Below, one piece after another: positions 1 to 64,000 of a stretch of DNA of 64,000 nt. The notes below the pieces were generated by a model. It had not been told where the DNA came from. It did not search any database and saw only the letters and a list, made by a program, of their open reading frames with translations. The first letter of the stretch is position 1; the number at the start of each line of letters is the position of its first letter. The DNA is from a virus, in the IMG/VR virus record IMGVR_UViG_3300048838_000628, positions 18,024 to 82,023 of that record; one strand, written 5' to 3'. The translations under genes were made by a program, and so were the position numbers.

Positions 1-279
1 AATAAAAAACAGAAACATATTTATTATTTAGAAAAAATAGCTGACAACGAAAAAGATAATATTTATATCTATGAAGTTAGACACAACAAAACGTTATTTG
101 GGCACGTATGGGTAGATATGCAAGACCCAGATGAGATAAAAATATACACACAATATACAGAGAGCAAAGAACGCTTTGCTTATTGTGACTATTTCAAAGA
201 AGCTTTTGGCACATTGACAACCGAAAAGCTTTATGCTATGTTTAGACCAGATATTGTGAAGGGCGGAGATCGTGTCTGA
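1..279 (+). CDS. 5'-truncated hypothetical protein (not in ORF track)
   Basis: Frame 1 is open from base 1 (NKKQKHIYYLEK...VKGGDRV) to TGA at 277-279, overlapping the next GTG start. Confidence 0.7.
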   Translation, partial: NKKQKHIYYLEKIADNEKDNIYIYEVRHNKTLFGHVWVDMQDPDEIKIYTQYTESKERFAYCDYFKEAFGTLTTEKLYAMFRPDIVKGGDRV

Positions 280-676
280 CAACTATATTAAGATTTTTAA
301 GAACGGGAAGTATGTATATATCTATAGATTTATACTTGGCACGAGAACAACTAACGGTGATATAGGCGATTTTATTGAATATAAAGTGTATGTCAAAAAG
401 AAAAATATGGAGAGCCTGTTTGTAACAACAGAGTTTTATATTGGCACATTGGGTGTGTATCAAGAAAATTTAGATAATCGAATTCTAGATACAGAAAGAG
501 GCAGGATAAGTTTACAGATTAAACTAACTGACAATAAACAGTATGAATTACCGGTTAGTTTGTTGCTAGACTATTTAAACCACTCTAGTGAAGAATTTCA
601 TCAGTTTGTTGTTCGACTTGTTTCTGAAGTTATTGAAATCATAAACAAAGATTTATTACATGAACAAAATAAATGA
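272..676 (+). CDS. hypothetical protein, distant member of tandem paralog family
   Basis: GDIGDFIEYKV resembles EEGDLIEYHI in 1459..1908; overlapping operon structure. Confidence 0.7.
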   Translation: MSDNYIKIFKNGKYVYIYRFILGTRTTNGDIGDFIEYKVYVKKKNMESLFVTTEFYIGTLGVYQENLDNRILDTERGRISLQIKLTDNKQYELPVSLLLDYLNHSSEEFHQFVVRLVSEVIEIINKDLLHEQNK

Positions 677-1079
677 GTTTATAAACCATGAACGGTTTGT
701 TTCTATTATGTCTCTAAGCAACGATGCTTTTGGATTGGGTTGCGAATTGCTTATTATATTTAACTCTGACCCATATGGAGAGAAGTGGCCGTTTAATAAA
801 TTCTTTGCCATTAACATACCAAATAGACTGTTAGTGTATATGTGCCCATTTGAAGTACAAATAAATAACGATTATTCCACTTCTATTGTTTATGACCCTG
901 CGATATTTTATACAATGACCTATAATCCTTATTCTAGTTTAGAGGGCATAGAATTCAATTCTGCAATTGACGGAGTACTTGAATCGCTCCCTAATTATAT
1001 TAGCACTCTGGCCGACGATGTATCTAGTTATCTTATAAGCACAAGCGAAAGATATGATATATGGTCATCCATACGCTAA
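660..1079 (+). CDS. hypothetical protein, tandem paralog family
   Basis: C-terminal SSYLISTSERYDIW resembles YxFIxxTExxYREW of the next two ORFs. Confidence 0.7.
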   Translation: MNKINEFINHERFVSIMSLSNDAFGLGCELLIIFNSDPYGEKWPFNKFFAINIPNRLLVYMCPFEVQINNDYSTSIVYDPAIFYTMTYNPYSSLEGIEFNSAIDGVLESLPNYISTLADDVSSYLISTSERYDIWSSIR

Positions 1080-1474
1080 TAACAGATCACAGATTTTTTA
1101 GAGGTTTAAATAAAGAAATCAACTGGTTTGATGAAGCTTATGAATTTCTTATTAACTACGATACTGATTATGTACCCAATAAACTGTTTAACGTGTACAA
1201 TAAAGATACAGATATAGAGTATGGCATTTTGCGCTTTACGGTTAATATTAAAGACGACATAACAACAATAGAATTCGATCTAGACTATATAGAAGAACTT
1301 ATACATATTCCAACTAAAGCTGATAAAAATTATTATTCAGAAGTAATGGCTGATATACGAAATCAAATAGTTGAAACCTATTTAGCATCACCTTATTCAA
1401 GCGAAGAATCTGAAGAAATCTACGGCTTTATTATAGATACCGAAAACGCTTATAGAGAATGGCTAAAACGATGA
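1061..1474 (+). CDS. hypothetical protein, tandem paralog family
   Basis: FDLDY and C-terminal YGFIIDTENAYREWLKR. Confidence 0.75.
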   Translation: MVIHTLITDHRFFRGLNKEINWFDEAYEFLINYDTDYVPNKLFNVYNKDTDIEYGILRFTVNIKDDITTIEFDLDYIEELIHIPTKADKNYYSEVMADIRNQIVETYLASPYSSEESEEIYGFIIDTENAYREWLKR

Positions 1475-1908
1475 TGTACACTTATAGATATTCAGACAGT
1501 GATATATTTGTTTATTCTTTAGATCAAAAAGTAAACTACGGTACTGAAGAAGGTGATTTAATAGAATACCATATTTCTATTGGCTATGATTCTAAAGACC
1601 GATTAGTTAGAAAAATTGCGATTGTTTCTAAAGAACTTTTTCAGTGTTCAACATTACCTTTTTCTGTTTATATATGTGAACAGAGTGTAGACGTAAGTTA
1701 TGACTTAGATTACATGTCTTTTGAATCCGAATTTAATAAAGATCAAAACGGCACAAGATTTCATCGTTTTAGATCAGCAGTTAACGCAATACGAGATTAT
1801 CTAATAGATGACTTGCTAGACCTTGGTAATCCAACAGACGAAACAAAAGCGGTATACGATTTTATTTTATCTACAGAAAAAGAGTATAGAGAATGGCTGA
1901 CCCGATGA
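1459..1908 (+). CDS. hypothetical protein, tandem paralog family (start probably 1471)
   Basis: YDLDY and C-terminal YDFILSTEKEYREWLTR. Confidence 0.75.
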   Translation: MAKTMMYTYRYSDSDIFVYSLDQKVNYGTEEGDLIEYHISIGYDSKDRLVRKIAIVSKELFQCSTLPFSVYICEQSVDVSYDLDYMSFESEFNKDQNGTRFHRFRSAVNAIRDYLIDDLLDLGNPTDETKAVYDFILSTEKEYREWLTR

Positions 1909-4769
1909 CAGAAATAATTCATTTGCATAACCATCTAGCAAGCCATGATACGTATGGCAGTATAGAATATTCTTTGGGCAAACTAGCAGAAAAGGGTATT
2001 AAGTATTACGCCACAACAGAACACGGCACTTTGCATCATGTTATTCGTTTGCTAAATGCTGCCAAAAATTACGACATCAACATCATCGTTGGACTTGAAC
2101 CTTATGTAGAATACAATGACCAAATCTATCACATTACACTTCTAGCAAAGAACAAAGAAGGTTACTATAATTTAGTACGACTAAACAATAAAGCAAAGAT
2201 GCGCGGTGCTGGTAGCATGAAGCGCAACCGTAGCGTCGTTACTATTGACGATTTAATTGAATTCTCTGAAAACGTTATTATGCTCTCTGGTTGTCCTGCT
2301 TCGCCTTTGCAAACAACAGAACTTGACATGGTTCTTGTTTCGCGTTTAAAGGCGGCCTACGGTGATGATTTTTATGCAGAGGTACAGATACTAGGAGAGG
2401 ACGATAAACACGCTCTACGGGGCTTGCAGATAGCAAAAACAACCGGTTCTAAGATCGTTGTGACTAATGATAATCACTTTATCTTAGAAAGCGATGCAAA
2501 GAGTCATGAACGGTTTATGCGAGTTATTCACGGGTTTGCTTATGATAGCTCAAATAACTTTTGTGCTACAGCAGACGAGATTGTTGCGCGCAATCCTAAA
2601 CTAGAAACTCTTATTAGAGAAGGGATCGCTAATACACACGAAGTATTAAGCAAGATCGAATTCTTTAATTTAAACGCAGAGCCTACTCTGCCTGAAATTC
2701 CTGATGCTGAAAACATTTTACGAAAATTAGTTTATGAAGGGCTAAATGAAAAAGTTGTTGCTGGTCTTGTTGAAGACAATAACGAAACACGAGAACAGAT
2801 CGAATACGAACTTAGCGTTATCACAGACAACCATTTTGCGAGTTACTTTTTACTAACTAAAGATATTCTTGATTATGCGAGAACGAATAAAATTAAAGTG
2901 GGTTATGGTCGTGGAAGCGCCGCTGGCAGTATTGTTTCTTACTTGTTGGGGATTACTCAAGTTAATCCTAAAAGCTATGGTCTGCTTTTTGAGAGGTTTT
3001 TAAATCCTTCACGTATTGAGATGCCAGATATTGATAACGATATTGCTAGTAGTGGTCGCAAACAAGTGCTTGAATACGCCAATAGCAAATATGGCGCTTT
3101 GCAAGTAGCGGCGTTTGATACATTTGGTTTACGTAGCACATTGACCTACGGCAAAAAGATTGGGGACTTTCATTTAAATCAAGACGATATTATTCCAATG
3201 CACGAAGAAGATGATTACGAAGGAGTTAAATACGCAGAGTTTGCTAAGAAATATCCTGATTATGATAACTTTGCCAAGCCATTAGACGGTCAGATTAAAA
3301 ACATCTCTCGACATGCAGGTGGTATTGTTATTGTGCCAGACCAAGAAAAGGATCATATTCCGCTAGAGCAAAGCCCTGATGGGGATTTAATTGCCGCGTT
3401 TGCTGAAGGGCAAAGCGGCAAAGATTTGGCGTTAGCCGGTATGGTTAAGTTTGACGTTCTAGGATTAACCGCACTTGACATTCTACAGGAACTAGAGCAT
3501 ACTACGGGTGTTGAAGCGCCACATCCCCCTATAGGCGATTCTGTAGAGTTTGATATATTCCGTAGCGGTAAGACTTCTGGCGTGTTTCAGTTTTCTGGTG
3601 CAGGCATTACTAGATTTACAAAAGAAGCGCATCCGACAGACTTTGAAGATATTATCGCTATTAATGCAGTATATCGTAAAGGTACACTTCTTGGCGGTAC
3701 TGGAGAGCTTTATAAGAAAGTTAAGACAACTGGTAAACCTAGGCTTCTTGGACATGCCGAGATTGATAAAATCCTAAAGAAAACATATGGCTTGATTATT
3801 TACCAAGAAGATGTTATGAAGTTATACGCTTGGGCTACCGATAAGGACTTTGCCCATGCTGACTTTGCTAGAAAGACTTTGGTTAAGTTTAATAAAAACA
3901 ATCCCAAGTCTGTAGCCGCTGTTGAACAGCTGAAACAAGAAATGTTTGATGGTATGGCTAAGAAAGGTGTTAGCAAAAAGGTTCAGAACGAACTGTGGAG
4001 CGAGATCGTTACTCATAGCATGTATAGTTTTAATCGCTCACATGCTGTAGCGTATAGCTTTATTTCTTGGGCTATGGCGTGGTTTAAGTATCACTACCCT
4101 CTTGACTTTTATACTGTGTGCCTGAATTATCGTTCACACGAAGAACGTCAACAATTTATCTTTGATATTATTTCTGAAGGCTATGAAATTTCATTTCCAG
4201 ATGTTAATATCTCTGATGAAAAGTTTCGTAATGACGGCAAGAAAGTATTTATGCCATTAAGTGAAATTAAGGGCGTAGGCGGTGTTGCAGTAAATGAAAT
4301 TATTAGCAATCGTCCTTTTGTATCTGTTGAGGATATGACACTCAAATGTATTAAGCGTGCGCTAAACAAAAAGGTTTTATCAGCGCTTTATTTTACCGGA
4401 GCGTTAGATTCTATTATTAGCTCTGATGCTGATAGAGAGTTTTTGCGCTTAGACGATTATACTAGATTAAATTATCGAGAAGTACAGCAAAAATATTTTG
4501 ATCTAAAGATACCAACCAAAGCAATTTATGATCGCGTACTTGAAGTTCTAGATAAGAAATATAATAATAAAAATAAGTATAAGCTTTATGCTGGCGTTAT
4601 CGCAGATAAAGAGCTTAAAAATAAAACAGTCTATAAATATATTGTTGTTCCTGATGGGCAGATGTTTTTTCTATCTGCTGATGATGAACACAATAAGCAG
4701 TTAGAAGTAGGTGACTGGATTTTGTTAGCTATGAACTATCGTAAGATAGAGAAATTGAGCAAACTATAA
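1893..4769 (+). CDS. dnaE: DNA polymerase III alpha subunit (family C), start probably 1905
   Basis: PHP motifs HLHNH, TEHG, TNDNH; GRGSAAGS; LLFERFLNP; catalytic PDIDND; KFDVLGL; YSFNRSHA; HhH IKGVG. Confidence 0.97.
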   Translation: MADPMTEIIHLHNHLASHDTYGSIEYSLGKLAEKGIKYYATTEHGTLHHVIRLLNAAKNYDINIIVGLEPYVEYNDQIYHITLLAKNKEGYYNLVRLNNKAKMRGAGSMKRNRSVVTIDDLIEFSENVIMLSGCPASPLQTTELDMVLVSRLKAAYGDDFYAEVQILGEDDKHALRGLQIAKTTGSKIVVTNDNHFILESDAKSHERFMRVIHGFAYDSSNNFCATADEIVARNPKLETLIREGIANTHEVLSKIEFFNLNAEPTLPEIPDAENILRKLVYEGLNEKVVAGLVEDNNETREQIEYELSVITDNHFASYFLLTKDILDYARTNKIKVGYGRGSAAGSIVSYLLGITQVNPKSYGLLFERFLNPSRIEMPDIDNDIASSGRKQVLEYANSKYGALQVAAFDTFGLRSTLTYGKKIGDFHLNQDDIIPMHEEDDYEGVKYAEFAKKYPDYDNFAKPLDGQIKNISRHAGGIVIVPDQEKDHIPLEQSPDGDLIAAFAEGQSGKDLALAGMVKFDVLGLTALDILQELEHTTGVEAPHPPIGDSVEFDIFRSGKTSGVFQFSGAGITRFTKEAHPTDFEDIIAINAVYRKGTLLGGTGELYKKVKTTGKPRLLGHAEIDKILKKTYGLIIYQEDVMKLYAWATDKDFAHADFARKTLVKFNKNNPKSVAAVEQLKQEMFDGMAKKGVSKKVQNELWSEIVTHSMYSFNRSHAVAYSFISWAMAWFKYHYPLDFYTVCLNYRSHEERQQFIFDIISEGYEISFPDVNISDEKFRNDGKKVFMPLSEIKGVGGVAVNEIISNRPFVSVEDMTLKCIKRALNKKVLSALYFTGALDSIISSDADREFLRLDDYTRLNYREVQQKYFDLKIPTKAIYDRVLEVLDKKYNNKNKYKLYAGVIADKELKNKTVYKYIVVPDGQMFFLSADDEHNKQLEVGDWILLAMNYRKIEKLSKL

Positions 4770-5383
4770 TGCAAGTATTCCTACCAATTAAAGTTACTGA
4801 AGAAAAAGATATATGGCGCATTTGCGAAATCTTAGACCGCGCTAGAGCAAACAAACAAATTATGGAATGTAAAACTATTCTTAATGGAGGTTGGCCTAAT
4901 CATCCATGTAGCAAGATGTACGCAGAGAACGAGCAGACAATAGCAAGTCTTTTGTTTTATTCTACAAATCTGCTATTGACATTTAACAAAACCTATGGTA
5001 TAGTACATAAGACGAACTTTGACGAATTCCTTCCAGAAGAAGAATTTGAGTTCGAGCTACCGCATTGGTTTACAGATGAAAACTTCTACAGTCATCATGC
5101 TGCCGCACTAATCAGAAAAAACCCAACCTATTATACTCTGTATCCTGATGTGCTTAAAAACGCACAGAACCTATTAACTAATGCCGACATTGAATATCTT
5201 ATGGAGATTGAGGACGAAGAAATAAGAACAGAATTGCTTAAACACAAGTTTAATTTTGAACATAACACCGGCGGAGAAACAGAACTCTTTGATAAAATAA
5301 GTTCAATTTATAAAAAGATGCCGAATATCTATTGGTCACATAAAAGCAATACCTATATTTATTATCCGCAGCAGTATTCTTAG
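4769..5383 (+). CDS. pyrimidine-dimer DNA glycosylase (DenV / MSMEG_6728-like)
   Basis: MQVFLP...LDRARANKQIME...GWPNHPCSKMY...SHHAALIRKNP matches the family pattern. Confidence 0.8.
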   Translation: MQVFLPIKVTEEKDIWRICEILDRARANKQIMECKTILNGGWPNHPCSKMYAENEQTIASLLFYSTNLLLTFNKTYGIVHKTNFDEFLPEEEFEFELPHWFTDENFYSHHAAALIRKNPTYYTLYPDVLKNAQNLLTNADIEYLMEIEDEEIRTELLKHKFNFEHNTGGETELFDKISSIYKKMPNIYWSHKSNTYIYYPQQYS

Positions 5384-5392
5384 GAGAATGTT

Positions 5393-6715
5393 ATGTCTTG
5401 GTTCGGCCCGCTAGTAACTAAGGTTCTGAAAGAAAAAGCATATGAGACTAAGAACTTCTTAGACCAGCTTCCTAAAGAAGCATACGATGAAATGCAGATC
5501 AAGGTGTTAAATTATATTGACGAATATCGTGTCACTTTTGGCGATATGCCAAATCTAGAAATCTTTAAAACAGACTATCCGCAATATTATACAGAAGTTT
5601 ATATCAACGTTCCTATTGAGGATTTGCGAGAACGCTTTAAGCAAGATTCAATTAAATATCTTGTGAATAAACGTATCAATGAATTTGAAATTGGTAAAGC
5701 AAAAGGTGTAGATCAAACCGAGCCGATTTATATTTTGGTTAACGAGATTAATACAGTTAATCAAGCAGGAAGAAATAAGGTTAAACGTGCCACTGATGTT
5801 AAAAACGTGTTTGAAACATTTGGTGGTGAAAGTATTTCTCTTGGTGTACCATTTATTGATAACGTTGTTAAGATGTACGCTGGAAATTATTATTGTTTCT
5901 ATGGACAATCTGGCGGTACTAAAAGCTATTTGATGTCTTATATCGCAGCACAACTAGCTCTTGCTGGTAAGAGGGTTTTAATTGCTCCATGTGAAGTTGG
6001 TAATGACGGTTATATTGCACGAATTAGCGGCATACTAAACAACTTCTCTTTGCGCAACGCTCTATCAGAGATAGAAAAAGATAAGGCGGCTATTGATAAA
6101 TATGACCGTATTGCGAATGTAAGCATGAATTACCTTTCTATGGTTCGTGGTGGGGAGATTTATTTTACAGACAAAGTATTCCCAACTATTTCTGATATTG
6201 AGAACGATTATAAAAATGTTAAACCAGATATTGTTATTGTAGATAGTGTTTATGATCTTGCTGCACGACATGAAAAATATAGCAAGAACAAATACGAAGC
6301 TGAAGCTGATATTTCTCGGCAGATTAAAGAATTTTGCAAGTCTGGTGTAACAATTGACGATCACGTATATAAGCCGCGTATTCTTGTAGCCTCACAGTTG
6401 TCTCGTAACGCTAACAGTAAAACTGGCAACATGAGCGCATCTGATATTTTTGGTAGCACACAGTTCTTCTTTGATGCTGACAATTTCTTTCTTGTGTTCC
6501 GTTCACCGATTGAAGATAACTATTGTGTAGAGAGCATCAAGACACGCAATAGCGAAATGATTAAAGGCACTTACACAATTCACTGGGACACTATGGTATT
6601 TGACTTTGAAACATATTTTGGTGTCAATGTATATGACGGCATCAAAACCCTTGGCAAGCATACCAAGAAAGATATTACCGATTACGCTCTTAGAGATTTA
6701 GGAATTACGCTATGA
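5393..6715 (+). CDS. DnaB-like (SF4) replicative helicase
   Basis: Walker A-like GQSGGTKS, catalytic E in PCEV, Walker B IVIVDS, ASQLSR, DAD, KTRN. Confidence 0.85.
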   Translation: MSWFGPLVTKVLKEKAYETKNFLDQLPKEAYDEMQIKVLNYIDEYRVTFGDMPNLEIFKTDYPQYYTEVYINVPIEDLRERFKQDSIKYLVNKRINEFEIGKAKGVDQTEPIYILVNEINTVNQAGRNKVKRATDVKNVFETFGGESISLGVPFIDNVVKMYAGNYYCFYGQSGGTKSYLMSYIAAQLALAGKRVLIAPCEVGNDGYIARISGILNNFSLRNALSEIEKDKAAIDKYDRIANVSMNYLSMVRGGEIYFTDKVFPTISDIENDYKNVKPDIVIVDSVYDLAARHEKYSKNKYEAEADISRQIKEFCKSGVTIDDHVYKPRILVASQLSRNANSKTGNMSASDIFGSTQFFFDADNFFLVFRSPIEDNYCVESIKTRNSEMIKGTYTIHWDTMVFDFETYFGVNVYDGIKTLGKHTKKDITDYALRDLGITL

Positions 6716-7590
6716 TAGGCGTTGATGTAAACAAGCTAGGGTTATCTGTAGCAAAGATATATCACAATACAGAAAGTTATAGCGTTTACTGTCCGTTTGG
6801 TACAGAGCGCACACCTAACGCTGTTTACAACCCGATCAAAGATAGTTTTAAATGTTATGCTTGTGGTGTGCAAATAAATAAACGTGCATCTCAAAAGATC
6901 ATCCAGTACACGCTAGGCAGTGTTGAATATAAAGACGTAAAATTTGATAAAGATAAGCAACAAGAATATAAACAATATCTCAAGCTGCCTGTAGCATTAC
7001 ATAATGCTTATATACAAAGTAGAGGTTATGATAATAGTGTTATCTCACACTTTGATGTCAGGGAAGATGACACTGGAATATATTTCCCTGTTCAACTTGT
7101 TGGTGGCGAAGTAGCGGGTGTTCAGAAAAGATTATATCACCCGTGGAATGATTTACGATATATTTATCTCGGTAACAGAGTTCCGCTTTATAACATGCAA
7201 AAAATACGCAAATACACTGGTGAAAGAATTTATATTGTCGAAGGTGTATTTGGAGTGTTAAACGCTTATCGTCATGGTTTTGAAAACGTTTTCGCTCTAC
7301 TAGGGGTGTCTAATGTAAACAGAAAAATAGTTAATTCTCTAAAAGAATATGACGTACATCTTATATTTGACGATGACAAGGCCGGTTATATAAATGCTAT
7401 TAAATGGTTGAATATTAATCCACAAGCCAAAGCTATAGTAACCGGTCTTGAAGCTGATGAAATAGATTGGGGAATTTTACACGATGGGTTATTTACTTCT
7501 AGAATTTCTAGACTTGTAGAAAGTTCTGAAGCGGCAGGAGTGCATAAATCAGAATTGGAGTTCTTGTTTGACAAACCATTTACTGTATAA
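6712..7590 (+). CDS. DNA primase (Zn-finger + TOPRIM)
   Basis: CPF...FKCYAC, IYFPV, IVEG, FDDDKAG; adjacent to helicase. Confidence 0.88.
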   Translation: MIGVDVNKLGLSVAKIYHNTESYSVYCPFGTERTPNAVYNPIKDSFKCYACGVQINKRASQKIIQYTLGSVEYKDVKFDKDKQQEYKQYLKLPVALHNAYIQSRGYDNSVISHFDVREDDTGIYFPVQLVGGEVAGVQKRLYHPWNDLRYIYLGNRVPLYNMQKIRKYTGERIYIVEGVFGVLNAYRHGFENVFALLGVSNVNRKIVNSLKEYDVHLIFDDDKAGYINAIKWLNINPQAKAIVTGLEADEIDWGILHDGLFTSRISRLVESSEAAGVHKSELEFLFDKPFTV

Positions 7591-8218
7591 TAAGAACGGT
7601 GTGAAAAAGAAAATTGATGAAACACAATTATATCCAACACCTACGGAAATTATCACAGAAATTCTAGATGAAATATTTAGCAAATATCTTTATGATTATT
7701 CTAGAATGGGCACAGATACATTTAATATCTTAGATGCTGGTGCGTTTGATGGGCGTTGGGGCGGATATTTCCAAACATGGGTACAGGATTACTATAAAAT
7801 CAAGACGCACGCTACGTATATAGAGTTGCTTGACGAAGCTACAGTTTTAAAAGCAGGACGCTCTTATTGGGATAGAGACAAAAGTACCGTCTTGTTTGAA
7901 ACAAGTTTTCTTGATTATGCTCCAGAAGAAAAATTTAACGTAGTAATTGGGAATCCGCCTTACGGCAAAGAGTTCCCTTTATTTTGGAAAAAAGCTAAAG
8001 AATGTTTAATACCAAATGGATTAATTATGTGGCTACTGCCAACAGAATACCTGAACGGGCAATGGCGCAAAGATAACGTTAATCCATATTTAGAACATGT
8101 TTATAATCTTAGTAGGCGTATTGACTTTACGGGTAAAGGTAGTCCTAATCGAAACTATTCTTTCTTTGTTTACAACATGAGCAAAATTACCGAAGGGTAC
8201 ACTGGACACATACTATGA
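7568..8218 (+). CDS. N6-adenine DNA methyltransferase (NPPY; start probably GTG 7600)
   Basis: YPTP, motif I ILDAGAFDG, motif IV GNPPY. Confidence 0.85.
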   Translation: MTNHLLYNKNGVKKKIDETQLYPTPTEIITEILDEIFSKYLYDYSRMGTDTFNILDAGAFDGRWGGYFQTWVQDYYKIKTHATYIELLDEATVLKAGRSYWDRDKSTVLFETSFLDYAPEEKFNVVIGNPPYGKEFPLFWKKAKECLIPNGLIMWLLPTEYLNGQWRKDNVNPYLEHVYNLSRRIDFTGKGSPNRNYSFFVYNMSKITEGYTGHIL

Positions 8219-8907
8219 GATACATGGGCGGTAAATATAAAATTGCTAAAAGTCTTGTTGCTATTTTTAGCCAATCAGAATATGATACTTATATCGAGCC
8301 TTTTGCTGGTGGCATGAACGTTATCGATAAGGTTAAAGGTAAAAGAATAGCTAATGATATTAACCTTTATACTATAGCGTTATTTGATTCTGTTTCTAAT
8401 CATGAGTGGATACCGCCTGAAGATATAACAAAAGAACAATATGATTATGTGATGAATAATTATAAAGAGCTGCCGCCTAACCTAGTTGGGTATGTTCTTT
8501 CTGGTTGTTCTTTTGGCGGTAAATGGCGCGGCAGTTACGCGCATCCAAACGGTAAAAGACATTATGGAAACGAAGCAAGACGAGCCATATTAAAACAAGG
8601 ACTATTACTTGCTGGAACAGAATTTGTTTCTAAAGACTATAAAGATTTAGAAATTGGCAAAGGCAATTTAGTTTATTGTGATCCGCCTTATGCTGATACC
8701 ACTGAATATGGTATTGAAAAAGGATTTGACCACAAAGAGTTTTGGGATTGGGTACGGTTTGCTTCTTTAAACAATATCGTTTATGTAAGCGAATTAACAG
8801 CACCAGATGATTTTGAAGTTGTTTGGCAAAAAGAAATCAATCACACTTTAGATAAGAAATCAAACAAACGAAAAACTATTGAAAAATTATTTAGGTGTAA
8901 AAAGTGA
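8215..8907 (+). CDS. Dam-like (D12 class) DNA adenine methyltransferase
   Basis: RYMGGK, EPFAGG, ANDIN, VYCDPPY. Confidence 0.92.
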   Translation: MRYMGGKYKIAKSLVAIFSQSEYDTYIEPFAGGMNVIDKVKGKRIANDINLYTIALFDSVSNHEWIPPEDITKEQYDYVMNNYKELPPNLVGYVLSGCSFGGKWRGSYAHPNGKRHYGNEARRAILKQGLLLAGTEFVSKDYKDLEIGKGNLVYCDPPYADTTEYGIEKGFDHKEFWDWVRFASLNNIVYVSELTAPDDFEVVWQKEINHTLDKKSNKRKTIEKLFRCKK

Positions 8908-9815
8908 AAAACTTAGGGTTCTATGAAAGCTTTAATCTAGTCTATCCAAAGATAATTTCCGCAATCACAGAACTAAGCAATGTAATCTTTACACTTCTAC
9001 GCAACCTAATTACGACAATTTTCATTCCAGTTATTCTTGTATTGGTAGTCGCTGTAGAAATTCCACGAGTGCAATCGGGTATCGCTTTATTTGATAATAA
9101 CCCTACACACTCTAATTTTTCGGCCATTGTAATTGTATTGAGCTTTATCGTGTATCAGACACTAGATCACTTTGTTAAAGAACGCGAAGGCTATATTCGC
9201 AAACCAATATGGAACTTAAAAGTATTTGCCTTAAACTTATTATATCGAATTGGAGTTGGTGAAAAACGTTATGTCCCACAAAGCAGCAAATACTCTTTTG
9301 TATCTGGACTGCTGAAATGGGGCATTATTATTATATCATTTATTGGTACAATGCAGCCACAAATTGTAGCAACCGGTGAAGAAGTTTGGTATACTGCAAT
9401 TGTAAAAGTATTTCTAAACTCCAACCTAGAAACGTTTACCGGCTGGATTGTTGGCCTGATCTTCACATTTATGCTTGTGTACGCATCTGGTACGCTTGCG
9501 TATCATATCGCTGCTACTGCGTCTGAAGCACTTAAAGAGATTCAGATACGTGGCAAGATAATCGAAAACAATATTCGTAGACATACTATGTTGACACCAG
9601 AGCAATTTGGGCGTATGATTAGAAGTAGGAAAATACGACACTTTAAATATCTGGACGATGATAAGTTTAGCTATGATGAAACTGGCAATATTGCAATTTT
9701 CTATGATTCGATTAATGAGACAGAACTGGAGTTTAGTTTAAATGAAAGTGCAGACAAGGCGCGGCTATTCAAGTACCTCAACGAAAACAGAGGTCTTGAG
9801 AATAATTCGGATTAA
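8904..9815 (+). CDS. multi-pass membrane protein, unknown function
   Basis: About four hydrophobic segments plus a soluble C-terminal domain. Confidence 0.7.
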   Translation: MKNLGFYESFNLVYPKIISAITELSNVIFTLLRNLITTIFIPVILVLVVAVEIPRVQSGIALFDNNPTHSNFSAIVIVLSFIVYQTLDHFVKEREGYIRKPIWNLKVFALNLLYRIGVGEKRYVPQSSKYSFVSGLLKWGIIIISFIGTMQPQIVATGEEVWYTAIVKVFLNSNLETFTGWIVGLIFTFMLVYASGTLAYHIAATASEALKEIQIRGKIIENNIRRHTMLTPEQFGRMIRSRKIRHFKYLDDDKFSYDETGNIAIFYDSINETELEFSLNESADKARLFKYLNENRGLENNSD

Positions 9816-10152
9816 TGATCGTCTTTTGATTTTCAATAATCAAGAAGAATTTGACAATACTATTAATGGAATTTATAGTCAGCTTGTTGCCGTTGGAGAC
9901 TTTCTTTATATTGACTACAGCGGCGAATATGTTATTATTAACAAAAACACAATCAAAGAAATTGAAACTTATACAAGTCAGACAGGCTTCGTTAACTTTA
10001 TTCTAGAACAGATCAAAGAGATTTCTGGTATTACTGAATTGCACAAAGCAAAAGCAGATAAGGATTTCTTCTTTGAACTTTCTACAACTTACACTAAAGA
10101 ACGCTTTGTAGTCTTACAAGAAATGTTTAATCAACTCATGAGAGGGTATTAA
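9742..10152 (+). CDS. hypothetical protein (start probably TTG 9796)
   Basis: In-operon ORF; AGAGG upstream of 9796. Confidence 0.6.
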   Translation: MKVQTRRGYSSTSTKTEVLRIIRINDRLLIFNNQEEFDNTINGIYSQLVAVGDFLYIDYSGEYVIINKNTIKEIETYTSQTGFVNFILEQIKEISGITELHKAKADKDFFFELSTTYTKERFVVLQEMFNQLMRGY

Positions 10153-10154
10153 TC

Positions 10155-10871
10155 TTGGAATACGTATTGGGTGACGGCATTGGGTACATTGATTTTGTAG
10201 ATATTATGCCGAAGCATGATTTACACGAATATTCAAATGGTGATAAAATCTCTACAATTGAAAAACGTGTTGTTGAGGCTGCACGTGTTAGTTTTGTTGG
10301 TGACGGGGCTTCAACGGAAGATAGAAATTTAGCACGTGATTTAAAGCTGCTTAAGTTCTTACTTGCAAACGGGCATACGACGCCACTAGAACACGTTAAC
10401 GTTACAATGGCTATCAAAACACCGCTGTTTGTCAGCAAACAGATAATGAGGCATAGGACTTGGAGCTTTAACGAAATCTCACGACGATATACAAGCGTAG
10501 AACCTGAATTCTATATTCCCAAACAGTTTCGCAAACAAACGCTTACTAATCGTCAAGGTTCTGGTGAGTTTATGAAAGATAAGCAAAACGCTTTCTTTGC
10601 TGGCTCTTTAACAGAGCTTTGCGAAAACGCTGTAATAACATATAACTACGCAATCTCACAAGGTATGAGTAAAGAACTTGCACGTATGTGGCTACCACAA
10701 AACATGTACACTTGTCTTGTTGGAACTGTTGATTTAAAAAACATGATTGATTTTGTTAATAAACGTGTTGCTACAGACGCACAATGGGAGATTAGAGTTT
10801 ATGCTGCCGCTATGCAAAGATATATCGCCAAGGTTGCGCCTAATATAGCAATTCTATTGTGGGCATTATGA
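10155..10871 (+). CDS. thyX: flavin-dependent thymidylate synthase
   Basis: AARVS, HTTPLEH, signature RHRTWSFNEISRRY, ELARMWLP, AQWEIR. Confidence 0.97.
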   Translation: MEYVLGDGIGYIDFVDIMPKHDLHEYSNGDKISTIEKRVVEAARVSFVGDGASTEDRNLARDLKLLKFLLANGHTTPLEHVNVTMAIKTPLFVSKQIMRHRTWSFNEISRRYTSVEPEFYIPKQFRKQTLTNRQGSGEFMKDKQNAFFAGSLTELCENAVITYNYAISQGMSKELARMWLPQNMYTCLVGTVDLKNMIDFVNKRVATDAQWEIRVYAAAMQRYIAKVAPNIAILLWAL

Positions 10872-11113
10872 AAAACTTAATCTCTCTTTATAAGCAAAAA
10901 GAAACGTTAGAAACTCGTGTTGTTTTTTTAGAGGAACAAATTTTAAACTGGGGAGCTGACGGGTTTACTGATATTTATAATAGTCGCGAAGAATATGTAA
11001 GAGCAACATCTGAACTAGAAGAAATAAAAGATCATTTAATTAAACTAGAGGAAAAGATAGAATATGAACTCGGAAGAAAGATTATACGTAGAAACAAGAA
11101 TGAATGGAGCTGA
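10859..11113 (+). CDS. hypothetical coiled-coil protein
   Basis: In-operon ORF. Confidence 0.6.
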   Translation: MGIMKNLISLYKQKETLETRVVFLEEQILNWGADGFTDIYNSREEYVRATSELEEIKDHLIKLEEKIEYELGRKIIRRNKNEWS

Positions 11114-11387
11114 TCTGTTTGAAAAGCGTGATTATGATATTCACTTTCAAGCAGAGTTTGAAACTCCAGACAACATCGCTATTTATATCAGCTTTGCAAT
11201 TGAAAACTCTATAGTTGCAGGCTTTACTGTAAATCTAGAATTCTATGAAGATCAAGAACTAACTACAGATGTTCTTCATGAAGCTATTGAGCATTTTATT
11301 GGTGAGAATATGGCTACACAACAGCAGATTGATAGACTTTATCTACGGGTAACTACAGAAAATTATAATACCGGAATGGTGCATTAA
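11064..11387 (+). CDS. hypothetical acidic protein
   Basis: In-operon ORF. Confidence 0.6.
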   Translation: MNSEERLYVETRMNGADLFEKRDYDIHFQAEFETPDNIAIYISFAIENSIVAGFTVNLEFYEDQELTTDVLHEAIEHFIGENMATQQQIDRLYLRVTTENYNTGMVH

Positions 11388-11671
11388 TGTCATTAGATTT
11401 AAATAATAATCCAGAGTACAAGCATTTTAAAGAAATGCTGGCACAGCTTGTATCGGCACTTGATGATCCTAAGTACACAGAGTTTGAAGCACTTGCCAAA
11501 GAACTTACTGACGAGCAAATGCTAAGAATTTTTTATCACAAAGTTAGTCATCAAGTTTTAGGCGCAATTACAGTTGATCCATATTCAGAGCCAATTTTGC
11601 TTTATGATTTAAATATGTTTATGATGTTCTTAAGGGAGCGATATGAAGGCATTCATTCTACCGGGGAGTAA
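11387..11671 (+). CDS. hypothetical protein
   Basis: TAATG coupling to the upstream gene. Confidence 0.65.
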   Translation: MSLDLNNNPEYKHFKEMLAQLVSALDDPKYTEFEALAKELTDEQMLRIFYHKVSHQVLGAITVDPYSEPILLYDLNMFMMFLRERYEGIHSTGE

Positions 11672-12149
11672 TATTCTTTCACCTAATAACGGTGATGCAG
11701 GTTATGATTTAACATTTAATAGCGAATTATACACAAAAGATTCTACTTTAGAAGTTACGTCACCACTTGCTGAAGTTTGCTGTTATGGCGGGGCTTTGCA
11801 CTTTTCTACACTAAACGAACCATCTTATTTTCGTGTATTGATTAATACAGGTGTAGCAGTACAAACGCCACATGGACATTTTGGCAAAATCTTAGATCGC
11901 AGCTCTATGGCTAAGAAAGGATTTTATATTAGCGGCGGTGTAATTGATAACGGATACCGTGGATTTATTCATATTATTTTTAATCTAATTCTTGGTGCCG
12001 ATGATTTTCGTGTTATTGCTCATGGGGACAAGATTGCCCAAATGGTTATTCTGCCGCATAATAATACAGAACTATTTCTTGTCGACACTATCGAAGATTT
12101 AACTCCTACCGTAAGAGGCGCTAAAGGTTTTGGGAGTACAGGACGATGA
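11643..12149 (+). CDS. dut: trimeric dUTPase
   Basis: Five motifs: AGYDL, DRSSMA, GVIDNGYRG, GDKIAQM, RGAKGFGSTG. Confidence 0.96.
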   Translation: MKAFILPGSNILSPNNGDAGYDLTFNSELYTKDSTLEVTSPLAEVCCYGGALHFSTLNEPSYFRVLINTGVAVQTPHGHFGKILDRSSMAKKGFYISGGVIDNGYRGFIHIIFNLILGADDFRVIAHGDKIAQMVILPHNNTELFLVDTIEDLTPTVRGAKGFGSTGR

Positions 12150-12379
12150 GTATTTTTATGTTGCTATTCACAAAACACATTCAACGAAGACTAAATGATT
12201 ATGACCAGACTTTGCTACAAGAGATTAAAGATTTAACTGGTAAAGACGTTTCGGCACTTCAGCACTATAGCATGAATTATATTGTTGCTGAACTAGAAGC
12301 GGGCAAGCAATTTGCTTTAGCCAACAGGCTTAAAGAGGCGATGAGAGAAGTTTATAAAGGTTTGAATGATGACATCTAA
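12146..12379 (+). CDS. hypothetical protein
   Basis: ATGA overlap. Confidence 0.6.
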   Translation: MSIFMLLFTKHIQRRLNDYDQTLLQEIKDLTGKDVSALQHYSMNYIVAELEAGKQFALANRLKEAMREVYKGLNDDI

Positions 12380-12617
12380 ATTATATATTGCCTATACAGA
12401 ATATCAACCAGAAGATAACGAAGAACATTCTTCGCGCATTATCGGTATTTTTGATACCAAAGAAGGAGCAGCCGAATGTTTGATTGTTTGGATGGATCAC
12501 ATGAGAGAGATTAATAAAAAGCACGGCGATAGAGCAGATTATTTTACTAATAAAGACAAGCCAATGATTGTTGAAGTTGAACTAAATATGCCTATCAAAT
12601 ACGGACTTATTATATGA
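12366..12617 (+). CDS. hypothetical protein
   Basis: IIGIFDTKEGA motif typical of small phage proteins. Confidence 0.6.
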   Translation: MMTSKLYIAYTEYQPEDNEEHSSRIIGIFDTKEGAAECLIVWMDHMREINKKHGDRADYFTNKDKPMIVEVELNMPIKYGLII

Positions 12618-13396
12618 AACCGTTTGGAATCGTTTACAGGGTTACAAACACTGTGAACGGGAAAACATATATAGGCATAACAACACGAAGTTTAAGTATA
12701 AGAAAGTCTGGACATTACAATAGAGCAAATAACGGTTCCAAAAACAAATTTCATAGAGCCTTGTTAAAACATCGAGAAGATTGTTTTGTTTGGGAAACAA
12801 TTTGCTCTTGTAATGATTTGCTGGAACTTGAAGAAAAAGAAAAATATTATATCTCGCTTTTTAAAGAAGATGAATTATATAATATAACTGAAGGCGGCAG
12901 AGTCGGTGCTTTAGGATACAAACATACAGATGAAGAAAGAAAAAGACGATCTGATAAATTAAAAACGGCTGGTGGTATTAGGCGCTCTGATAAATTAAAT
13001 AAGCCAATAGTTTGTATAAACAATAACGATGTGTTTGCTTCTATTTCTGATGCTGGAAGATTTTTTGATATATCCGATAAAAATATTGGCAAGTTGTTAA
13101 AAAGGGGATATGGAACTTTAAGAGGTCTAATGTTCAGATATGCAACAGAAAAAGAATGGGCAAATATTGACAAAGAAAAAACACAATATAACGAACAAGA
13201 ATTAAAAGAAATGAAAAAAGCTAACAGTTTAAAACCAAACGGTAGGCGAGTTAAGTGTTTAGAAGATGAACGTATATTTAAAAGCGCGTCAGAGGCGGCT
13301 AGATTTTATAAAATAAGAGCTGGCGGAATAACAAGAGTTTGTAGGGGTGAAAGAAACAAGTATTCTAATATGAGGTTTGTTTATGTGGACAACTAA
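12614..13396 (+). CDS. free-standing GIY-YIG homing endonuclease with NUMOD-type DNA-binding repeats
   Basis: GIVYRVTN...YIG, conserved R, E and YN; HTDEERKRRS; two IVCIN/VKCLE...F.S.S.A.RF repeats. Confidence 0.92.
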   Translation: MKPFGIVYRVTNTVNGKTYIGITTRSLSIRKSGHYNRANNGSKNKFHRALLKHREDCFVWETICSCNDLLELEEKEKYYISLFKEDELYNITEGGRVGALGYKHTDEERKRRSDKLKTAGGIRRSDKLNKPIVCINNNDVFASISDAGRFFDISDKNIGKLLKRGYGTLRGLMFRYATEKEWANIDKEKTQYNEQELKEMKKANSLKPNGRRVKCLEDERIFKSASEAARFYKIRAGGITRVCRGERNKYSNMRFVYVDN

Positions 13397-13850
13397 ATCA
13401 ACAGAAAAGAACGATGAGTTTACAACCGGCTCTAAACGTGGTAGTCAAGAAGGTAAAACAAGATACGATTTAATTGATCCGTATTTTCTCAAAGAACTTG
13501 GCGATCTTATGCACCGTGGTGAAAAAATATATGGAGAAAATAATTGGAAGTTGGGGCAGCCTATTTCAAGAACTTATGCTTCTTTGCTTAGACACACCGT
13601 AGAGCTTGTTTTGTATCCCAAAGATGAAGAAAATCATTTGGCGGCAATTGCTTATAATACAATGGTTATCATACATCATATAAGAGCCATTGCAGAAGGC
13701 GAGCTTCCAAGTGAACTGGCCGATACCGACTGGTCTAAGTTGTTAATTGAAAATTATAATGCCAGAAAATCGAACGCTACAGCCCCTAATTTAAACGATA
13801 GTGGCGATGTGGCTACGATCATAGCCGTAAACAAAAAAGATCGCTTGTAG
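13377..13850 (+). CDS. dATP/dGTP diphosphohydrolase-like protein (DUF5664-like)
   Basis: GSKR...GKTRYDLI...YGENNWKLG...SLLRH...ENHLAAIAYN. Confidence 0.8.
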   Translation: MFMWTTKSTEKNDEFTTGSKRGSQEGKTRYDLIDPYFLKELGDLMHRGEKIYGENNWKLGQPISRTYASLLRHTVELVLYPKDEENHLAAIAYNTMVIIHHIRAIAEGELPSELADTDWSKLLIENYNARKSNATAPNLNDSGDVATIIAVNKKDRL

Positions 13851-13868
13851 GGGCATCCAGAGGGCAAA

Positions 13869-14309
13869 ATGCATATCAAATCACAAGTAGTGTCGGACTC
13901 GGAGTTCTGCAATAAAGACATGAGTTATTCTGTAGTGCATTATAGCGACTTTAACAGAATGAACATGTTCGGGATTATTTTACATCACAGTCAGTTTATT
14001 AACTGTACGTTTCGTAATTGTGACTTTTCATATGCCGATTTATCCAGTTGTGATTTCATAGACTGTATATTTCATGACTGCGTATTCTATCGAGCAAATA
14101 TAGAAAACTGTAAAGGATTAGTTTATGACAACATTCGGTCTAGTACTTTTAAACCTTTTCTTTTTGGTGGTAGTGTTGTTTACTGGACGGAAAAGGCAAT
14201 AGGCGACAAGAGGTTTATTGTAAATTACTACGAAGATATTCTTCTAGAGGATGAACTAAACGAGCTAGAAGAACGCTTTAAAGCTTTTATCAACCGAAAT
14301 AGTATATAA
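13869..14309 (+). CDS. pentapeptide-repeat protein
   Basis: FINCT-FRNCD-FSYAD-LSSCD-FIDCI-FHDCV-FYRAN. Confidence 0.85.
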   Translation: MHIKSQVVSDSEFCNKDMSYSVVHYSDFNRMNMFGIILHHSQFINCTFRNCDFSYADLSSCDFIDCIFHDCVFYRANIENCKGLVYDNIRSSTFKPFLFGGSVVYWTEKAIGDKRFIVNYYEDILLEDELNELEERFKAFINRNSI

Positions 14310-14339
14310 AAAACTGGGGAGCTTGCGCTCCCCTTTTTT
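14308..14339. terminator. intrinsic terminator between convergent blocks (possibly bidirectional)
   Basis: GGGGAGC-ttgc-GCTCCCC followed by T6 and preceded by an A-run. Confidence 0.85.
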
Positions 14340-14344
14340 GATTC

Positions 14345-15664
14345 CTAGCTATTCTTACTAATAAGCCTTTGCTTCAAACTCTCTGTTAGTTCAATCTCTG
14401 AAGCTAGGTTTATGCTTCCACCAGCGTCCATTGGCACAAATGCATTAGGGCTAATAGAATAAGCAGTCCAACCTAATTCAAGATTGCCGTTTCTAGGATT
14501 GATAAACAAATAAGCGCGCCAATCGTAGCCATTCATGCGAACGTTTGATTTAACAAATTCGTATCCTACTTGATCTTTCTGAAGATTAAATAAGATACTA
14601 GCCGACGTAGTTGGTGAGGTGCGAAAACGTAATGAATCGCTACCAGTATACATAATCTTTCTTAGTTCTCCACCTAGAGCCATATTTATCTCCTTCTGTT
14701 CCTCGTTACTAAAATCTCCATAACATAATTGTTCTATTAGCTTCTCATAACCAGATATATCATAATACTCTTTCCACACTCCTTGTCCACCCCAACAAAA
14801 ATAGCAAACACCTTTTATGTTTATTTCTTTCTTGTATAGAGCGTTCCAAACAGATTGTAATTGCAAGAAAGCATATTGCTCCCAAGAAGCAAGATCAGTT
14901 TTCCATGTCATGAAAGCAAGAATAGATTTGCCTATTCCCATATGAGATGGCGAAAATCCTGGAACGGATGACTGATAATTATAATAAGCGTGAATTGTGT
15001 CAAAGCCCCATTCGGTTATAATGATGTTTGGCAAATTGCCAAAGTTTGCAATACAGTAATCGTTTATGTGTTTAAATCTACCAAATAGATTTGGCCGAGT
15101 GTGATTTAAGTCTTTAACCCATTTTTGATAATCTGTACTGCCACCATATTCTGCATACCAGTTTGTTGCTGCATATTCATGTAGACCAAGATAAAGATAA
15201 TCTGGATTATCGCAAATAAGTTTAAACAAAGGTTTTAGCATTTCATACTGTGCAGGATTATTATTAGGAGTTTCTGGTGTTCCTACAGAGAAGTTGCATA
15301 AAACAACTTTAGTTTTATTTTTAATTGCTATCTTAGCGCACTCTATTTCCCAATCAACCATGGCTTTTGTAATAGCAGGCTCGTTGTTGGTGTGCAAGAC
15401 AAGTCCATAATTTGCGGCTGCTGAATAAATGTTCCACCACGTTTCAGGCGATATTTGCATCCATAAGTTATCTTGGTTAGGAAGGGCCATATCTCGATAT
15501 ATGACGTTCATATAAGGGAACCTGCCTTTCATCTCAGCAGCAAAAGGCATAGAGTTTATAACCAGAATACTTTCTGGCTGGTCAACAGATAAATAACTAA
15601 TTAAATCTGTTTTTTGCTTATCTGTTATAAACAAACCATCTATGTTAAGCCCCATGCGTTTCAT
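14345..15664 (-). CDS. clan GH-A-like glycoside hydrolase with C-terminal SH3b; putative endolysin
   Basis: NNEP (acid/base), LGLHEY, IIITEWG (nucleophile); LRFRTSPTTSASIL...GYDW SH3-like; next to the holin. Confidence 0.72.
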   Translation of the reverse strand: MKRMGLNIDGLFITDKQKTDLISYLSVDQPESILVINSMPFAAEMKGRFPYMNVIYRDMALPNQDNLWMQISPETWWNIYSAAANYGLVLHTNNEPAITKAMVDWEIECAKIAIKNKTKVVLCNFSVGTPETPNNNPAQYEMLKPLFKLICDNPDYLYLGLHEYAATNWYAEYGGSTDYQKWVKDLNHTRPNLFGRFKHINDYCIANFGNLPNIIITEWGFDTIHAYYNYQSSVPGFSPSHMGIGKSILAFMTWKTDLASWEQYAFLQLQSVWNALYKKEINIKGVCYFCWGGQGVWKEYYDISGYEKLIEQLCYGDFSNEEQKEINMALGGELRKIMYTGSDSLRFRTSPTTSASILFNLQKDQVGYEFVKSNVRMNGYDWRAYLFINPRNGNLELGWTAYSISPNAFVPMDAGGSINLASEIELTESLKQRLISKNS

Positions 15665-16371
15665 TTTTTTTTACCCTTTAAATACATACCTTGAAAGGGC
15701 ATGTTACTACCTGTGCCAAGTTGTGCTATAGCTTCGGCAAAAGACTGTACAGAGTAGCGCATGTAGGCTCTTGTGTTTGGATCGTGAGTTATAATATCCC
15801 CATCGTATCCAACAACAACTAAGAAATGTCCGTAATTTTTGCCCCTAATTAGCTTGTCATAGTTCACAAGCATTAGAACAGGAATGTTCTGATACACGCT
15901 TTTTAATATCTTACTCATATGCAAAGGCCGAAAATATTCTGGCGAGTAATTATGTTTCTTTGCTAAATATATTAACTGGTTAAAACTAACAAAGTCCCTA
16001 CCAATTAATTGTATATCAGAGGCCAAATCGTTAACAGAGCGATCAAACCCGTTTATGTTTCGCATTAAAATAGATAGAGATGCAAGACCGCAGTCATTAG
16101 GATGTTTGCTGCTGTCGGCATCATTTTGTGAGACATAATCTGTAGTTATAACGTGTTCTTTTAGCTCCACATAATCATGTACGTCTTTGTGTACCCAAAA
16201 GTCCTTACCGTTGTAATTGTAATTGACCCATTTTTCGTTCTCTTGTATATATTCGGCAATCACACCAATTGATGTTAAATACCATTCAACACGAGAATTA
16301 ATGTCTGGTGCAGCACGACAATTAACATGACTGTGGTTGCTTGCCCCTAACGCATTTATATAAACTTGCAT
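15661..16371 (-). CDS. SH3b + C39-like cysteine peptidase; putative endolysin
   Basis: VNCRAAPD SH3; SQ...DCGLAS, GHFLVVVGYD, HDP triad; AAGGAGG RBS. Confidence 0.85.
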   Translation of the reverse strand: MQVYINALGASNHSHVNCRAAPDINSRVEWYLTSIGVIAEYIQENEKWVNYNYNGKDFWVHKDVHDYVELKEHVITTDYVSQNDADSSKHPNDCGLASLSILMRNINGFDRSVNDLASDIQLIGRDFVSFNQLIYLAKKHNYSPEYFRPLHMSKILKSVYQNIPVLMLVNYDKLIRGKNYGHFLVVVGYDGDIITHDPNTRAYMRYSVQSFAEAIAQLGTGSNMPFQGMYLKGKKK

Positions 16372-16382
16372 AGCGCCTCCTT

Positions 16383-16410
16383 AAAAAGATGGGGCGGCTT
16401 TCGCCGCCCA
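16383..16410 (-). terminator. intrinsic terminator/attenuator between holin and lysins
   Basis: GGGCGGC-gaaa-GCCGCCC then ATCTTTTT on the minus strand. Confidence 0.7.
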
Positions 16411-16436
16411 CTAGGGGAATCTAGTTGAAACGGTGA

Positions 16437-16850
16437 TTAACCGATTCTCTGTAATTGTGAAGCTGCTTCGTGCTTAGAAATCTTTTCTTCAGAAATCTGT
16501 GCTTTAGTAGCATCTAACAGCGATTCAATAACGCTTTCTAGCAGATCAATAGATACTTCTTCATATCCTTGTTCCGCAAGCCACTGACGAGCCTTATCTG
16601 TAGCAAGGCGTAACTTTTCTTTTGCTTCAAGTTTAAGCTCTGCACCAACAATTTCAGCGATACGAATACCGAAACGAGCAGCGCTTTCATAAGCCAAGCG
16701 TACATCTTCAGGACGTGACATAAGAAATTCTTCCCAACGGCCACGAACCCAAACAGTAACATATCCAACCACTACCGGAACAAGAACCGCCACAAGTGCC
16801 GCCAGAAGGTTGATAAGGTTTTGCAGAACTGGCGTCCAATCAATTTCCAT
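16437..16850 (-). CDS. holin (LL-H-like)
   Basis: Single N-terminal TM; A..G.RIAE...EK...A...L....IES pattern. Confidence 0.75.
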   Translation of the reverse strand: MEIDWTPVLQNLINLLAALVAVLVPVVVGYVTVWVRGRWEEFLMSRPEDVRLAYESAARFGIRIAEIVGAELKLEAKEKLRLATDKARQWLAEQGYEEVSIDLLESVIESLLDATKAQISEEKISKHEAASQLQRIG

Positions 16851-17496
16851 TTTGAATCTCCTTTAACTGTCTTTCTAATTTACTGATAACGATTTCTTTT
16901 TCTCGTAACTGTATTTCTAAGGTTTCAATAACGGTCACAAGCTCTTTGTTTAAAATAGTTAATCGCTCAACTTCTTTACGTAAGCTTTCCATCTCATTGC
17001 TCATCTCACTCACTTGCTGTTTAAGACTCATTATAACAAACGAATTTTTTGTTGCAGTTTCAAGTCTCTGATTGGCTTGCTTTAAATCTTCAATGAGATT
17101 ATCGACTTTTCTTTGTAGCTCTTTGCGTTGTTCTTCGTTAACAGCAAACTCTTTCTTTGTTTCTTCAAGCTCTTGTTTAATTGCTTGACGATATTCTTGG
17201 CTATCTCGCAGCAACATCTCCTGCATCATGTTAGCCATTAAAGTTCGGTTTTTAATTTCTTCTGAATATGTCGTTTCAGCATTTTGCGCCTTAAGCATTT
17301 CTACTTCATCTCTATTTTTAGCAGCAGCAATACGATTACGCCAGTAGAGAAAAAGTATTAAAATGAAATTTAAGACTACGGCAGAAATAACATATGAGAT
17401 ATTATTAGAAGAAGCTGTTTGAAGTTCTTGCAAGAGTTTTAGAAACTCGTTAATCTCCTGCCCCATCTGATTCGTTACTATCGTTGCTAGCGGCAT
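16840..17496 (-). CDS. membrane-anchored coiled-coil protein in lysis cassette
   Basis: One TM followed by a long heptad coiled coil. Confidence 0.7.
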   Translation of the reverse strand: MPLATIVTNQMGQEINEFLKLLQELQTASSNNISYVISAVVLNFILILFLYWRNRIAAAKNRDEVEMLKAQNAETTYSEEIKNRTLMANMMQEMLLRDSQEYRQAIKQELEETKKEFAVNEEQRKELQRKVDNLIEDLKQANQRLETATKNSFVIMSLKQQVSEMSNEMESLRKEVERLTILNKELVTVIETLEIQLREKEIVISKLERQLKEIQNGN

Positions 17497-17635
17497 TAAA
17501 AACTCCTAACAGTTGTAAGAACAGTTCGGCAATGGTTTTATTCTTACCATCGTCTAACCTATAAGTTGTGCCGGAAGGCGTATTTGCAAGAACCAGTAAA
17601 ACCTCGCGCAGCAATTCTTCTTTAATTTTTACCAT
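17450..17635 (-). CDS. small protein downstream of fibre (possible fibre chaperone)
   Basis: AAGGGG RBS before MVKIKEE; position. Confidence 0.55.
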   Translation of the reverse strand: MVKIKEELLREVLLVLANTPSGTTYRLDDGKNKTIAELFLQLLGVFNAASNDSNESDGAGD

Positions 17636-17652
17636 TTTATTTCCCCTTTTTA

Positions 17653-19452
17653 TTATGCCAACATTGTTTCTTTTGCTACCCAAACTGAACTTTCACGACG
17701 CTCAAAAGCAAGATTGTTGCCGTCTTTAATAATGCGCCATGTGCCGTCTACGGCGGGATCGCCTAAGTAGAAAGCGGCTTCGCTTCGTACACCGTCGACA
17801 TTGACGCTACCACGCTCAACACCAGCGGTTAAGAATTTAATCTTATTAGAACCAGTTAGCGCAAGACTTCCAGTTGAAACTGTTTCAATAAATGCATCGC
17901 CAGCAGCAATACCGGCAGTGGTCGTATAACTTGCACCAGCAACACCGGCATACATATAGGGATTACCAAAGCGCGAAATACGAATAAAAGCCCTACCGTT
18001 AGTTGTATTGCTATCAAAACCTGCGATAACGCTATCGCCATCTCGGAACACACCTAGCTTAGCATCTGTTGATTCTGTGCCAAGAAGCAAAGAACCATTG
18101 CTACCTTCTGGAATAAATCTAGCCACACGTCTTGTGCCACCAGAATTATTTACGTTAATATCAAGGCAACCAACACGAGAAGCATGATTGCTTACTAGCC
18201 AGAAGTAATTTAGACTACCAATTTCTGTATCTTCAGTTGTTGATGTTTCAACAGCAGCTTGTATTTTTAGACCAATTCCATCAGCAGGTGTTCCAGTAGT
18301 GTTTTTGGTGAACCTAATAATTTCAGAAGTGCTATTGTTTAGCGCATCTTCAAGTAAATAATCACCACCACCTCCAACAGAAGCATTGATAATAGGATTA
18401 AGCGGGTCTGTGTTATCAACAGTAACGTTTGTTCCGGCTACAACACTTTCTAGTTTAGAATCGAGTGCAGCATCTAAATCTGTTTGATCTGATAACGTAC
18501 CCGTAATGCTTCCCCAAGTACCACCACCGCCAGACATTGTTTCAATCTTATCTCTGATAGCGTTTTTGGTAGGAGCATCCGTATTCCCATTCCATGTAGT
18601 GGCGTCATAAGCATCATCAGATACGTTGATAATCGTAGGCTTGTTTAATATCTGTGCGTCACCAGAAACAGCGTCCCAGTCAGCGTTTACATTAGCTTCT
18701 GCTGTAGTGCTGATAATGGGGTTATTTGGATCGGTATTATCAACAGAGACAAGACCCGTTCCAGAAACTCCATCAACCTTAGCATCAAGAGCAAGCTGCA
18801 AATCTGTCTGGTCGCTTAGTGTTCCAGCAATATCGCCCCAATCAGGTGAACCGCTAGTGGCCGGTTTATCTTCTAAAATCCAGTCGCTACCAGCAGTACG
18901 GTAAACGAGAATTTTGCCATCCGTAGGGCTTCCTACTGTGCTATCTAAAGGTGTACCACGCAAAGCCACAACAGTTAATGCGCCAGAACCAGTAGCATCA
19001 CCTGTGTGCGTAGCATTATTTACAATAGTCGGCTTATTAAGAATTTGCGCATCACCTGATACCGCATTCCAATCTGCGTTAACGTTTACTTCAGCACCAG
19101 TAGCAATACCAGAGAGTTTTGTTTTCTCTGTTGCCGTAAAGACTTTATTTGTAGTTCCGTCTGTGTGATTGTCCGTATCAAATGCATCACCAGATACACC
19201 TTGAGGGTCATACGTAGCAATAAGCATGTCCCCAAGACCTGAAGCGGCTGCGAATTCAAGGCCGTCCTCTGTGTTATTAACAACCACAACTTGACCAGAA
19301 GCACCAGTGTAATCGCTTGGCGTGTCTGTAAGATCAAGAAATTCTTCAGCACCACCGCCACCATTTGTTTCTAAATCATTTACAAAATTTGTTAAAGTGT
19401 TTAACCACGCTCTTAAATCAAAAGGATTGCGCGGTGGCTGAACTATAGGCAT
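17653..19452 (-). CDS. tail fibre protein 1 with internal repeats
   Basis: G/T/D-rich; NVNADWxAVSGDAQILNKPTI x2, WGxIxGTLSDQTDL x2, VDNTDPxNPII x2. Confidence 0.85.
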   Translation of the reverse strand: MPIVQPPRNPFDLRAWLNTLTNFVNDLETNGGGGAEEFLDLTDTPSDYTGASGQVVVVNNTEDGLEFAAASGLGDMLIATYDPQGVSGDAFDTDNHTDGTTNKVFTATEKTKLSGIATGAEVNVNADWNAVSGDAQILNKPTIVNNATHTGDATGSGALTVVALRGTPLDSTVGSPTDGKILVYRTAGSDWILEDKPATSGSPDWGDIAGTLSDQTDLQLALDAKVDGVSGTGLVSVDNTDPNNPIISTTAEANVNADWDAVSGDAQILNKPTIINVSDDAYDATTWNGNTDAPTKNAIRDKIETMSGGGGTWGSITGTLSDQTDLDAALDSKLESVVAGTNVTVDNTDPLNPIINASVGGGGDYLLEDALNNSTSEIIRFTKNTTGTPADGIGLKIQAAVETSTTEDTEIGSLNYFWLVSNHASRVGCLDINVNNSGGTRRVARFIPEGSNGSLLLGTESTDAKLGVFRDGDSVIAGFDSNTTNGRAFIRISRFGNPYMYAGVAGASYTTTAGIAAGDAFIETVSTGSLALTGSNKIKFLTAGVERGSVNVDGVRSEAAFYLGDPAVDGTWRIIKDGNNLAFERRESSVWVAKETMLA

Positions 19453-19458
19453 AGTTTT

Positions 19459-20637
19459 TTACTCCCAATCCCAAACCATAGTCGTGCAAGTAATTGAGTT
19501 GTTTGTACTAGCGGCATTCCATACAACTCTTACGTCCATCGTGTTACTCGTAGTTGTATTTATTGTCGTATCACACTTTAAAGCTCTCTCTAACGATGTG
19601 ATAGTACCAGCGTTTGTATATGACAGAATACCGGCTCCCTTAATGCTTCCAGATGCGCCAGTTGTACGTAGAATAAATACGGCTTCAATATACCACGAGT
19701 TATCTGTTCCTGCGGCACTTGTAAGAGTTACGGGGGCAGAAACAAGTGTTGTTCCACCATAACGTATCTGTATTGTGATTGTTCTATCAGTGTGCGTTGC
19801 AGTATAATAACCGCCAGCTTTTAATCTAAGAACTTGACTTTCTACTAGATAGTTGGCAACAAATGTCATGTTCGAGTAGTAAAAGCCGCTTGTATCAACA
19901 ATGCTTGTTGCAGTTACAGTGTTAGTAACAGTCATATCATTAAGCGAATTGTACATCAAACCCTTTTGACGTATTGTGGTGTTTGTGTTTCTTGACCACA
20001 TTGAGTTATTCTGAAAGAACAGATCGCCACCAGTAGTACCACTTGGAATACCGTCTGCGCGCTTAACAATGTTCAAGCCTTTTTGAGCATATATGGTCAT
20101 CGCTGTTTCATAACCAGTATCGCCCGTTGGCGTTGTTGAGAACAACAAAGATGCGCCAGTAGTCGTGTTTGTCCAAGCTTCAGTTGTAGTTGCTCGTATT
20201 AATGCAGCAGAAGTAAGTGTAGAACTATCTGCTGTTCCTGAAAAGAAAATGTTCCCAAGATCATGATTAATACTTACTCCACTAACAGTAATAAAATCAG
20301 CACCATGAAACTTCCTTAAATTAATATTAGGTGCCGTATTGGTAGTTGCAGCATAACTGTTTACAACAGAGTTATTAAAGAAAGCATTATTGGGTGTTGT
20401 AGAACCAATAACACTAGGCGCGCCCCAATTAACTCTAGCGTTATCTAAAACGCCTGTCTGTATATGGGCTGCGTCCAATAGAATAAAACTAGGAACAGCA
20501 GCACTTGAGGCAACACCAAAGACTTTATAAGCATCTTGAGATGTAAAGTCAAATGTAGAACCGTTTACCGCGTCTTTCAAACTATAAAGCCATAAGCGAA
20601 TGTTGCAAAGATCGCTAGGTGGATCACTAATTGGCAT
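19459..20637 (-). CDS. tail fibre / receptor-binding protein 2
   Basis: T/S/G-rich beta-type composition; N-terminus paralogous to fibre 1. Confidence 0.75.
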   Translation of the reverse strand: MPISDPPSDLCNIRLWLYSLKDAVNGSTFDFTSQDAYKVFGVASSAAVPSFILLDAAHIQTGVLDNARVNWGAPSVIGSTTPNNAFFNNSVVNSYAATTNTAPNINLRKFHGADFITVSGVSINHDLGNIFFSGTADSSTLTSAALIRATTTEAWTNTTTGASLLFSTTPTGDTGYETAMTIYAQKGLNIVKRADGIPSGTTGGDLFFQNNSMWSRNTNTTIRQKGLMYNSLNDMTVTNTVTATSIVDTSGFYYSNMTFVANYLVESQVLRLKAGGYYTATHTDRTITIQIRYGGTTLVSAPVTLTSAAGTDNSWYIEAVFILRTTGASGSIKGAGILSYTNAGTITSLERALKCDTTINTTTSNTMDVRVVWNAASTNNSITCTTMVWDWE

Positions 20638-20645
20638 TTTGCCTC

Positions 20646-22451
20646 CTAAACTTCAAATACTACGATAGCGGTTAGATCAAGCGTATCGCTTGTAGTCCAA
20701 CTGCCGCCAGACGGTCTAACAGCTATTTCAAATGTTGCTCCAGCAGTTGTAGGAACAACTACAAAATTTGCAATGTAACGACCGTTATTAACTGTTTTAA
20801 TTCCGTTCTGCGTGTCAATAATAAAATCGTTCTCTTTATAGAACTGTTCAATATAACCAGAACTTGTAAGATTGTGTACAACACTCTTACCATCAAGATC
20901 AAGAGCAAAATAAGCTACAACACTTGCACCTGTAGGAATTGGTCTAATATCACCAAGAAGCCAATCAGCAGTTTTGTTAACAGTAAACTTATACCAATCA
21001 AAACCGCCAGAATTATAATTATTTGCCGTACTTAACGGTATGTTGTAACTGTAATAACCGATGTTGTGCATCGGTGAAGTAACAAGGAAATATTCACCAC
21101 TTTCCCGCAACTGCCTACCAAGAGAAATCAAAATCTTTTCTTGTGAAGCATCTCGTTTAAAATCGTTTGTCGATTGCAAAACATAACTTATATTTCGTTC
21201 TTCTTGAGAGATGCTCATAGTGTATGATTTAATATAATAAGTAGCGTTGTTTAAAGAGAACGCTTCTATTTTCTTTGTATTTGCTTGCCCGGTCATTGCA
21301 TTGTATTTACTCATAAAATGAGAATAAGCTAGTTCGACTGTGTTCCCCGGCATAATATCTGTTGAAAATTCTGAACTACTAATTTCAATTTCAGTATCGC
21401 CTTGAGATTCTTTTATCTCTGTGATACCTTTGCCGTACACTGTGTCACCGGCCTGTTGTCTTTCTGTAGCAGTTGGGTTTTCTAAAGTATCGGGTTGTAT
21501 CTCTTTATAATAGAAAGTCAAGTATTTCTGGTCATAATCAAAATTAGTTACAGAGCTTTCGTAAGTAAAATTATTTGGAGCATCAATAATATAAGGCGAA
21601 ATAATACTGCCATATGTACTCTTATCGCTTGCCATAACAATTTGTGGCGTGGTGGCTGGTGTACCTGTTTTATATTCCCAACCGTAGCCATAAAAGCCCG
21701 TTGCCCTTGGCTCATTTGGAATGCGAATATTAAACTCATCTATGTTCTTTTCGTTGTATTGTAGACCGGTTGATTCGTTAAATACTCCACACTCAATTGA
21801 GTGAACAACAGCAAATAATCCGCCACCATAGTGTACGAGTTTGTTACCTCCATATCTGAAATAAAACTTTGGCACGCTTTCAGATATTTTCTGCAACTGT
21901 GCTAAAATGCTTTTCTCATCTCGCAAATCAATTCTTGTTGCAGTTGATTTAGAAAATATACTATGAAACCTAGTTATTTCCCAATAAGCATATTGATTAT
22001 TTCCGGTTGTTGGGCCGGGGATAGAGATATTCTTTAATATTGAATAGAAGCCCGCTAATGCCGTTTTATTGTTAACAATTGTGTTAGGAACGGCAGCGGT
22101 GTAATTGAGCAAATAAAGCATATCGTTACAATCAAAGGTTATTTGTCCATCAAGAATGTTGATATTTGTTTCGTATAACATTCCAGTAACAATAATTTTG
22201 CCATCTTCTTCAACTTCAACATAATAGTTCTTATTTTTAACGATAGGAAAGTCGTTCATAAAGTTGAAGTTGTTTACGTTTGTTGTTACTTTAAACGTAG
22301 TAAGCTCAACTATACTACGGCTAATCTCTACGCTATCTGCCAAAAATTCAAGAACCGGAGAAGCGTGTGATAAAATCTCAAAATTTATAGAGACATAACC
22401 ACCACTACTTGAAAGTCGATTTACGCCTTCATAAATAGATGTTTTAATCAT
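20646..22451 (-). CDS. tail tip / baseplate hub (Tal-like) protein
   Basis: Second gene after the tape measure; size and beta-rich composition. Confidence 0.65.
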   Translation of the reverse strand: MIKTSIYEGVNRLSSSGGYVSINFEILSHASPVLEFLADSVEISRSIVELTTFKVTTNVNNFNFMNDFPIVKNKNYYVEVEEDGKIIVTGMLYETNINILDGQITFDCNDMLYLLNYTAAVPNTIVNNKTALAGFYSILKNISIPGPTTGNNQYAYWEITRFHSIFSKSTATRIDLRDEKSILAQLQKISESVPKFYFRYGGNKLVHYGGGLFAVVHSIECGVFNESTGLQYNEKNIDEFNIRIPNEPRATGFYGYGWEYKTGTPATTPQIVMASDKSTYGSIISPYIIDAPNNFTYESSVTNFDYDQKYLTFYYKEIQPDTLENPTATERQQAGDTVYGKGITEIKESQGDTEIEISSSEFSTDIMPGNTVELAYSHFMSKYNAMTGQANTKKIEAFSLNNATYYIKSYTMSISQEERNISYVLQSTNDFKRDASQEKILISLGRQLRESGEYFLVTSPMHNIGYYSYNIPLSTANNYNSGGFDWYKFTVNKTADWLLGDIRPIPTGASVVAYFALDLDGKSVVHNLTSSGYIEQFYKENDFIIDTQNGIKTVNNGRYIANFVVVPTTAGATFEIAVRPSGGSWTTSDTLDLTAIVVFEV

Positions 22452-23653
22452 TAGTAAACCCTATGTAAGTGCAAAGCACCAACTTCGTTAGTTGGCCATG
22501 CTAAAGTAAAGGATATGTCTACTTTATTTCTAATTCCTATTAGTTCTCCGGGGCATCTTGTTGAGAAATCCCATTTAGGGATAAATAATTCGTTAGTACG
22601 ACTATCATAAACAGGATAGCCATCTTTAATCATAAAACTATGAGGATAGACATCGTTTTGCGAATATAGTACTATGTCCGTTGACAATCCTGTAGCTGCC
22701 AATCCAACGCTATTTGCTACACCATAAGACCTAAGGTTATCATCTAAATATTCTAGGTTTAAAGTGCTTGTAGTTGCTATAATATTAAATGGCGAATATT
22801 CTGAATTAACCGTGATAACCAAATCATGCCCTGTGCCAAATTCTATATGGCCAAAAGCGTGTAAGGTTCTTACAGAGCCAGAATGTGGCGAACTAACAGT
22901 ATAGCTTCTCATAAGAGAGCTTGTGCTTAAGCTCTGTGCATACACAAATGAACTATCGTTCCAGTCATCCCAATAGGCCGTATCGTAAAGTAAAAAGCTA
23001 TTAACAAAACGACGTTTAACCCAAACAAATTCAGGTTCATAATGAAATGGCGCTACTTGACAAGGATGATGTATTAGATTAGTAACACCAACAACCTTCT
23101 CTTGAACGCCTAGGGTAATGTCTAACGGCGTCCCATTTTCTTCTAGTTCAAAAACATTTGGGATAACATCTCCATAAATTGGGATATAAAGATACTTATT
23201 CAAAGGCTCCCAATATGGGTTTGCTTCTAATTCAAAAGATATTTCTAATGACGCTAAAGGATCAGAAACGCTTTCGTCTAGCGTATAAGTTCTTTCAACA
23301 GAGCTAATGCGCCCATAAGTATGATACCAACGAACGCATTCGCTCACTCCGCAACAAATACTGCAAGAAGAACCGACCTCACAGCAAGCATTAGGCAGAT
23401 ACCCTATAATATCAATATAGGGCCTGCCACCGTTTCGCATTAAATCTACTAGCTGTCTAGACGCCGTGTTGCCCCTGTGTGCTGCTATTGTTCCAGAAAC
23501 GCTATAGCTAGCAATCTCTGGTAGGGGATATAGAGAGTTATAAAATACAGTAGAACTGAACTCGTTCTGCAAACCCTCGTTCTTCCATTCCACAGGCGTG
23601 CTGTGTTCAGCAAATCCGCGTATTACAACATCACCTACCTGATAGATAAACAT
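22451..23653 (-). CDS. distal tail (Dit-like) protein with Cys cluster
   Basis: Directly after the tape measure; FELEANPYW motif; CCEVGSSCSICCGVSEC. Confidence 0.65.
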   Translation of the reverse strand: MFIYQVGDVVIRGFAEHSTPVEWKNEGLQNEFSSTVFYNSLYPLPEIASYSVSGTIAAHRGNTASRQLVDLMRNGGRPYIDIIGYLPNACCEVGSSCSICCGVSECVRWYHTYGRISSVERTYTLDESVSDPLASLEISFELEANPYWEPLNKYLYIPIYGDVIPNVFELEENGTPLDITLGVQEKVVGVTNLIHHPCQVAPFHYEPEFVWVKRRFVNSFLLYDTAYWDDWNDSSFVYAQSLSTSSLMRSYTVSSPHSGSVRTLHAFGHIEFGTGHDLVITVNSEYSPFNIIATTSTLNLEYLDDNLRSYGVANSVGLAATGLSTDIVLYSQNDVYPHSFMIKDGYPVYDSRTNELFIPKWDFSTRCPGELIGIRNKVDISFTLAWPTNEVGALHLHRVY

Positions 23654-26600
23654 TAAACCCCCGATGCACCAGAAAGCTTCAAAGTTCTAAAAGTCTCTCT
23701 TGCTTTGCGCTTTTCCATCTTCTTTACAACAGCCTCGGCCACAGCTTCAGGACTACCAGCCCCATTTACCGTTATATACGTGTCACCTTCGTTGATATTC
23801 ATACTACTCATACCAACACCGGCAGCAGCGTTTATCTCACGTGTACGGCCCGCAGGAGAGTAAATTTGACCATTCTCGTTGGAGATTAAATAGGTCTTGC
23901 CCTTGCTAGTCCGATACGTTTCAAACGGTAACCCGTTTTCGAGAACCTCATATTTACCACCAGCGCGAACACCACCACCATAGAAACTTGTACCATCTGT
24001 TGGTTGAATGCCCTCGCCTGGTCCCAATCCTACATTAGAGTTCAAGAACGCAACCTTCATACGCGCTAATGACAGAATTGCATCTTCGATCTTATCAATA
24101 AATAGGTCGAGTTCGCTACGAGCAACTATAAGGTTTAATTTAAGTATTGTTGTAGCAATAGTAAATGTAGAACTAAAGACTACAAGGTTTAGAATAATTT
24201 GCGATAGTGCAATCGTAACCTTGTTTGCCATTATAGCGGTCATGACTGAAATAGTTTCAAGTTCGCCAACAACTTTATCGACAGATTTTTTAAGGTCGCT
24301 AACGTTGTCATCAATGCCTTTTTGTAGACCTTCAATGATATTTTCGCCAACGGTTTCATATACAGTTGAAGGAGATTTAATACCAAGAGCATTTTTAGTG
24401 CCTTCGTCTAGATATTGTCCAATCCCTTTACCGACATTTTGCAGTCTTGTTGTATTTTCACTTGTTATTAATCCAAGTTCTAAGCCTTCAAGAATACCAT
24501 TTAAGTAATCATTGCTAAGAGCGCGAGTATATTGATTTTCGGGATCATAAAGCGAACTTATAAACCCCCTAGCAATACTCTTTGCATCTTCATCACTAAT
24601 AGCATCTTCTTGATTGTGTAATAATCCGTTAATTATGCTCGTATAAAGATCGGCTCCAGCTTGTGGCCCAAGCAGATCATAAATCGGTCCCATGCTAGAT
24701 TGTAGTTCTGCCACAACACCGTTTATTTCCGATTGTTCTAATGGGCGAAGATTGCCAGATGCTAAAATACTCAACATATTAAAGCCAGCAAATTCTTCTG
24801 TGGCCATTAACTGATTTACTAAAGCATCGCTTTCATTTAATGTAGCAAGATCATCAACAACTCTAGTCTGTAAATCAGCTTTTGTTGTTTCACTAAGCCC
24901 AGTATCTTGAGCAACAGCGCCTTTTATAAAGCTATCTATTAATCCAGTTACGCCCTCTATTGTCAAGAAGCCGCTTATATTTTCTTGATCCAAACCAAGC
25001 TCCCCAAGAGCAACATTTCTTAGCAATGCTTCTTTTAGATTTGTTGGCATATTCTTTAAGAACGGCAAATTAGCAAGCTGTTCGGTTGTAAATTGCGTTT
25101 CTGGATCAATACCAAGCATTCTGAAAACGTTAAATGCATCATTAGCGCTATCGGCGTCACCAGAAGTAAGTAAAGTATTGATTGCGGCATAGCGTAAGCG
25201 TTCTTTAGCTTCTGCACTTAAGGTATAATTTTCTGGATTGCTTAACGCGTCCCTGAACGATGTAGCAACCAGCTTACCAAATGAATTAGTAAACCCAAAC
25301 GTACTATCAAGCTCAAGAGTAGAAAATTTGAACTGCTCTCCAAAAGCCAATCCACCTATTAATTTATCTCGTTCTAATTGAAATGGGCGCTCTTTATTGG
25401 GATCAAGCTCGTTAAATATTTGTAGGTCTAAAGCAGCAATCTTAATACGAGTAATAATGGTATCAATGATTGCAATAATGCCTCGCAAAGAGTTTTCAGC
25501 TTGTATTCTAAATACGCTAGCTGGCCCAAGGCCAATAGCCTCCATGACATTAAATGTAGAATTTGCTATACTACCAAAGAACGCCTGTAGAGCATCCCAT
25601 ATGCCCTCTAGCGCCTTGTCAGCGTTCGCTTGAACCTTGTCTTTATCGCCCTCTATTAAACCTTCGATAACGCCAAATGCACCCGATGTAGCGGTTAGTA
25701 GAGAGGGTAGGGCTTCGGCAATACCGCCAATAAGCAATTGCAAACCAGCAAATCTAGCAACTGTCATAACCATTGACGCTACTTTTATTCTGTTCATAAA
25801 TGCTATAAAAACAGCACCTATTTTTAGTAGCGAGTTAATATCGTCAGAAGTGAATTCTTCTGTCAAAACGTTAAATGTTTTACCAATATTTTCGATTAAC
25901 GGTAGTATAAACGTCTTAAGTTCTAACAAAGCAACGCTACCAACAAGCAATGCTGCGCCAGCAACAATATCGTTTATGAACTTCAATATACCAGACACAA
26001 ACGTGGTTATGCTTGTAAAATCTATTCTGTTGATTTCATCAATTATGTCTTTAACGTCTTCTATTAAAGCGTTAAAATAACTAACAAATGGATTACTGCC
26101 AGATTTTGCAGAACTTGGCATAATGCTGTCGTTTTCCATAATACCAACACCGGCTTTTAAACCGTTTGCGGCATTTTTATCCGGGTTCATTATTTCGCCA
26201 ACAGCTGCTAGGGCAAGATTAATCTGTTCACCAATATAACCAACAGCTTTGACGATCTCATTGCCAATTTCTGTTTTTTCTAATTCTGTTCTAAGATTAA
26301 AAACATCGTTTTCAATAGCCATAGCCAACATGTTAGATACAAAAGCTATAGCGCCAAACGGAAAACCAAACACAAGAGCTAAACCAGCGGTTATGCCAGA
26401 GCGAACAAAATTATCGACATTAGTCTCTAAGAAGGTTTTTGCTTCGGTATAATCGCCATTTGCAATATCCGTAAGAACTCTGCGTATATTAAGTATTGCA
26501 AGGTCTATACTTTCGCTCATATTTTCTGGTTTACCGATTTCTTTGATGCGTTTTTCTAGTTCTTCGTTAAACCCAAAAAGGCTTCTCGTTATTGTCTTTG

Positions 26601-29600
26601 TTGGCATTCCAAATTGGTTATCTGTTAAACCGCCAGATTGTGCGAAAGCGTATTCTTCTTCTGGAGTGCCAAGATTTATTTCACGTTCACCAAAACCAAA
26701 CTGATTAAGACCGCTACTAAGCAAAGTCTGTAAAGCGCCAACAGGAACAAGAAGTGCTGTTCTAAAAGCTTCTTTCCAGTCTTTGTTTTTAATGTCGTCA
26801 ATTAGTTCACTAATACGTCTTGTAAAAGGATTTTCTGTTATTTCTATTCCAAGAGTCGTTAGAACCGATTTAAAGTTCTCTTTAAGGTTTCCAACAGCTA
26901 TTGCTAGTTCATCAGAACCTTGCTTTGTTTCGCCACTAAATAGTAGACCAATAGCTTTCCTGGAATCAGCGAAGTCTTTGTTTAGCCCGCGCAAGTCGTT
27001 TCTTAAATCTGTTATTTGGTCAACTGTAAGATTCTTACCAAACACTTTAGCTGCACCAGCGAATCTTTTTGTCGTCTTTTCACTATCGGTCATTTGGTCT
27101 TCAAGGCGCTTCATTTCTTCATATTGATCTTGGAGCATATCGGAAACATCTTCGCCTTCAGAATTATATTTAGACCAAATCTTTATTGTATCACCGTAGT
27201 GATATACGCTATCTTTAGTAAGACCGTTCCACTCTCTTAGCTGGTCTACAGAAACACCATAACGCTGTGCAATTCCCCAAAGACTATCGCCTTGAGCAAG
27301 AACAAGTTCTTGATACATGCCAAGCGCAGGATCGTATAACGTCTTTAGTCTGTCAAGCTCTGGATTTGTTTTTCTTGGCCCGCTTTCACCAGCAGCGCCG
27401 CCAGTTGGCCCGCTACCAAAAGTATTATCTATTAACGCTTTTAGTTCATCAATTGGTGTTCTAATTAAACGGATAGATTCAACAAAACCGCTTAAGAAAA
27501 CATTTACTCTTTGTATGGCATTACCGATTGCATCTGCAAGAAACTTAACCAATGGAGCAAATATATTGCCAATTGTTATTTTAAGATCATACATACGGTT
27601 CTTAAGTCTCTGAATAGAAGCGTCCGTAGTTTCATTACGGATACGTGCCTCATTCATAAGAGCATTATTTTCACGCCAACCATCGTTACCGACTTCAACG
27701 GCTTTATTAACCAACTCGTTAGCGTTACCAAGACGACGCAACATGTCAGAAACACGAATACCGTCTAAGCCAAGCTGATCGAACAAAACAACCTGTTCCT
27801 CAAGAGGGTATTTAGAAAAGCCCTCAAGCATATCCAAAAGAAACTCCGCCGGTTTTTGTTTCTGCAACTCTTTTAATTCAGCACCAGTCATTCCGGCAGC
27901 TTTAGCAAATAACTCAAGTTCTGTTCCACCTTTAGCTAAAGCGTTAATGCTTTTCTGCATAAACTGGCTAAAAGCTGTACCGGCTGCTTCAGGGTTAAGA
28001 CCGACCGATTCCATAGCAGCAGAGAACGAAAGAATCTCCGGCACAGAAAGACCGAACGAGACACCGACACCGGCAATGCGATTTGACATTTCAGCAATAC
28101 CGCTTTCAGTAGCGGCAAACTGATTGCCAAGCGTAACCATTGTACTGGCAACTTTATCAAAATCTTTACTTCCAGTAATGGCCGAAAACTGTCCAAGGAA
28201 CGTAGCTGCTTCTTCGCCACCAAGATTAGTGGCAATTGTCATAGCACCGACGGTTTGAGTAAACTTTTCCATCAATTCAATAGGTATACCAAGCGTACCA
28301 GCAACTTCAGCGATCTCAAGAATAGTTTTTGAAGCATCTGATAGACCAGATAAAACACTATCATTGCCAGTCGCCATATCTCTAAATTGTTGTGTTAATG
28401 TGGCCTGTACTTCTTTTTTAGTTTCTTCTGGTATTTCAATTGTTTTGAAAACCTGCGCTAAACCTTTTTCAAATTCAATTGCCGTTCCAGCAAAAACAGA
28501 GCCTAGTCCACCAACAAACATTCTAAGATCATTTATTGCAAAACGTAAGCGATTGCTTATTTGTTTAAATATACCGCCTATTGCATCACCGGCTTTTCTA
28601 AAAGGGAAAGTTATAATATTGGCGATATTAGAGAAAATTGATTTAGTAGTGTTTACAACACCTTTAAATGCGTTTATAACTGTTTTTGCTAAAAACTCTA
28701 CAACAGCCTTGATTTTACTAAAACCAGATTTCAAGCCTTCAACAATATTTTCACCAAAGCGCTTAAAAACGGCACTAGGGGAGCGAATTCCCCATGAGAA
28801 TTTGGCACCACGATTTACTTCGTTACCAAAATCTTTACCAAGGTTAAAGCCTGCACGTTTATCAAATCCGCCAGCTTTCATGCCTTTGGATAATTGCTTA
28901 ACAGAATTAGCAAAACCTTTAAAGTTTATATCTTTCATATTAACGCCAGATAACTTTTCTAGCGTTTTTGCAATAGCAAGGATTGATTCAGAGAAAGAGC
29001 GAAATTTATCTACTGTATTTTTATTAACGCTGCCAATATCTTTCATAATAGCTTTAAAGCCACCAAAAGGTAGTAAGGGTATGCCATTAAGCATTCTGCG
29101 TATAGTTCCAAGACTTTTTATAACAGTTTCTACGCTAACGCCTTCATCAATACGAGCAAGAACGCGAAATACCTTGCCTATATTTACGACAGCTTCAGCA
29201 AAACTTGAAAACTTTTTAATGTCATCTGATTTAAAACCAGATATACTCTTAACAATGCCCTTGAAGCCGCCAATGTTGAACAAACCTGTAGCACTAAGCA
29301 TTCTGCGTATTTTGTTTAAGTTTTCAACAATATTTTCTGTGCTTAAATCTCTTGAGTCCACAGAAAGCGATCTAAAGGCTTTGATAATACCAAGCATACC
29401 CTCTGTAAATCCACGTACCTTTTCTACTTGCTGAATAGATACGCCACCTTCGTTTTTCTTAAATATATTAAAACTAAAGCTTTTAAAGCCGTCTAGTTTT
29501 TTAAACAGTTTCGACATACTTTCAAGCATATAAAGCGATTCAACCAAAAAAGAGTTTAACTGTTTAGAAGCATTTTGTATATTTAGCTTTTCAACACTTT

Positions 29601-30765
29601 CGATTACCTCAATAGTGTTTTTAAAGAACTTTAATACTACACCAAACTTATCAAGTACAAACTCAATTTGATTAACATTTTGTATTTTAATATTTCCGAT
29701 TTTAATAAACACAACTTCTATATCATCAAACACGGCAGCAAATGATTTGAATATAGCCTTATCACCACCAAAGTTAGTGTTTTCAAGAGCAGAAGTAATT
29801 TTATCAACGGTCTTAAATAAGCGAACTAAATAGTTAAGGTTTTTTGTTGTATTTTTATCAATAACGATTCTTGCAGCAGCCGCAGCAAAAAGAGTTGATT
29901 GTATAAGAACTTGTCTAAGGTCATAGATATATTTATCTGCAAGTAATTGCTTTATTTTAACTCCATAAAGCGCGTGTGAATCGGCGTATGCTTTAACAAC
30001 CTTTAATGTTCTATCTATCATTTTTAGAATATTGTTTAACGGTTTTGTACCGTCATCTTTTGCAGCAGTTGTAACATTGCCGATTATAAATTCAACTTTA
30101 TTAGATATACTTATAATTACATCAGTAAACTTTTTTAACGAAATCTCAAAATCTTCTGATTTTCCAACTTCGTCTATCTTCTTTTTCATTCTTTGAATTG
30201 CCGAAACCATTGTATAAATAGGCGTAAGAACTTCTTTATCAAAAGCAACAACTTTTGCAACCCTATCGGCTGTAGGAAAGTTAATTCTATTAAACGCTGT
30301 AACAAATTCTTTGAAAGTATTTACGGCACGTACGCCGCCCTCTATTGCGTTTTGAGCAGTTGTTAAACCGCTAAACTTTTCAATTAAATTTATAAACGCG
30401 TACATGCTGCCAGTTATACTGGTGAGCGCTTGAGAAGTTTTGTTGCTATCAGCACCAGCTGAAAGCATTTGCTTTACAAATGTATTAACAGAGCCACCCA
30501 TTATTTCAAACTTCTTGTTAACACCCGCCATGCTTGGCAAGTTCTTTATTGTTAACGAGAAGCTAAGTATTTCCATTCCAAAAGCTTTCATTGCCGCTAT
30601 TTCAAGACTTTTATTATCAAAAACTTTTAATAGCGCTCTAATGCCATCAGCAGTATTGGTTAGTTTTGATTTTAAATCACCCTGAAGTTGTGAGAATTCA
30701 TAAAGTGCATCGTTTAACTTACCAAAAGCTTCAACATCAAATTCTAATCCAGCACCAGTGGCCAT
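23653..30765 (-). CDS. tape measure protein (TP901-like core) with internal LysM
   Basis: 2370 aa, helical; FEKGLAQVFKT...LGNQFAATES...EAAGTAFS core; GIxSPS motifs; LysM at 27178-27312. Confidence 0.95.
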   Translation of the reverse strand: MATGAGLEFDVEAFGKLNDALYEFSQLQGDLKSKLTNTADGIRALLKVFDNKSLEIAAMKAFGMEILSFSLTIKNLPSMAGVNKKFEIMGGSVNTFVKQMLSAGADSNKTSQALTSITGSMYAFINLIEKFSGLTTAQNAIEGGVRAVNTFKEFVTAFNRINFPTADRVAKVVAFDKEVLTPIYTMVSAIQRMKKKIDEVGKSEDFEISLKKFTDVIISISNKVEFIIGNVTTAAKDDGTKPLNNILKMIDRTLKVVKAYADSHALYGVKIKQLLADKYIYDLRQVLIQSTLFAAAAARIVIDKNTTKNLNYLVRLFKTVDKITSALENTNFGGDKAIFKSFAAVFDDIEVVFIKIGNIKIQNVNQIEFVLDKFGVVLKFFKNTIEVIESVEKLNIQNASKQLNSFLVESLYMLESMSKLFKKLDGFKSFSFNIFKKNEGGVSIQQVEKVRGFTEGMLGIIKAFRSLSVDSRDLSTENIVENLNKIRRMLSATGLFNIGGFKGIVKSISGFKSDDIKKFSSFAEAVVNIGKVFRVLARIDEGVSVETVIKSLGTIRRMLNGIPLLPFGGFKAIMKDIGSVNKNTVDKFRSFSESILAIAKTLEKLSGVNMKDINFKGFANSVKQLSKGMKAGGFDKRAGFNLGKDFGNEVNRGAKFSWGIRSPSAVFKRFGENIVEGLKSGFSKIKAVVEFLAKTVINAFKGVVNTTKSIFSNIANIITFPFRKAGDAIGGIFKQISNRLRFAINDLRMFVGGLGSVFAGTAIEFEKGLAQVFKTIEIPEETKKEVQATLTQQFRDMATGNDSVLSGLSDASKTILEIAEVAGTLGIPIELMEKFTQTVGAMTIATNLGGEEAATFLGQFSAITGSKDFDKVASTMVTLGNQFAATESGIAEMSNRIAGVGVSFGLSVPEILSFSAAMESVGLNPEAAGTAFSQFMQKSINALAKGGTELELFAKAAGMTGAELKELQKQKPAEFLLDMLEGFSKYPLEEQVVLFDQLGLDGIRVSDMLRRLGNANELVNKAVEVGNDGWRENNALMNEARIRNETTDASIQRLKNRMYDLKITIGNIFAPLVKFLADAIGNAIQRVNVFLSGFVESIRLIRTPIDELKALIDNTFGSGPTGGAAGESGPRKTNPELDRLKTLYDPALGMYQELVLAQGDSLWGIAQRYGVSVDQLREWNGLTKDSVYHYGDTIKIWSKYNSEGEDVSDMLQDQYEEMKRLEDQMTDSEKTTKRFAGAAKVFGKNLTVDQITDLRNDLRGLNKDFADSRKAIGLLFSGETKQGSDELAIAVGNLKENFKSVLTTLGIEITENPFTRRISELIDDIKNKDWKEAFRTALLVPVGALQTLLSSGLNQFGFGEREINLGTPEEEYAFAQSGGLTDNQFGMPTKTITRSLFGFNEELEKRIKEIGKPENMSESIDLAILNIRRVLTDIANGDYTEAKTFLETNVDNFVRSGITAGLALVFGFPFGAIAFVSNMLAMAIENDVFNLRTELEKTEIGNEIVKAVGYIGEQINLALAAVGEIMNPDKNAANGLKAGVGIMENDSIMPSSAKSGSNPFVSYFNALIEDVKDIIDEINRIDFTSITTFVSGILKFINDIVAGAALLVGSVALLELKTFILPLIENIGKTFNVLTEEFTSDDINSLLKIGAVFIAFMNRIKVASMVMTVARFAGLQLLIGGIAEALPSLLTATSGAFGVIEGLIEGDKDKVQANADKALEGIWDALQAFFGSIANSTFNVMEAIGLGPASVFRIQAENSLRGIIAIIDTIITRIKIAALDLQIFNELDPNKERPFQLERDKLIGGLAFGEQFKFSTLELDSTFGFTNSFGKLVATSFRDALSNPENYTLSAEAKERLRYAAINTLLTSGDADSANDAFNVFRMLGIDPETQFTTEQLANLPFLKNMPTNLKEALLRNVALGELGLDQENISGFLTIEGVTGLIDSFIKGAVAQDTGLSETTKADLQTRVVDDLATLNESDALVNQLMATEEFAGFNMLSILASGNLRPLEQSEINGVVAELQSSMGPIYDLLGPQAGADLYTSIINGLLHNQEDAISDEDAKSIARGFISSLYDPENQYTRALSNDYLNGILEGLELGLITSENTTRLQNVGKGIGQYLDEGTKNALGIKSPSTVYETVGENIIEGLQKGIDDNVSDLKKSVDKVVGELETISVMTAIMANKVTIALSQIILNLVVFSSTFTIATTILKLNLIVARSELDLFIDKIEDAILSLARMKVAFLNSNVGLGPGEGIQPTDGTSFYGGGVRAGGKYEVLENGLPFETYRTSKGKTYLISNENGQIYSPAGRTREINAAAGVGMSSMNINEGDTYITVNGAGSPEAVAEAVVKKMEKRKARETFRTLKLSGASGV

Positions 30766-31452
30766 TTATCCTCCAAGCATATCGTTAATAATAGCTGGCG
30801 TAAACTTAAGATCAGCGTCACCAAGCTTTTGTTTAATTTCGTTTCTAAATTTAGCATCTTTAAGCTCAGTGAAAATTGTGTCATAAAGCCCGCGTCCAAA
30901 CCAGCCGCCCATTTTCTTGCCTTTTGGATAAATAAACCACTCACGTAATTTTGATTTGCGTTTGCCCCAAAGATGAAAACGCTTACCGCTAGTTCTTGCT
31001 GAACTTTCAGGCCAATCTTCGTTCTTTGGAAATGCAGCAGGCTTCTTGGAAATCGCTTCAGGATAACCTTGATTGTTTTGTGTAAAACTAGAAGCGACTT
31101 TATGACCATTTGGAAATGTCGTATAACCCAAGGTGACCCTACCTTTACGGCCAGCGCTTATATAATGAAAAATCTTATGAGGCTGACCACTACTATTTAC
31201 TGCACTAATTTGTACATTATAGATTGACTTGCCTTTTTTAAAGTCAAACGAAGATTTGACATAAACCTGAAAACGCACGGCTTCATCACCAAAGCGACCA
31301 TCTTCATTTAAATATCCAGCAAGCTCATTAAGTTTGTCTTTAAACACTTTTGCTATTTCGCCTTCTTTGCGCTTAGCAAGACCTTCGGCATATTTATCTG
31401 GTTTAAATCCTTTAACAAAATCTATAACGTCACCTAAATCTACTGTTGTCAT
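30766..31452 (-). CDS. basic structural protein, possibly tail completion (HK97 gp10-like)
   Basis: Basic composition; position in the tail module. Confidence 0.45.
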   Translation of the reverse strand: MTTVDLGDVIDFVKGFKPDKYAEGLAKRKEGEIAKVFKDKLNELAGYLNEDGRFGDEAVRFQVYVKSSFDFKKGKSIYNVQISAVNSSGQPHKIFHYISAGRKGRVTLGYTTFPNGHKVASSFTQNNQGYPEAISKKPAAFPKNEDWPESSARTSGKRFHLWGKRKSKLREWFIYPKGKKMGGWFGRGLYDTIFTELKDAKFRNEIKQKLGDADLKFTPAIINDMLGG

Positions 31453-31847
31453 TTGTTTCCCTTCCTTGCACTTTCAACCTCGCGGTAAAAATCTTCAATA
31501 GACTCAATTTGATTTTTTACTATCTCAACTGCCATTGTTTTACCACGAAGTTCGGGTTCGTAATCATTCCAAATATGGGGAGGGATATTTAGTTTCGATC
31601 TTATAAATTCTTCTTGTATTTCAAACGGTATTTGCTGGATGTTGATGCGACCATATAGCTTTTTCTTTAACTCTCTGATCGCATCTTTACCAGCTTGGTC
31701 TAAATCTTCTTTTTCGCCGTCTAAACGTTTGTTTAACTTCTCATTTTCTTCGTATAATGTTTCTTCTGTCGAAAGGAGAGTGTTCTTGCTATAATAATTA
31801 AGATAGAAGTTCATCCAGTCGATCACGGAGAAAGGAGATGTCATCAA
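31449..31847 (-). CDS. tail assembly chaperone, downstream (gpT-like) frame
   Basis: Overlaps the upstream chaperone in the +1 frame; own AGGAGG 6 nt before ATG 31844. Confidence 0.65.
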   Translation of the reverse strand: MMTSPFSVIDWMNFYLNYYSKNTLLSTEETLYEENEKLNKRLDGEKEDLDQAGKDAIRELKKKLYGRINIQQIPFEIQEEFIRSKLNIPPHIWNDYEPELRGKTMAVEIVKNQIESIEDFYREVESARKGNK

Positions 31848-32577
31848 GACCCTCCTGCGAGTTCAAGATGCTAATGCCCGTGTACACGCGCTTAACCGCA
31901 TCCTGAAACACATCGCTAATGGGCTTGTACTCATTAACGATCTGTGAGGCAACTGCAATCATTACCTCAAACGGGTTGTTCTTGTCAATCAGTGGGGCAG
32001 GGGGCATGTATTCGTCAAGTAGTTCGTCCAGAGGATCGCGCTCTACTTTTGCACCGTCCCAATAACTTTCAGGAATTACCACATCAAACTTGCTCTCAAT
32101 AGATTTGTTCTTATGGATTGTAAATACGCTCTTACGCATAATTGCCCATGAGATAACCTGAAATAGAGCCAGTGTATAATGCGGTGTATGCTCTCGCTTA
32201 ACTGATTGAATAAATGTAGAAATTTTGCTCTGTGGCACGTTACGGAAAGCACGACGATATTTCTTAACAAGATCGCGAACATCATTATCGTTTTCGTCAA
32301 TTGCTTCCGGGTCTTTAATACCGCGAGTAATTAGAAGTGTACGAGTGCGCTTCATAATTTCTTCAGCAGTTTTGTCGTTAAAGCCCAGTGTTAGAACGCG
32401 CATAGGATCGACAACAACGTTTTCTTTGTCGTAATAAGCGCCATCTTTTTCAGTAAGGACTTCGCCAGTATCGACGTTAATATGCCAGTTAAAGTAAACC
32501 TCATATTCGTCAAATACTTCGTTAATTTCTTCTTCTGTAAGTTCCTTACGCTTGTCTTTCGTACTGATAATAGCCAT
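31798..32577 (-). CDS. tail assembly chaperone (gpG-like)
   Basis: Directly downstream of the tail tube; acidic and helical. Confidence 0.65.
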   Translation of the reverse strand: MAIISTKDKRKELTEEEINEVFDEYEVYFNWHINVDTGEVLTEKDGAYYDKENVVVDPMRVLTLGFNDKTAEEIMKRTRTLLITRGIKDPEAIDENDNDVRDLVKKYRRAFRNVPQSKISTFIQSVKREHTPHYTLALFQVISWAIMRKSVFTIHKNKSIESKFDVVIPESYWDGAKVERDPLDELLDEYMPPAPLIDKNNPFEVMIAVASQIVNEYKPISDVFQDAVKRVYTGISILNSQEGLDDISFLRDRLDELLS

Positions 32578-32600
32578 TTTATTTCCCCTTATAGTTTTTT

Positions 32601-32630
32601 AAAAGAAAGGGGCGGTTTTTAGGCCGCCCC
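32601..32630 (-). terminator. intrinsic terminator after major tail gene
   Basis: GGGGCGG-cctaaaaa-CCGCCCC-TTTCTTTT. Confidence 0.8.
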
Positions 32631-32640
32631 AGTTGCATTA

Positions 32641-34149
32641 CTAGCAACCGCCACCAATGCAAAGATTGCAAGTAGCGATCTGAACAAGATTGCCGTCAGC
32701 CGTGACAGCAAGGAAGTAGTTCACACCTTCGTCAAGCAAGGGCGAACCCGCAACGATCTGATTAATAACACCAGCGCCAGCAAACGGCGAAACTGTCTGC
32801 CAGTTCTGATTGGTCAGAGCTTCACGTTTGCGCAGAGCCGCACCAGCACCAGCCAGAACGCGATAACCGAATTCGTCACCAGCCAGAGCGCCAATAACAA
32901 CATTGCTGGCAGCAATAGCGATCTTAGTGTAGCTTGAAGCAAGATTGTCGGCAGTGTAGTTTTCGTAGATGTGACCATCTGCGCCACCAAAAACAACGTG
33001 ACCCGAACCAAGGATCGTGACCGAAGTCAAGTCCGTAGCAGCCGTGCCACCAACCTGTGTGCTAATGTCGGTAAACGTAACACCGTCATAAGCATAAGCA
33101 GTAGCGCTTGAAAGAGCAAGGTACATCAGACCAGTACGCGAGTCATAAGCTGCGTCCAGAATGTCTTCAGTGTCAATATCAGTCAAAGCCGTGAAGGTCA
33201 CGCCGTTATCGCACGAATAGAAAACTTCACCAGCCGTACCGAGAGCGTAAACCTTGCTGAACGCTTCGATAACCTTGTTGACGCCGGTTGAAGCTGCACT
33301 CAAAGTTGAGAGAGCGAAAGCCGCACCACCAACCGAGTAAGCAACACCACCATCGGTACCCGTGCCGCCAACAACGTCAGTATAACCAACCACATAGTTA
33401 CCGTTAACATAGGCAGCTGAAGAAATATCGGCAGCAACCAAATCGCCAGTAATCGCAGTTGTCGTAATAGCAGTAAAACTAGCGCCACCATCAGTCGAAA
33501 GCAGAGCATCGGCGCCTTCGCCAGCAATAAAGATCGTCTGGTACGCGCAGTCCACGCTCTCGCAACGCTCGTTAACAAGCACAACCGTATTAAGACCAGC
33601 ATCGTGGTCAAACATCAGCTTGTTCTCAAGGCCGTAATAGTGACGCAGGTTACCAACGATAGCCAGAGTACGCATTGACGTAATCGGATTTTCGTTGTCG
33701 TCATAGCCAACAATCGCAGCGTTGTACTGACGCACTCCCATGTTGAAGTCTTCGCCTAGCCAGAAGTAGCTATCACAGCCATCATCGCAGCTTGACGGGA
33801 CAAAAAGAATATCGTACCGTGCGCCAGCATACTGCGCCTGATAGATACGATCCGTAACCGAAATCATCTTATTCGGAAGCATCATGTTCACGGTCAAGCC
33901 CTTAACCTTGTCACCGGTCAGAGTACGCTCAACGAGAACATTACGACCATTCAGATGACGGTACTCAGGAAGAATCTTGCGTTCCGTGAGATTATAGCTG
34001 AAAGCTTCGTCCACACGATGACCGCCAAGATAAACCAAATCAACCGGATTATCTTTACGGGCCGCATACATCTTCATCGTACCAGAGTCAAGCAACGCAC
34101 CGGTTGCCTGCTCGTCCTGCTCGCCCCCGCTAAAATAAACAATAGGCAT
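32641..34149 (-). CDS. major tail tube protein with C-terminal BNR-type beta-propeller
   Basis: High-expression codon bias, terminator downstream, precedes the chaperones; Asp-boxes STDGGASF and SCDNGVTF. Confidence 0.72.
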   Translation of the reverse strand: MPIVYFSGGEQDEQATGALLDSGTMKMYAARKDNPVDLVYLGGHRVDEAFSYNLTERKILPEYRHLNGRNVLVERTLTGDKVKGLTVNMMLPNKMISVTDRIYQAQYAGARYDILFVPSSCDDGCDSYFWLGEDFNMGVRQYNAAIVGYDDNENPITSMRTLAIVGNLRHYYGLENKLMFDHDAGLNTVVLVNERCESVDCAYQTIFIAGEGADALLSTDGGASFTAITTTAITGDLVAADISSAAYVNGNYVVGYTDVVGGTGTDGGVAYSVGGAAFALSTLSAASTGVNKVIEAFSKVYALGTAGEVFYSCDNGVTFTALTDIDTEDILDAAYDSRTGLMYLALSSATAYAYDGVTFTDISTQVGGTAATDLTSVTILGSGHVVFGGADGHIYENYTADNLASSYTKIAIAASNVVIGALAGDEFGYRVLAGAGAALRKREALTNQNWQTVSPFAGAGVINQIVAGSPLLDEGVNYFLAVTADGNLVQIATCNLCIGGGC

Positions 34150-34154
34150 TTTTC

Positions 34155-34376
34155 TTACTCCTTAAGCAAACGTTTGGGTAACTCAAATTCTTTTGGAAAG
34201 TCGGGGAAGTTCTCTAGAATAAGGTTTGCGGGAATCCAAAACTTAGTCTTTCCATCCGTCACCCGTACTTGATTACCTCTAATTCCAGTCAAACGTGAAA
34301 GCTTTACTGTTTGAGGAACCGGAGGGGCTTTCTTTACTTCTACCATTACTTCTTCTTTTACTTCGATTTCGTCCAC
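34155..34376 (-). CDS. small hypothetical protein
   Basis: In-operon ORF. Confidence 0.6.
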   Translation of the reverse strand: MDEIEVKEEVMVEVKKAPPVPQTVKLSRLTGIRGNQVRVTDGKTKFWIPANLILENFPDFPKEFELPKRLLKE

Positions 34377-35648
34377 TTAGAGACTACTCCCTTCAACATT
34401 GTAGCACTTATACTGGGACATTTCGCGCAAAGCCATAGTTATACCCTGATAAGGAGGATAACCAGACAATAGTGCGATTGTTTGAGGCGTTAACAATTCT
34501 TTATATTCACTACCATAACTCTTACCGCTACTGCTGGCCTCTAATACGGCAATACGTGGGACTTCACGATAGTATTTAATCTTTTGCTCTGCACATTGAT
34601 CGCAGTCACACCATGCACGCACACAGTCAGCTAGTCCGATAGCAAGTTTAGATAAGATTTGTGAAACACCATACTGTACGTCGCCGCTGTAAAGCGGTTT
34701 AATACCACTAAGATAATTCACCGCAACCTCTTTTGGAGTGCATTGCAAACAATATCTTTGCATTACTCCGTTGTCATCACACATAGAGGTTTTTGGCACT
34801 AACCACGTTTCTTGACCAATTGTACGTCTTTGAAAACAAACAGGAACAGCTAATTCGTCACAATTGCCGCCATAACAATCCGTACCATTACAAACAAAAT
34901 AACCTTGTTCACATTCGTCAACATAAGTATAAAAAGCTAGAACTTCATCAACATATGTTTCTTCAGCATGTGGCAAACAAGTCTCTTGTTCATCAAGAGA
35001 AGGCTTTTTAAGTAAATAGGCGGGAATAGTAACTGTGCAAGTATCGCCATTAATAACAATACCGCGCAAAGGACGAATTTCGTATTCTCGATCTGCAAAT
35101 GTAGGATCAACAATATAGTTTGCATCAGCAGATGTGAAATAAAGCTTAATGCGGCTCTTATCCATACCTACCGGTACAGTGAACGTTACAGTGAAATTTT
35201 GCTGTAAAGCGCCACTGACAACAGGTTTAACTACTTCTGCTAAACCGAGATACATTAACCCGATTTTTCCTGTTTCTTGAAAACCACAAGAATTTTGCAA
35301 TCTTACTGCAACATATTCTCCTGATTTTAGACGCATTCGATTCAAATTGTTCGTTAAACGATATTGAATTCTCTCGTTTTCCACTTGTTCTGTAGATGGG
35401 TGTAAATTTGTTTCCCAATAAAACACCTGCTCTGCGTAAGTTAACATTCCGATTAAATCATCACGCGACCAATGAGATGCCTGAACCCAAGGTCGCTGTA
35501 ACATACAAAAGCATTTTTCTGTTTTTTGGTTTGGATAGTTAAACACACTATCGCCAGAAAGATCAATTCCAGCAGCATAGAAAGGCTCAATGCCAAAAAA
35601 CTCTACAAATTGCAACAAAGGCATTAGAGTATTACTTCTCATCTGCAA
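34377..35648 (-). CDS. Cys-rich head-tail adaptor/connector
   Basis: Position; SRDDL...AE and VNYLSG...LSKLA adaptor-like motifs; 18 Cys. Confidence 0.6.
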   Translation of the reverse strand: MQMRSNTLMPLLQFVEFFGIEPFYAAGIDLSGDSVFNYPNQKTEKCFCMLQRPWVQASHWSRDDLIGMLTYAEQVFYWETNLHPSTEQVENERIQYRLTNNLNRMRLKSGEYVAVRLQNSCGFQETGKIGLMYLGLAEVVKPVVSGALQQNFTVTFTVPVGMDKSRIKLYFTSADANYIVDPTFADREYEIRPLRGIVINGDTCTVTIPAYLLKKPSLDEQETCLPHAEETYVDEVLAFYTYVDECEQGYFVCNGTDCYGGNCDELAVPVCFQRRTIGQETWLVPKTSMCDDNGVMQRYCLQCTPKEVAVNYLSGIKPLYSGDVQYGVSQILSKLAIGLADCVRAWCDCDQCAEQKIKYYREVPRIAVLEASSSGKSYGSEYKELLTPQTIALLSGYPPYQGITMALREMSQYKCYNVEGSSL

Positions 35649-36051
35649 GCCTCCCTATAAAAATAGTTGCTGTACTACACGCTAAAATAAGCATAGCAAT
35701 AATGAAAACCGGATTTAACGCTACTAGAATGACATTCAGCGTGCCTACCCAAACAGACATACACCAGATACAAGAAAATAATTCAGCAAAATGATTAGTA
35801 TAAATCTTATCTAAACCTGTAGAGTCCATTCCTAGCTCAATGGCTTCTTTAAGCGTTAGGCGTTTTTCAATTATTTGTTCACCATCGTGTTTTTCATAAT
35901 AAACATAACGAACGCCAAAGATATGACGAATAATCGTAAAAATATGCAAAAAGCCAATTTCGTCAATAAATAGACTGCTTAAGCGCCAAGTTGCTAGAAA
36001 TAAAACTATAACAACAACTGGATTAAGCAACCACAATAAGGTCTCCGGCAT
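35632..36051 (-). CDS. DUF1360-like membrane protein with CxxC
   Basis: LATWRLSSLFIDE.G..IF..IR ... ELFSCIWCMSVWVG; three hydrophobic segments. Confidence 0.8.
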   Translation of the reverse strand: MPETLLWLLNPVVVIVLFLATWRLSSLFIDEIGFLHIFTIIRHIFGVRYVYYEKHDGEQIIEKRLTLKEAIELGMDSTGLDKIYTNHFAELFSCIWCMSVWVGTLNVILVALNPVFIIAMLILACSTATIFIGRLADEK

Positions 36052-36214
36052 TTGCGTCTTCCTTCATCACGTAGAATTGCTGAAGCGGTTTTCTGTACCC
36101 ATAAACCGTTTTGCTAGTCTGGCCTTGGTAATATCCCGCTTGATCGCCAACATACCGCACAAGGGTGTATTCATCCATGATATTAACTTTTGGCTTCTCT
36201 TTACATTTACACAT
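36023..36214 (-). CDS. small protein with N-terminal MCKC
   Basis: GAGGA RBS; similar to 36217..36600. Confidence 0.7.
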   Translation of the reverse strand: MCKCKEKPKVNIMDEYTLVRYVGDQAGYYQGQTSKTVYGYRKPLQQFYVMKEDANAGDLIVVA

Positions 36215-36216
36215 GG

Positions 36217-36600
36217 CTATTCCTCTTTCTTCTTGCGCCGCGTTTTCTTAACTGGTTCTTCTGTTTCTTCTTCTTGTTCAACTACTTGTGCTTCAACTTC
36301 ATAACTCATGTCTTCGTCTTGAGATACTTGTACAAGAACATCAAGAACGGCTTCCGGCTCTACAACCGGCTCTTGTACCTGATAGATGCTGAAAAGAGAG
36401 AAGTTCTTAACTTTACGAGTTAAAAGAAAATCTACATCTTGCGGATGTACTTGCTGAATTTGCTTGTTCTTGTTATCAAAAACGTACATGTTCCGCATAG
36501 GAGACACAAACGTAACCTGTTTACTACCGTTATAGATTAACTGAATTCCATCTTCGTAAACCATTGTTGTATTAACCTTTTTAATTTTTCCGCAACACAT
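36217..36600 (-). CDS. small protein with N-terminal MCCG and acidic/basic tail
   Basis: In-operon; similar to 36023..36214. Confidence 0.75.
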   Translation of the reverse strand: MCCGKIKKVNTTMVYEDGIQLIYNGSKQVTFVSPMRNMYVFDNKNKQIQQVHPQDVDFLLTRKVKNFSLFSIYQVQEPVVEPEAVLDVLVQVSQDEDMSYEVEAQVVEQEEETEEPVKKTRRKKKEE

Positions 36601-36601
36601 T

Positions 36602-37654
36602 TTACACCATACCTAGTAATAAATCACCATACACTCTGCCAATAGCTTGATGTGCGCGAGTGTTAAAATGTACCTGATCTATCATGTACTCTGTAGCCCA
36701 ATCAGGATTTGCTAAGAAAACGCCTCTAGCGTCTAGTAGAGCAACGCCCTCAACTACTGCAATATCCTCTATTTCATCGCTGTAAGCCTCTACAGCGCTA
36801 TTTGCTGGCTCATCGGTACGTGGGGGCACATTCATCAATATCGGCGTCACAGAGGCCGTTTCTAGGGCATTTATGATACTTATAACGTTAGCCCTAAAGG
36901 TCGGCATTGCAGTTCCACCAGCAGCGTCGTTTGTACCCGTTTCAATCATACAGAAAGTTGGCTTTGGTGAATGACCAGTAATGTTACCGACACGTGCAAG
37001 CACTTGACCTGCGTTATTTCCACCTTCGCCATCAATTACCGGAATAACATAATGACGCAAGTCTCCGTACACCTTTGCAATTGCTGTAGATGTAAACGAG
37101 AGACTGTTATCGTCAAGTTCTGCTGAAGATGTGCCTATCCAGATTAACTGGCTATCGCCTAAAGCGCCTATGGCGTATTCCGCCGTTGCCAAAGAGTTAA
37201 TCTTCTGGATTACCACATCTTTGAAAGTACGTACTTCTGTAGAATTATCTGCTATTCCTGTAACACGAAATTCAACACGCCAGTTAGTATCTGTAGCGGT
37301 TTTGAAATTTAATTTGTAGTTTCTGTGTATTGCCGAAGTGTCATAAATCTCTGGCATGTAGCGGATTAAGCCACTATCAGCCTCTTTAACACCAAACTGG
37401 CAAAAACGGTTTAAATCACCTTTGGCACGAAAACGTAATTGGTAATAAGTATTTTGCTCTAACGTAATGTCCTGATACACTCTAGCGTAACCTGCGGCAT
37501 CGCCGCCTGCTGCACGAGTTAGTGTAATTTTAGTACCATCGTCTTCTTCAAATGATCCAGAGATACCGCTAAGAGCAGATATTTCTGTTTCCCAAGTGCT
37601 TAATTCAATTGAGCTACCGAAGTAGCTCGGTAGGGTTAAAATTCCATTAGGAAT
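36602..37654 (-). CDS. carbohydrate-binding-like domain + SGNH/GDSL esterase; probable ATT start at 37654 (track start 37480)
   Basis: GDSQ, GTND, DQVH blocks; VYQDITLEQNTYYQLRF CBM-like; frame open up to an AAGGAGG-5nt-ATT. Confidence 0.8.
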   Translation of the reverse strand: MPNGILTLPSYFGSSIELSTWETEISALSGISGSFEEDDGTKITLTRAAGGDAAGYARVYQDITLEQNTYYQLRFRAKGDLNRFCQFGVKEADSGLIRYMPEIYDTSAIHRNYKLNFKTATDTNWRVEFRVTGIADNSTEVRTFKDVVIQKINSLATAEYAIGALGDSQLIWIGTSSAELDDNSLSFTSTAIAKVYGDLRHYVIPVIDGEGGNNAGQVLARVGNITGHSPKPTFCMIETGTNDAAGGTAMPTFRANVISIINALETASVTPILMNVPPRTDEPANSAVEAYSDEIEDIAVVEGVALLDARGVFLANPDWATEYMIDQVHFNTRAHQAIGRVYGDLLLGMV

Positions 37655-37687
37655 AATTTCCTCCTTTTAGACCGGGGCTTCTTGATT

Positions 37688-37954
37688 TTACGGATCGGGA
37701 CGTCGCCGCCAATCCGGCTGCACTTTATGGATAGCGCTATCTTCAATTGCTACGCATTCCGCGCGTTGTCTAGGGTCTAAGAACTCAAACGACTTCCACA
37801 TCTGATAATACTGTTCAGATGTCATCGAATGAATTTCCATACGTTCGACGACGCACGGGGGCGGATTACTGCCGCCGTGTTCGAGCCAATCGTTTAGATC
37901 TTTTAATGCTGATGCAGCGGCACGAAAGCGTTGCCCAATCCTATCAAGATCCAT
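37688..37954 (-). CDS. hypothetical protein within GC-rich cassette
   Basis: AAGGAG RBS before ATG. Confidence 0.6.
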   Translation of the reverse strand: MDLDRIGQRFRAAASALKDLNDWLEHGGSNPPPCVVERMEIHSMTSEQYYQMWKSFEFLDPRQRAECVAIEDSAIHKVQPDWRRRPDP

Positions 37955-38006
37955 CTCACACTCCTTACATCAGAACGAGCCCGTAGGCAATTCGCATTCT
38001 GTCGAC

Positions 38007-40043
38007 CTACGACGGCTCGTACTCTACGAGCTTTAGTTTGCCATTTTCCGCACTCGGATATGGCAATGCGACGGAGATTGGCAGGTAGAATTTTGATTGA
38101 GACCGCCACTGTATCGGGTCCCACGACGGGTTCCACAGTTGAACATCGAAACTGTACAGTTTCTCGGTTGTCCAAGTGGTATCGTCAGACGATCTGTAGG
38201 CCAGCAACCCAAAATCATCTGAGTTGTTATATCCGACGATAAACACCGTGTTGTCGCTGCGCCGAACTGCAATTCGGGGAGGGGATAGCACCGGATTAGC
38301 CAACCCCACAAACGTACCAACGATGTGTGGTCCAACGCCGGTTTTTACCCACGAAGTCCCGTTATGCCACGTGTGGAAAAAGCGTGAATTACTATCGACG
38401 TCGTTTTTAATGTATGCAAGATGCGGATTGCCATAACTGTCCGCGTCAATGCTTAATTGCGACGTTAATCCGGAGGATTTAGCAACCGCATCGATGATAT
38501 CACAGTTTGCGAGCGTAATTGGCACGGTCTGCGCTGAGCCATCGCTTTGTTCCCAATTTGCCCCGTCCCAGCGCACATATGACACATCGTGGTTAGCCAG
38601 TGACGAGATAGTTTCCCGCCAGATAAAGCCGAAGTGCATATAGCCACCCGCGCCGAAATCGTTATCAAATGCGGGTTGTCCCCAATAGGCGTTCTGATCC
38701 GGCGTGCTGTTTTTACCGTCGATCAGAAGCCCGGCCGTCGTTCCGGTTGCTGCCCCCCATGTCTCTGTCCCCGCGTTGTATACGTAGAAATACAGGTCAC
38801 CGTCACCACTGTCACCATCGCGAAACATATAATATAATGTTCCGGCAGGATCGGTGAAAAATGTGGGATATGTCATCGCAGATTCGTTCGTCCCCAGCAT
38901 CGACAGTTCCGCTGAAAGTTGACCGTTGAACGTATTTAGCGGCAGCGTAGACCGGCGGTATTTCATAGCCGACGTTCGCGTGTCATAGACAATGTGTAAA
39001 TAGCCGTTAACGTCAATGCCGATGTTGATGACATAGTGGAAATCATCGACTGTTTGTTGTAGTGTTGGAAGCGACGGGTTAGTACCGTCATAGGCGTACC
39101 ACGTCCAAGCGCCGTCAAGTACGCGAACCCCAATTCTCGCGTATTGGTTATCATCCCAATATGCAATTGCCTGGTAGGTTGTCGATCCAATAACGACGCT
39201 GTATATCGCGTTCTCGCGAAAAGTCGCGCCGTTGGAATTGTTAGACGTGAGAGAGTCGGTTGCGATTATAGTAGCCGTTTCTGCCACCGTTACCGGTTGC
39301 GCCAGATCGTTCCACATACCCTGAACGTCTGTTAGCGTTAGTGTTGTCCCACCCCAATAGGCCACATAAGCCAACGCGCCATCGAGGACGCGCGTATTCG
39401 CGGCAGATGCACCAACTAATGCAATGGTGAGATTGCCAACCCATGCGCCAAGGGTCGCAGGTGATTGACTGTTTATCAGCGCGCCATTAAGATACATTTG
39501 CACAGAGTCATCGCTCTTGGAATAGACGAGCGTTAACTGCATCCAACCTTGATTGGCGTATAGGCTACTCCCCTGATCCGTCGTGCCGTCCGCCGTATAT
39601 CTCCATCCGAGCTGGTTAACTGTGTTTTTCTGCAGGAATACAAGATTGGTCCCATCGGCAAACAGATGGAAGAATCTATTGTCGCGACTATCGTAATAGG
39701 CGTCACCCATACGCACGCAAATAGATACAGATCCCTCACTTTGGTTAAACACGCTGGCCAATGCAGATGTGAACACATTCCCGATACTGCTTGCCCCGTC
39801 ACTGACCGGCGACATTTCACCGGGAATAGGACCCGGAACAGATTGCAAGCTCCATCCCGATTGCGTCCCCTCATATCCTGCCGGAACGGAAGTGATTGCA
39901 GCCCCGGACGCAATATCTACGAGAGGGTAAACAACTGACGCCCCGTAGTTAGCAACCAATCGCTCGGCGTAGTTCATAAGCGCGCCCGCCCCGCTGCGCC
40001 ACGTCGGGATGTCTACCAGTCGTCCTATGCTAATACGTGTCAT
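38007..40043 (-). CDS. LamG/concanavalin-like lectin domain + BNR-4 repeat beta-propeller
   Basis: W.QLTLVY...MYLNG, G.LAYVAYW (LamG); IAYWD, D.HYVINIGID.NGYLH, TYPTFF, RDG.SG.GD (BNR_4). Confidence 0.8.
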   Translation of the reverse strand: MTRISIGRLVDIPTWRSGAGALMNYAERLVANYGASVVYPLVDIASGAAITSVPAGYEGTQSGWSLQSVPGPIPGEMSPVSDGASSIGNVFTSALASVFNQSEGSVSICVRMGDAYYDSRDNRFFHLFADGTNLVFLQKNTVNQLGWRYTADGTTDQGSSLYANQGWMQLTLVYSKSDDSVQMYLNGALINSQSPATLGAWVGNLTIALVGASAANTRVLDGALAYVAYWGGTTLTLTDVQGMWNDLAQPVTVAETATIIATDSLTSNNSNGATFRENAIYSVVIGSTTYQAIAYWDDNQYARIGVRVLDGAWTWYAYDGTNPSLPTLQQTVDDFHYVINIGIDVNGYLHIVYDTRTSAMKYRRSTLPLNTFNGQLSAELSMLGTNESAMTYPTFFTDPAGTLYYMFRDGDSGDGDLYFYVYNAGTETWGAATGTTAGLLIDGKNSTPDQNAYWGQPAFDNDFGAGGYMHFGFIWRETISSLANHDVSYVRWDGANWEQSDGSAQTVPITLANCDIIDAVAKSSGLTSQLSIDADSYGNPHLAYIKNDVDSNSRFFHTWHNGTSWVKTGVGPHIVGTFVGLANPVLSPPRIAVRRSDNTVFIVGYNNSDDFGLLAYRSSDDTTWTTEKLYSFDVQLWNPSWDPIQWRSQSKFYLPISVALPYPSAENGKLKLVEYEPS

Positions 40044-40141
40044 GGTCTCAACTCCTCACCGCGCGGTTCTTTCCACGCCAGATAAACGATCCCCACCAAC
40101 AGCGCCAAGGCTGCGATATTCCCTATTATGTAAAGGATCAT
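40040..40141 (-). CDS. 33-aa single-TM peptide MILYIIGNIAALALLVGIVYLAWKEPRGEELRP
   Basis: ATG one base after the upstream stop; its stop overlaps the next ATG. Confidence 0.5.
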   Translation of the reverse strand: MILYIIGNIAALALLVGIVYLAWKEPRGEELRP

Positions 40142-40142
40142 C

Positions 40143-40508
40143 TTATTCGCCCTTAACTTGCTTAAGCGCTTTCTCCCACGCTTCAGCAGATACACGATAC
40201 GTCCCACGGGTATGCCAAGTATTAGCGCCACCGTAACTAGCGACAAATTTCTGTAAACTATCTGTAGCAATCAAGTAAATATCGCCAGTCTCGGTTCCTA
40301 GAAGAACATGAGCGTAAGAGAAATAACTATCGTAAACTACAGTGATGTTCCCAAATGAATGAGTGCGTTCAGGAGTTTTAAACCCTGTAATGCTGTTCCA
40401 ATCTACAACTTCGCCTTCCAGCAAAGCCAAAGAAAGATCGAAACTTCCTTCAGACCAATAGGGCTCTGACCAGACAACTGCTATAGCGCCATCTTTAAAT
40501 ATTCTCAT
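40143..40508 (-). CDS. hypothetical protein (start MRIFKDG)
   Basis: ATG follows the upstream stop. Confidence 0.6.
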   Translation of the reverse strand: MRIFKDGAIAVVWSEPYWSEGSFDLSLALLEGEVVDWNSITGFKTPERTHSFGNITVVYDSYFSYAHVLLGTETGDIYLIATDSLQKFVASYGGANTWHTRGTYRVSAEAWEKALKQVKGE

Positions 40509-40509
40509 G

Positions 40510-40908
40510 TTAATTGCCAGTATACAAATAAAGTGTTCTTTCAGCAGCCTGATTAACCGCTGTAGCCGCGCCAACTGTCACAGAAAGAATCTTCATGTAA
40601 CGCATTCGCTGAATAGGAGCCCAAATCTCAGCAGGAAGGTGATAAATACCTTTTGCATTGGTTTTAATACCGGAAATACGTACTTCGGTACCTTCGTGGT
40701 CATAAGCTGTTGCTAAATCAACTGTATCACCATTAGGCGCAAACTGGAAGATAATATCGGCAGCAGTCCAAACAGAAGGAACAATAATAAAGCCACCACG
40801 CGGCTCGCTAAAATGCCATAAATCAATAGGGTCGAGATGCGTGTTAGAGCTAATTGGAATTGTCACGCTTGTAGCAAATGTTTCGTTAAGCCTAGCCGTT
40901 GTAGTCAC
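40510..40908 (-). CDS. small virion structural / decoration protein
   Basis: PSVWTAADIIFQ motif typical of small beta-rich phage head-region proteins; directly after the capsid gene. Confidence 0.6.
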   Translation of the reverse strand: MTTTARLNETFATSVTIPISSNTHLDPIDLWHFSEPRGGFIIVPSVWTAADIIFQFAPNGDTVDLATAYDHEGTEVRISGIKTNAKGIYHLPAEIWAPIQRMRYMKILSVTVGAATAVNQAAERTLYLYTGN

Positions 40909-40921
40909 TTTTTACTCTTTC

Positions 40922-40949
40922 TAAACAGGAGGGGCGGTCAAGCCGCCCC
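40922..40949 (-). terminator. hairpin / weak terminator after major capsid gene
   Basis: GGGGCGG-cttga-CCGCCCC, poor U-tract. Confidence 0.6.
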
Positions 40950-40964
40950 AAACCTAAAGTCTAA

Positions 40965-42647
40965 TTACGCAGCTTCGTCGTAGGTGACGATAGTAACAGT
41001 CGCGGTATCGCTACCGGCTGCATTGGTAATGGTGTAAACATAGGTGTCAACACCCTCAAAGGTTGCGCTCGGAGGCACATACGTGAACCCGCCATCAACA
41101 GTAATAGTAATCGTACCGCCTTCGGTCGTAGCAACAGTTGTAACTGCCGTAGCTGCCGGAGCAGGAGTACCAGTGTCGTTTACCAACAGACCGCTACCAG
41201 CGGCAACAACTAGCGAACTAGCACCAACTTCACGGGTGTAGAAGTCATTGTTCGCAACAGGAGCAACCTGAGTTACGAACCCACTAGCCTTCGGGTAACT
41301 AACCAAGTTACCTTCAAAGAAGAATGTACTCAAAGGATCACCAGACTTTGCACCATAGATGCTATCGCAAGCAACATCGATAATTTTCATTTGTGCCCAA
41401 GGACCGGGCATGTCAACGCGCCACTGAAGTTCAGTGTGGATGCGATAGCAAGTGTGGTCAAGCGTCTTCCACGACAGAATGCGCGAATTATCGCTAACCA
41501 TGTACTCGCTACCAGCCGGAGGAGTAGCCGCAACAGCCGACATATCCTTAACCTGAATACGAACCAGCGGCGTATTACCGACATTGGGCGTCAGGATCAG
41601 AATAGTAGCAAGAGCAGGGTCCCCAGGTTCCGCACCAGCCGACAACAGACCGTAGTCGTAGGGGAAGAACACAACCGGAACGCCATGGAACGTCAAGGTA
41701 ACATTCTGACCGGCCATAAGCGTGTTCTTAAGCTGATTCAGCATAGCCTGAACTTCACTTTCCATCATCCACTCTTTGTTGCCGCCGCAATGCGTGTGGC
41801 AAACCCAAGCGTCAATCAGACAGTTGAGATGTTCAGTCGGGATAAGGCCAATGTGTGTCGGCATACCGGACAGCGAAGAATGGGCAATACGCTGGCGGGT
41901 CAAGCGAAGGAACGAGGCCACATAGTCATAGAAAGCATAGCCGTCAGTAACAGCATCGCCATTAAACGTAACACCAGTAGCGCCATTCTCAGGAGCAAAG
42001 CTGTTGCCATTATAGTCAATAACCGTGCTGTCCATAGACGTACAGGCTTCACCGGTTTCGGGATCAGTGTAGCCATAAGTCACTAGCTGAAGCAGACCAT
42101 CGGCCTCGCCAGCGTTCGATTTATTGCCGTTGATAATAAATCTCTGAAGGTCTTGCAGCATAACAGTCGTCTGACGAACCACGTCCCACTCATAGTCGTC
42201 ATCGATCATATTCCCGCCGATGTCATAAATCGGGCGCTGTGACGAATAACGAATAGGCAGGTCGGTAATGTCACGCGTGTCTGATGACTTGCGCATACGG
42301 CCCCAACCCTCTAGCAGATACGAACAGCCACCAGACTCAACACCAGTACCCGGAGCGCACGCATCAGCATGAGCGCTAGAAACAGGTGAACCATCGGCAG
42401 TACCAGCAGGTGCAACATAAGTCAGGAAATTACGCTTAATCAAATGAACATTGCTGTTCACAAAACCAATAGCATCAAGAGCGCGATTGTAGCCACCCAA
42501 AAGGGTGAAAGAAACAATAGCGTCTTCCGAATCGAGATCAAACAACGGCTGGTTATACAAACCATCAACCGGCCCAATCGACAGCGCTTCCGTACCAGAA
42601 TCACGCTTGATGAAATTACCGCCCTTTGAATTACGTTTCTGCATCAT
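40965..42647 (-). CDS. major capsid protein with in-frame C-terminal Ig-like (Big_9/cadherin-like) domain
   Basis: Follows protease/scaffold; strong codon bias; FIING...EADGL; C-terminal APVANND...LLVND...DGGFTYVP...FEGVDTYVYTI. Confidence 0.85.
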   Translation of the reverse strand: MMQKRNSKGGNFIKRDSGTEALSIGPVDGLYNQPLFDLDSEDAIVSFTLLGGYNRALDAIGFVNSNVHLIKRNFLTYVAPAGTADGSPVSSAHADACAPGTGVESGGCSYLLEGWGRMRKSSDTRDITDLPIRYSSQRPIYDIGGNMIDDDYEWDVVRQTTVMLQDLQRFIINGNKSNAGEADGLLQLVTYGYTDPETGEACTSMDSTVIDYNGNSFAPENGATGVTFNGDAVTDGYAFYDYVASFLRLTRQRIAHSSLSGMPTHIGLIPTEHLNCLIDAWVCHTHCGGNKEWMMESEVQAMLNQLKNTLMAGQNVTLTFHGVPVVFFPYDYGLLSAGAEPGDPALATILILTPNVGNTPLVRIQVKDMSAVAATPPAGSEYMVSDNSRILSWKTLDHTCYRIHTELQWRVDMPGPWAQMKIIDVACDSIYGAKSGDPLSTFFFEGNLVSYPKASGFVTQVAPVANNDFYTREVGASSLVVAAGSGLLVNDTGTPAPAATAVTTVATTEGGTITITVDGGFTYVPPSATFEGVDTYVYTITNAAGSDTATVTIVTYDEAA

Positions 42648-42655
42648 AGTCTTAA

Positions 42656-43963
42656 TTAACCCTTTGTCACTTTAATTTTTTCACGATTAGCGCGGGCACG
42701 TTCACGCGGGGACATTTCTTCTTCGTCCTTAGTTTCAGCTTCCGGCTCAGTAAACTGTTTGTAAACAACTTTAACATTACGATTACGAACCGCAGTTGAC
42801 AAGCTTAGTGTCGCTTCCTGAATCTTTTCATTGTCCTCGCGTTCAACAGAAGCAAGACGCTCTGTTAGTTCATCAATACGCGCACGAGCAGTTTCAAGTT
42901 CAGCAACCAATTCACTACTGTCAAAAACGGGGACAGTGATCTTTTCAGCAACCTTGATAGCAATTGCGTCGATAATTTCTTCAGTAATCTCAAGCTCTAC
43001 TTCTTCGGGAGCTTCTTCTTCGACAACCGGTTCTTCGACCACAACTTCAGGCTCAGGTTCAGGATCACCGTCGCGTGTAATCATTTTTTCATCTTCAATC
43101 TTTCGGCTGCGCACATTGGCGTCATCCAAAAGCGATTCAACTTCGTCTTCGGCTTCTGTGCCGAGAAATTCGAGCAAGGCTTTCTTTGCCCGATCACGGT
43201 CATAACCCATGTTTCCACTCCTTAAACTAGAAATAGTAGTAAAGTAGCTCGCCGCAGCATTTTCTTTGAGCAAAGAACACTCAATTAAGATACCGCGATT
43301 GAACGTACTGATTTCGGTGTTACCAATTCGGATCACTTCAGGTTCTTCTGTAATCCTAAATCCAATGCTTATGCCCCAAACACCATCACTATTATCGCCC
43401 AACTTTTCAGCAATTCGAGAGCCAATAGTGGTAGTTTCGTCAACAAGACCGGAGATAATGAGAAACTTCTCATATCTGAATACTTTTTCCACAGTGCCAA
43501 AGCGCACCGCTTCACCGAGATGATAAAAGGTTAGATATGCTTTATCTTCTTGATCTTCGTAGGCTTCTTCAAACGAATCAAATAAAGCCGTTGTGTCAAG
43601 CTCAGCAACTCGATTCAAAACAGCCGCAGCCGCAATTCCATAAAAATATAGTTGACCATCAGCATTTCTACGAACGAATGTACGAGAACGCTCAGCGGGT
43701 ACTTCTACATACTCAATTGCAACTTCAGTGGGTTCGCTAAGAGTAACAGAGTCATTAGCGTAATCAACACCTAAACGGTATAGCTTCCCATTGTCAGTTA
43801 CAACAATGTAGTCGCCTTGTTCTGAACGCATGTATTCTAAAAGATAAGGATAATCAAACCCCGAAGAAGTTTCTAGTGCCTCATAAATCTGAGTAAAAAA
43901 CTGGTCGTTTGTCAACTCCCTGTTAACACCCAAAAGGCTTTTAAAAACATTTTTTAAGCCCAT
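42656..43963 (-). CDS. prohead protease / scaffold fusion
   Basis: LTFYH, WGISIGF, IECSLL..AA protease-like motifs; acidic coiled-coil C-terminus. Confidence 0.78.
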   Translation of the reverse strand: MGLKNVFKSLLGVNRELTNDQFFTQIYEALETSSGFDYPYLLEYMRSEQGDYIVVTDNGKLYRLGVDYANDSVTLSEPTEVAIEYVEVPAERSRTFVRRNADGQLYFYGIAAAAVLNRVAELDTTALFDSFEEAYEDQEDKAYLTFYHLGEAVRFGTVEKVFRYEKFLIISGLVDETTTIGSRIAEKLGDNSDGVWGISIGFRITEEPEVIRIGNTEISTFNRGILIECSLLKENAAASYFTTISSLRSGNMGYDRDRAKKALLEFLGTEAEDEVESLLDDANVRSRKIEDEKMITRDGDPEPEPEVVVEEPVVEEEAPEEVELEITEEIIDAIAIKVAEKITVPVFDSSELVAELETARARIDELTERLASVEREDNEKIQEATLSLSTAVRNRNVKVVYKQFTEPEAETKDEEEMSPRERARANREKIKVTKG

Positions 43964-43975
43964 AAATGCGTTTCC

Positions 43976-44557
43976 TTAACACTCATAAGTACAGCCGTGG
44001 TTATTTATCCACGCCTCTAAATAATCCGAACCAAAAGTTTGTTCTATCCATAGCATAGGCGGTTTGGCATTTTTTGTTAAATTGCATTTAGCACATGTCA
44101 AAGCAATATTAGAAGAATTATTATTGCCGCCTTTAGCCAGCGGTATAATATGATCTATATGGTATTTATCCTCAATAGAGCAATAACAATAAAAACATAA
44201 GCCGTTTTGTGCCTTAAATTTCTCTAAAATATCTGAATCAGCAAAAGTCCCCTCAGCATTTCGTAGCCTGGCTCTACGCTTTGCTCGACTTATTTTTTGA
44301 CTGAGTTTAAATTTGGAACGATTTTTGCTTCTATATTCGCTAATCTTGTTTTTGTAATATTTTAGATTATCATAATATTTTTTTGATTGTTTTTGTCTAA
44401 TCTTAGACTTATTTGCTTCAACATATTTTTTATTCATTTGGTTCTTACATTTTTTACAACAATTCTCAAAACATCCACCATATCTTTTTCTCCACTGAAA
44501 AAATTCTTCAGTTAATGGAAGTTCCTCGTTACATTTTGGACAAATCTTCATGTCCAC
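43976..44557 (-). CDS. HNH endonuclease
   Basis: CPKC...CKKC; CFYC...HIDHIIPLAKGG.N...N....CAKCN. Confidence 0.92.
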   Translation of the reverse strand: MDMKICPKCNEELPLTEEFFQWRKRYGGCFENCCKKCKNQMNKKYVEANKSKIRQKQSKKYYDNLKYYKNKISEYRSKNRSKFKLSQKISRAKRRARLRNAEGTFADSDILEKFKAQNGLCFYCYCSIEDKYHIDHIIPLAKGGNNNSSNIALTCAKCNLTKNAKPPMLWIEQTFGSDYLEAWINNHGCTYEC

Positions 44558-45996
44558 TAGTACGCTCTTTTCCTTAGCATTTCATCGCCATTTTTATATA
44601 ATACTTCTACATTGCCATTTGGAAACTCGTATTCATATAATTTATCTGGCGCGTCATAATTACCGATAATCTCGCGTTTTGAATTATATGAATAGGTTAT
44701 GATCGGTTCATCAGGATAGGTTTTAGCAAAGCGACGAATCTCAAAGTTATCTCTGGCACGCTGGCGAACATGCTGAAGGTCTGTGACCGTTAGACTTTTA
44801 TCTTCAATTCCAGCAATCCAGTCACGAGGCAAAATACCACTTTTGGCAAGAAGATAACGTCCTTCTTGTGCATCAATCAATTCGCTATCTTTCATAGACT
44901 TAATATTCGCAATGACAAGAGCGTTGATTTCTTCTTGTGCTAAGGTATCATCATCGTTACGCATGTTAAAATCGAATAATACGCTCGGCGGCAAGAAATA
45001 AGATTGTATTTGATCTTGAAAACTTAATGCAAATTCTAATTCACCCATATAAGTCGTGTTTTTTCGCATAGCGTCGATTTCACGACCGCGCCCAAAAGTT
45101 CCCGATTCCGGCGTCCAAAACTGATAAATGTTTGTACCAAATGCTAAAGAATACGCTTTCATAATATTATCCAGCCAATCGCGCAAATTGAAGTTATCAG
45201 GAAGTTCAGATAAGCCAATTAAATCTAATTTTGCATTAGGGTCTTTAACAAACAACCCAAAAACACCATCATATGTTGCCGTATCTTGGTTTTCTTTTTC
45301 TTGCTGAAAATTAGCTACTGCTGAATCCCATTCTTGGCGTCCTACCCCTGTTGCAAAAAGAATTCCTTTTGGCGGGGCTACTCCTAGCTTTTCAAGCTGA
45401 TGATAGTGCAGACCTATCATCAAACGGGTAAACAACAGCGCTCTTTCAATTGCGCAAAAGCCAGCGTAATTTAGCTTTTCTTGAACAGCAGGCATCGAAT
45501 TTCCGTGAATATAAGTTTCCCGACGGAGTTTCTTTTTGCCTGTCGCTGGATAATAATACATTGGATAATCACGCGCACCTGTCATACGCAGACGCGAGGG
45601 ATCAACATGCCACATGGTATCCGAAACCTTATTCCCGTCAACTCCAATTTCGGAGACATAACCTAAATTCGAAGAATACCAAGCTGTAGAATTTAGGGAC
45701 AAGAATTGCCGCCAACCTTCGTTGTTATGGACAGTATGAAGCTTTTTAGCAAAATTACTTACTAAACGTGCCCCACCAGTTAATGTCCAGGCCCTATTCT
45801 TGTCCCTTGCTACTGACGCCGCTAATACACTGGCTATTAAGCTCTCTGATCTCCAGAAATGTTGTAGCGCTTCGTCACGCTTCCGCGTATCGGCTTCATA
45901 AGGTGGTAAGACCTGATCCGATCTAGTAACCATGTTAATAATACGACGAAACATCATCTCGTCGTTGTCAAACCTATCTTTTTGAATAGTTGTCAT
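44557..45996 (-). CDS. portal protein
   Basis: Position between TerL and protease; WHVDP, PKGIL, AFG motifs; TAATG-coupled ATG at 45996. Confidence 0.8.
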   Translation of the reverse strand: MTTIQKDRFDNDEMMFRRIINMVTRSDQVLPPYEADTRKRDEALQHFWRSESLIASVLAASVARDKNRAWTLTGGARLVSNFAKKLHTVHNNEGWRQFLSLNSTAWYSSNLGYVSEIGVDGNKVSDTMWHVDPSRLRMTGARDYPMYYYPATGKKKLRRETYIHGNSMPAVQEKLNYAGFCAIERALLFTRLMIGLHYHQLEKLGVAPPKGILFATGVGRQEWDSAVANFQQEKENQDTATYDGVFGLFVKDPNAKLDLIGLSELPDNFNLRDWLDNIMKAYSLAFGTNIYQFWTPESGTFGRGREIDAMRKNTTYMGELEFALSFQDQIQSYFLPPSVLFDFNMRNDDDTLAQEEINALVIANIKSMKDSELIDAQEGRYLLAKSGILPRDWIAGIEDKSLTVTDLQHVRQRARDNFEIRRFAKTYPDEPIITYSYNSKREIIGNYDAPDKLYEYEFPNGNVEVLYKNGDEMLRKRAY

Positions 45997-46643
45997 TAAA
46001 TACCGTAGCCCTTCCATTCGCTCAGTAGTTTTGTGCCTTTTGATAAATTACACCTTGGACACGATAATGCCAAATTATCTGGCCAATTTGAACCACCACG
46101 CGATAATGGTATAATATGATCTATGTGGAAGGTATCTTTTAATTTTTCATCACAATAAGCACAAATACCATTTTGTTTTAAATATAAAGTCTCTATGTCG
46201 TTTTTATTATATCGTCCATCAGCATTTCTAATTCTTGCGCGCCTGTTAACATGATAAGCTCTACAAGATTCTGGATTATTTTGACGCCAGATTTTGTTTT
46301 GAAGGCTATATAAAAACTTATTATTATGATAATTGGATTTTTTACGCGCTCGCTCTTTTAAAAGAAATTTAGGATTATTTTTTCTATATTCTCTAAATTT
46401 CTTTAAAATTTCTTCTTTATTATTTTCATATTTTTCTTTTCTTCTTTGCGCCAACTCAACAGCGTTTTCTTCTCTATATTGGCGAGCGTATTCAATCCAT
46501 TTTTCATTATATTTTTTATAAGTTTCTCTTTGCATTTTGCTTTGACATTTTTTACATCTAGGCTGTAAACGACCTTTTGTATGTAAATTAAAATATTCTC
46601 TAGTTGCCGGAAACTCTTGGCCGCATAAAGTACATTTCTTCAT
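45996..46643 (-). CDS. HNH endonuclease (paralog of 43976..44557)
   Basis: CTLC...CKKC; CAYC...HIDHIIPLSRGGSN...CPRCN. Confidence 0.92.
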   Translation of the reverse strand: MKKCTLCGQEFPATREYFNLHTKGRLQPRCKKCQSKMQRETYKKYNEKWIEYARQYREENAVELAQRRKEKYENNKEEILKKFREYRKNNPKFLLKERARKKSNYHNNKFLYSLQNKIWRQNNPESCRAYHVNRRARIRNADGRYNKNDIETLYLKQNGICAYCDEKLKDTFHIDHIIPLSRGGSNWPDNLALSCPRCNLSKGTKLLSEWKGYGI

Positions 46644-48859
46644 GTTATCACCGGGATTTTGGTTCCAAATACACCAGTTAGTTCATGTATCGCTTCGTTG
46701 GCAATCGCAAATGCGATTACAATATCATCATTATAACCTTTTGTGCCAGCATACCTGGTTTTACCGCTAGGGGTAACGTCAATAGTAAACGCCTGTAATT
46801 GTCTAATTAGCTCTGGATCGCGTAAAGCAAATATCTTCTTTTTCTCAAATTTTAATGCAAGGTTTTGAATAATACGCGCTTTACTAGAGTTAGACGTAAC
46901 AAATGGTTGAACAGGCATTCCTTTTTGAACTCGCATAACTTCAATAACTGGATCACCAGCAGAGTTTTCTTCTGCTAGAATACTAATTGGTTTCCATTTG
47001 TTGTAGAACTTTTCTATCTCGTCAATAATTTCAAGATAGCTAAGTTTATTAACGACCATCATATCAATCATATTACCGGTCATAACATCTAAACAAACTA
47101 CTACCGTAAAGTCGTTCTTTCTAGCAAAATCAATACCAAAAACATAATCGCCGCTGTCAACCATGTCGTCACTAGGATAAGGGAGGATGCAAACATCGTT
47201 AATATTTTTAAATACCTCGCCAGTGTTGATGAGGAATTCGGCATTATATTCTTGTTCGAATACTCTCGCTGGCATTGAAATTCTAGCATTATTATACTCA
47301 TTAATGTCAAAGAAAGGTGAAATAATGCTTGGGAAGCGCCATGAGCGCATTTCATCGTTATCTGGCTTTTGACCAGCTAAAAATAGCTCGTAGATGTAAT
47401 TTCTACCATTAGGAGTGGTTAAGAAATAGGCTCTACCGCGTCTGTCAGCTAAAGTAGGACGAATATCGCTTTCCCATGAGTCGCCTGATTTGTAATAAGC
47501 AGCCTCGTCAAGAATAGCGAAATCATAGCTTCTACCACGAACAGCTTTGCTGTTTTCAGCTGACCAGAACTGTAATTCACCACCATTGTGCAGAATTATC
47601 AGTTTCTCTTGGATATTCGTGTATTTACTAAGCGGCTGTAGGGCTTCATACATTTCACGAAACACATGGTTGTACATACTATGGGTTGGTGAGAACCAAG
47701 CAGCCTTGCCAGCATCACGAATAATCGTGCGATAAGCGCATAACTTTCCTAGCTCTGTATTGTGTGTGGGGATTAAAGTCTCTCCACAGAGATACATATG
47801 GGATGGCGAATCTACGGAAATACAGCGCGTAGGCACGGTTTCAGTAGGTTCTATAGAGATTATAGTGATGTTTTTATCGGTTAATTTCTGTTTCTCTAGC
47901 TTTCTAGAGATACGAAAAACCGGCAGAGAAGTGTTAAAACCTAATCTATAGTTCTTTCCAGTACGTTTAACCTTGCCATTTGGCAAACGATAGCGTGCTG
48001 AAACCTTAGAAACGCCAAACTGGACACCTAAGCTGCGTAATAGATAAGAATACTGTTTATAAAGCCGATTAGATGTTGTTGAAAGCTCAACAGCTTTACA
48101 AGCGCTACCATCTGTGTCACATAGACCTTGTAATAAGGCAAGTCTTTGTTCTATAGAGCCATCTAAATAGATTTTGGGAATGTACTTGCGTTTAATTTTA
48201 TTCTTACGGTAATTGCCAAATTCTTTTGATGTATGCTCTAGAATTCGATAATCATAAGGACTTGTTTTCTTTTGTAAAGTGATTCCTATCTGCAAAAAAT
48301 TTTGGGTAACAGTATTTATATCTTGATCCCCTATGGTAAAGTAATTAGTTCCTACTGTTCCGTCACCAATGTGATAACCCATTAGATAAGGGTTAAGTAA
48401 AAGGTCTTTCTCTGGTAGATTTAGCGGCCTTGCTGGAACAATAGAGAGTCGTTCTGTAGACAAAAACAACTCTTTTGTTGTAAAAATTTTACCGTTAACT
48501 ACCCACTTGTGATCTTCTCCAGCTGTAATACTTTCGCCAGTAGAAAAAGTAAGTTTGTAGCAAGGATTATGAAAAATCTCTGAAACAAAAGTGATTTTAG
48601 TTGGTTGACCTAATTCGTTAAAAACATATTCACCTACAGATAATTTGCCCATTGTAGACCAATATGTTTTTCCGGTAGAAAACTTATAGCAAAGTATCTT
48701 AGTGTTTACATCAAGGTCTTTGCCAAAGCGTCTTCCGGCAATAACTACTTGAAAGCGTTTCTCGTCTAAGTAGGGTAAAAGTTGCGCAGCATGTGGCGTA
48801 TTAAGATTTAACCCACTAGATTTTTTAATAGACGAACTTAATTTTTGTATTTTAACCAT
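46640..48859 (-). CDS. terL: terminase large subunit, intein-containing
   Basis: GRRFGK/T Walker A split by the intein; RGRSYDFAILDEAA; TTPNG; GIDFA; NDDIVIA. Confidence 0.96.
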   Translation of the reverse strand: MVKIQKLSSSIKKSSGLNLNTPHAAQLLPYLDEKRFQVVIAGRRFGKDLDVNTKILCYKFSTGKTYWSTMGKLSVGEYVFNELGQPTKITFVSEIFHNPCYKLTFSTGESITAGEDHKWVVNGKIFTTKELFLSTERLSIVPARPLNLPEKDLLLNPYLMGYHIGDGTVGTNYFTIGDQDINTVTQNFLQIGITLQKKTSPYDYRILEHTSKEFGNYRKNKIKRKYIPKIYLDGSIEQRLALLQGLCDTDGSACKAVELSTTSNRLYKQYSYLLRSLGVQFGVSKVSARYRLPNGKVKRTGKNYRLGFNTSLPVFRISRKLEKQKLTDKNITIISIEPTETVPTRCISVDSPSHMYLCGETLIPTHNTELGKLCAYRTIIRDAGKAAWFSPTHSMYNHVFREMYEALQPLSKYTNIQEKLIILHNGGELQFWSAENSKAVRGRSYDFAILDEAAYYKSGDSWESDIRPTLADRRGRAYFLTTPNGRNYIYELFLAGQKPDNDEMRSWRFPSIISPFFDINEYNNARISMPARVFEQEYNAEFLINTGEVFKNINDVCILPYPSDDMVDSGDYVFGIDFARKNDFTVVVCLDVMTGNMIDMMVVNKLSYLEIIDEIEKFYNKWKPISILAEENSAGDPVIEVMRVQKGMPVQPFVTSNSSKARIIQNLALKFEKKKIFALRDPELIRQLQAFTIDVTPSGKTRYAGTKGYNDDIVIAFAIANEAIHELTGVFGTKIPVIT
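47759..48718 (-). mobile_element. 320-aa class-3 (WCT) intein with LAGLIDADG endonuclease
   Basis: Starts DLDVNT; block B DHKW; blocks C/E MGYHIGDG and LQGLCDTDG; block F TRCISVD; ends PTHN, +1 Thr. Confidence 0.93.
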
Positions 48860-49478
48860 TTTGTCTCTTACGAATAATTTCTTGAATCTGTTCTTCTATC
48901 TCGGATTCGCTTGGTAGCTTTGGCTCATTCCATGTTAAAGCGAATGTGTTGTCAGAGTCGTCAGCGTTTTCATCAGTGATAATCGTTGGTAGATTTAATT
49001 GCCTACGAGCAAATACGTCAAGTTTCTCTCTAGCAACCACCATCTTTTCAAAAGCATAGATAACACCTTTAGGAGAATATGTGCGTTTATTCGCCTTTGC
49101 CAAAGAGATTTCTTCGTTCATTTGGACATCTAAAGCATCTAGTTGTTTTCTCCATACGTTTACTGCTTTATGATAATCTTTTAGAGAATCTAACTTAAAT
49201 GTCTCTTTGATTACTCTTAGCTCTCTATCACGTGAATCTCTTTCTTCAGAGACTTTGTATAAGTGATAAGCTTCAGCTCTACCAGTCCAATCCCATACAT
49301 GAAAAGCTTCATACCAGAATTTAGGTGGACGAACAGCTTTAACTAAACCTTGAGAGTCTAAATAACGCTTATAAGCATTTTTTAACGTTCTTTCTTTTTC
49401 GTTAAGTTCAAGAAAGTAGTATGTAAAGTATTTAAACGCTTTAGTAGGTTCTCCTTCTTGTTGATCCCATGGTCTCAT
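48852..49478 (-). CDS. terminase small subunit-like protein
   Basis: PWDQQEGE..KAF..F..Y, W.W..RAEAY; immediately upstream of TerL. Confidence 0.7.
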   Translation of the reverse strand: MRPWDQQEGEPTKAFKYFTYYFLELNEKERTLKNAYKRYLDSQGLVKAVRPPKFWYEAFHVWDWTGRAEAYHLYKVSEERDSRDRELRVIKETFKLDSLKDYHKAVNVWRKQLDALDVQMNEEISLAKANKRTYSPKGVIYAFEKMVVAREKLDVFARRQLNLPTIITDENADDSDNTFALTWNEPKLPSESEIEEQIQEIIRKRQNG

Positions 49479-49581
49479 AATTCCCTCTTTCTATCTAACT
49501 TAATATTAACATATGCTGTCAATAGTATTTTACGTTTTTTAGTGCTTTTCTAGCTCTTTTTACTCTCTTTCTCATGAAACT

Positions 49582-49848
49582 CTAATCTAACTTACTTATT
49601 AAAAATTTACTAATAAAGTTAAGTATTTTACGAATATGCCATTTAGGTAAAGAAAATTCATTTGCTAACATATTTTCTATAGTTTCATAATCATAACCAC
49701 AAATAGCTAAATGATAATCTCTTTTATATATTTCTTTTTGCCTATTTGTTAAAGAGCTATATTTGCTATAATATTGGTTATTATATTTATTATATTTGTA
49801 TTTCTTATATATATTACTAAATGCTATATCTTCAGTTACTCTATTCAT
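49582..49848 (-). CDS. small HTH (sigma region-4-like) DNA-binding protein
   Basis: AAGGAG before ATG 49848; LTNRQKEIY...LANEFSLPKWHIRKIL. Confidence 0.55.
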   Translation of the reverse strand: MNRVTEDIAFSNIYKKYKYNKYNNQYYSKYSSLTNRQKEIYKRDYHLAICGYDYETIENMLANEFSLPKWHIRKILNFISKFLISKLD

Positions 49849-49876
49849 AATAATCTCCTTATAATGATTAGACATA

Positions 49877-49905
49877 ATGATATAATATAATCTTACTAAT
49901 GTCAA
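49877..49905 (-). promoter_or_regulatory. sigma70-type leftward promoter
   Basis: TTGACA-17-TATCAT. Confidence 0.7.
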
Positions 49906-49906
49906 T

Positions 49907-50032
49907 TGCTAAAACGTAAAGTAACTGCTAAAGACTCTATTATTTGCTAAAGACTCTATATAACGTAAAGTATTATATATACTAAACTATATAGTATAGA
50001 AAGTTATATGCAAGATTCTTAACCATGGTTAA
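49907..50032. repeat. AT-rich phased direct repeats and 14-bp palindrome
   Basis: TGCTAAA at 49907/49926/49945; TGCTAAAGACTCTAT x2; AACGTAAAGTA x2; TTAACCATGGTTAA at 50019-50032. Confidence 0.85.
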
Positions 50033-50199
50033 CTTTTATGAGAGCAAAAACATTTAGATTCCATTCGTGAATCAACTAAAAGGTACCTGGAGTCGCGAAT
50101 CGCATTTTTTGACGATGTACGCTCAAAACACGCTACAATGGCGCTGTTTCGCACGATTCGCGCATTGTGGCATGATGACACGACTCACGCTCAAATCGC

Positions 50200-50227
50200 T
50201 TGACTCTGCCTTGTATGGTGCTATGCT
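50200..50227 (+). promoter_or_regulatory. sigma70-type early promoter
   Basis: TTGACT-16-TATGCT with TG extension. Confidence 0.6.
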
Positions 50228-50314
50228 AAGGTTATCGATTAAGCGACTCGTAGTCTTAACGCACATACGCGTAAGCGAGTCGATACCGCGCATAATGCGC
50301 AGGAGTCCAGCACC

Positions 50315-50863
50315 ATGACTAAGCAGACGTTGAACCTGACAGATGCCCGCACAATCAAGCATGACCGTCCCTATAGCAATCTCGACACGAGTCTTAACGC
50401 TCGCATGTACGCGCTAGCGAGTCTTATCGCGGGCGATGCGCAGTACGCACCCACGGTAAAGACTCTCCGCCAGTTGGGGAATGTTCGCCCTGAGGATGGT
50501 CACACGTTACGCGCATGGTTTGTTCCCGTGTGGTCAGCCTGCGAGAAGCACTTGGCCAGCACAACCGTGACCATGGCAGCAGTTCGCGCTATTAACGCGC
50601 TATGCGTGAAAGCACAAGCTGCCGAAGAACTGTGGCAGGATGAGCAACGCGCTATGCGTAAGGCGCAGCGCACACAGGTTAAAGCTAAGCCTGCCAGCAA
50701 GAACAGCAAACAGGCCAAGGCTTATAATGCGCAGGTAAGCACGCAGATCAAGCCCGCAGGAAAGACTAGCGGCATGGTGACGGTTACGCTAGAAATGACC
50801 GTCGAACAATACGCGCTAATAGCGCCCATGCTGGCAGCCATGAGCGTTACGCCCAAGGCGTAA
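50315..50863 (+). CDS. early hypothetical protein (GC-rich, basic)
   Basis: AGGAG RBS; own promoter and terminator. Confidence 0.8.
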   Translation: MTKQTLNLTDARTIKHDRPYSNLDTSLNARMYALASLIAGDAQYAPTVKTLRQLGNVRPEDGHTLRAWFVPVWSACEKHLASTTVTMAAVRAINALCVKAQAAEELWQDEQRAMRKAQRTQVKAKPASKNSKQAKAYNAQVSTQIKPAGKTSGMVTVTLEMTVEQYALIAPMLAAMSVTPKA

Positions 50864-50962
50864 GCAACACTCAACTAAGCTAAATTAAACGACAGTTCAA
50901 GCATCAGCATCCCAACGCTACAGGCAACACAGGCACAGGCTTAACGTAAGCAGTTTGAACCT

Positions 50963-51004
50963 AAAGGCACCTCGGAATCGCTGATTTCGGGGTGCTTTTT
51001 ATTT
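50963..51004 (+). terminator. intrinsic terminator
   Basis: GGCACCTCGGAATC/GATTTCGGGGTGCT stem followed by a T-tract. Confidence 0.8.
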
Positions 51005-51047
51005 CCCGACGCAGCGTGTATGTACACGCACATGTAAAGGACGCAAG

Positions 51048-51152
51048 ATGGACACGATCATCAGCTGGATAGTCGGCATGACAGCGGTATTGTGGTTCGT
51101 GTGGTACGTGTTTGTGGGCATGTGGCCTGTGTACTACACGGTCACGTTCTAA
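51048..51152 (+). CDS. 34-aa hydrophobic peptide MDTIISWIVGMTAVLWFVWYVFVGMWPVYYTVTF (not in track)
   Basis: AAAGGA RBS; single TM. Confidence 0.6.
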   Translation: MDTIISWIVGMTAVLWFVWYVFVGMWPVYYTVTF

Positions 51153-51239
51153 GCCTAGTACAGCGCCACTAAGGACTGATACTCTTTGGTGGCGCGATAC
51201 TGTGCATAGGGCACAGGATAGTCAATAAGGAGCAATATC

Positions 51240-51905
51240 ATGTACGTAGCTATGTATAACAGCCAGTCCATACTAAAGGGTTCTTTCGTAGTACCCGCAC
51301 AAGATGAGCAAGCAGCAAAGAACCTTGTCGAGATCGTTCACGCCCTTTACACGGACATGTACGCAAGGTACATGAGCGAGATCGAAGACGCATGGCAAAA
51401 CGATGACCCTTATGCGCTTGAAAACATCGAAGACCGCTATAACCCGCCGGTATTTATCGCGCTCGTGAACGAGCTTACAGGCGATGCAAAGCCCGTGTGG
51501 TGTAATTGTCGCATCGAGTTCAAGCAGGGTGAGCGCGAAGGCGCGTTAGTAGTGCCTGAAACGCTAGGCTTGAATTTACAAACAGCCGTCGAAGACGGTG
51601 ATCTCAAGATGGAACGCTTTACGCTTGAACGCGTACCTGCGCCACGTTGGGTAAAGTTCGGCTGCGATGAGTATCCTGCTACCCCCGACGATTGTGAATA
51701 TATGTTCGCAGGTGAAGAATACGTGACAGTCCGCAACGGTACGCTACGTTACGTTCACATAGACATGGCCGCGCTACAGGAGATAGCGACTAGGCTTTAT
51801 AAAACACCAGACGGCAGATATCTGAAGATTTGGCGCGGTAACGCAGAAACGCCTAGCAGTATTAAGTTTGTGAGCGAAGGGTACATCAACAACAAAACCA
51901 AGTAA
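51240..51905 (+). CDS. early hypothetical acidic protein
   Basis: TAAGGAG RBS. Confidence 0.8.
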   Translation: MYVAMYNSQSILKGSFVVPAQDEQAAKNLVEIVHALYTDMYARYMSEIEDAWQNDDPYALENIEDRYNPPVFIALVNELTGDAKPVWCNCRIEFKQGEREGALVVPETLGLNLQTAVEDGDLKMERFTLERVPAPRWVKFGCDEYPATPDDCEYMFAGEEYVTVRNGTLRYVHIDMAALQEIATRLYKTPDGRYLKIWRGNAETPSSIKFVSEGYINNKTK

Positions 51906-51926
51906 CGATTTAATCCACCACAACCT

Positions 51927-51974
51927 AAGGGCTAGTGTTCGTACTACGGTGCGGGCATTAGCCCTTTTTTATTT
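51927..51974 (+). terminator. intrinsic terminator
   Basis: AAGGGCTAGTGTTCG/CGGGCATTAGCCCTT followed by a T-tract. Confidence 0.8.
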
Positions 51975-52004
51975 CTCTATCCACGAGTAAAAGGACGGCA
52001 AATC

Positions 52005-52220
52005 ATGTTCGCACTAGAATTCGTCAGCATAATCGCATACGGGATATTCGGCATATATCCCAACTTCGCAATTGTGGATGATATATTCTACGCGGGTTGG
52101 GAAGATGGTGAAATTGAGAACTATCTAATTTACTTTCCCGAAACCCACTCACTAGGCTATTACACGCTCACTGGCGATCTTCTCGATCTGGTGGATTATA
52201 TTCGACTTGAGCAAGAATAA
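52005..52220 (+). CDS. small acidic hypothetical protein
   Basis: AAAGGA RBS. Confidence 0.65.
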   Translation: MFALEFVSIIAYGIFGIYPNFAIVDDIFYAGWEDGEIENYLIYFPETHSLGYYTLTGDLLDLVDYIRLEQE

Positions 52221-52227
52221 TAGCTGT

Positions 52228-52257
52228 TTGACCGAAAGCCCTGAACTGTGGGATAAT
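52228..52257 (+). promoter_or_regulatory. sigma70-type promoter
   Basis: TTGACC-18-GATAAT with TGTG. Confidence 0.7.
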
Positions 52258-52313
52258 AGAGTTTGGGGCAATCAGCACCCTGTCGTATATCTAGCAAACC
52301 ACAAGGATCAAAT

Positions 52314-52520
52314 ATGACGCACCCTACGAAAATGACAAACGACCACCTAGAACTTCTCGTGAAAGAATTCGGGAAGCTGCTAGAAGAATTCCCGCAGTTT
52401 GCCACCATGAAATATAGCAACACTAAGACCTACAAAAAGCGCCATCTAGAACTTAGGGCCGAACTCAAGAAAAGAAAAATGGTCGGTCGTAAGAAAAAAC
52501 AGGCGCAGGGGGAAATATAA
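52314..52520 (+). CDS. small basic hypothetical protein
   Basis: AAGGA RBS before ATG 52314. Confidence 0.7.
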   Translation: MTHPTKMTNDHLELLVKEFGKLLEEFPQFATMKYSNTKTYKKRHLELRAELKKRKMVGRKKKQAQGEI

Positions 52521-52536
52521 GATAAATATAAGTCGG

Positions 52537-52566
52537 TTGACAGCATCGACCGAACCGTGGGATAAT
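52537..52566 (+). promoter_or_regulatory. sigma70-type promoter
   Basis: TTGACA-18-GATAAT with TG. Confidence 0.72.
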
Positions 52567-52685
52567 GGGATTGTCAGTCCGATCCAGCAGTAACAAGGAG
52601 AAAATATAAGCGATAAATATATAGGCCAAGTCATAACAAGCAATAACTCTCGTATATCTAGCAAGCAAAATCAGGAGTAATAAAA

Positions 52686-53555
52686 ATGGCTACCAATCGT
52701 CGTAATAACGAACTCGTGGATGGTAAGTTTGCCAGCATCGTCATGATTGACGGCAAGTTTTACTCGCCTAAGATTGGTCAAACCGTTGAGGCGGCTAAGA
52801 CCGTCCTGATTGACCGCCTGCGTTCGTTCTGTGGTAAAGGTGACTCGAATGGGTTGCCTTACCAGGCGGGTAACATCAGCAGCCCGCTTTACATGACTTG
52901 GGCAAATCCGGAAGCAAACAACAAGGTCGGCCTGATTATTTCGCACAACGTCGATAAGGCCGGTCGCAAGATTTACACGATCAGTGGTGACTATGCTCAC
53001 CTTAAGGCAATCTTGGATGTTCACGGCCAGACTCCTCTAGCGAACATCGCTAACGGTTTGTGGCAGCGGCTTCAGGCAATCCGTTTTGTCCCCGTTGAAG
53101 GCGAGACTTACAACGCCTTTGTTACGCTGACTCTCGATCAGCTGCACAAGATTAAGCCGGTGACGACGCCTATCGTTACCGCCGCTATGAAGGACGATCC
53201 GGAACCCGTTAATCCTAAGACGGGTAAAGTTGACAGCCGGACTAAGGCACACAAAGAATGGCAGACTCGTCAAGCTGTTCGTGCAGCACAGAACCTTGGC
53301 ATCACCACCACGGTTAAGGAAACGCTGCATCGTCCCGATATGCTCAACAGTACACCGGTTATTCTGCCGTCGCAGAAAGCTGCTGGACTCAAAGCACAGA
53401 TCGCTCCTCTGCCCGCCCCGACTACCAGCAAGACTTCGGGTTTGAGCAAGAAAGACGCTTTCGGTGACTGGACGGTTCTGCACAACGAAGAACTGATCGA
53501 CAGCAATATCACGTTTGCGGTTTGGTGGGAAGCTAACAAGGCGCTGTATAGCTAA
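52686..53555 (+). CDS. early hypothetical protein, probably highly expressed
   Basis: AGGAG RBS, own promoter and terminator, no TTA or ATA codons. Confidence 0.85.
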   Translation: MATNRRNNELVDGKFASIVMIDGKFYSPKIGQTVEAAKTVLIDRLRSFCGKGDSNGLPYQAGNISSPLYMTWANPEANNKVGLIISHNVDKAGRKIYTISGDYAHLKAILDVHGQTPLANIANGLWQRLQAIRFVPVEGETYNAFVTLTLDQLHKIKPVTTPIVTAAMKDDPEPVNPKTGKVDSRTKAHKEWQTRQAVRAAQNLGITTTVKETLHRPDMLNSTPVILPSQKAAGLKAQIAPLPAPTTSKTSGLSKKDAFGDWTVLHNEELIDSNITFAVWWEANKALYS

Positions 53556-53568
53556 ACACCACACTCAC

Positions 53569-53598
53569 AGAGGGGGCGCAAGTCCCCTCTATTTTTTT
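53569..53598 (+). terminator. intrinsic terminator
   Basis: AGAGGGGGC-gcaa-GTCCCCTCT followed by A-T7. Confidence 0.88.
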
Positions 53599-53636
53599 GC
53601 CTTTTTCCAGAGTAAAAAAACTCAAATTAGTAATTT

Positions 53637-53665
53637 TTGACTTTTTGTAAAATTGTTGTTAGAAT
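53637..53665 (+). promoter_or_regulatory. sigma70-type promoter
   Basis: TTGACT-17-TAGAAT with TG. Confidence 0.75.
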
Positions 53666-53703
53666 AATATTATTGCTTCTGGTTTATTTACGAAAGGTCA
53701 AAA

Positions 53704-53886
53704 ATGTCAGAACTACAATCTCGCCGTGCTTTTCTCATTGGCTTTCGTTCAAGAATAAATCGGTTGCTGGAACAGTATACTCTCACCAGTAATTATTATC
53801 TCTTTTTGGTGCTGCGCAAAATTAGCATAAATAGAGAAATCACTCTACTCGATCAGCAGATAAAGGAGCTTGTATGTGTAAAATAG
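53704..53886 (+). CDS. hypothetical protein
   Basis: AAAGGT RBS. Confidence 0.6.
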   Translation: MSELQSRRAFLIGFRSRINRLLEQYTLTSNYYLFLVLRKISINREITLLDQQIKELVCVK

Positions 53887-54164
53887 TTCGCTTGTCTGAT
53901 CGCAAATATCGTCTTGTGATTGCCGGTTATAATTCAGACACGATTTTTCGTGATCCTGCTGATGCAGGACAAATTTACGGACGGATTGTGGCTGGCAGTA
54001 CACATTTGCTCATCCGTCACTTTTCGCTAATTATCGACAGCTATAATACAAGCGTCCGCAACAATAGCTTGCCCGCTAATTGGCCGTTGATAACACAAGA
54101 ATCAAACGTGCATGTAGCAATCCGGTATTTAACTCTCATGTCAAACTTTATAGGGAGAATGTAG
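53874..54164 (+). CDS. hypothetical protein
   Basis: AAGGAG RBS. Confidence 0.65.
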   Translation: MCKIVRLSDRKYRLVIAGYNSDTIFRDPADAGQIYGRIVAGSTHLLIRHFSLIIDSYNTSVRNNSLPANWPLITQESNVHVAIRYLTLMSNFIGRM

Positions 54165-54165
54165 C

Positions 54166-54357
54166 ATGAAGTATATAATCGTGGTTATAGATAAAGATGG
54201 CAAGTACGTCAACGCAGAGTCGAACGTCAATCACCAAGATGTTTACGGCTTCTGCAAAGGTGTCGAGACAAGCGGTAATAAATATCATCTGGAACCGCAA
54301 GTTGGTGATTTTTGGGATGTTCTTGGGCGTATCCTAGAAATCGTAATTGCTTTTTAG
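54166..54357 (+). CDS. hypothetical protein
   Basis: GGGAG RBS. Confidence 0.6.
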   Translation: MKYIIVVIDKDGKYVNAESNVNHQDVYGFCKGVETSGNKYHLEPQVGDFWDVLGRILEIVIAF

Positions 54358-54436
54358 TACCAGAAATCATGCACATCAGAAATCTTTTTGGTGTGCATCT
54401 TTCCGGTTCTAAATAAGATCGCATGGAGAAAACATA

Positions 54437-54607
54437 ATGATTATTGTCGAAGCGTATTGGAATGGTTCTAGTTGGCCATTTTATTATTGTGAGTGGCAAT
54501 TGGATGAACGTGAATATGCGCTCGAAGATTACAACTGGTTGCGAAATAGCTTTGCTGTTATGGGTGACGACTGTTTGGTTTTCTTCCACGAAAAGAAGGA
54601 GTTATAA
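54437..54607 (+). CDS. 56-aa acidic, aromatic-rich protein MIIVEAYWNGSSWPFYYCEW... (not in track)
   Basis: GGAG RBS; ends just before ATG 54609. Confidence 0.6.
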   Translation: MIIVEAYWNGSSWPFYYCEWQLDEREYALEDYNWLRNSFAVMGDDCLVFFHEKKEL

Positions 54608-54608
54608 C

Positions 54609-54914
54609 ATGTCCGACAACGACATTGTTCGTATACGCTGCCAAGAATGGCTTGACAAACAGGACGCTAAAGCCCGCAAAATAGCGGAGAGGGTTGCTAT
54701 TGAAAATCAAATCAAGGCAACAAAAAAGCTGATTGAGAAAAAACAAAAAGAATTTGACAATGTTAATCAGATCATTTTCGGGCTTGAGAGAGCGAATGAT
54801 ACGGAACTCAAGGGCAAATTTCTTGAAGACTTTAATCTTATTGCGCTTGTAAATGGTCTTGAAATCCTAGAATTGTCCATGGAACTCGCTGCACTAGAAA
54901 GGAAATTGAAATGA
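54609..54914 (+). CDS. coiled-coil hypothetical protein
   Basis: AAGGAG RBS before MSDNDIV. Confidence 0.65.
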   Translation: MSDNDIVRIRCQEWLDKQDAKARKIAERVAIENQIKATKKLIEKKQKEFDNVNQIIFGLERANDTELKGKFLEDFNLIALVNGLEILELSMELAALERKLK

Positions 54915-55192
54915 GAATCTCCGGTTTCGCAAAGATTATCACGGGCGATGTATATGAAATTCTTGCCGTTGATACTGACGGTATTAATCCTGAACTGCGC
55001 ACAATCTTTCAGGCCGTTCATGACGGCGAAGATCATTACAGAATTAAAAATATTTATTACACCGAAGATGAATTTAAGGATATCTGGTTTATCCTTCGTG
55101 CTGCTATGACATACAGCAATACAATTTATGAACTCTATTATTATCTCTTTAACCACAAGAGCAGTTATAATTGGTCGGAGATGCTTGAATGA
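54911..55192 (+). CDS. hypothetical protein
   Basis: ATGA overlap. Confidence 0.6.
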   Translation: MRISGFAKIITGDVYEILAVDTDGINPELRTIFQAVHDGEDHYRIKNIYYTEDEFKDIWFILRAAMTYSNTIYELYYYLFNHKSSYNWSEMLE

Positions 55193-55671
55193 TTAATAAA
55201 AAATGGAACGCCGGTTTGTATCTTTTGCGCCGCTTGCGTGGTGAGTATCGATTCATGGAACAGATTCAGGAAATATATCTTGGTGATAAAATTCGCAAAA
55301 TTAACAAATATATTTTCGCAATACAGAAAGGCGAAACTACTGAAGAAATCGAAACTTATGTCCGCAACTATGCTCAAGAACTGCTTCACATGCAAATTAT
55401 TTATGCACGTGCAGCACATTTCGTTGAAGATAAAATTAGTTACGAAAACTGTCGTTTTGTGATTGGAAAATGTCAACAATTTTTATACAAAGGAGAACAA
55501 ATGGCCAAACGTTATTTTATCGTTATCTACATAACACAATCTGGTGAAAAGATTATAGACAGCCGTCTTTTCGAGCATCAAAACGATGCACTTTATTACG
55601 CAGAACCACGAGTTAAAATCATGAATTATGCCGGTTGTATTATCGAGCCTGTATTCTTGGAGAAAAAATAA
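55189..55671 (+). CDS. hypothetical protein with internal in-frame start at 55501
   Basis: ATGA overlap; internal AAGGAG-ATG. Confidence 0.6.
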   Translation: MINKKWNAGLYLLRRLRGEYRFMEQIQEIYLGDKIRKINKYIFAIQKGETTEEIETYVRNYAQELLHMQIIYARAAHFVEDKISYENCRFVIGKCQQFLYKGEQMAKRYFIVIYITQSGEKIIDSRLFEHQNDALYYAEPRVKIMNYAGCIIEPVFLEKK

Positions 55672-55808
55672 TGTTGACGATATTTGCGGGCATCATCGGC
55701 ATGATTGGCAATCTTGTTATCGCTGGCGAAACGAGTTTGTCGGGTTTATTTATTTTTCTTGTGCTGTTGTTTTTTATTATCTTAGCAGAAGGAATTAAGA
55801 AAAAATAA
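55671..55808 (+). CDS. 45-aa membrane peptide (not in track)
   Basis: MLTIFAGIIG...IILAEGIKKK; TAATG coupling. Confidence 0.55.
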   Translation: MLTIFAGIIGMIGNLVIAGETSLSGLFIFLVLLFFIILAEGIKKK

Positions 55809-55838
55809 GTCGGCTAATGGTATGATTCCGCCAATCAC

Positions 55839-56282
55839 ATGGAGGTCGAAATGGAAATCCTTTTTGTTTTCCTTCTCGTAACAATTGTGGGGATGTTTGT
55901 CAAAACATCTAATCTCAATTATCGGCTTGATCGGGAAATTGCACGGTCGGCGAAGAATAATGACCAGTTGGAATTTATTGTGAGCAACAATGTTTTCCTT
56001 GCTGGCGAATCTGTGCAAGAAGATGTTATTCACGATTTAATTCTGCGCTTCGTAGAAACAGAAACCGGTTTTGTTTTTCAAATCTGGAACATGACAACTA
56101 ATGAGCTTGTCAAAGAGTTTGATCGCTTTGATCATAAAGTTTACGATTTCTGGTTGTTTTATACAGACAAGAATCGTGCAGCAGAGATTAAGTATTTCCA
56201 AGAAATGCAGAGAATAGAAAAGCAAACAGAGAAACAAAAGCAGGAAACACTTGACCGGATTCGCAAGGATTATGGAGTTTGA
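55839..56282 (+). CDS. N-terminal TM hypothetical protein (start probably 55851)
   Basis: GGAGG RBS. Confidence 0.65.
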   Translation: MEVEMEILFVFLLVTIVGMFVKTSNLNYRLDREIARSAKNNDQLEFIVSNNVFLAGESVQEDVIHDLILRFVETETGFVFQIWNMTTNELVKEFDRFDHKVYDFWLFYTDKNRAAEIKYFQEMQRIEKQTEKQKQETLDRIRKDYGV

Positions 56283-56659
56283 CAATGAACATTCGTGTTG
56301 ATATGAAAAACTACAAGTGTTGGGTAGATAACATATCTTTCTCCGTGCATCGTTTATGTGATTTCCGTTCGTTCGTAGTTGAGGCTTTTGATCAACTTAT
56401 GGACGGGCAGAAACTGATTATCTTCGGGCAAGAATATACAAAATACGATAATATCGCTATAAGCATTTCTGGAACTGTAATTGCATTCCAAGAAGGTTAC
56501 AGTGACATTGACGGCGAATATTATCAAGCAAACTTCATGTTATTTCTAGAAAGTCGCTACGATCTTCCTCAATTGCAAAACTTGTTTTATTTCGCTGTAG
56601 AAGGCGGTGCAGGTATTTCTGATATTCGTTTGACAAAACAAGGAGTTGACCCACGATGA
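56279..56659 (+). CDS. hypothetical protein
   Basis: In-operon ORF. Confidence 0.6.
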   Translation: MTMNIRVDMKNYKCWVDNISFSVHRLCDFRSFVVEAFDQLMDGQKLIIFGQEYTKYDNIAISISGTVIAFQEGYSDIDGEYYQANFMLFLESRYDLPQLQNLFYFAVEGGAGISDIRLTKQGVDPR

Positions 56660-56889
56660 AATTTATCACTATTCCAGCACAAGACGCAATCATATACAAA
56701 GAGAAATATCTCACTAAACTGGACATGTTAATTCGTGTAGGTTATACTTACTACAGCGATGTCGAGCGCGGCTTTTACGTCCTGCGTTTTCGTGACACTA
56801 TTCTCGCTCCAGAGACACAGGAACAGTTTGATATTTTTATTAACACTCTGAATTCGTGCGGCGTCTTTTATTTCATCAAGGAGCTATAA
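56656..56889 (+). CDS. hypothetical protein
   Basis: AGGAG RBS; ATGA overlap. Confidence 0.6.
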   Translation: MKFITIPAQDAIIYKEKYLTKLDMLIRVGYTYYSDVERGFYVLRFRDTILAPETQEQFDIFINTLNSCGVFYFIKEL

Positions 56890-57125
56890 TGCCTAAGAAA
56901 GAAATTCGCTTTGTTTTGCTCAAGCAGGAACTCGAATACTCACCCCAACTCTATGAATTCCTGCATGAAGAAGGTTTGCCTTTCAGTGGCGGGAACAGTG
57001 TAATTCATATTGACGAGCGCTGGTGGTATGACGATTATCTTAATCTCACTTGGAACTTGCAGCGTCAGGAACAATTTGCTAGTAAAGGAATTCACTCTGA
57101 AGTACGTATTGTCATGCTGGTCTAG
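56889..57125 (+). CDS. hypothetical protein, paralog family B
   Basis: ELEYSPQLYEFLHEEGLPF. Confidence 0.6.
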   Translation: MPKKEIRFVLLKQELEYSPQLYEFLHEEGLPFSGGNSVIHIDERWWYDDYLNLTWNLQRQEQFASKGIHSEVRIVMLV

Positions 57126-57232
57126 AATCGCGTTCTAATAGCCCTAGGAACGACGTTTAACGATTCAACGATAGATGATAAGCATATGACCGTTATCGTC
57201 GTTTCTAGGTACTGTAGAAAAGGAATTTCACT

Positions 57233-57493
57233 ATGTTTGAAGACAATCTCATATTGTTTTGCACAAAAACTATAGAATTGGCCGATTCCGAAGAACTCAT
57301 TCTTGTTCTTGAACGCAACGGGATTGAATACAAGCGCATTAAAGGTGATCTTATCGCTGGTGATACAATTCGTGTTAAAGAAATGATGTTTGAAGATAAA
57401 TTTGGCAATATCGAAGCGCGTATTGCACAAGCGCAAGAATTAGACGAAGTTTGCGTTTTCGCTTATATTTTAGTAGGGGCAAGGGAGATATGA
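57233..57493 (+). CDS. hypothetical protein, paralog family B
   Basis: ELADSEELILVLERNGIEY. Confidence 0.6.
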   Translation: MFEDNLILFCTKTIELADSEELILVLERNGIEYKRIKGDLIAGDTIRVKEMMFEDKFGNIEARIAQAQELDEVCVFAYILVGAREI

Positions 57494-57795
57494 GATACGG
57501 CAAATTTTTACAAACATACGGTTATTTAAGAATTCAAAAAGAAAGATTATATGAAGACCCTGATGACGGGCATAACCAAATTGGCGATAAATATTTGGCA
57601 AGAAAGTTTACTTATGTTTATTATGAGTTAAAAGATTCTAAAAGAATAATTAGAGTTAGCGAAGCGAATAAAAAAGAGTATGAAATTACCGTTATTCAGT
57701 ATGAATATACTGTTACTAGGAGAGTAAAAACAGAGCTTTATCTTTTGTTCGATCACATTAACGCTTTAGCTGATAAAGTTGAAAGGATGCTATAA
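57490..57795 (+). CDS. hypothetical protein
   Basis: AAGGGAG RBS; ATGA overlap. Confidence 0.6.
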   Translation: MRYGKFLQTYGYLRIQKERLYEDPDDGHNQIGDKYLARKFTYVYYELKDSKRIIRVSEANKKEYEITVIQYEYTVTRRVKTELYLLFDHINALADKVERML

Positions 57796-57968
57796 TGGAC
57801 ATTTTCATTGTTGTTTTAACTGCAATTTACAAAGATGATACTATTATTAGCAGTGTATATTTTACTACAGAACAAAAAGCTAAAGATTATATAAACGTTA
57901 TGTTAGAAAGACACAACGATCAACCTTATCATGCTGGCGTAATGAAAATAAGATTATATAGCGCTTGA
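57795..57968 (+). CDS. 57-aa hypothetical protein (not in track)
   Basis: MDIFIVV...YFTTEQKAKDYI; TAATG coupling. Confidence 0.55.
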   Translation: MDIFIVVLTAIYKDDTIISSVYFTTEQKAKDYINVMLERHNDQPYHAGVMKIRLYSA

Positions 57969-57993
57969 CAGGCATCGCAGACTGTGCTACAAT
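57965..57993 (+). promoter_or_regulatory. sigma70-type promoter upstream of tRNA-Leu
   Basis: TTGACA-17-TACAAT with TGTG. Confidence 0.82.
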
Positions 57994-58021
57994 AGTGATT
58001 GCTGGTAGTGAGGAGAGAGAT

Positions 58022-58336
58022 ATGAAGTTTAAGGTTTATAGCGTACAAGAAATTTTAGCAACTAAGTTAATCCCTAGCGGTTTATCAATTACTAAAAATC
58101 AGTATGAATCGCTTGGTAGACAACTGACAATCATTAATGCTCTAAGATTTATAATTTGCGCTTTAGTATTTTCTTCACCCTTTACTGCTTTATTTGCTTA
58201 TGTGCTTTCTGGTATATTTATTAGAGGGATATATCAGGATTATGAAAATTATCTATATGGCTATAGTTACATGCTTGGGTTGAACCCACAGATACTAAAA
58301 GGACTTAAGAAAGCTGCTGAAGAACTAAAAGAGTGA
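58022..58336 (+). CDS. membrane protein
   Basis: GAGGAG RBS before MKFKVY; hydrophobic hairpin. Confidence 0.6.
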   Translation: MKFKVYSVQEILATKLIPSGLSITKNQYESLGRQLTIINALRFIICALVFSSPFTALFAYVLSGIFIRGIYQDYENYLYGYSYMLGLNPQILKGLKKAAEELKE

Positions 58337-58343
58337 TTATTTA

Positions 58344-58417
58344 GCCGGTGTATCCCAATGGGCAGAGGAAACTGACTTAAAATCAGTAAAGTGTGGGTTC
58401 GAGTCCCACCACCGGTA
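58344..58417 (+). tRNA. tRNA-Leu(UAA), short variable arm
   Basis: GCCGGTG/CACCGGT acceptor; ACTGA-CT TAA AA-TCAGT; T-arm GTGGG-TTCGAGT-CCCAC. Confidence 0.9.
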
Positions 58418-58439
58418 CAAAATTTATATAGAGGATAAG

Positions 58440-58694
58440 ATGGATGGGCTAAAGAAATTAAAAGTATTTCTCATCGTTAACGCTTGCGCTTTAGAACACA
58501 ATCCTATGCTAGTTCATTTATTAATTGATAACAAAATAGAGTTCAAATTACAGGAAACTAAAGGCGAAGCAAGAGTTCTTATTTACGAAAACGAAATATA
58601 TAGTGAGTTAGAGGCGAAGGATATCGCCAAAAAAATAGTTGTTCTTGCTTGGTTAAAATCGTATCGCGTCCCTTGTCATATTACAATAATGTGA
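58440..58694 (+). CDS. hypothetical protein, paralog family B
   Basis: ALEHNPMLVHLLIDNKIEF. Confidence 0.6.
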   Translation: MDGLKKLKVFLIVNACALEHNPMLVHLLIDNKIEFKLQETKGEARVLIYENEIYSELEAKDIAKKIVVLAWLKSYRVPCHITIM

Positions 58695-58701
58695 GGATGA
58701 A

Positions 58702-58962
58702 ATGAAAAACGTATATAAAGTATACCATTTCAAGAGCGATAACACTGTTGGTATTTATACTCAAACAGCAAATGATATTGAAACAGTCGAAGAATATTTC
58801 AAAGATAGTATTGCTTACAAAGACCTTTGTGAAAAGAACGGCGGGCAACACGCTATGGTAAATTATACTAAAGATCGCATTATAATGGAATTTTTATTCC
58901 AGCAAAGTGAATATTATCCGTACAATAGAGATATTATTATTATCCAAAAATTGGAGGAATAA
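58702..58962 (+). CDS. hypothetical protein
   Basis: GAGGA RBS. Confidence 0.6.
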   Translation: MKNVYKVYHFKSDNTVGIYTQTANDIETVEEYFKDSIAYKDLCEKNGGQHAMVNYTKDRIIMEFLFQQSEYYPYNRDIIIIQKLEE

Positions 58963-59156
58963 TGACGCTAATTTCAATAGCCGTATTTTTAATGTTGCTC
59001 TTTCACACACTTATCGTCATAGCCTCTATCTATTCGCTCTATGAAGATTTTCAGCAGTTTAGACCAATAGAAAAAGGGTTCCTACTGTTTATTATTATTA
59101 ATATACTTTTTGTCATATTCTATTTGTTCCTATTTCGTTACATAGGATGGCAATAA
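58962..59156 (+). CDS. 2-TM membrane protein
   Basis: Hydrophobic; GGAGG RBS. Confidence 0.6.
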   Translation: MTLISIAVFLMLLFHTLIVIASIYSLYEDFQQFRPIEKGFLLFIIINILFVIFYLFLFRYIGWQ

Positions 59157-59320
59157 TGAATAAGTGGGCGATCACAGTTGTTCTTTATATCATTAATATT
59201 ATTATCGTTGGCTTCACAATTGTTTATGATATATCGGCATTGTTTGCAATTTTTGCAACCGTTTTTTGTTTGCTGTTAGTGTTTTTAGCGCATAATGGAG
59301 TTGACAATGGTAATAGATGA
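59156..59320 (+). CDS. 54-aa 2-TM membrane protein (not in track)
   Basis: MNKWAITVVLYII...; TAATG coupling. Confidence 0.55.
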   Translation: MNKWAITVVLYIINIIIVGFTIVYDISALFAIFATVFCLLLVFLAHNGVDNGNR

Positions 59321-59579
59321 AAATGTTATTCGTATTGTTAAAGCAACATATCGTCAACGTGTTAATAGTTTCTTTTTATATCGCGATTTAATCGTTAGTT
59401 TTTCGTCACCAAAAGTCGAGTTCCCGTATAAATTAATTGTTAACAATAAAAATTATTATACATTCCCGCCATCAAGCACATTTCTTCAGGACGGCAAAAA
59501 TTATCAACTAACACTAAGTTTTAATCGTTCAATGGTTCCGACTATTATTTCTATTGAGGAGATTGTTGATGAACGTTAG
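59295..59579 (+). CDS. hypothetical protein
   Basis: In-operon ORF. Confidence 0.55.
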   Translation: MELTMVIDENVIRIVKATYRQRVNSFFLYRDLIVSFSSPKVEFPYKLIVNNKNYYTFPPSSTFLQDGKNYQLTLSFNRSMVPTIISIEEIVDER

Positions 59580-59895
59580 TTATGTTAATCCAGAAGAACT
59601 TCTTCGGCTTTATTCAATTGATAAAAACCCTTTGCTTGTAATTAATATTTGGTCAGGAAACGAAGAAATAGTTTATGAAACGTTTTGCGAAATTGGTAAT
59701 TTGTTAGAAATGGTATTTCCTTTTGAAGAAGATACTGACAAGGCTATGACCGGTTATATTATTCTTGAATTTAATAATCTTGAATCCGCAGTTGACGCAT
59801 TTGATAAATTAGATAATCAACTCTACTTAGTTGATGCACTTGTGCTTGATAACGGTGTTGTTGTTAAGCAAAGTATTGATGACGGGTTTGAATAA
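59554..59895 (+). CDS. acidic hypothetical protein
   Basis: GAGGAG RBS. Confidence 0.6.
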   Translation: MRRLLMNVSYVNPEELLRLYSIDKNPLLVINIWSGNEEIVYETFCEIGNLLEMVFPFEEDTDKAMTGYIILEFNNLESAVDAFDKLDNQLYLVDALVLDNGVVVKQSIDDGFE

Positions 59896-60119
59896 TGGAT
59901 GAAAATACGACAGGATACACGGCTGTTGGCTGTTTTATTGTTATAATTTTTATCGTTGTGGCGGTTTTCTTTTGCAGTATCGGATATTTTCTTGTAACTA
60001 ATTTCCAGTACAATCTATCAAATGTAGATTATTGTAGAGAAAACTTTGCCGATACAGTTATCAGTGAAGTTCCTGTTAAATGCTATCCTATTTTTAACAT
60101 TCAAGCACCAGTGAGGTAG
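59895..60119 (+). CDS. TM protein with C...VPVKCY ectodomain
   Basis: Paralog of 60375..60605. Confidence 0.65.
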   Translation: MDENTTGYTAVGCFIVIIFIVVAVFFCSIGYFLVTNFQYNLSNVDYCRENFADTVISEVPVKCYPIFNIQAPVR

Positions 60120-60121
60120 TT

Positions 60122-60403
60122 ATGTATTTGAGTAGCAAAATTCACGATAAGAACGACTCATATACACGGATGTTGATTATCAAAGACTATACTGGGTTTA
60201 GTTATGCCTATATGTCCTATCGTAGCTATTTGCGCTGTTGGATTATTGAGCGTAGAGATATCGAGCATCTACTTCCTGCCAATCTTCTTCCGTATCGTTT
60301 CGCTACTTACACAGAATGTCTTAACCAGCTCTTGTCTATTATGGTCTATATGAATCAAAACAAGGAGAAATTTTATGAAAGCACTAAGCGATTTTCTTAC
60401 TGA
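60122..60403 (+). CDS. hypothetical protein
   Basis: GAGGT RBS. Confidence 0.6.
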   Translation: MYLSSKIHDKNDSYTRMLIIKDYTGFSYAYMSYRSYLRCWIIERRDIEHLLPANLLPYRFATYTECLNQLLSIMVYMNQNKEKFYESTKRFSY

Positions 60404-60605
60404 ACATTTTCCCAATATTCTTTTAATTCTTTTTGTCGCCTCATGGATTTTGCTTCTTATTATTATTGCAAGCGATTATAGTTCACCAGAAATGAAACAG
60501 AAAAAAGCATTTGAAACTCAAATCTGTGAAGAATACAGAAACAGAACAATTGATAAACTTCCCGTTGGCTGTTATGATTATTATGGAGTTAGCAATGACC
60601 AGTAG
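60375..60605 (+). CDS. TM protein with C...LPVGCY ectodomain
   Basis: AAGGAG RBS; paralog of 59895..60119. Confidence 0.65.
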   Translation: MKALSDFLTEHFPNILLILFVASWILLLIIIASDYSSPEMKQKKAFETQICEEYRNRTIDKLPVGCYDYYGVSNDQ

Positions 60606-60732
60606 TATCTTTCTTATATTCTTTTCTCTCGTATGTCTGTTTGCTGCACAATTTAATCCTACTTACTTTTGGTTGTTTCTTATCTCTGCTATTGCTTTCT
60701 TTATTGTTAGCATGAGAAAGGTAAACGAATGA
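60595..60732 (+). CDS. 2-TM membrane peptide (start MTSSIFL)
   Basis: GGAG RBS; hydrophobic. Confidence 0.5.
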   Translation: MTSSIFLIFFSLVCLFAAQFNPTYFWLFLISAIAFFIVSMRKVNE

Positions 60733-60953
60733 AACGCACATATCGCGTGTGCTATCCAGCTAAAGAAGCAAATAAAGAAAAAGCGAGAACAAAGATAGAA
60801 AATACTTTTAACTCCTATGAGAGCTTAAAATATTTGGGTGTTAAAGATGGGCACCATGAATTTCTCATGGAGACGACTGTAGCTAATCATTATGGTATAT
60901 ATAACATGAATAATTCAAGAGATTACGTACAACTAAAAAGCTTTAGTGCTTGA
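60729..60953 (+). CDS. hypothetical protein
   Basis: ATGA overlap. Confidence 0.6.
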   Translation: MKRTYRVCYPAKEANKEKARTKIENTFNSYESLKYLGVKDGHHEFLMETTVANHYGIYNMNNSRDYVQLKSFSA

Positions 60954-60978
60954 CAGCAAACTCGTCCTGTGGTACACT
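60950..60978 (+). promoter_or_regulatory. sigma70-type promoter upstream of tRNA cluster
   Basis: TTGACA-17-TACACT with TGTG. Confidence 0.8.
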
Positions 60979-61012
60979 GGTGTTGTAGTTCGTTCACAAG
61001 AAAGAGGATATA

Positions 61013-61261
61013 ATGAATTTACATACCTATACCGATGAAGAAATTGAGAATATTCTGAATGAAAATGAAGAACTTGTTGCTATTTTTGCTCTACCAGAAG
61101 ATGAGCTAAAACATACCGATCACTTTGTTAGCAGAAAGACGGCTAAATTTATGGCGCTAAAATCTGTTAGAGACTATTTGTACAAACGTCACAAATTGAT
61201 TTGTTTCGCTTATCCTATGTCTTATAAGGATTCTACAATCCGTTTATCAGACGGGGCTTAA
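61013..61261 (+). CDS. hypothetical protein
   Basis: GAGGA RBS. Confidence 0.6.
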   Translation: MNLHTYTDEEIENILNENEELVAIFALPEDELKHTDHFVSRKTAKFMALKSVRDYLYKRHKLICFAYPMSYKDSTIRLSDGA

Positions 61262-61371
61262 ATCTAACCATGGGTTGTATGTTATCCCATGACTTAGGGT
61301 ATATGATGAAAAAAACATAACCATTAATTAGTTTGTAGTGTTTTCCAGCAGGTTAAAATCTGTTGGAAAAT

Positions 61372-61443
61372 GCCATCGTAGTTTAATTGGCAGAACAACT
61401 GTTTTGTGAATAGTTGGTACGGGTTCAAATCCTGTCGATGGCT
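61372..61443 (+). tRNA. tRNA-Thr(UGU) with atypical G37
   Basis: GCCATCG/CGATGGC acceptor; ACTGT-TT TGT GA-ATAGT; T-loop TTCAAAT. Confidence 0.8.
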
Positions 61444-61478
61444 TTAAGGTTAATTTAAGGTTAAAAGGAAATAAAAAA

Positions 61479-61715
61479 ATGAACGAGATTACATTCGCAG
61501 ACTTACATAACAAGTGTTATAACTATACTTTAAGTAAAGATAATTTTGATAACGGTACGTTTCTTGAAATCGATGAAAAAGAGGAAGGAACGCTGTGCAA
61601 TTTATTTGTTGTCGGCGAAGTAATTGATTTTCTTGGAATAAAAATGCGCTGTACACAAAATTATGTTTGTACTGATTTATATAAGCAAACAAATATTTAT
61701 TTGGAGGTGATCTGA
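61479..61715 (+). CDS. hypothetical protein
   Basis: AAAGGA RBS. Confidence 0.6.
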   Translation: MNEITFADLHNKCYNYTLSKDNFDNGTFLEIDEKEEGTLCNLFVVGEVIDFLGIKMRCTQNYVCTDLYKQTNIYLEVI

Positions 61716-62002
61716 TGCCGCTTGTAGTGAACCGAAACTGGAAAGAAGATTTTATTCAAAAAGTAGAGAATAACGTCGAACTTCAAAAAATTGTTTCAGG
61801 CAGACCTTTTCGTAAAGATGGGCACGGAATAAGCGAAGAGCTTTTTAATCTGTTATCAGAACAGGTTGTAAAAGATTATCTAAACGAAAAACATGGCCTA
61901 GATATTGAAGTAGATATTCGTTGGGCACAAACACGTGAAATTATTGGATATAGGCTGAAAATCAGAGATTTTCAAGAGTTAAATAAGTTAAAGAGAGATT
62001 GA
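61715..62002 (+). CDS. hypothetical protein
   Basis: GGAGGT RBS; TGATG coupling. Confidence 0.65.
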   Translation: MPLVVNRNWKEDFIQKVENNVELQKIVSGRPFRKDGHGISEELFNLLSEQVVKDYLNEKHGLDIEVDIRWAQTREIIGYRLKIRDFQELNKLKRD

Positions 62003-62007
62003 TTACT

Positions 62008-62079
62008 AACTCTGTGGTGTAATGGCTAACATTCTTGCCTTTGAAGCAAGTGATTCTGGTTCGAGTCCAGACAGGGTTG
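62008..62079 (+). tRNA. tRNA-Gln(UUG)
   Basis: AACTCTG/CAGGGTT acceptor; CTTGC-CT TTG AA-GCAAG; G73. Confidence 0.88.
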
Positions 62080-62083
62080 CTAA

Positions 62084-62113
62084 GGGGCTGTAGCTCAATG
62101 GCAGAGTACGGTG
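62084..62113 (+). pseudogene. 5' tRNA fragment (Ala-like acceptor strand + D-arm)
   Basis: GGGGCTG-TA-GCTC-AATGGCA-GAGT, then no anticodon or T arm. Confidence 0.65.
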
Positions 62114-62135
62114 TAAAAGAGTTCTAGTTGTTTAA

Positions 62136-62208
62136 GCGGGCATGGTGTAACGGTCAAGCACAAACGTCTTATATACGTTTAGTTCCAGTTCAATTCTGGA
62201 TGCCCGTA
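62136..62208 (+). tRNA. tRNA-Ile(UAU)
   Basis: GCGGGCA/TGCCCGT acceptor; AACGT-CT TAT AT-ACGTT; TCCAG-TTCAATT-CTGGA; A73. Confidence 0.88.
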
Positions 62209-62230
62209 TTATTGAAAATCAGGTGAGTTT

Positions 62231-62779
62231 ATGAAAATTTGCTTAAATTGCGGTAAAGAAATTGGTAGTAAATGGAACTCTGTATTTTGTTCTAAAGATT
62301 GCTATTATAAATTTATGAAAAAAGATAATGATAGCAAAACTTGCATAAATTGCGGTATAAAAACCGATAAAAAGTTTTGTACGAAAAAGTGTTATAACGA
62401 ATTTATTAAAAATTACAAACTGAAATTATACTGTAAAAATTGTAACAAGCAATTATTAGGGCGTCGAATAACAAGTTTTTGCGACAGAAATTGTTATAAA
62501 AACTATTATAAAGAAAAAATAAACACTTTTTTTACAAAAAATTCTAAACATAATAGAGGCCACTTAAAAGACAAAATTATAGAATTTAAACTTCTAAATT
62601 ATTCATGTGAAGCTTGCGGTAATAATGGTGAATGGAATGGCAAGCCGTTAGTTTTGCAACTAGACCATGTTAACGGCAATAACACAGATAATAGATTGGA
62701 AAATTTAAGATTCCTTTGTCCAAATTGTCATACTCAGACAGATACTTTTGTTGGTAAAAATAGAAGAAAAAAGAAATAA
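62231..62779 (+). CDS. HNH endonuclease with three CxxC...FCxxxC Zn-finger repeats
   Basis: LQLDHVNGNNTDNRLENLRFLCPNCH. Confidence 0.92.
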   Translation: MKICLNCGKEIGSKWNSVFCSKDCYYKFMKKDNDSKTCINCGIKTDKKFCTKKCYNEFIKNYKLKLYCKNCNKQLLGRRITSFCDRNCYKNYYKEKINTFFTKNSKHNRGHLKDKIIEFKLLNYSCEACGNNGEWNGKPLVLQLDHVNGNNTDNRLENLRFLCPNCHTQTDTFVGKNRRKKK

Positions 62780-62780
62780 A

Positions 62781-62799
62781 TTTCCGGTACGCTCCACTA
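62781..62799 (+). pseudogene. possible 3' tRNA fragment (T-stem 3' strand + acceptor, U70/A73)
   Basis: TT-CCGGT-ACGCTCC-A-CTA right after the HNH stop. Confidence 0.35.
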
Positions 62800-62819
62800 T
62801 TGTTATTTAGGAGGTTAAA

Positions 62820-63215
62820 ATGAGTAAAGTTCTAGTTAATTTCGATCATCCAATTGCAGATTTTGAACTAAATTACGAATATCATAGAAGTAAAATAAAA
62901 AGAGGATATGATTTTATTTATGAAAACAAATATTCTATTGAGTATTCTATTTCGCTTTTTCAGGTTACTATAACTTATGTAGATAAACTTCATCCTGATC
63001 GTTGGGTTTCATGGGGGGATAATTACTATAAAACCTTTGTAGTAAAGTACAAAGTCGTGGATGGCAAAATTGTCATTCAAGAAAACAAAATTAAAGATTT
63101 AGAACTATACAACGAAAAACAATTTGTAATTCACGATTTTGTTCTTTCTAATCCTGTCATTACTAACGCTATGTTGGAAATTAATGAGATCGCTAGAAAA
63201 AGGTTGGGGGTATAA
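62820..63215 (+). CDS. hypothetical protein
   Basis: AGGAGG RBS. Confidence 0.7.
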   Translation: MSKVLVNFDHPIADFELNYEYHRSKIKRGYDFIYENKYSIEYSISLFQVTITYVDKLHPDRWVSWGDNYYKTFVVKYKVVDGKIVIQENKIKDLELYNEKQFVIHDFVLSNPVITNAMLEINEIARKRLGV

Positions 63216-63216
63216 G

Positions 63217-63849
63217 ATGAAAAATTTTGAATATAGTTCAGATAGTAATGATTTTGAATGGGATATTGAATATCTAAAAGATCATGACCGTGATTACTAC
63301 TATGAATTGTTAAACGCAAGTAAGGCCGCAGAAGAAGTTGCAGAGTTGCTAGAAAAAGCAGATTGTTTCTTACATCTACACGCAATGATAGATCGCGACG
63401 ATGTCTCTATTGGTTTCACTTTTTATTATAATGACGATCTTGCCGACAAAGTTCATCATGTTTGCAAATACACGCCGCCGTTCGATCCAGATTTTGAACA
63501 CGTACCTGTTAAATCTTTTTCTTATTTTCAAGAAGATTTTGAGGATGATAGAAAGTTTAAATATATTCTTTCTTCAAGCGAAATTCTTCCCGATATTGAT
63601 TTAGAACGTTTTATCAAAAAAGTTCTTGATTATATTGATGAAGAAGATCGTTGTGTTGAGTGTAATATACGCAGTAAAAAATATGGCGATTATTGCCGTT
63701 CTTGCGCAGTAAAATATGATGGCGCTGGAACTGGCGCAGAGCTGCTTTACCTTGAGAAAAAAGTACAAGAACTTGGTACTAAAGTAGGTTGTGAAAGCAC
63801 CGATCCAGAAGAAATTCTTGATTATGTTTCACGGCATATGGGAGGATAA
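63217..63849 (+). CDS. acidic protein with CxxC-CxxC Zn finger
   Basis: CVEC...CRSC; ATG just after the upstream stop. Confidence 0.65.
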   Translation: MKNFEYSSDSNDFEWDIEYLKDHDRDYYYELLNASKAAEEVAELLEKADCFLHLHAMIDRDDVSIGFTFYYNDDLADKVHHVCKYTPPFDPDFEHVPVKSFSYFQEDFEDDRKFKYILSSSEILPDIDLERFIKKVLDYIDEEDRCVECNIRSKKYGDYCRSCAVKYDGAGTGAELLYLEKKVQELGTKVGCESTDPEEILDYVSRHMGG

Positions 63850-63850
63850 A

Positions 63851-64000
63851 ATGGACTATTATAAATATCACTATTCTAACAATCCAGAACTGAAACTTGA
63901 TGATCTAGTATTTGATATAACGCCCTACCCTATTCGCAATAAGCCTAAACGTGGATTTTGGACTTCAGATGATAGTTGGAGAGAATGGTGCGAAGGTGAA
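63851..64000 (+). CDS. 3'-truncated hypothetical protein
   Basis: GGAGGA RBS; MDYYKYHYS...KPKRGFWTSDDSWREWC, open to the window end. Confidence 0.65.
   Translation, partial: MDYYKYHYSNNPELKLDDLVFDITPYPIRNKPKRGFWTSDDSWREWCEGE

Follow-up and report, generated by a model that had tools for sequence, protein, structure and literature searches.

The window analysed here, a 64-kb stretch of DNA, is part of an 82-kb uncultured phage genome, and megablast found no cultured phage with near-identical DNA. On its minus strand, which also carries all the virion-protein candidates given with coordinates below, a gene for a DUF1360 membrane protein of 139 aa (35632..36051) adjoins two small genes whose products start with a Cys pair. 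One encodes a protein of 63 aa beginning MCKC (36023..36214) and the other a protein of 127 aa beginning MCCG (36217..36600), and both are free-standing members, by profile match, of a family that we call Cys-hook. Directly upstream of the hook genes, on the same strand, lies a gene for a GDSL/SGNH esterase-like protein of 292 aa (36602..37480; Pfam Lipase_GDSL_2, E 2.5e-17). It is followed further upstream by a gene for a BNR_4 beta-propeller protein of 678 aa (38007..40043, minus strand; PF15892, E 3.8e-50), which occupies the place in the capsid-to-neck cassette where relatives have GT4+GT2+GT2 proteins. The coordinates and Cys counts of the initial annotation were all reproduced from the ORFs. 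We tentatively regard the three genes as the copy, in this phage, of a widespread and undescribed two-part module of DUF1360 and Cys-hook.

The membrane protein scored 27.9 bits against PF07098 (cut-off 21) and was also recovered in the scan of the whole record; in the Pfam scan at E <= 0.1, DUF1360 was the sole family found for it, with no VKOR or DsbB model. A search of the representative library found 265 relatives (E <= 1e-3). Both Cys (C94 and C97) of its C-I-W-C (residues 94-97; 35761..35772, minus strand) are present in all 158 aligned sequences, as part of a family signature C-x-W-C-x-S-x-W in which W96 is kept in 132 and both S99 and W101 are each kept in 155 of the 158. R23, E31, G33, R42, G46 and S126, together with S99 and W101, are each kept in 149-155 of the 158, and the W-R motif of the first helix is present (R23 in 151/158). 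In 90 of 157 homologues, the two Cys of the CxxC are the only ones in the protein. The AlphaFold2 model (pLDDT 95.6, pTM 0.84) has three long helices (residues 11-30, 95-112 and 116-138), the second of which starts at the C-I-W-C, and an extra short helix and a beta-hairpin inserted in the cytoplasmic loop. The loop before the CxWC has a mean K+R of 5.3, while the N-terminus and the short loop have 0.16 and 0.27; the predicted cytoplasmic side of the CxxC, already proposed in the initial annotation, agrees with the positive-inside rule. DUF1360 may well be a small inner-membrane protein in which the CxWC marks the end of the second long helix that faces the cytoplasm. Searching PDB profiles with it at E <= 10 brought up solely a spurious match to CD276. 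Fold searches with the model gave a best E of 2.0 in Foldseek and a best Z of 6.8, to generic helices, in VIA-align, and VKOR and DsbB were absent among the matches listed in both. DUF1360 is present in 479 actinophage records of cultured phages; in actinophages its gene lies between the large terminase and the portal. However searched, cultured phages gave nothing close to the window, and tblastn with the DUF1360 protein of the window gave no cultured-phage match. A full-text literature search on the name DUF1360 found no published function.

The two small proteins had been called related in the initial annotation. Direct BLASTP between them gave no alignment at E <= 100, but a profile built from seven glycosyltransferase-fused hook domains of related loci ranked the 63-aa protein (E 2.5e-6) and the 127-aa protein (E 1e-3) first and second of the 94 ORFs in the window. 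On this profile evidence, the MCKC and MCCG proteins belong to one undescribed family. A third ORF matching the profile weakly (60729-60953, E 0.0055) was rejected, having one Cys and no hook. The family layout is a terminal Cys pair (CC, CxC or CxxC, then usually Gly) that leads through a short basic stretch into a small beta domain, the Cys end forming a flexible tail. In an alignment of 49 hooks that includes the 127-aa protein, C2, C4 and Y38 are invariant. The pair is CxC or CC in 31 of the 49, with adjacent CC in 12, and the 12 residues after it contain 21% K/R and 2% D/E, as against 11% and 11% in the remaining domain. The model of the 63-aa protein (pLDDT 81.5) shows a five-strand beta domain after MCKC and the basic stretch; the 127-aa protein has MCCG, a basic stretch and the beta domain, followed by an acidic low-complexity tail. 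No family was found for the 63-aa protein in Pfam, PHROGs or NCBIfam, and the ESM Atlas gave solely unnamed clusters for the 127-aa protein. Two fold searches with the hook model gave GINS B-domains as the best matches (E 0.31 and Z 4.4), to which we attach no function, and no thioredoxin-fold match. In most related phages, the capsid-to-neck cassette encodes a triple glycosyltransferase that carries a single hook fused at its end. Among 34 fused hooks examined, five have no ATG before the Cys pair, so the pair can only be internal there. The window phage has two free-standing hooks and no glycosyltransferase in this cassette. These free-standing hooks have no obvious cargo to tether.

The co-occurrence of DUF1360 with small Cys-led genes, noticed at first in the window, holds far beyond this phage, in other phages and in bacteria. 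A hook domain lies near DUF1360 in 44 of 80 viral loci, and in another 26 a different protein of 122 aa lies directly upstream of DUF1360, with an invariant C-terminal CGCGS motif followed by R-L-R-x-W. One of the 80 gave no DUF1360 ORF, so that a hook or CGCGS protein adjoins DUF1360 in 70 of 79 viral loci, counts that are not independent because the loci were chosen by the presence of DUF1360, with some contigs seen twice and near-identical pairs included. Neither partner was found in nine loci, three of which have no upstream DNA, leaving six with sufficient upstream DNA and no recognisable partner; one of these six (L085) has a weak match to an earlier hook profile (E 5e-4). Moreover, all seven loci fetched through the family of the 423-aa protein described below carry both DUF1360 and hook. 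In Acidobacteriota, 11 of 301 genomes have DUF1360, and nine of the 11 loci have an adjacent ORF of 71-117 aa starting with M-x-CCG or MCRCGG, eight of which are matched by the phage-built hook profile. In cultured phages with DUF1360, small ORFs starting with MACGAC and MGCSCGG are present in Arthrobacter phage AWGoat and Rhodococcus phage ReqiPine5, respectively, and Mycobacteriophage Orion has no hook ORF at the place occupied in those two. DUF1360 and a Cys-hook or CGCGS protein are a conserved pair.

The initial annotation had described a Cys-rich shell and a Cys-free tape measure. Directly downstream of DUF1360, at the neck/adaptor position, is a gene for a 423-aa protein with 18 Cys (34377..35648). 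It is followed by a 73-aa protein without Cys (34155..34376), at the position of a gene of about 99 aa in relatives, and by a 502-aa protein at the major-tail-protein position with 8 Cys, ending in CNLCIGGGC (32641..34149). The capsid-position protein has 560 aa and 8 Cys (40965..42647), all within residues 97-427 and none in the C-terminal Ig domain (Big_9, residues 462-553), and in BLASTP weakly resembles a 470-aa protein from a related locus (L006). The tape-measure-position protein of 2370 aa (23653..30765) has no Cys, and the 400-aa protein after it, at the Dit position (22451..23653), has 8, six of them packed in residues 90-106. The other counts are 0 in a 228-aa and a 132-aa protein, 1 in a 486-aa and a 435-aa protein, and 4 in the 958-aa polymerase. 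The names capsid, adaptor, tail tube and Dit reflect gene position only, since searches of Pfam, PHROGs, NCBIfam and PDB profiles assigned none of the four proteins to a family. The 423-aa protein gave one sub-threshold PHROG match, no match to Pfam, NCBIfam or PDB profiles, and no usable match in the ESM Atlas; the PDB profile search with its family gave ETV6 fusion chains alone, which we rejected as spurious. The Cys-free tape measure stood up well, with 0 Cys in 2370 residues (P 6e-14), and the long proteins that occupy this position in five related loci (L002-L006) are likewise free of Cys; this depletion is the strong signal. Enrichment is limited to the 423-aa protein (4.26% against a phage background of 1.28%, binomial P 1.2e-5), with none in those at the capsid, tube and Dit positions (binomial P 0.42, 0.31 and 0.14).

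Homologues of the 423-aa protein follow DUF1360 directly in six related loci (L003-L008), and the same order is seen in 41 of another 80 viral loci. An alignment of 30 members shows 1 to 18 Cys in three classes, and the 41 loci divide into 34 with at least 6 Cys and seven with 1-5, the module being kept throughout. Among 36 homologues of the 502-aa protein, three Cys columns are kept in 35 and three more in 25-28. The Cys clusters of both proteins are conserved family traits and candidate metal sites or disulfides. In bacteria, four of six Acidobacteriota loci with wider flanks have a neighbour of 640-724 aa with 13-19 Cys. These bacterial Cys-rich neighbours are unrelated to the 423-aa family in hmmsearch (nothing below E 0.2). 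Most of them lack a Pfam family; a TPR-CHAT protein with 3 Cys is among them.

We infer tentatively that the hook may dock by thiol chemistry onto the predicted cytoplasm-facing CxWC of DUF1360. The basic N-terminal peptide of the hook would lie on the inner face of the membrane, where its Cys pair would meet the CxWC, and a metal ion bound by both pairs, or else a mixed disulfide, would join them. Joined in this way, the hook, together with fused or bound cargo, would be tethered or charged at the membrane beside head-neck assembly. Short Cys pairs on two chains share a metal in the CD4/CD8-Lck zinc clasp and the Rad50 zinc hook. The pairs of DUF1360, a membrane protein, and hook could likewise bind one metal ion between them, which would tether the soluble partner to the inner membrane face; neither system has a sequence relation to the module. 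Adjacent CC bind a single metal ion poorly, and their occurrence in 12 of the 49 hooks weakens the shared-metal form of joining. The result for Orion, the six loci with no recognisable partner and the free-standing hooks also weigh against docking. Virion glycosylation cassettes are known in mycobacteriophages, and relatives of the window phage similarly have multi-domain glycosyltransferases between the capsid and neck/tail genes. The window differs in having the BNR_4 protein and the GDSL esterase there, and hook and DUF1360 are not described for the mycobacteriophage cassettes.

The initial annotation proposed a different role, in which DUF1360 is a cytoplasm-facing thiol oxidase passing electrons to quinone and the small proteins are shuttles that oxidise Cys proteins of the virion. 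As now extended to the Cys-rich neighbours in bacteria, and as a relay unrelated to DsbB, VKOR or Erv, this role is unlikely in our estimation, even though several features fit it. The invariant CxWC stands at a helix start, surrounded by conserved Arg, Glu, Ser and Trp and predicted to face the cytoplasm, and, like DsbB and VKOR, DUF1360 is small and helical, has its CxxC where a membrane helix ends, and is accompanied by a protein with a Cys pair. DsbB and VKOR, however, are four-helix bundles with two Cys pairs and a periplasmic CxxC, and their second, loop pair receives electrons from the partner, whereas DUF1360 is modelled with three long helices and a cytoplasmic CxxC is predicted for it; it has a single conserved pair and no redox cofactor domain. 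The lack of any VKOR, DsbB or Erv match in Pfam, in PDB profiles or among the matches listed in the two fold searches argues in the same direction, so that the VKOR/DsbB-like oxidase of the initial annotation has found neither a sequence nor a fold link. For the hook, the predominance of CxC or CC recalls the CGC tails that serve as shuttle disulfides in Erv2 and the CGC peptides that mimic protein disulfide isomerase. The cytoplasmic disulfide relay E10R/A2.5L/G4L of poxviruses is also built of virus-encoded small Cys-pair proteins, but no Erv/ALR FAD, glutaredoxin or thioredoxin domain was found in the three proteins by Pfam, NCBIfam or fold searches. Against a shuttle stand the beta domain of the hook, which gave no thioredoxin-fold match, and its fusion with a glycosyltransferase in the majority of relatives. 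The usual neighbours are Cys-rich, both in 34 of the 41 viral loci with a 423-aa homologue and in four of the six Acidobacteriota loci with wider flanks, and virion-wide disulfide networks occur in Jabs and Milano, their source being called open in the papers cited below. On the other hand, Cys enrichment is seen in one of the four shell proteins only, and the module is retained in the seven loci where the 423-aa homologue has few Cys. No result ties the module to a cross-linking of the shell, and the module is also present in bacteria, which have no virion.

Lipidation would be another use of a terminal Cys pair at a membrane: DUF1360 could help S-acylate or prenylate the hook, giving it a membrane anchor. 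The hook motif, M-(G/A/S)-C-C or C-x-C with a basic stretch behind it, resembles eukaryotic lipidation motifs with dual-Cys lipid anchors; the CGCGS family has its pair at the C-terminus, before R-L-R-x-W, and variable Cys spacing is tolerated among hooks. We consider this very improbable, as the summary of the DUF1360 alignment lists no His or Asp of the acyltransferase type as invariant or nearly so, the pair is internal in the five fused hooks without a preceding ATG, and we know of no cytoplasmic S-acylation system in bacteria. Somewhat less remote, though still quite improbable, is adjacency without shared function, in which the hook would be an accessory domain in its own right and DUF1360 an unrelated membrane protein for lysis timing, exclusion or the assembly site. 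This would suit the varying neighbours of DUF1360 among phages, such as the terminase and portal in actinophages, the result for Orion, and the silence of the literature on a function for DUF1360. It does not readily account for a pairing that is met again, with differing gene orders, in Acidobacteria and in two viral gene contexts unrelated to each other, nor for the invariant Cys pair kept by both partners. Docking of the hook onto DUF1360 is the reading that we prefer.

Passages of PMC13576161 (2026) treat the source of phage virion disulfides as an open question, and section 17 of the Jabs preprint (2026) leaves open whether they form spontaneously or via host or phage enzymes; the view of the initial annotation that no phage disulfide machinery has been described agrees with these passages. 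With their conserved Cys, the 423-aa and 502-aa proteins bear a likeness to the disulfide-stapled virions of Jabs and Milano, and DUF1360 is common in actinophages. The module is a concrete candidate for this question, without answering it.

Finally, two genes with two invariant Cys pairs extend over hundreds of uncultured phages, the 479 records of cultured actinophages, and bacteria. If the relay were true, it would explain the source of disulfides in Jabs-type and Milano-type virions. If DUF1360 is not an oxidase, the module would still be a conserved membrane-docking device, tied to virion glycosylation enzymes in most related phages, and the hook would be the first functional partner for DUF1360.

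The membrane protein encoded by the 139-aa ORF at 35632-36051 on the minus strand matches DUF1360 in Pfam with 27.9 bits against a cut-off of 21, which bears out the "DUF1360-like" label of the initial annotation. An exhaustive search gave 265 relatives at E <= 1e-3. When 157 of these were aligned with the window protein, each of the 158 sequences had both Cys residues of the CxxC (C-I-W-C in the window, residues 94-97, 35761-35772). The signature C-x-W-C-x-S-x-W is nearly invariant, likewise R23, E31, G33, R42, G46 and S126, and 90 of the 157 homologues have no Cys beyond this pair. The very confident AlphaFold2 model (pLDDT 95.6, pTM 0.84) predicts long helices at residues 11-30, 95-112 and 116-138, the second of which starts with the CxxC. 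Counts of Lys and Arg over the family suggest that the CxxC and the long loop are cytoplasmic and that the N-terminus and short loop face outward. The structural likeness to VKOR or DsbB that had been supposed for this CxxC protein did not appear: neither was retrieved when the model was searched with Foldseek in the PDB (best E 2.0) and with VIA-align in a set of 48,161 chains (generic helices at best, Z 6.8), nor by a sequence-profile search of the PDB. The accessible portions of published full text naming DUF1360 give neither function nor partner.

Next to DUF1360 lie two small Cys-led ORFs of 63 aa (MCKC, 36023-36214) and 127 aa (MCCG, 36217-36600), which show no similarity to each other by BLASTP. 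In each of seven related viral loci, the protein encoded upstream of DUF1360 bears glycosyltransferase domains or ends with them (GT4+GT2+GT2 in L004). It is continued in frame by a Cys pair and, after a linker, a small beta domain, together here called the Cys-hook. The Cys pair of these fused hooks is usually preceded by Met (e.g. MGCGC, MACRKC, MCGC). With a profile made from the seven fused domains, the 63-aa and 127-aa ORFs ranked first (E 2.5e-6) and second (E 1e-3) among 94 ORFs; their proposed kinship was thus recovered though BLASTP was blank, and they are, judged by this profile, one family and the probable partner of DUF1360. An alignment of 49 hooks has two invariant Cys and one invariant Tyr; in these hooks the Cys spacing is CC in 12, CxC in 19, CxxC in 16 and CxxxC in two, and residues 1-12 past the pair comprise 21% K/R and 2% D/E. 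For the 63-aa hook, the predicted structure (pLDDT 81.5) is a beta domain of five strands, with lower confidence in the N-terminal tail; the best structural matches of this model were weak (GINS B-domains, E 0.31 and Z 4.4) and included no thioredoxin fold, and no model in Pfam, PHROGs or NCBIfam matches the family. An in-frame ATG stands immediately before the Cys pair in the relatives L003-L008 (e.g. position 9430 of L006) and in 29 of 34 fused genes, and a purine-rich Shine-Dalgarno-like word lies 5-18 bases upstream of all 29, against 182 of 1136 (16%) control internal Met codons from long ORFs of the same loci. This suggests that the hook may also be made on its own, from an internal start in the triple glycosyltransferase gene, though only as a lead because purines abound anyway in the conserved Lys/Glu/Gly codons that precede the Met. 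In the window, a GDSL/SGNH esterase and a BNR_4 propeller protein of 678 aa (36602-40043, minus strand) take the place of the relatives' glycosyltransferases; carbohydrate-active enzymes seem to be exchanged within the capsid-to-neck cassette.

Scanning IMG/VR with a DUF1360 alignment confirmed 267 loci, of which the best 80 were fetched. The counts that follow are not independent, since some of these loci repeat contigs of the related set L002-L008 or come as near-identical pairs. A hook-family domain is nearby in 44 of the 80; in most cases it ends a glycosyltransferase of 900-1050 aa encoded immediately upstream, and examples of free-standing hooks are those of L028, L032, L034 and L044. 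Another 26 loci (L052-L055, L061, L067-L089) belong to a different phage group, in which a ~168-aa protein, a 122-aa protein whose C-terminal CGCGS is invariant, DUF1360 and an about 590-600-aa protein with two Cys follow one another, the CGCGS protein being directly upstream of DUF1360. The co-occurrence of DUF1360 with Cys-pair partners, for which the initial annotation proposed a test across phages, is seen with the hook or the CGCGS protein in these two sets; nine loci have neither (three of them without upstream DNA), and in one the DUF1360 ORF was not recovered. Among cultured phages, DUF1360 occurs in 479 records (365 Mycobacterium and 99 Gordonia phages), usually with the large terminase gene on one side and the portal gene on the other. 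Small Cys-led ORFs stand just before the capsid gene in Arthrobacter phage AWGoat (gene 105, MACGAC), whose DUF1360 is gene 16, and in ReqiPine5 (gp13, MGCSCGG), and none was found at this place in Orion. Two MAG contigs also carry the module: a 55-kb Saccharibacteria contig has a phage-type block of a hook-bearing protein, DUF1360 and a relative of the 423-aa neck-position protein, and a 2-kb Hermodarchaeota contig has a hook-bearing protein and DUF1360 only. Each is either a prophage, and hence a hint to the host, or a binning artefact.

The pairing extends to bacteria. DUF1360 was found in 11 of 301 Acidobacteriota genomes, and nine of these loci have an adjacent 71-117-aa ORF that starts M-x-CCG or MCRCGG and carries the same beta-domain signature, eight of them matched by the phage-built hook profile. 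Wider flanks were fetched for six loci: in four (L108, L109, L111, L112) the upstream neighbour has 640-724 aa, among them 13-19 Cys and 11-15 Trp, another locus has a TPR-CHAT protein with three Cys, and in one the ORF listing did not resolve the module. Three of the four Cys-rich neighbours have no Pfam family and that of L111 has weak Ig-like or transthyretin-like matches only; none of the four is related to the phage 423-aa family.

The window runs from base 18024 to base 82023 of an IMG/VR virus record that is 82,023 bases long and has direct terminal repeats, and no DNA-level similarity to cultured phages was found. Its structural genes are on the minus strand. PHROGs confirms the large terminase (46640-48859); most other head and tail genes have no family in Pfam, PHROGs or NCBIfam, and therefore "capsid", "adaptor", "tube" and "Dit" are names by position. 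The ORF coordinates and Cys counts reported initially were all correct on recheck. The idea of Cys-rich outer-shell proteins stood for the 423-aa protein (34377-35648, minus strand), whose 18 Cys (P 1.2e-5 against a background of 1.28% Cys in the phage's own proteins) make it the sole Cys-rich one among the head and tail proteins compared, but not for the capsid-, tube- and Dit-position proteins, which are ordinary (P 0.42, 0.31 and 0.14). The striking feature is rather depletion: the tape measure has no Cys in 2370 residues (P 6e-14), as have the long proteins at this position in five related loci, and the portal- and scaffold-position proteins have one each. Two Cys-rich ORFs on the minus strand, of 193 aa (43976-44557, 13 Cys) and 215 aa (45996-46643, 9 Cys), are inserted among the terminase, portal-position and scaffold-position genes, the 215-aa one matching HNH endonuclease families. 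Beyond the structural block, two very Cys-rich ORFs lie on the plus strand at 62231-62779 (16 Cys in 182 aa) and 63139-63849 (8 Cys in 236 aa).

In 41 of the 80 loci, those of the window's phage group, the gene after DUF1360 encodes a homologue of the 423-aa protein. In a 30-member alignment this family has 1 to 18 Cys in three classes, the Cys-poor one having lost a CxC and an entire loop with Cys. The homologue has five or fewer Cys in seven of the 41 loci, where DUF1360 and the hook are still present, and all seven loci fetched via the Cys-poor branch keep both; the trio is thus constant in this phage group, which offers no loci lacking it against which Cys content could be compared. In the 502-aa tube-position family (32641-34149 in the window, minus strand), three Cys columns are kept in 35 of 36 sequences; these residues are functional, either as metal sites or as disulfides. 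In the window protein they make up two closely spaced pairs, C121/C125 and C196/C201, compatible with a Cys4 metal site or with two local disulfides.

The recurrence of these genes shows, at the level of sequence, that DUF1360 and the hook are probably a conserved functional pair; what the two share is that each carries a Cys pair. The Cys pair of DUF1360 is predicted at the cytoplasmic face, and the basic stretch after that of the hook would fit a peptide lying along the membrane surface. For these reasons the mechanism that we rank first, tentatively and at somewhat short of even chances, is that the hook docks on DUF1360 by thiol chemistry, with either a metal ion or a mixed disulfide as the possible bridge. 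The initially proposed relay, with DUF1360 as a membrane thiol oxidase and the small proteins as shuttles, would be one specific form of such docking. The CGC and CC types of hook pairs and the Cys-rich neighbours in both phages and bacteria speak for it, and the origin of virion disulfides is treated as an open question in the literature. However, DUF1360 and the hook have no cofactor domain and no second Cys pair and gave no match to known oxidases or thioredoxins, the hook is fused to glycosyltransferases, and the module persists beside Cys-poor neighbours; we therefore regard the relay as unlikely. That the two genes are merely adjacent seems less probable still, and lipidation of the hook's Cys pair the least probable of these readings. 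The module of DUF1360 and the hook has no characterised relative, and as far as our searches reach, the pairing of the two is new to print.
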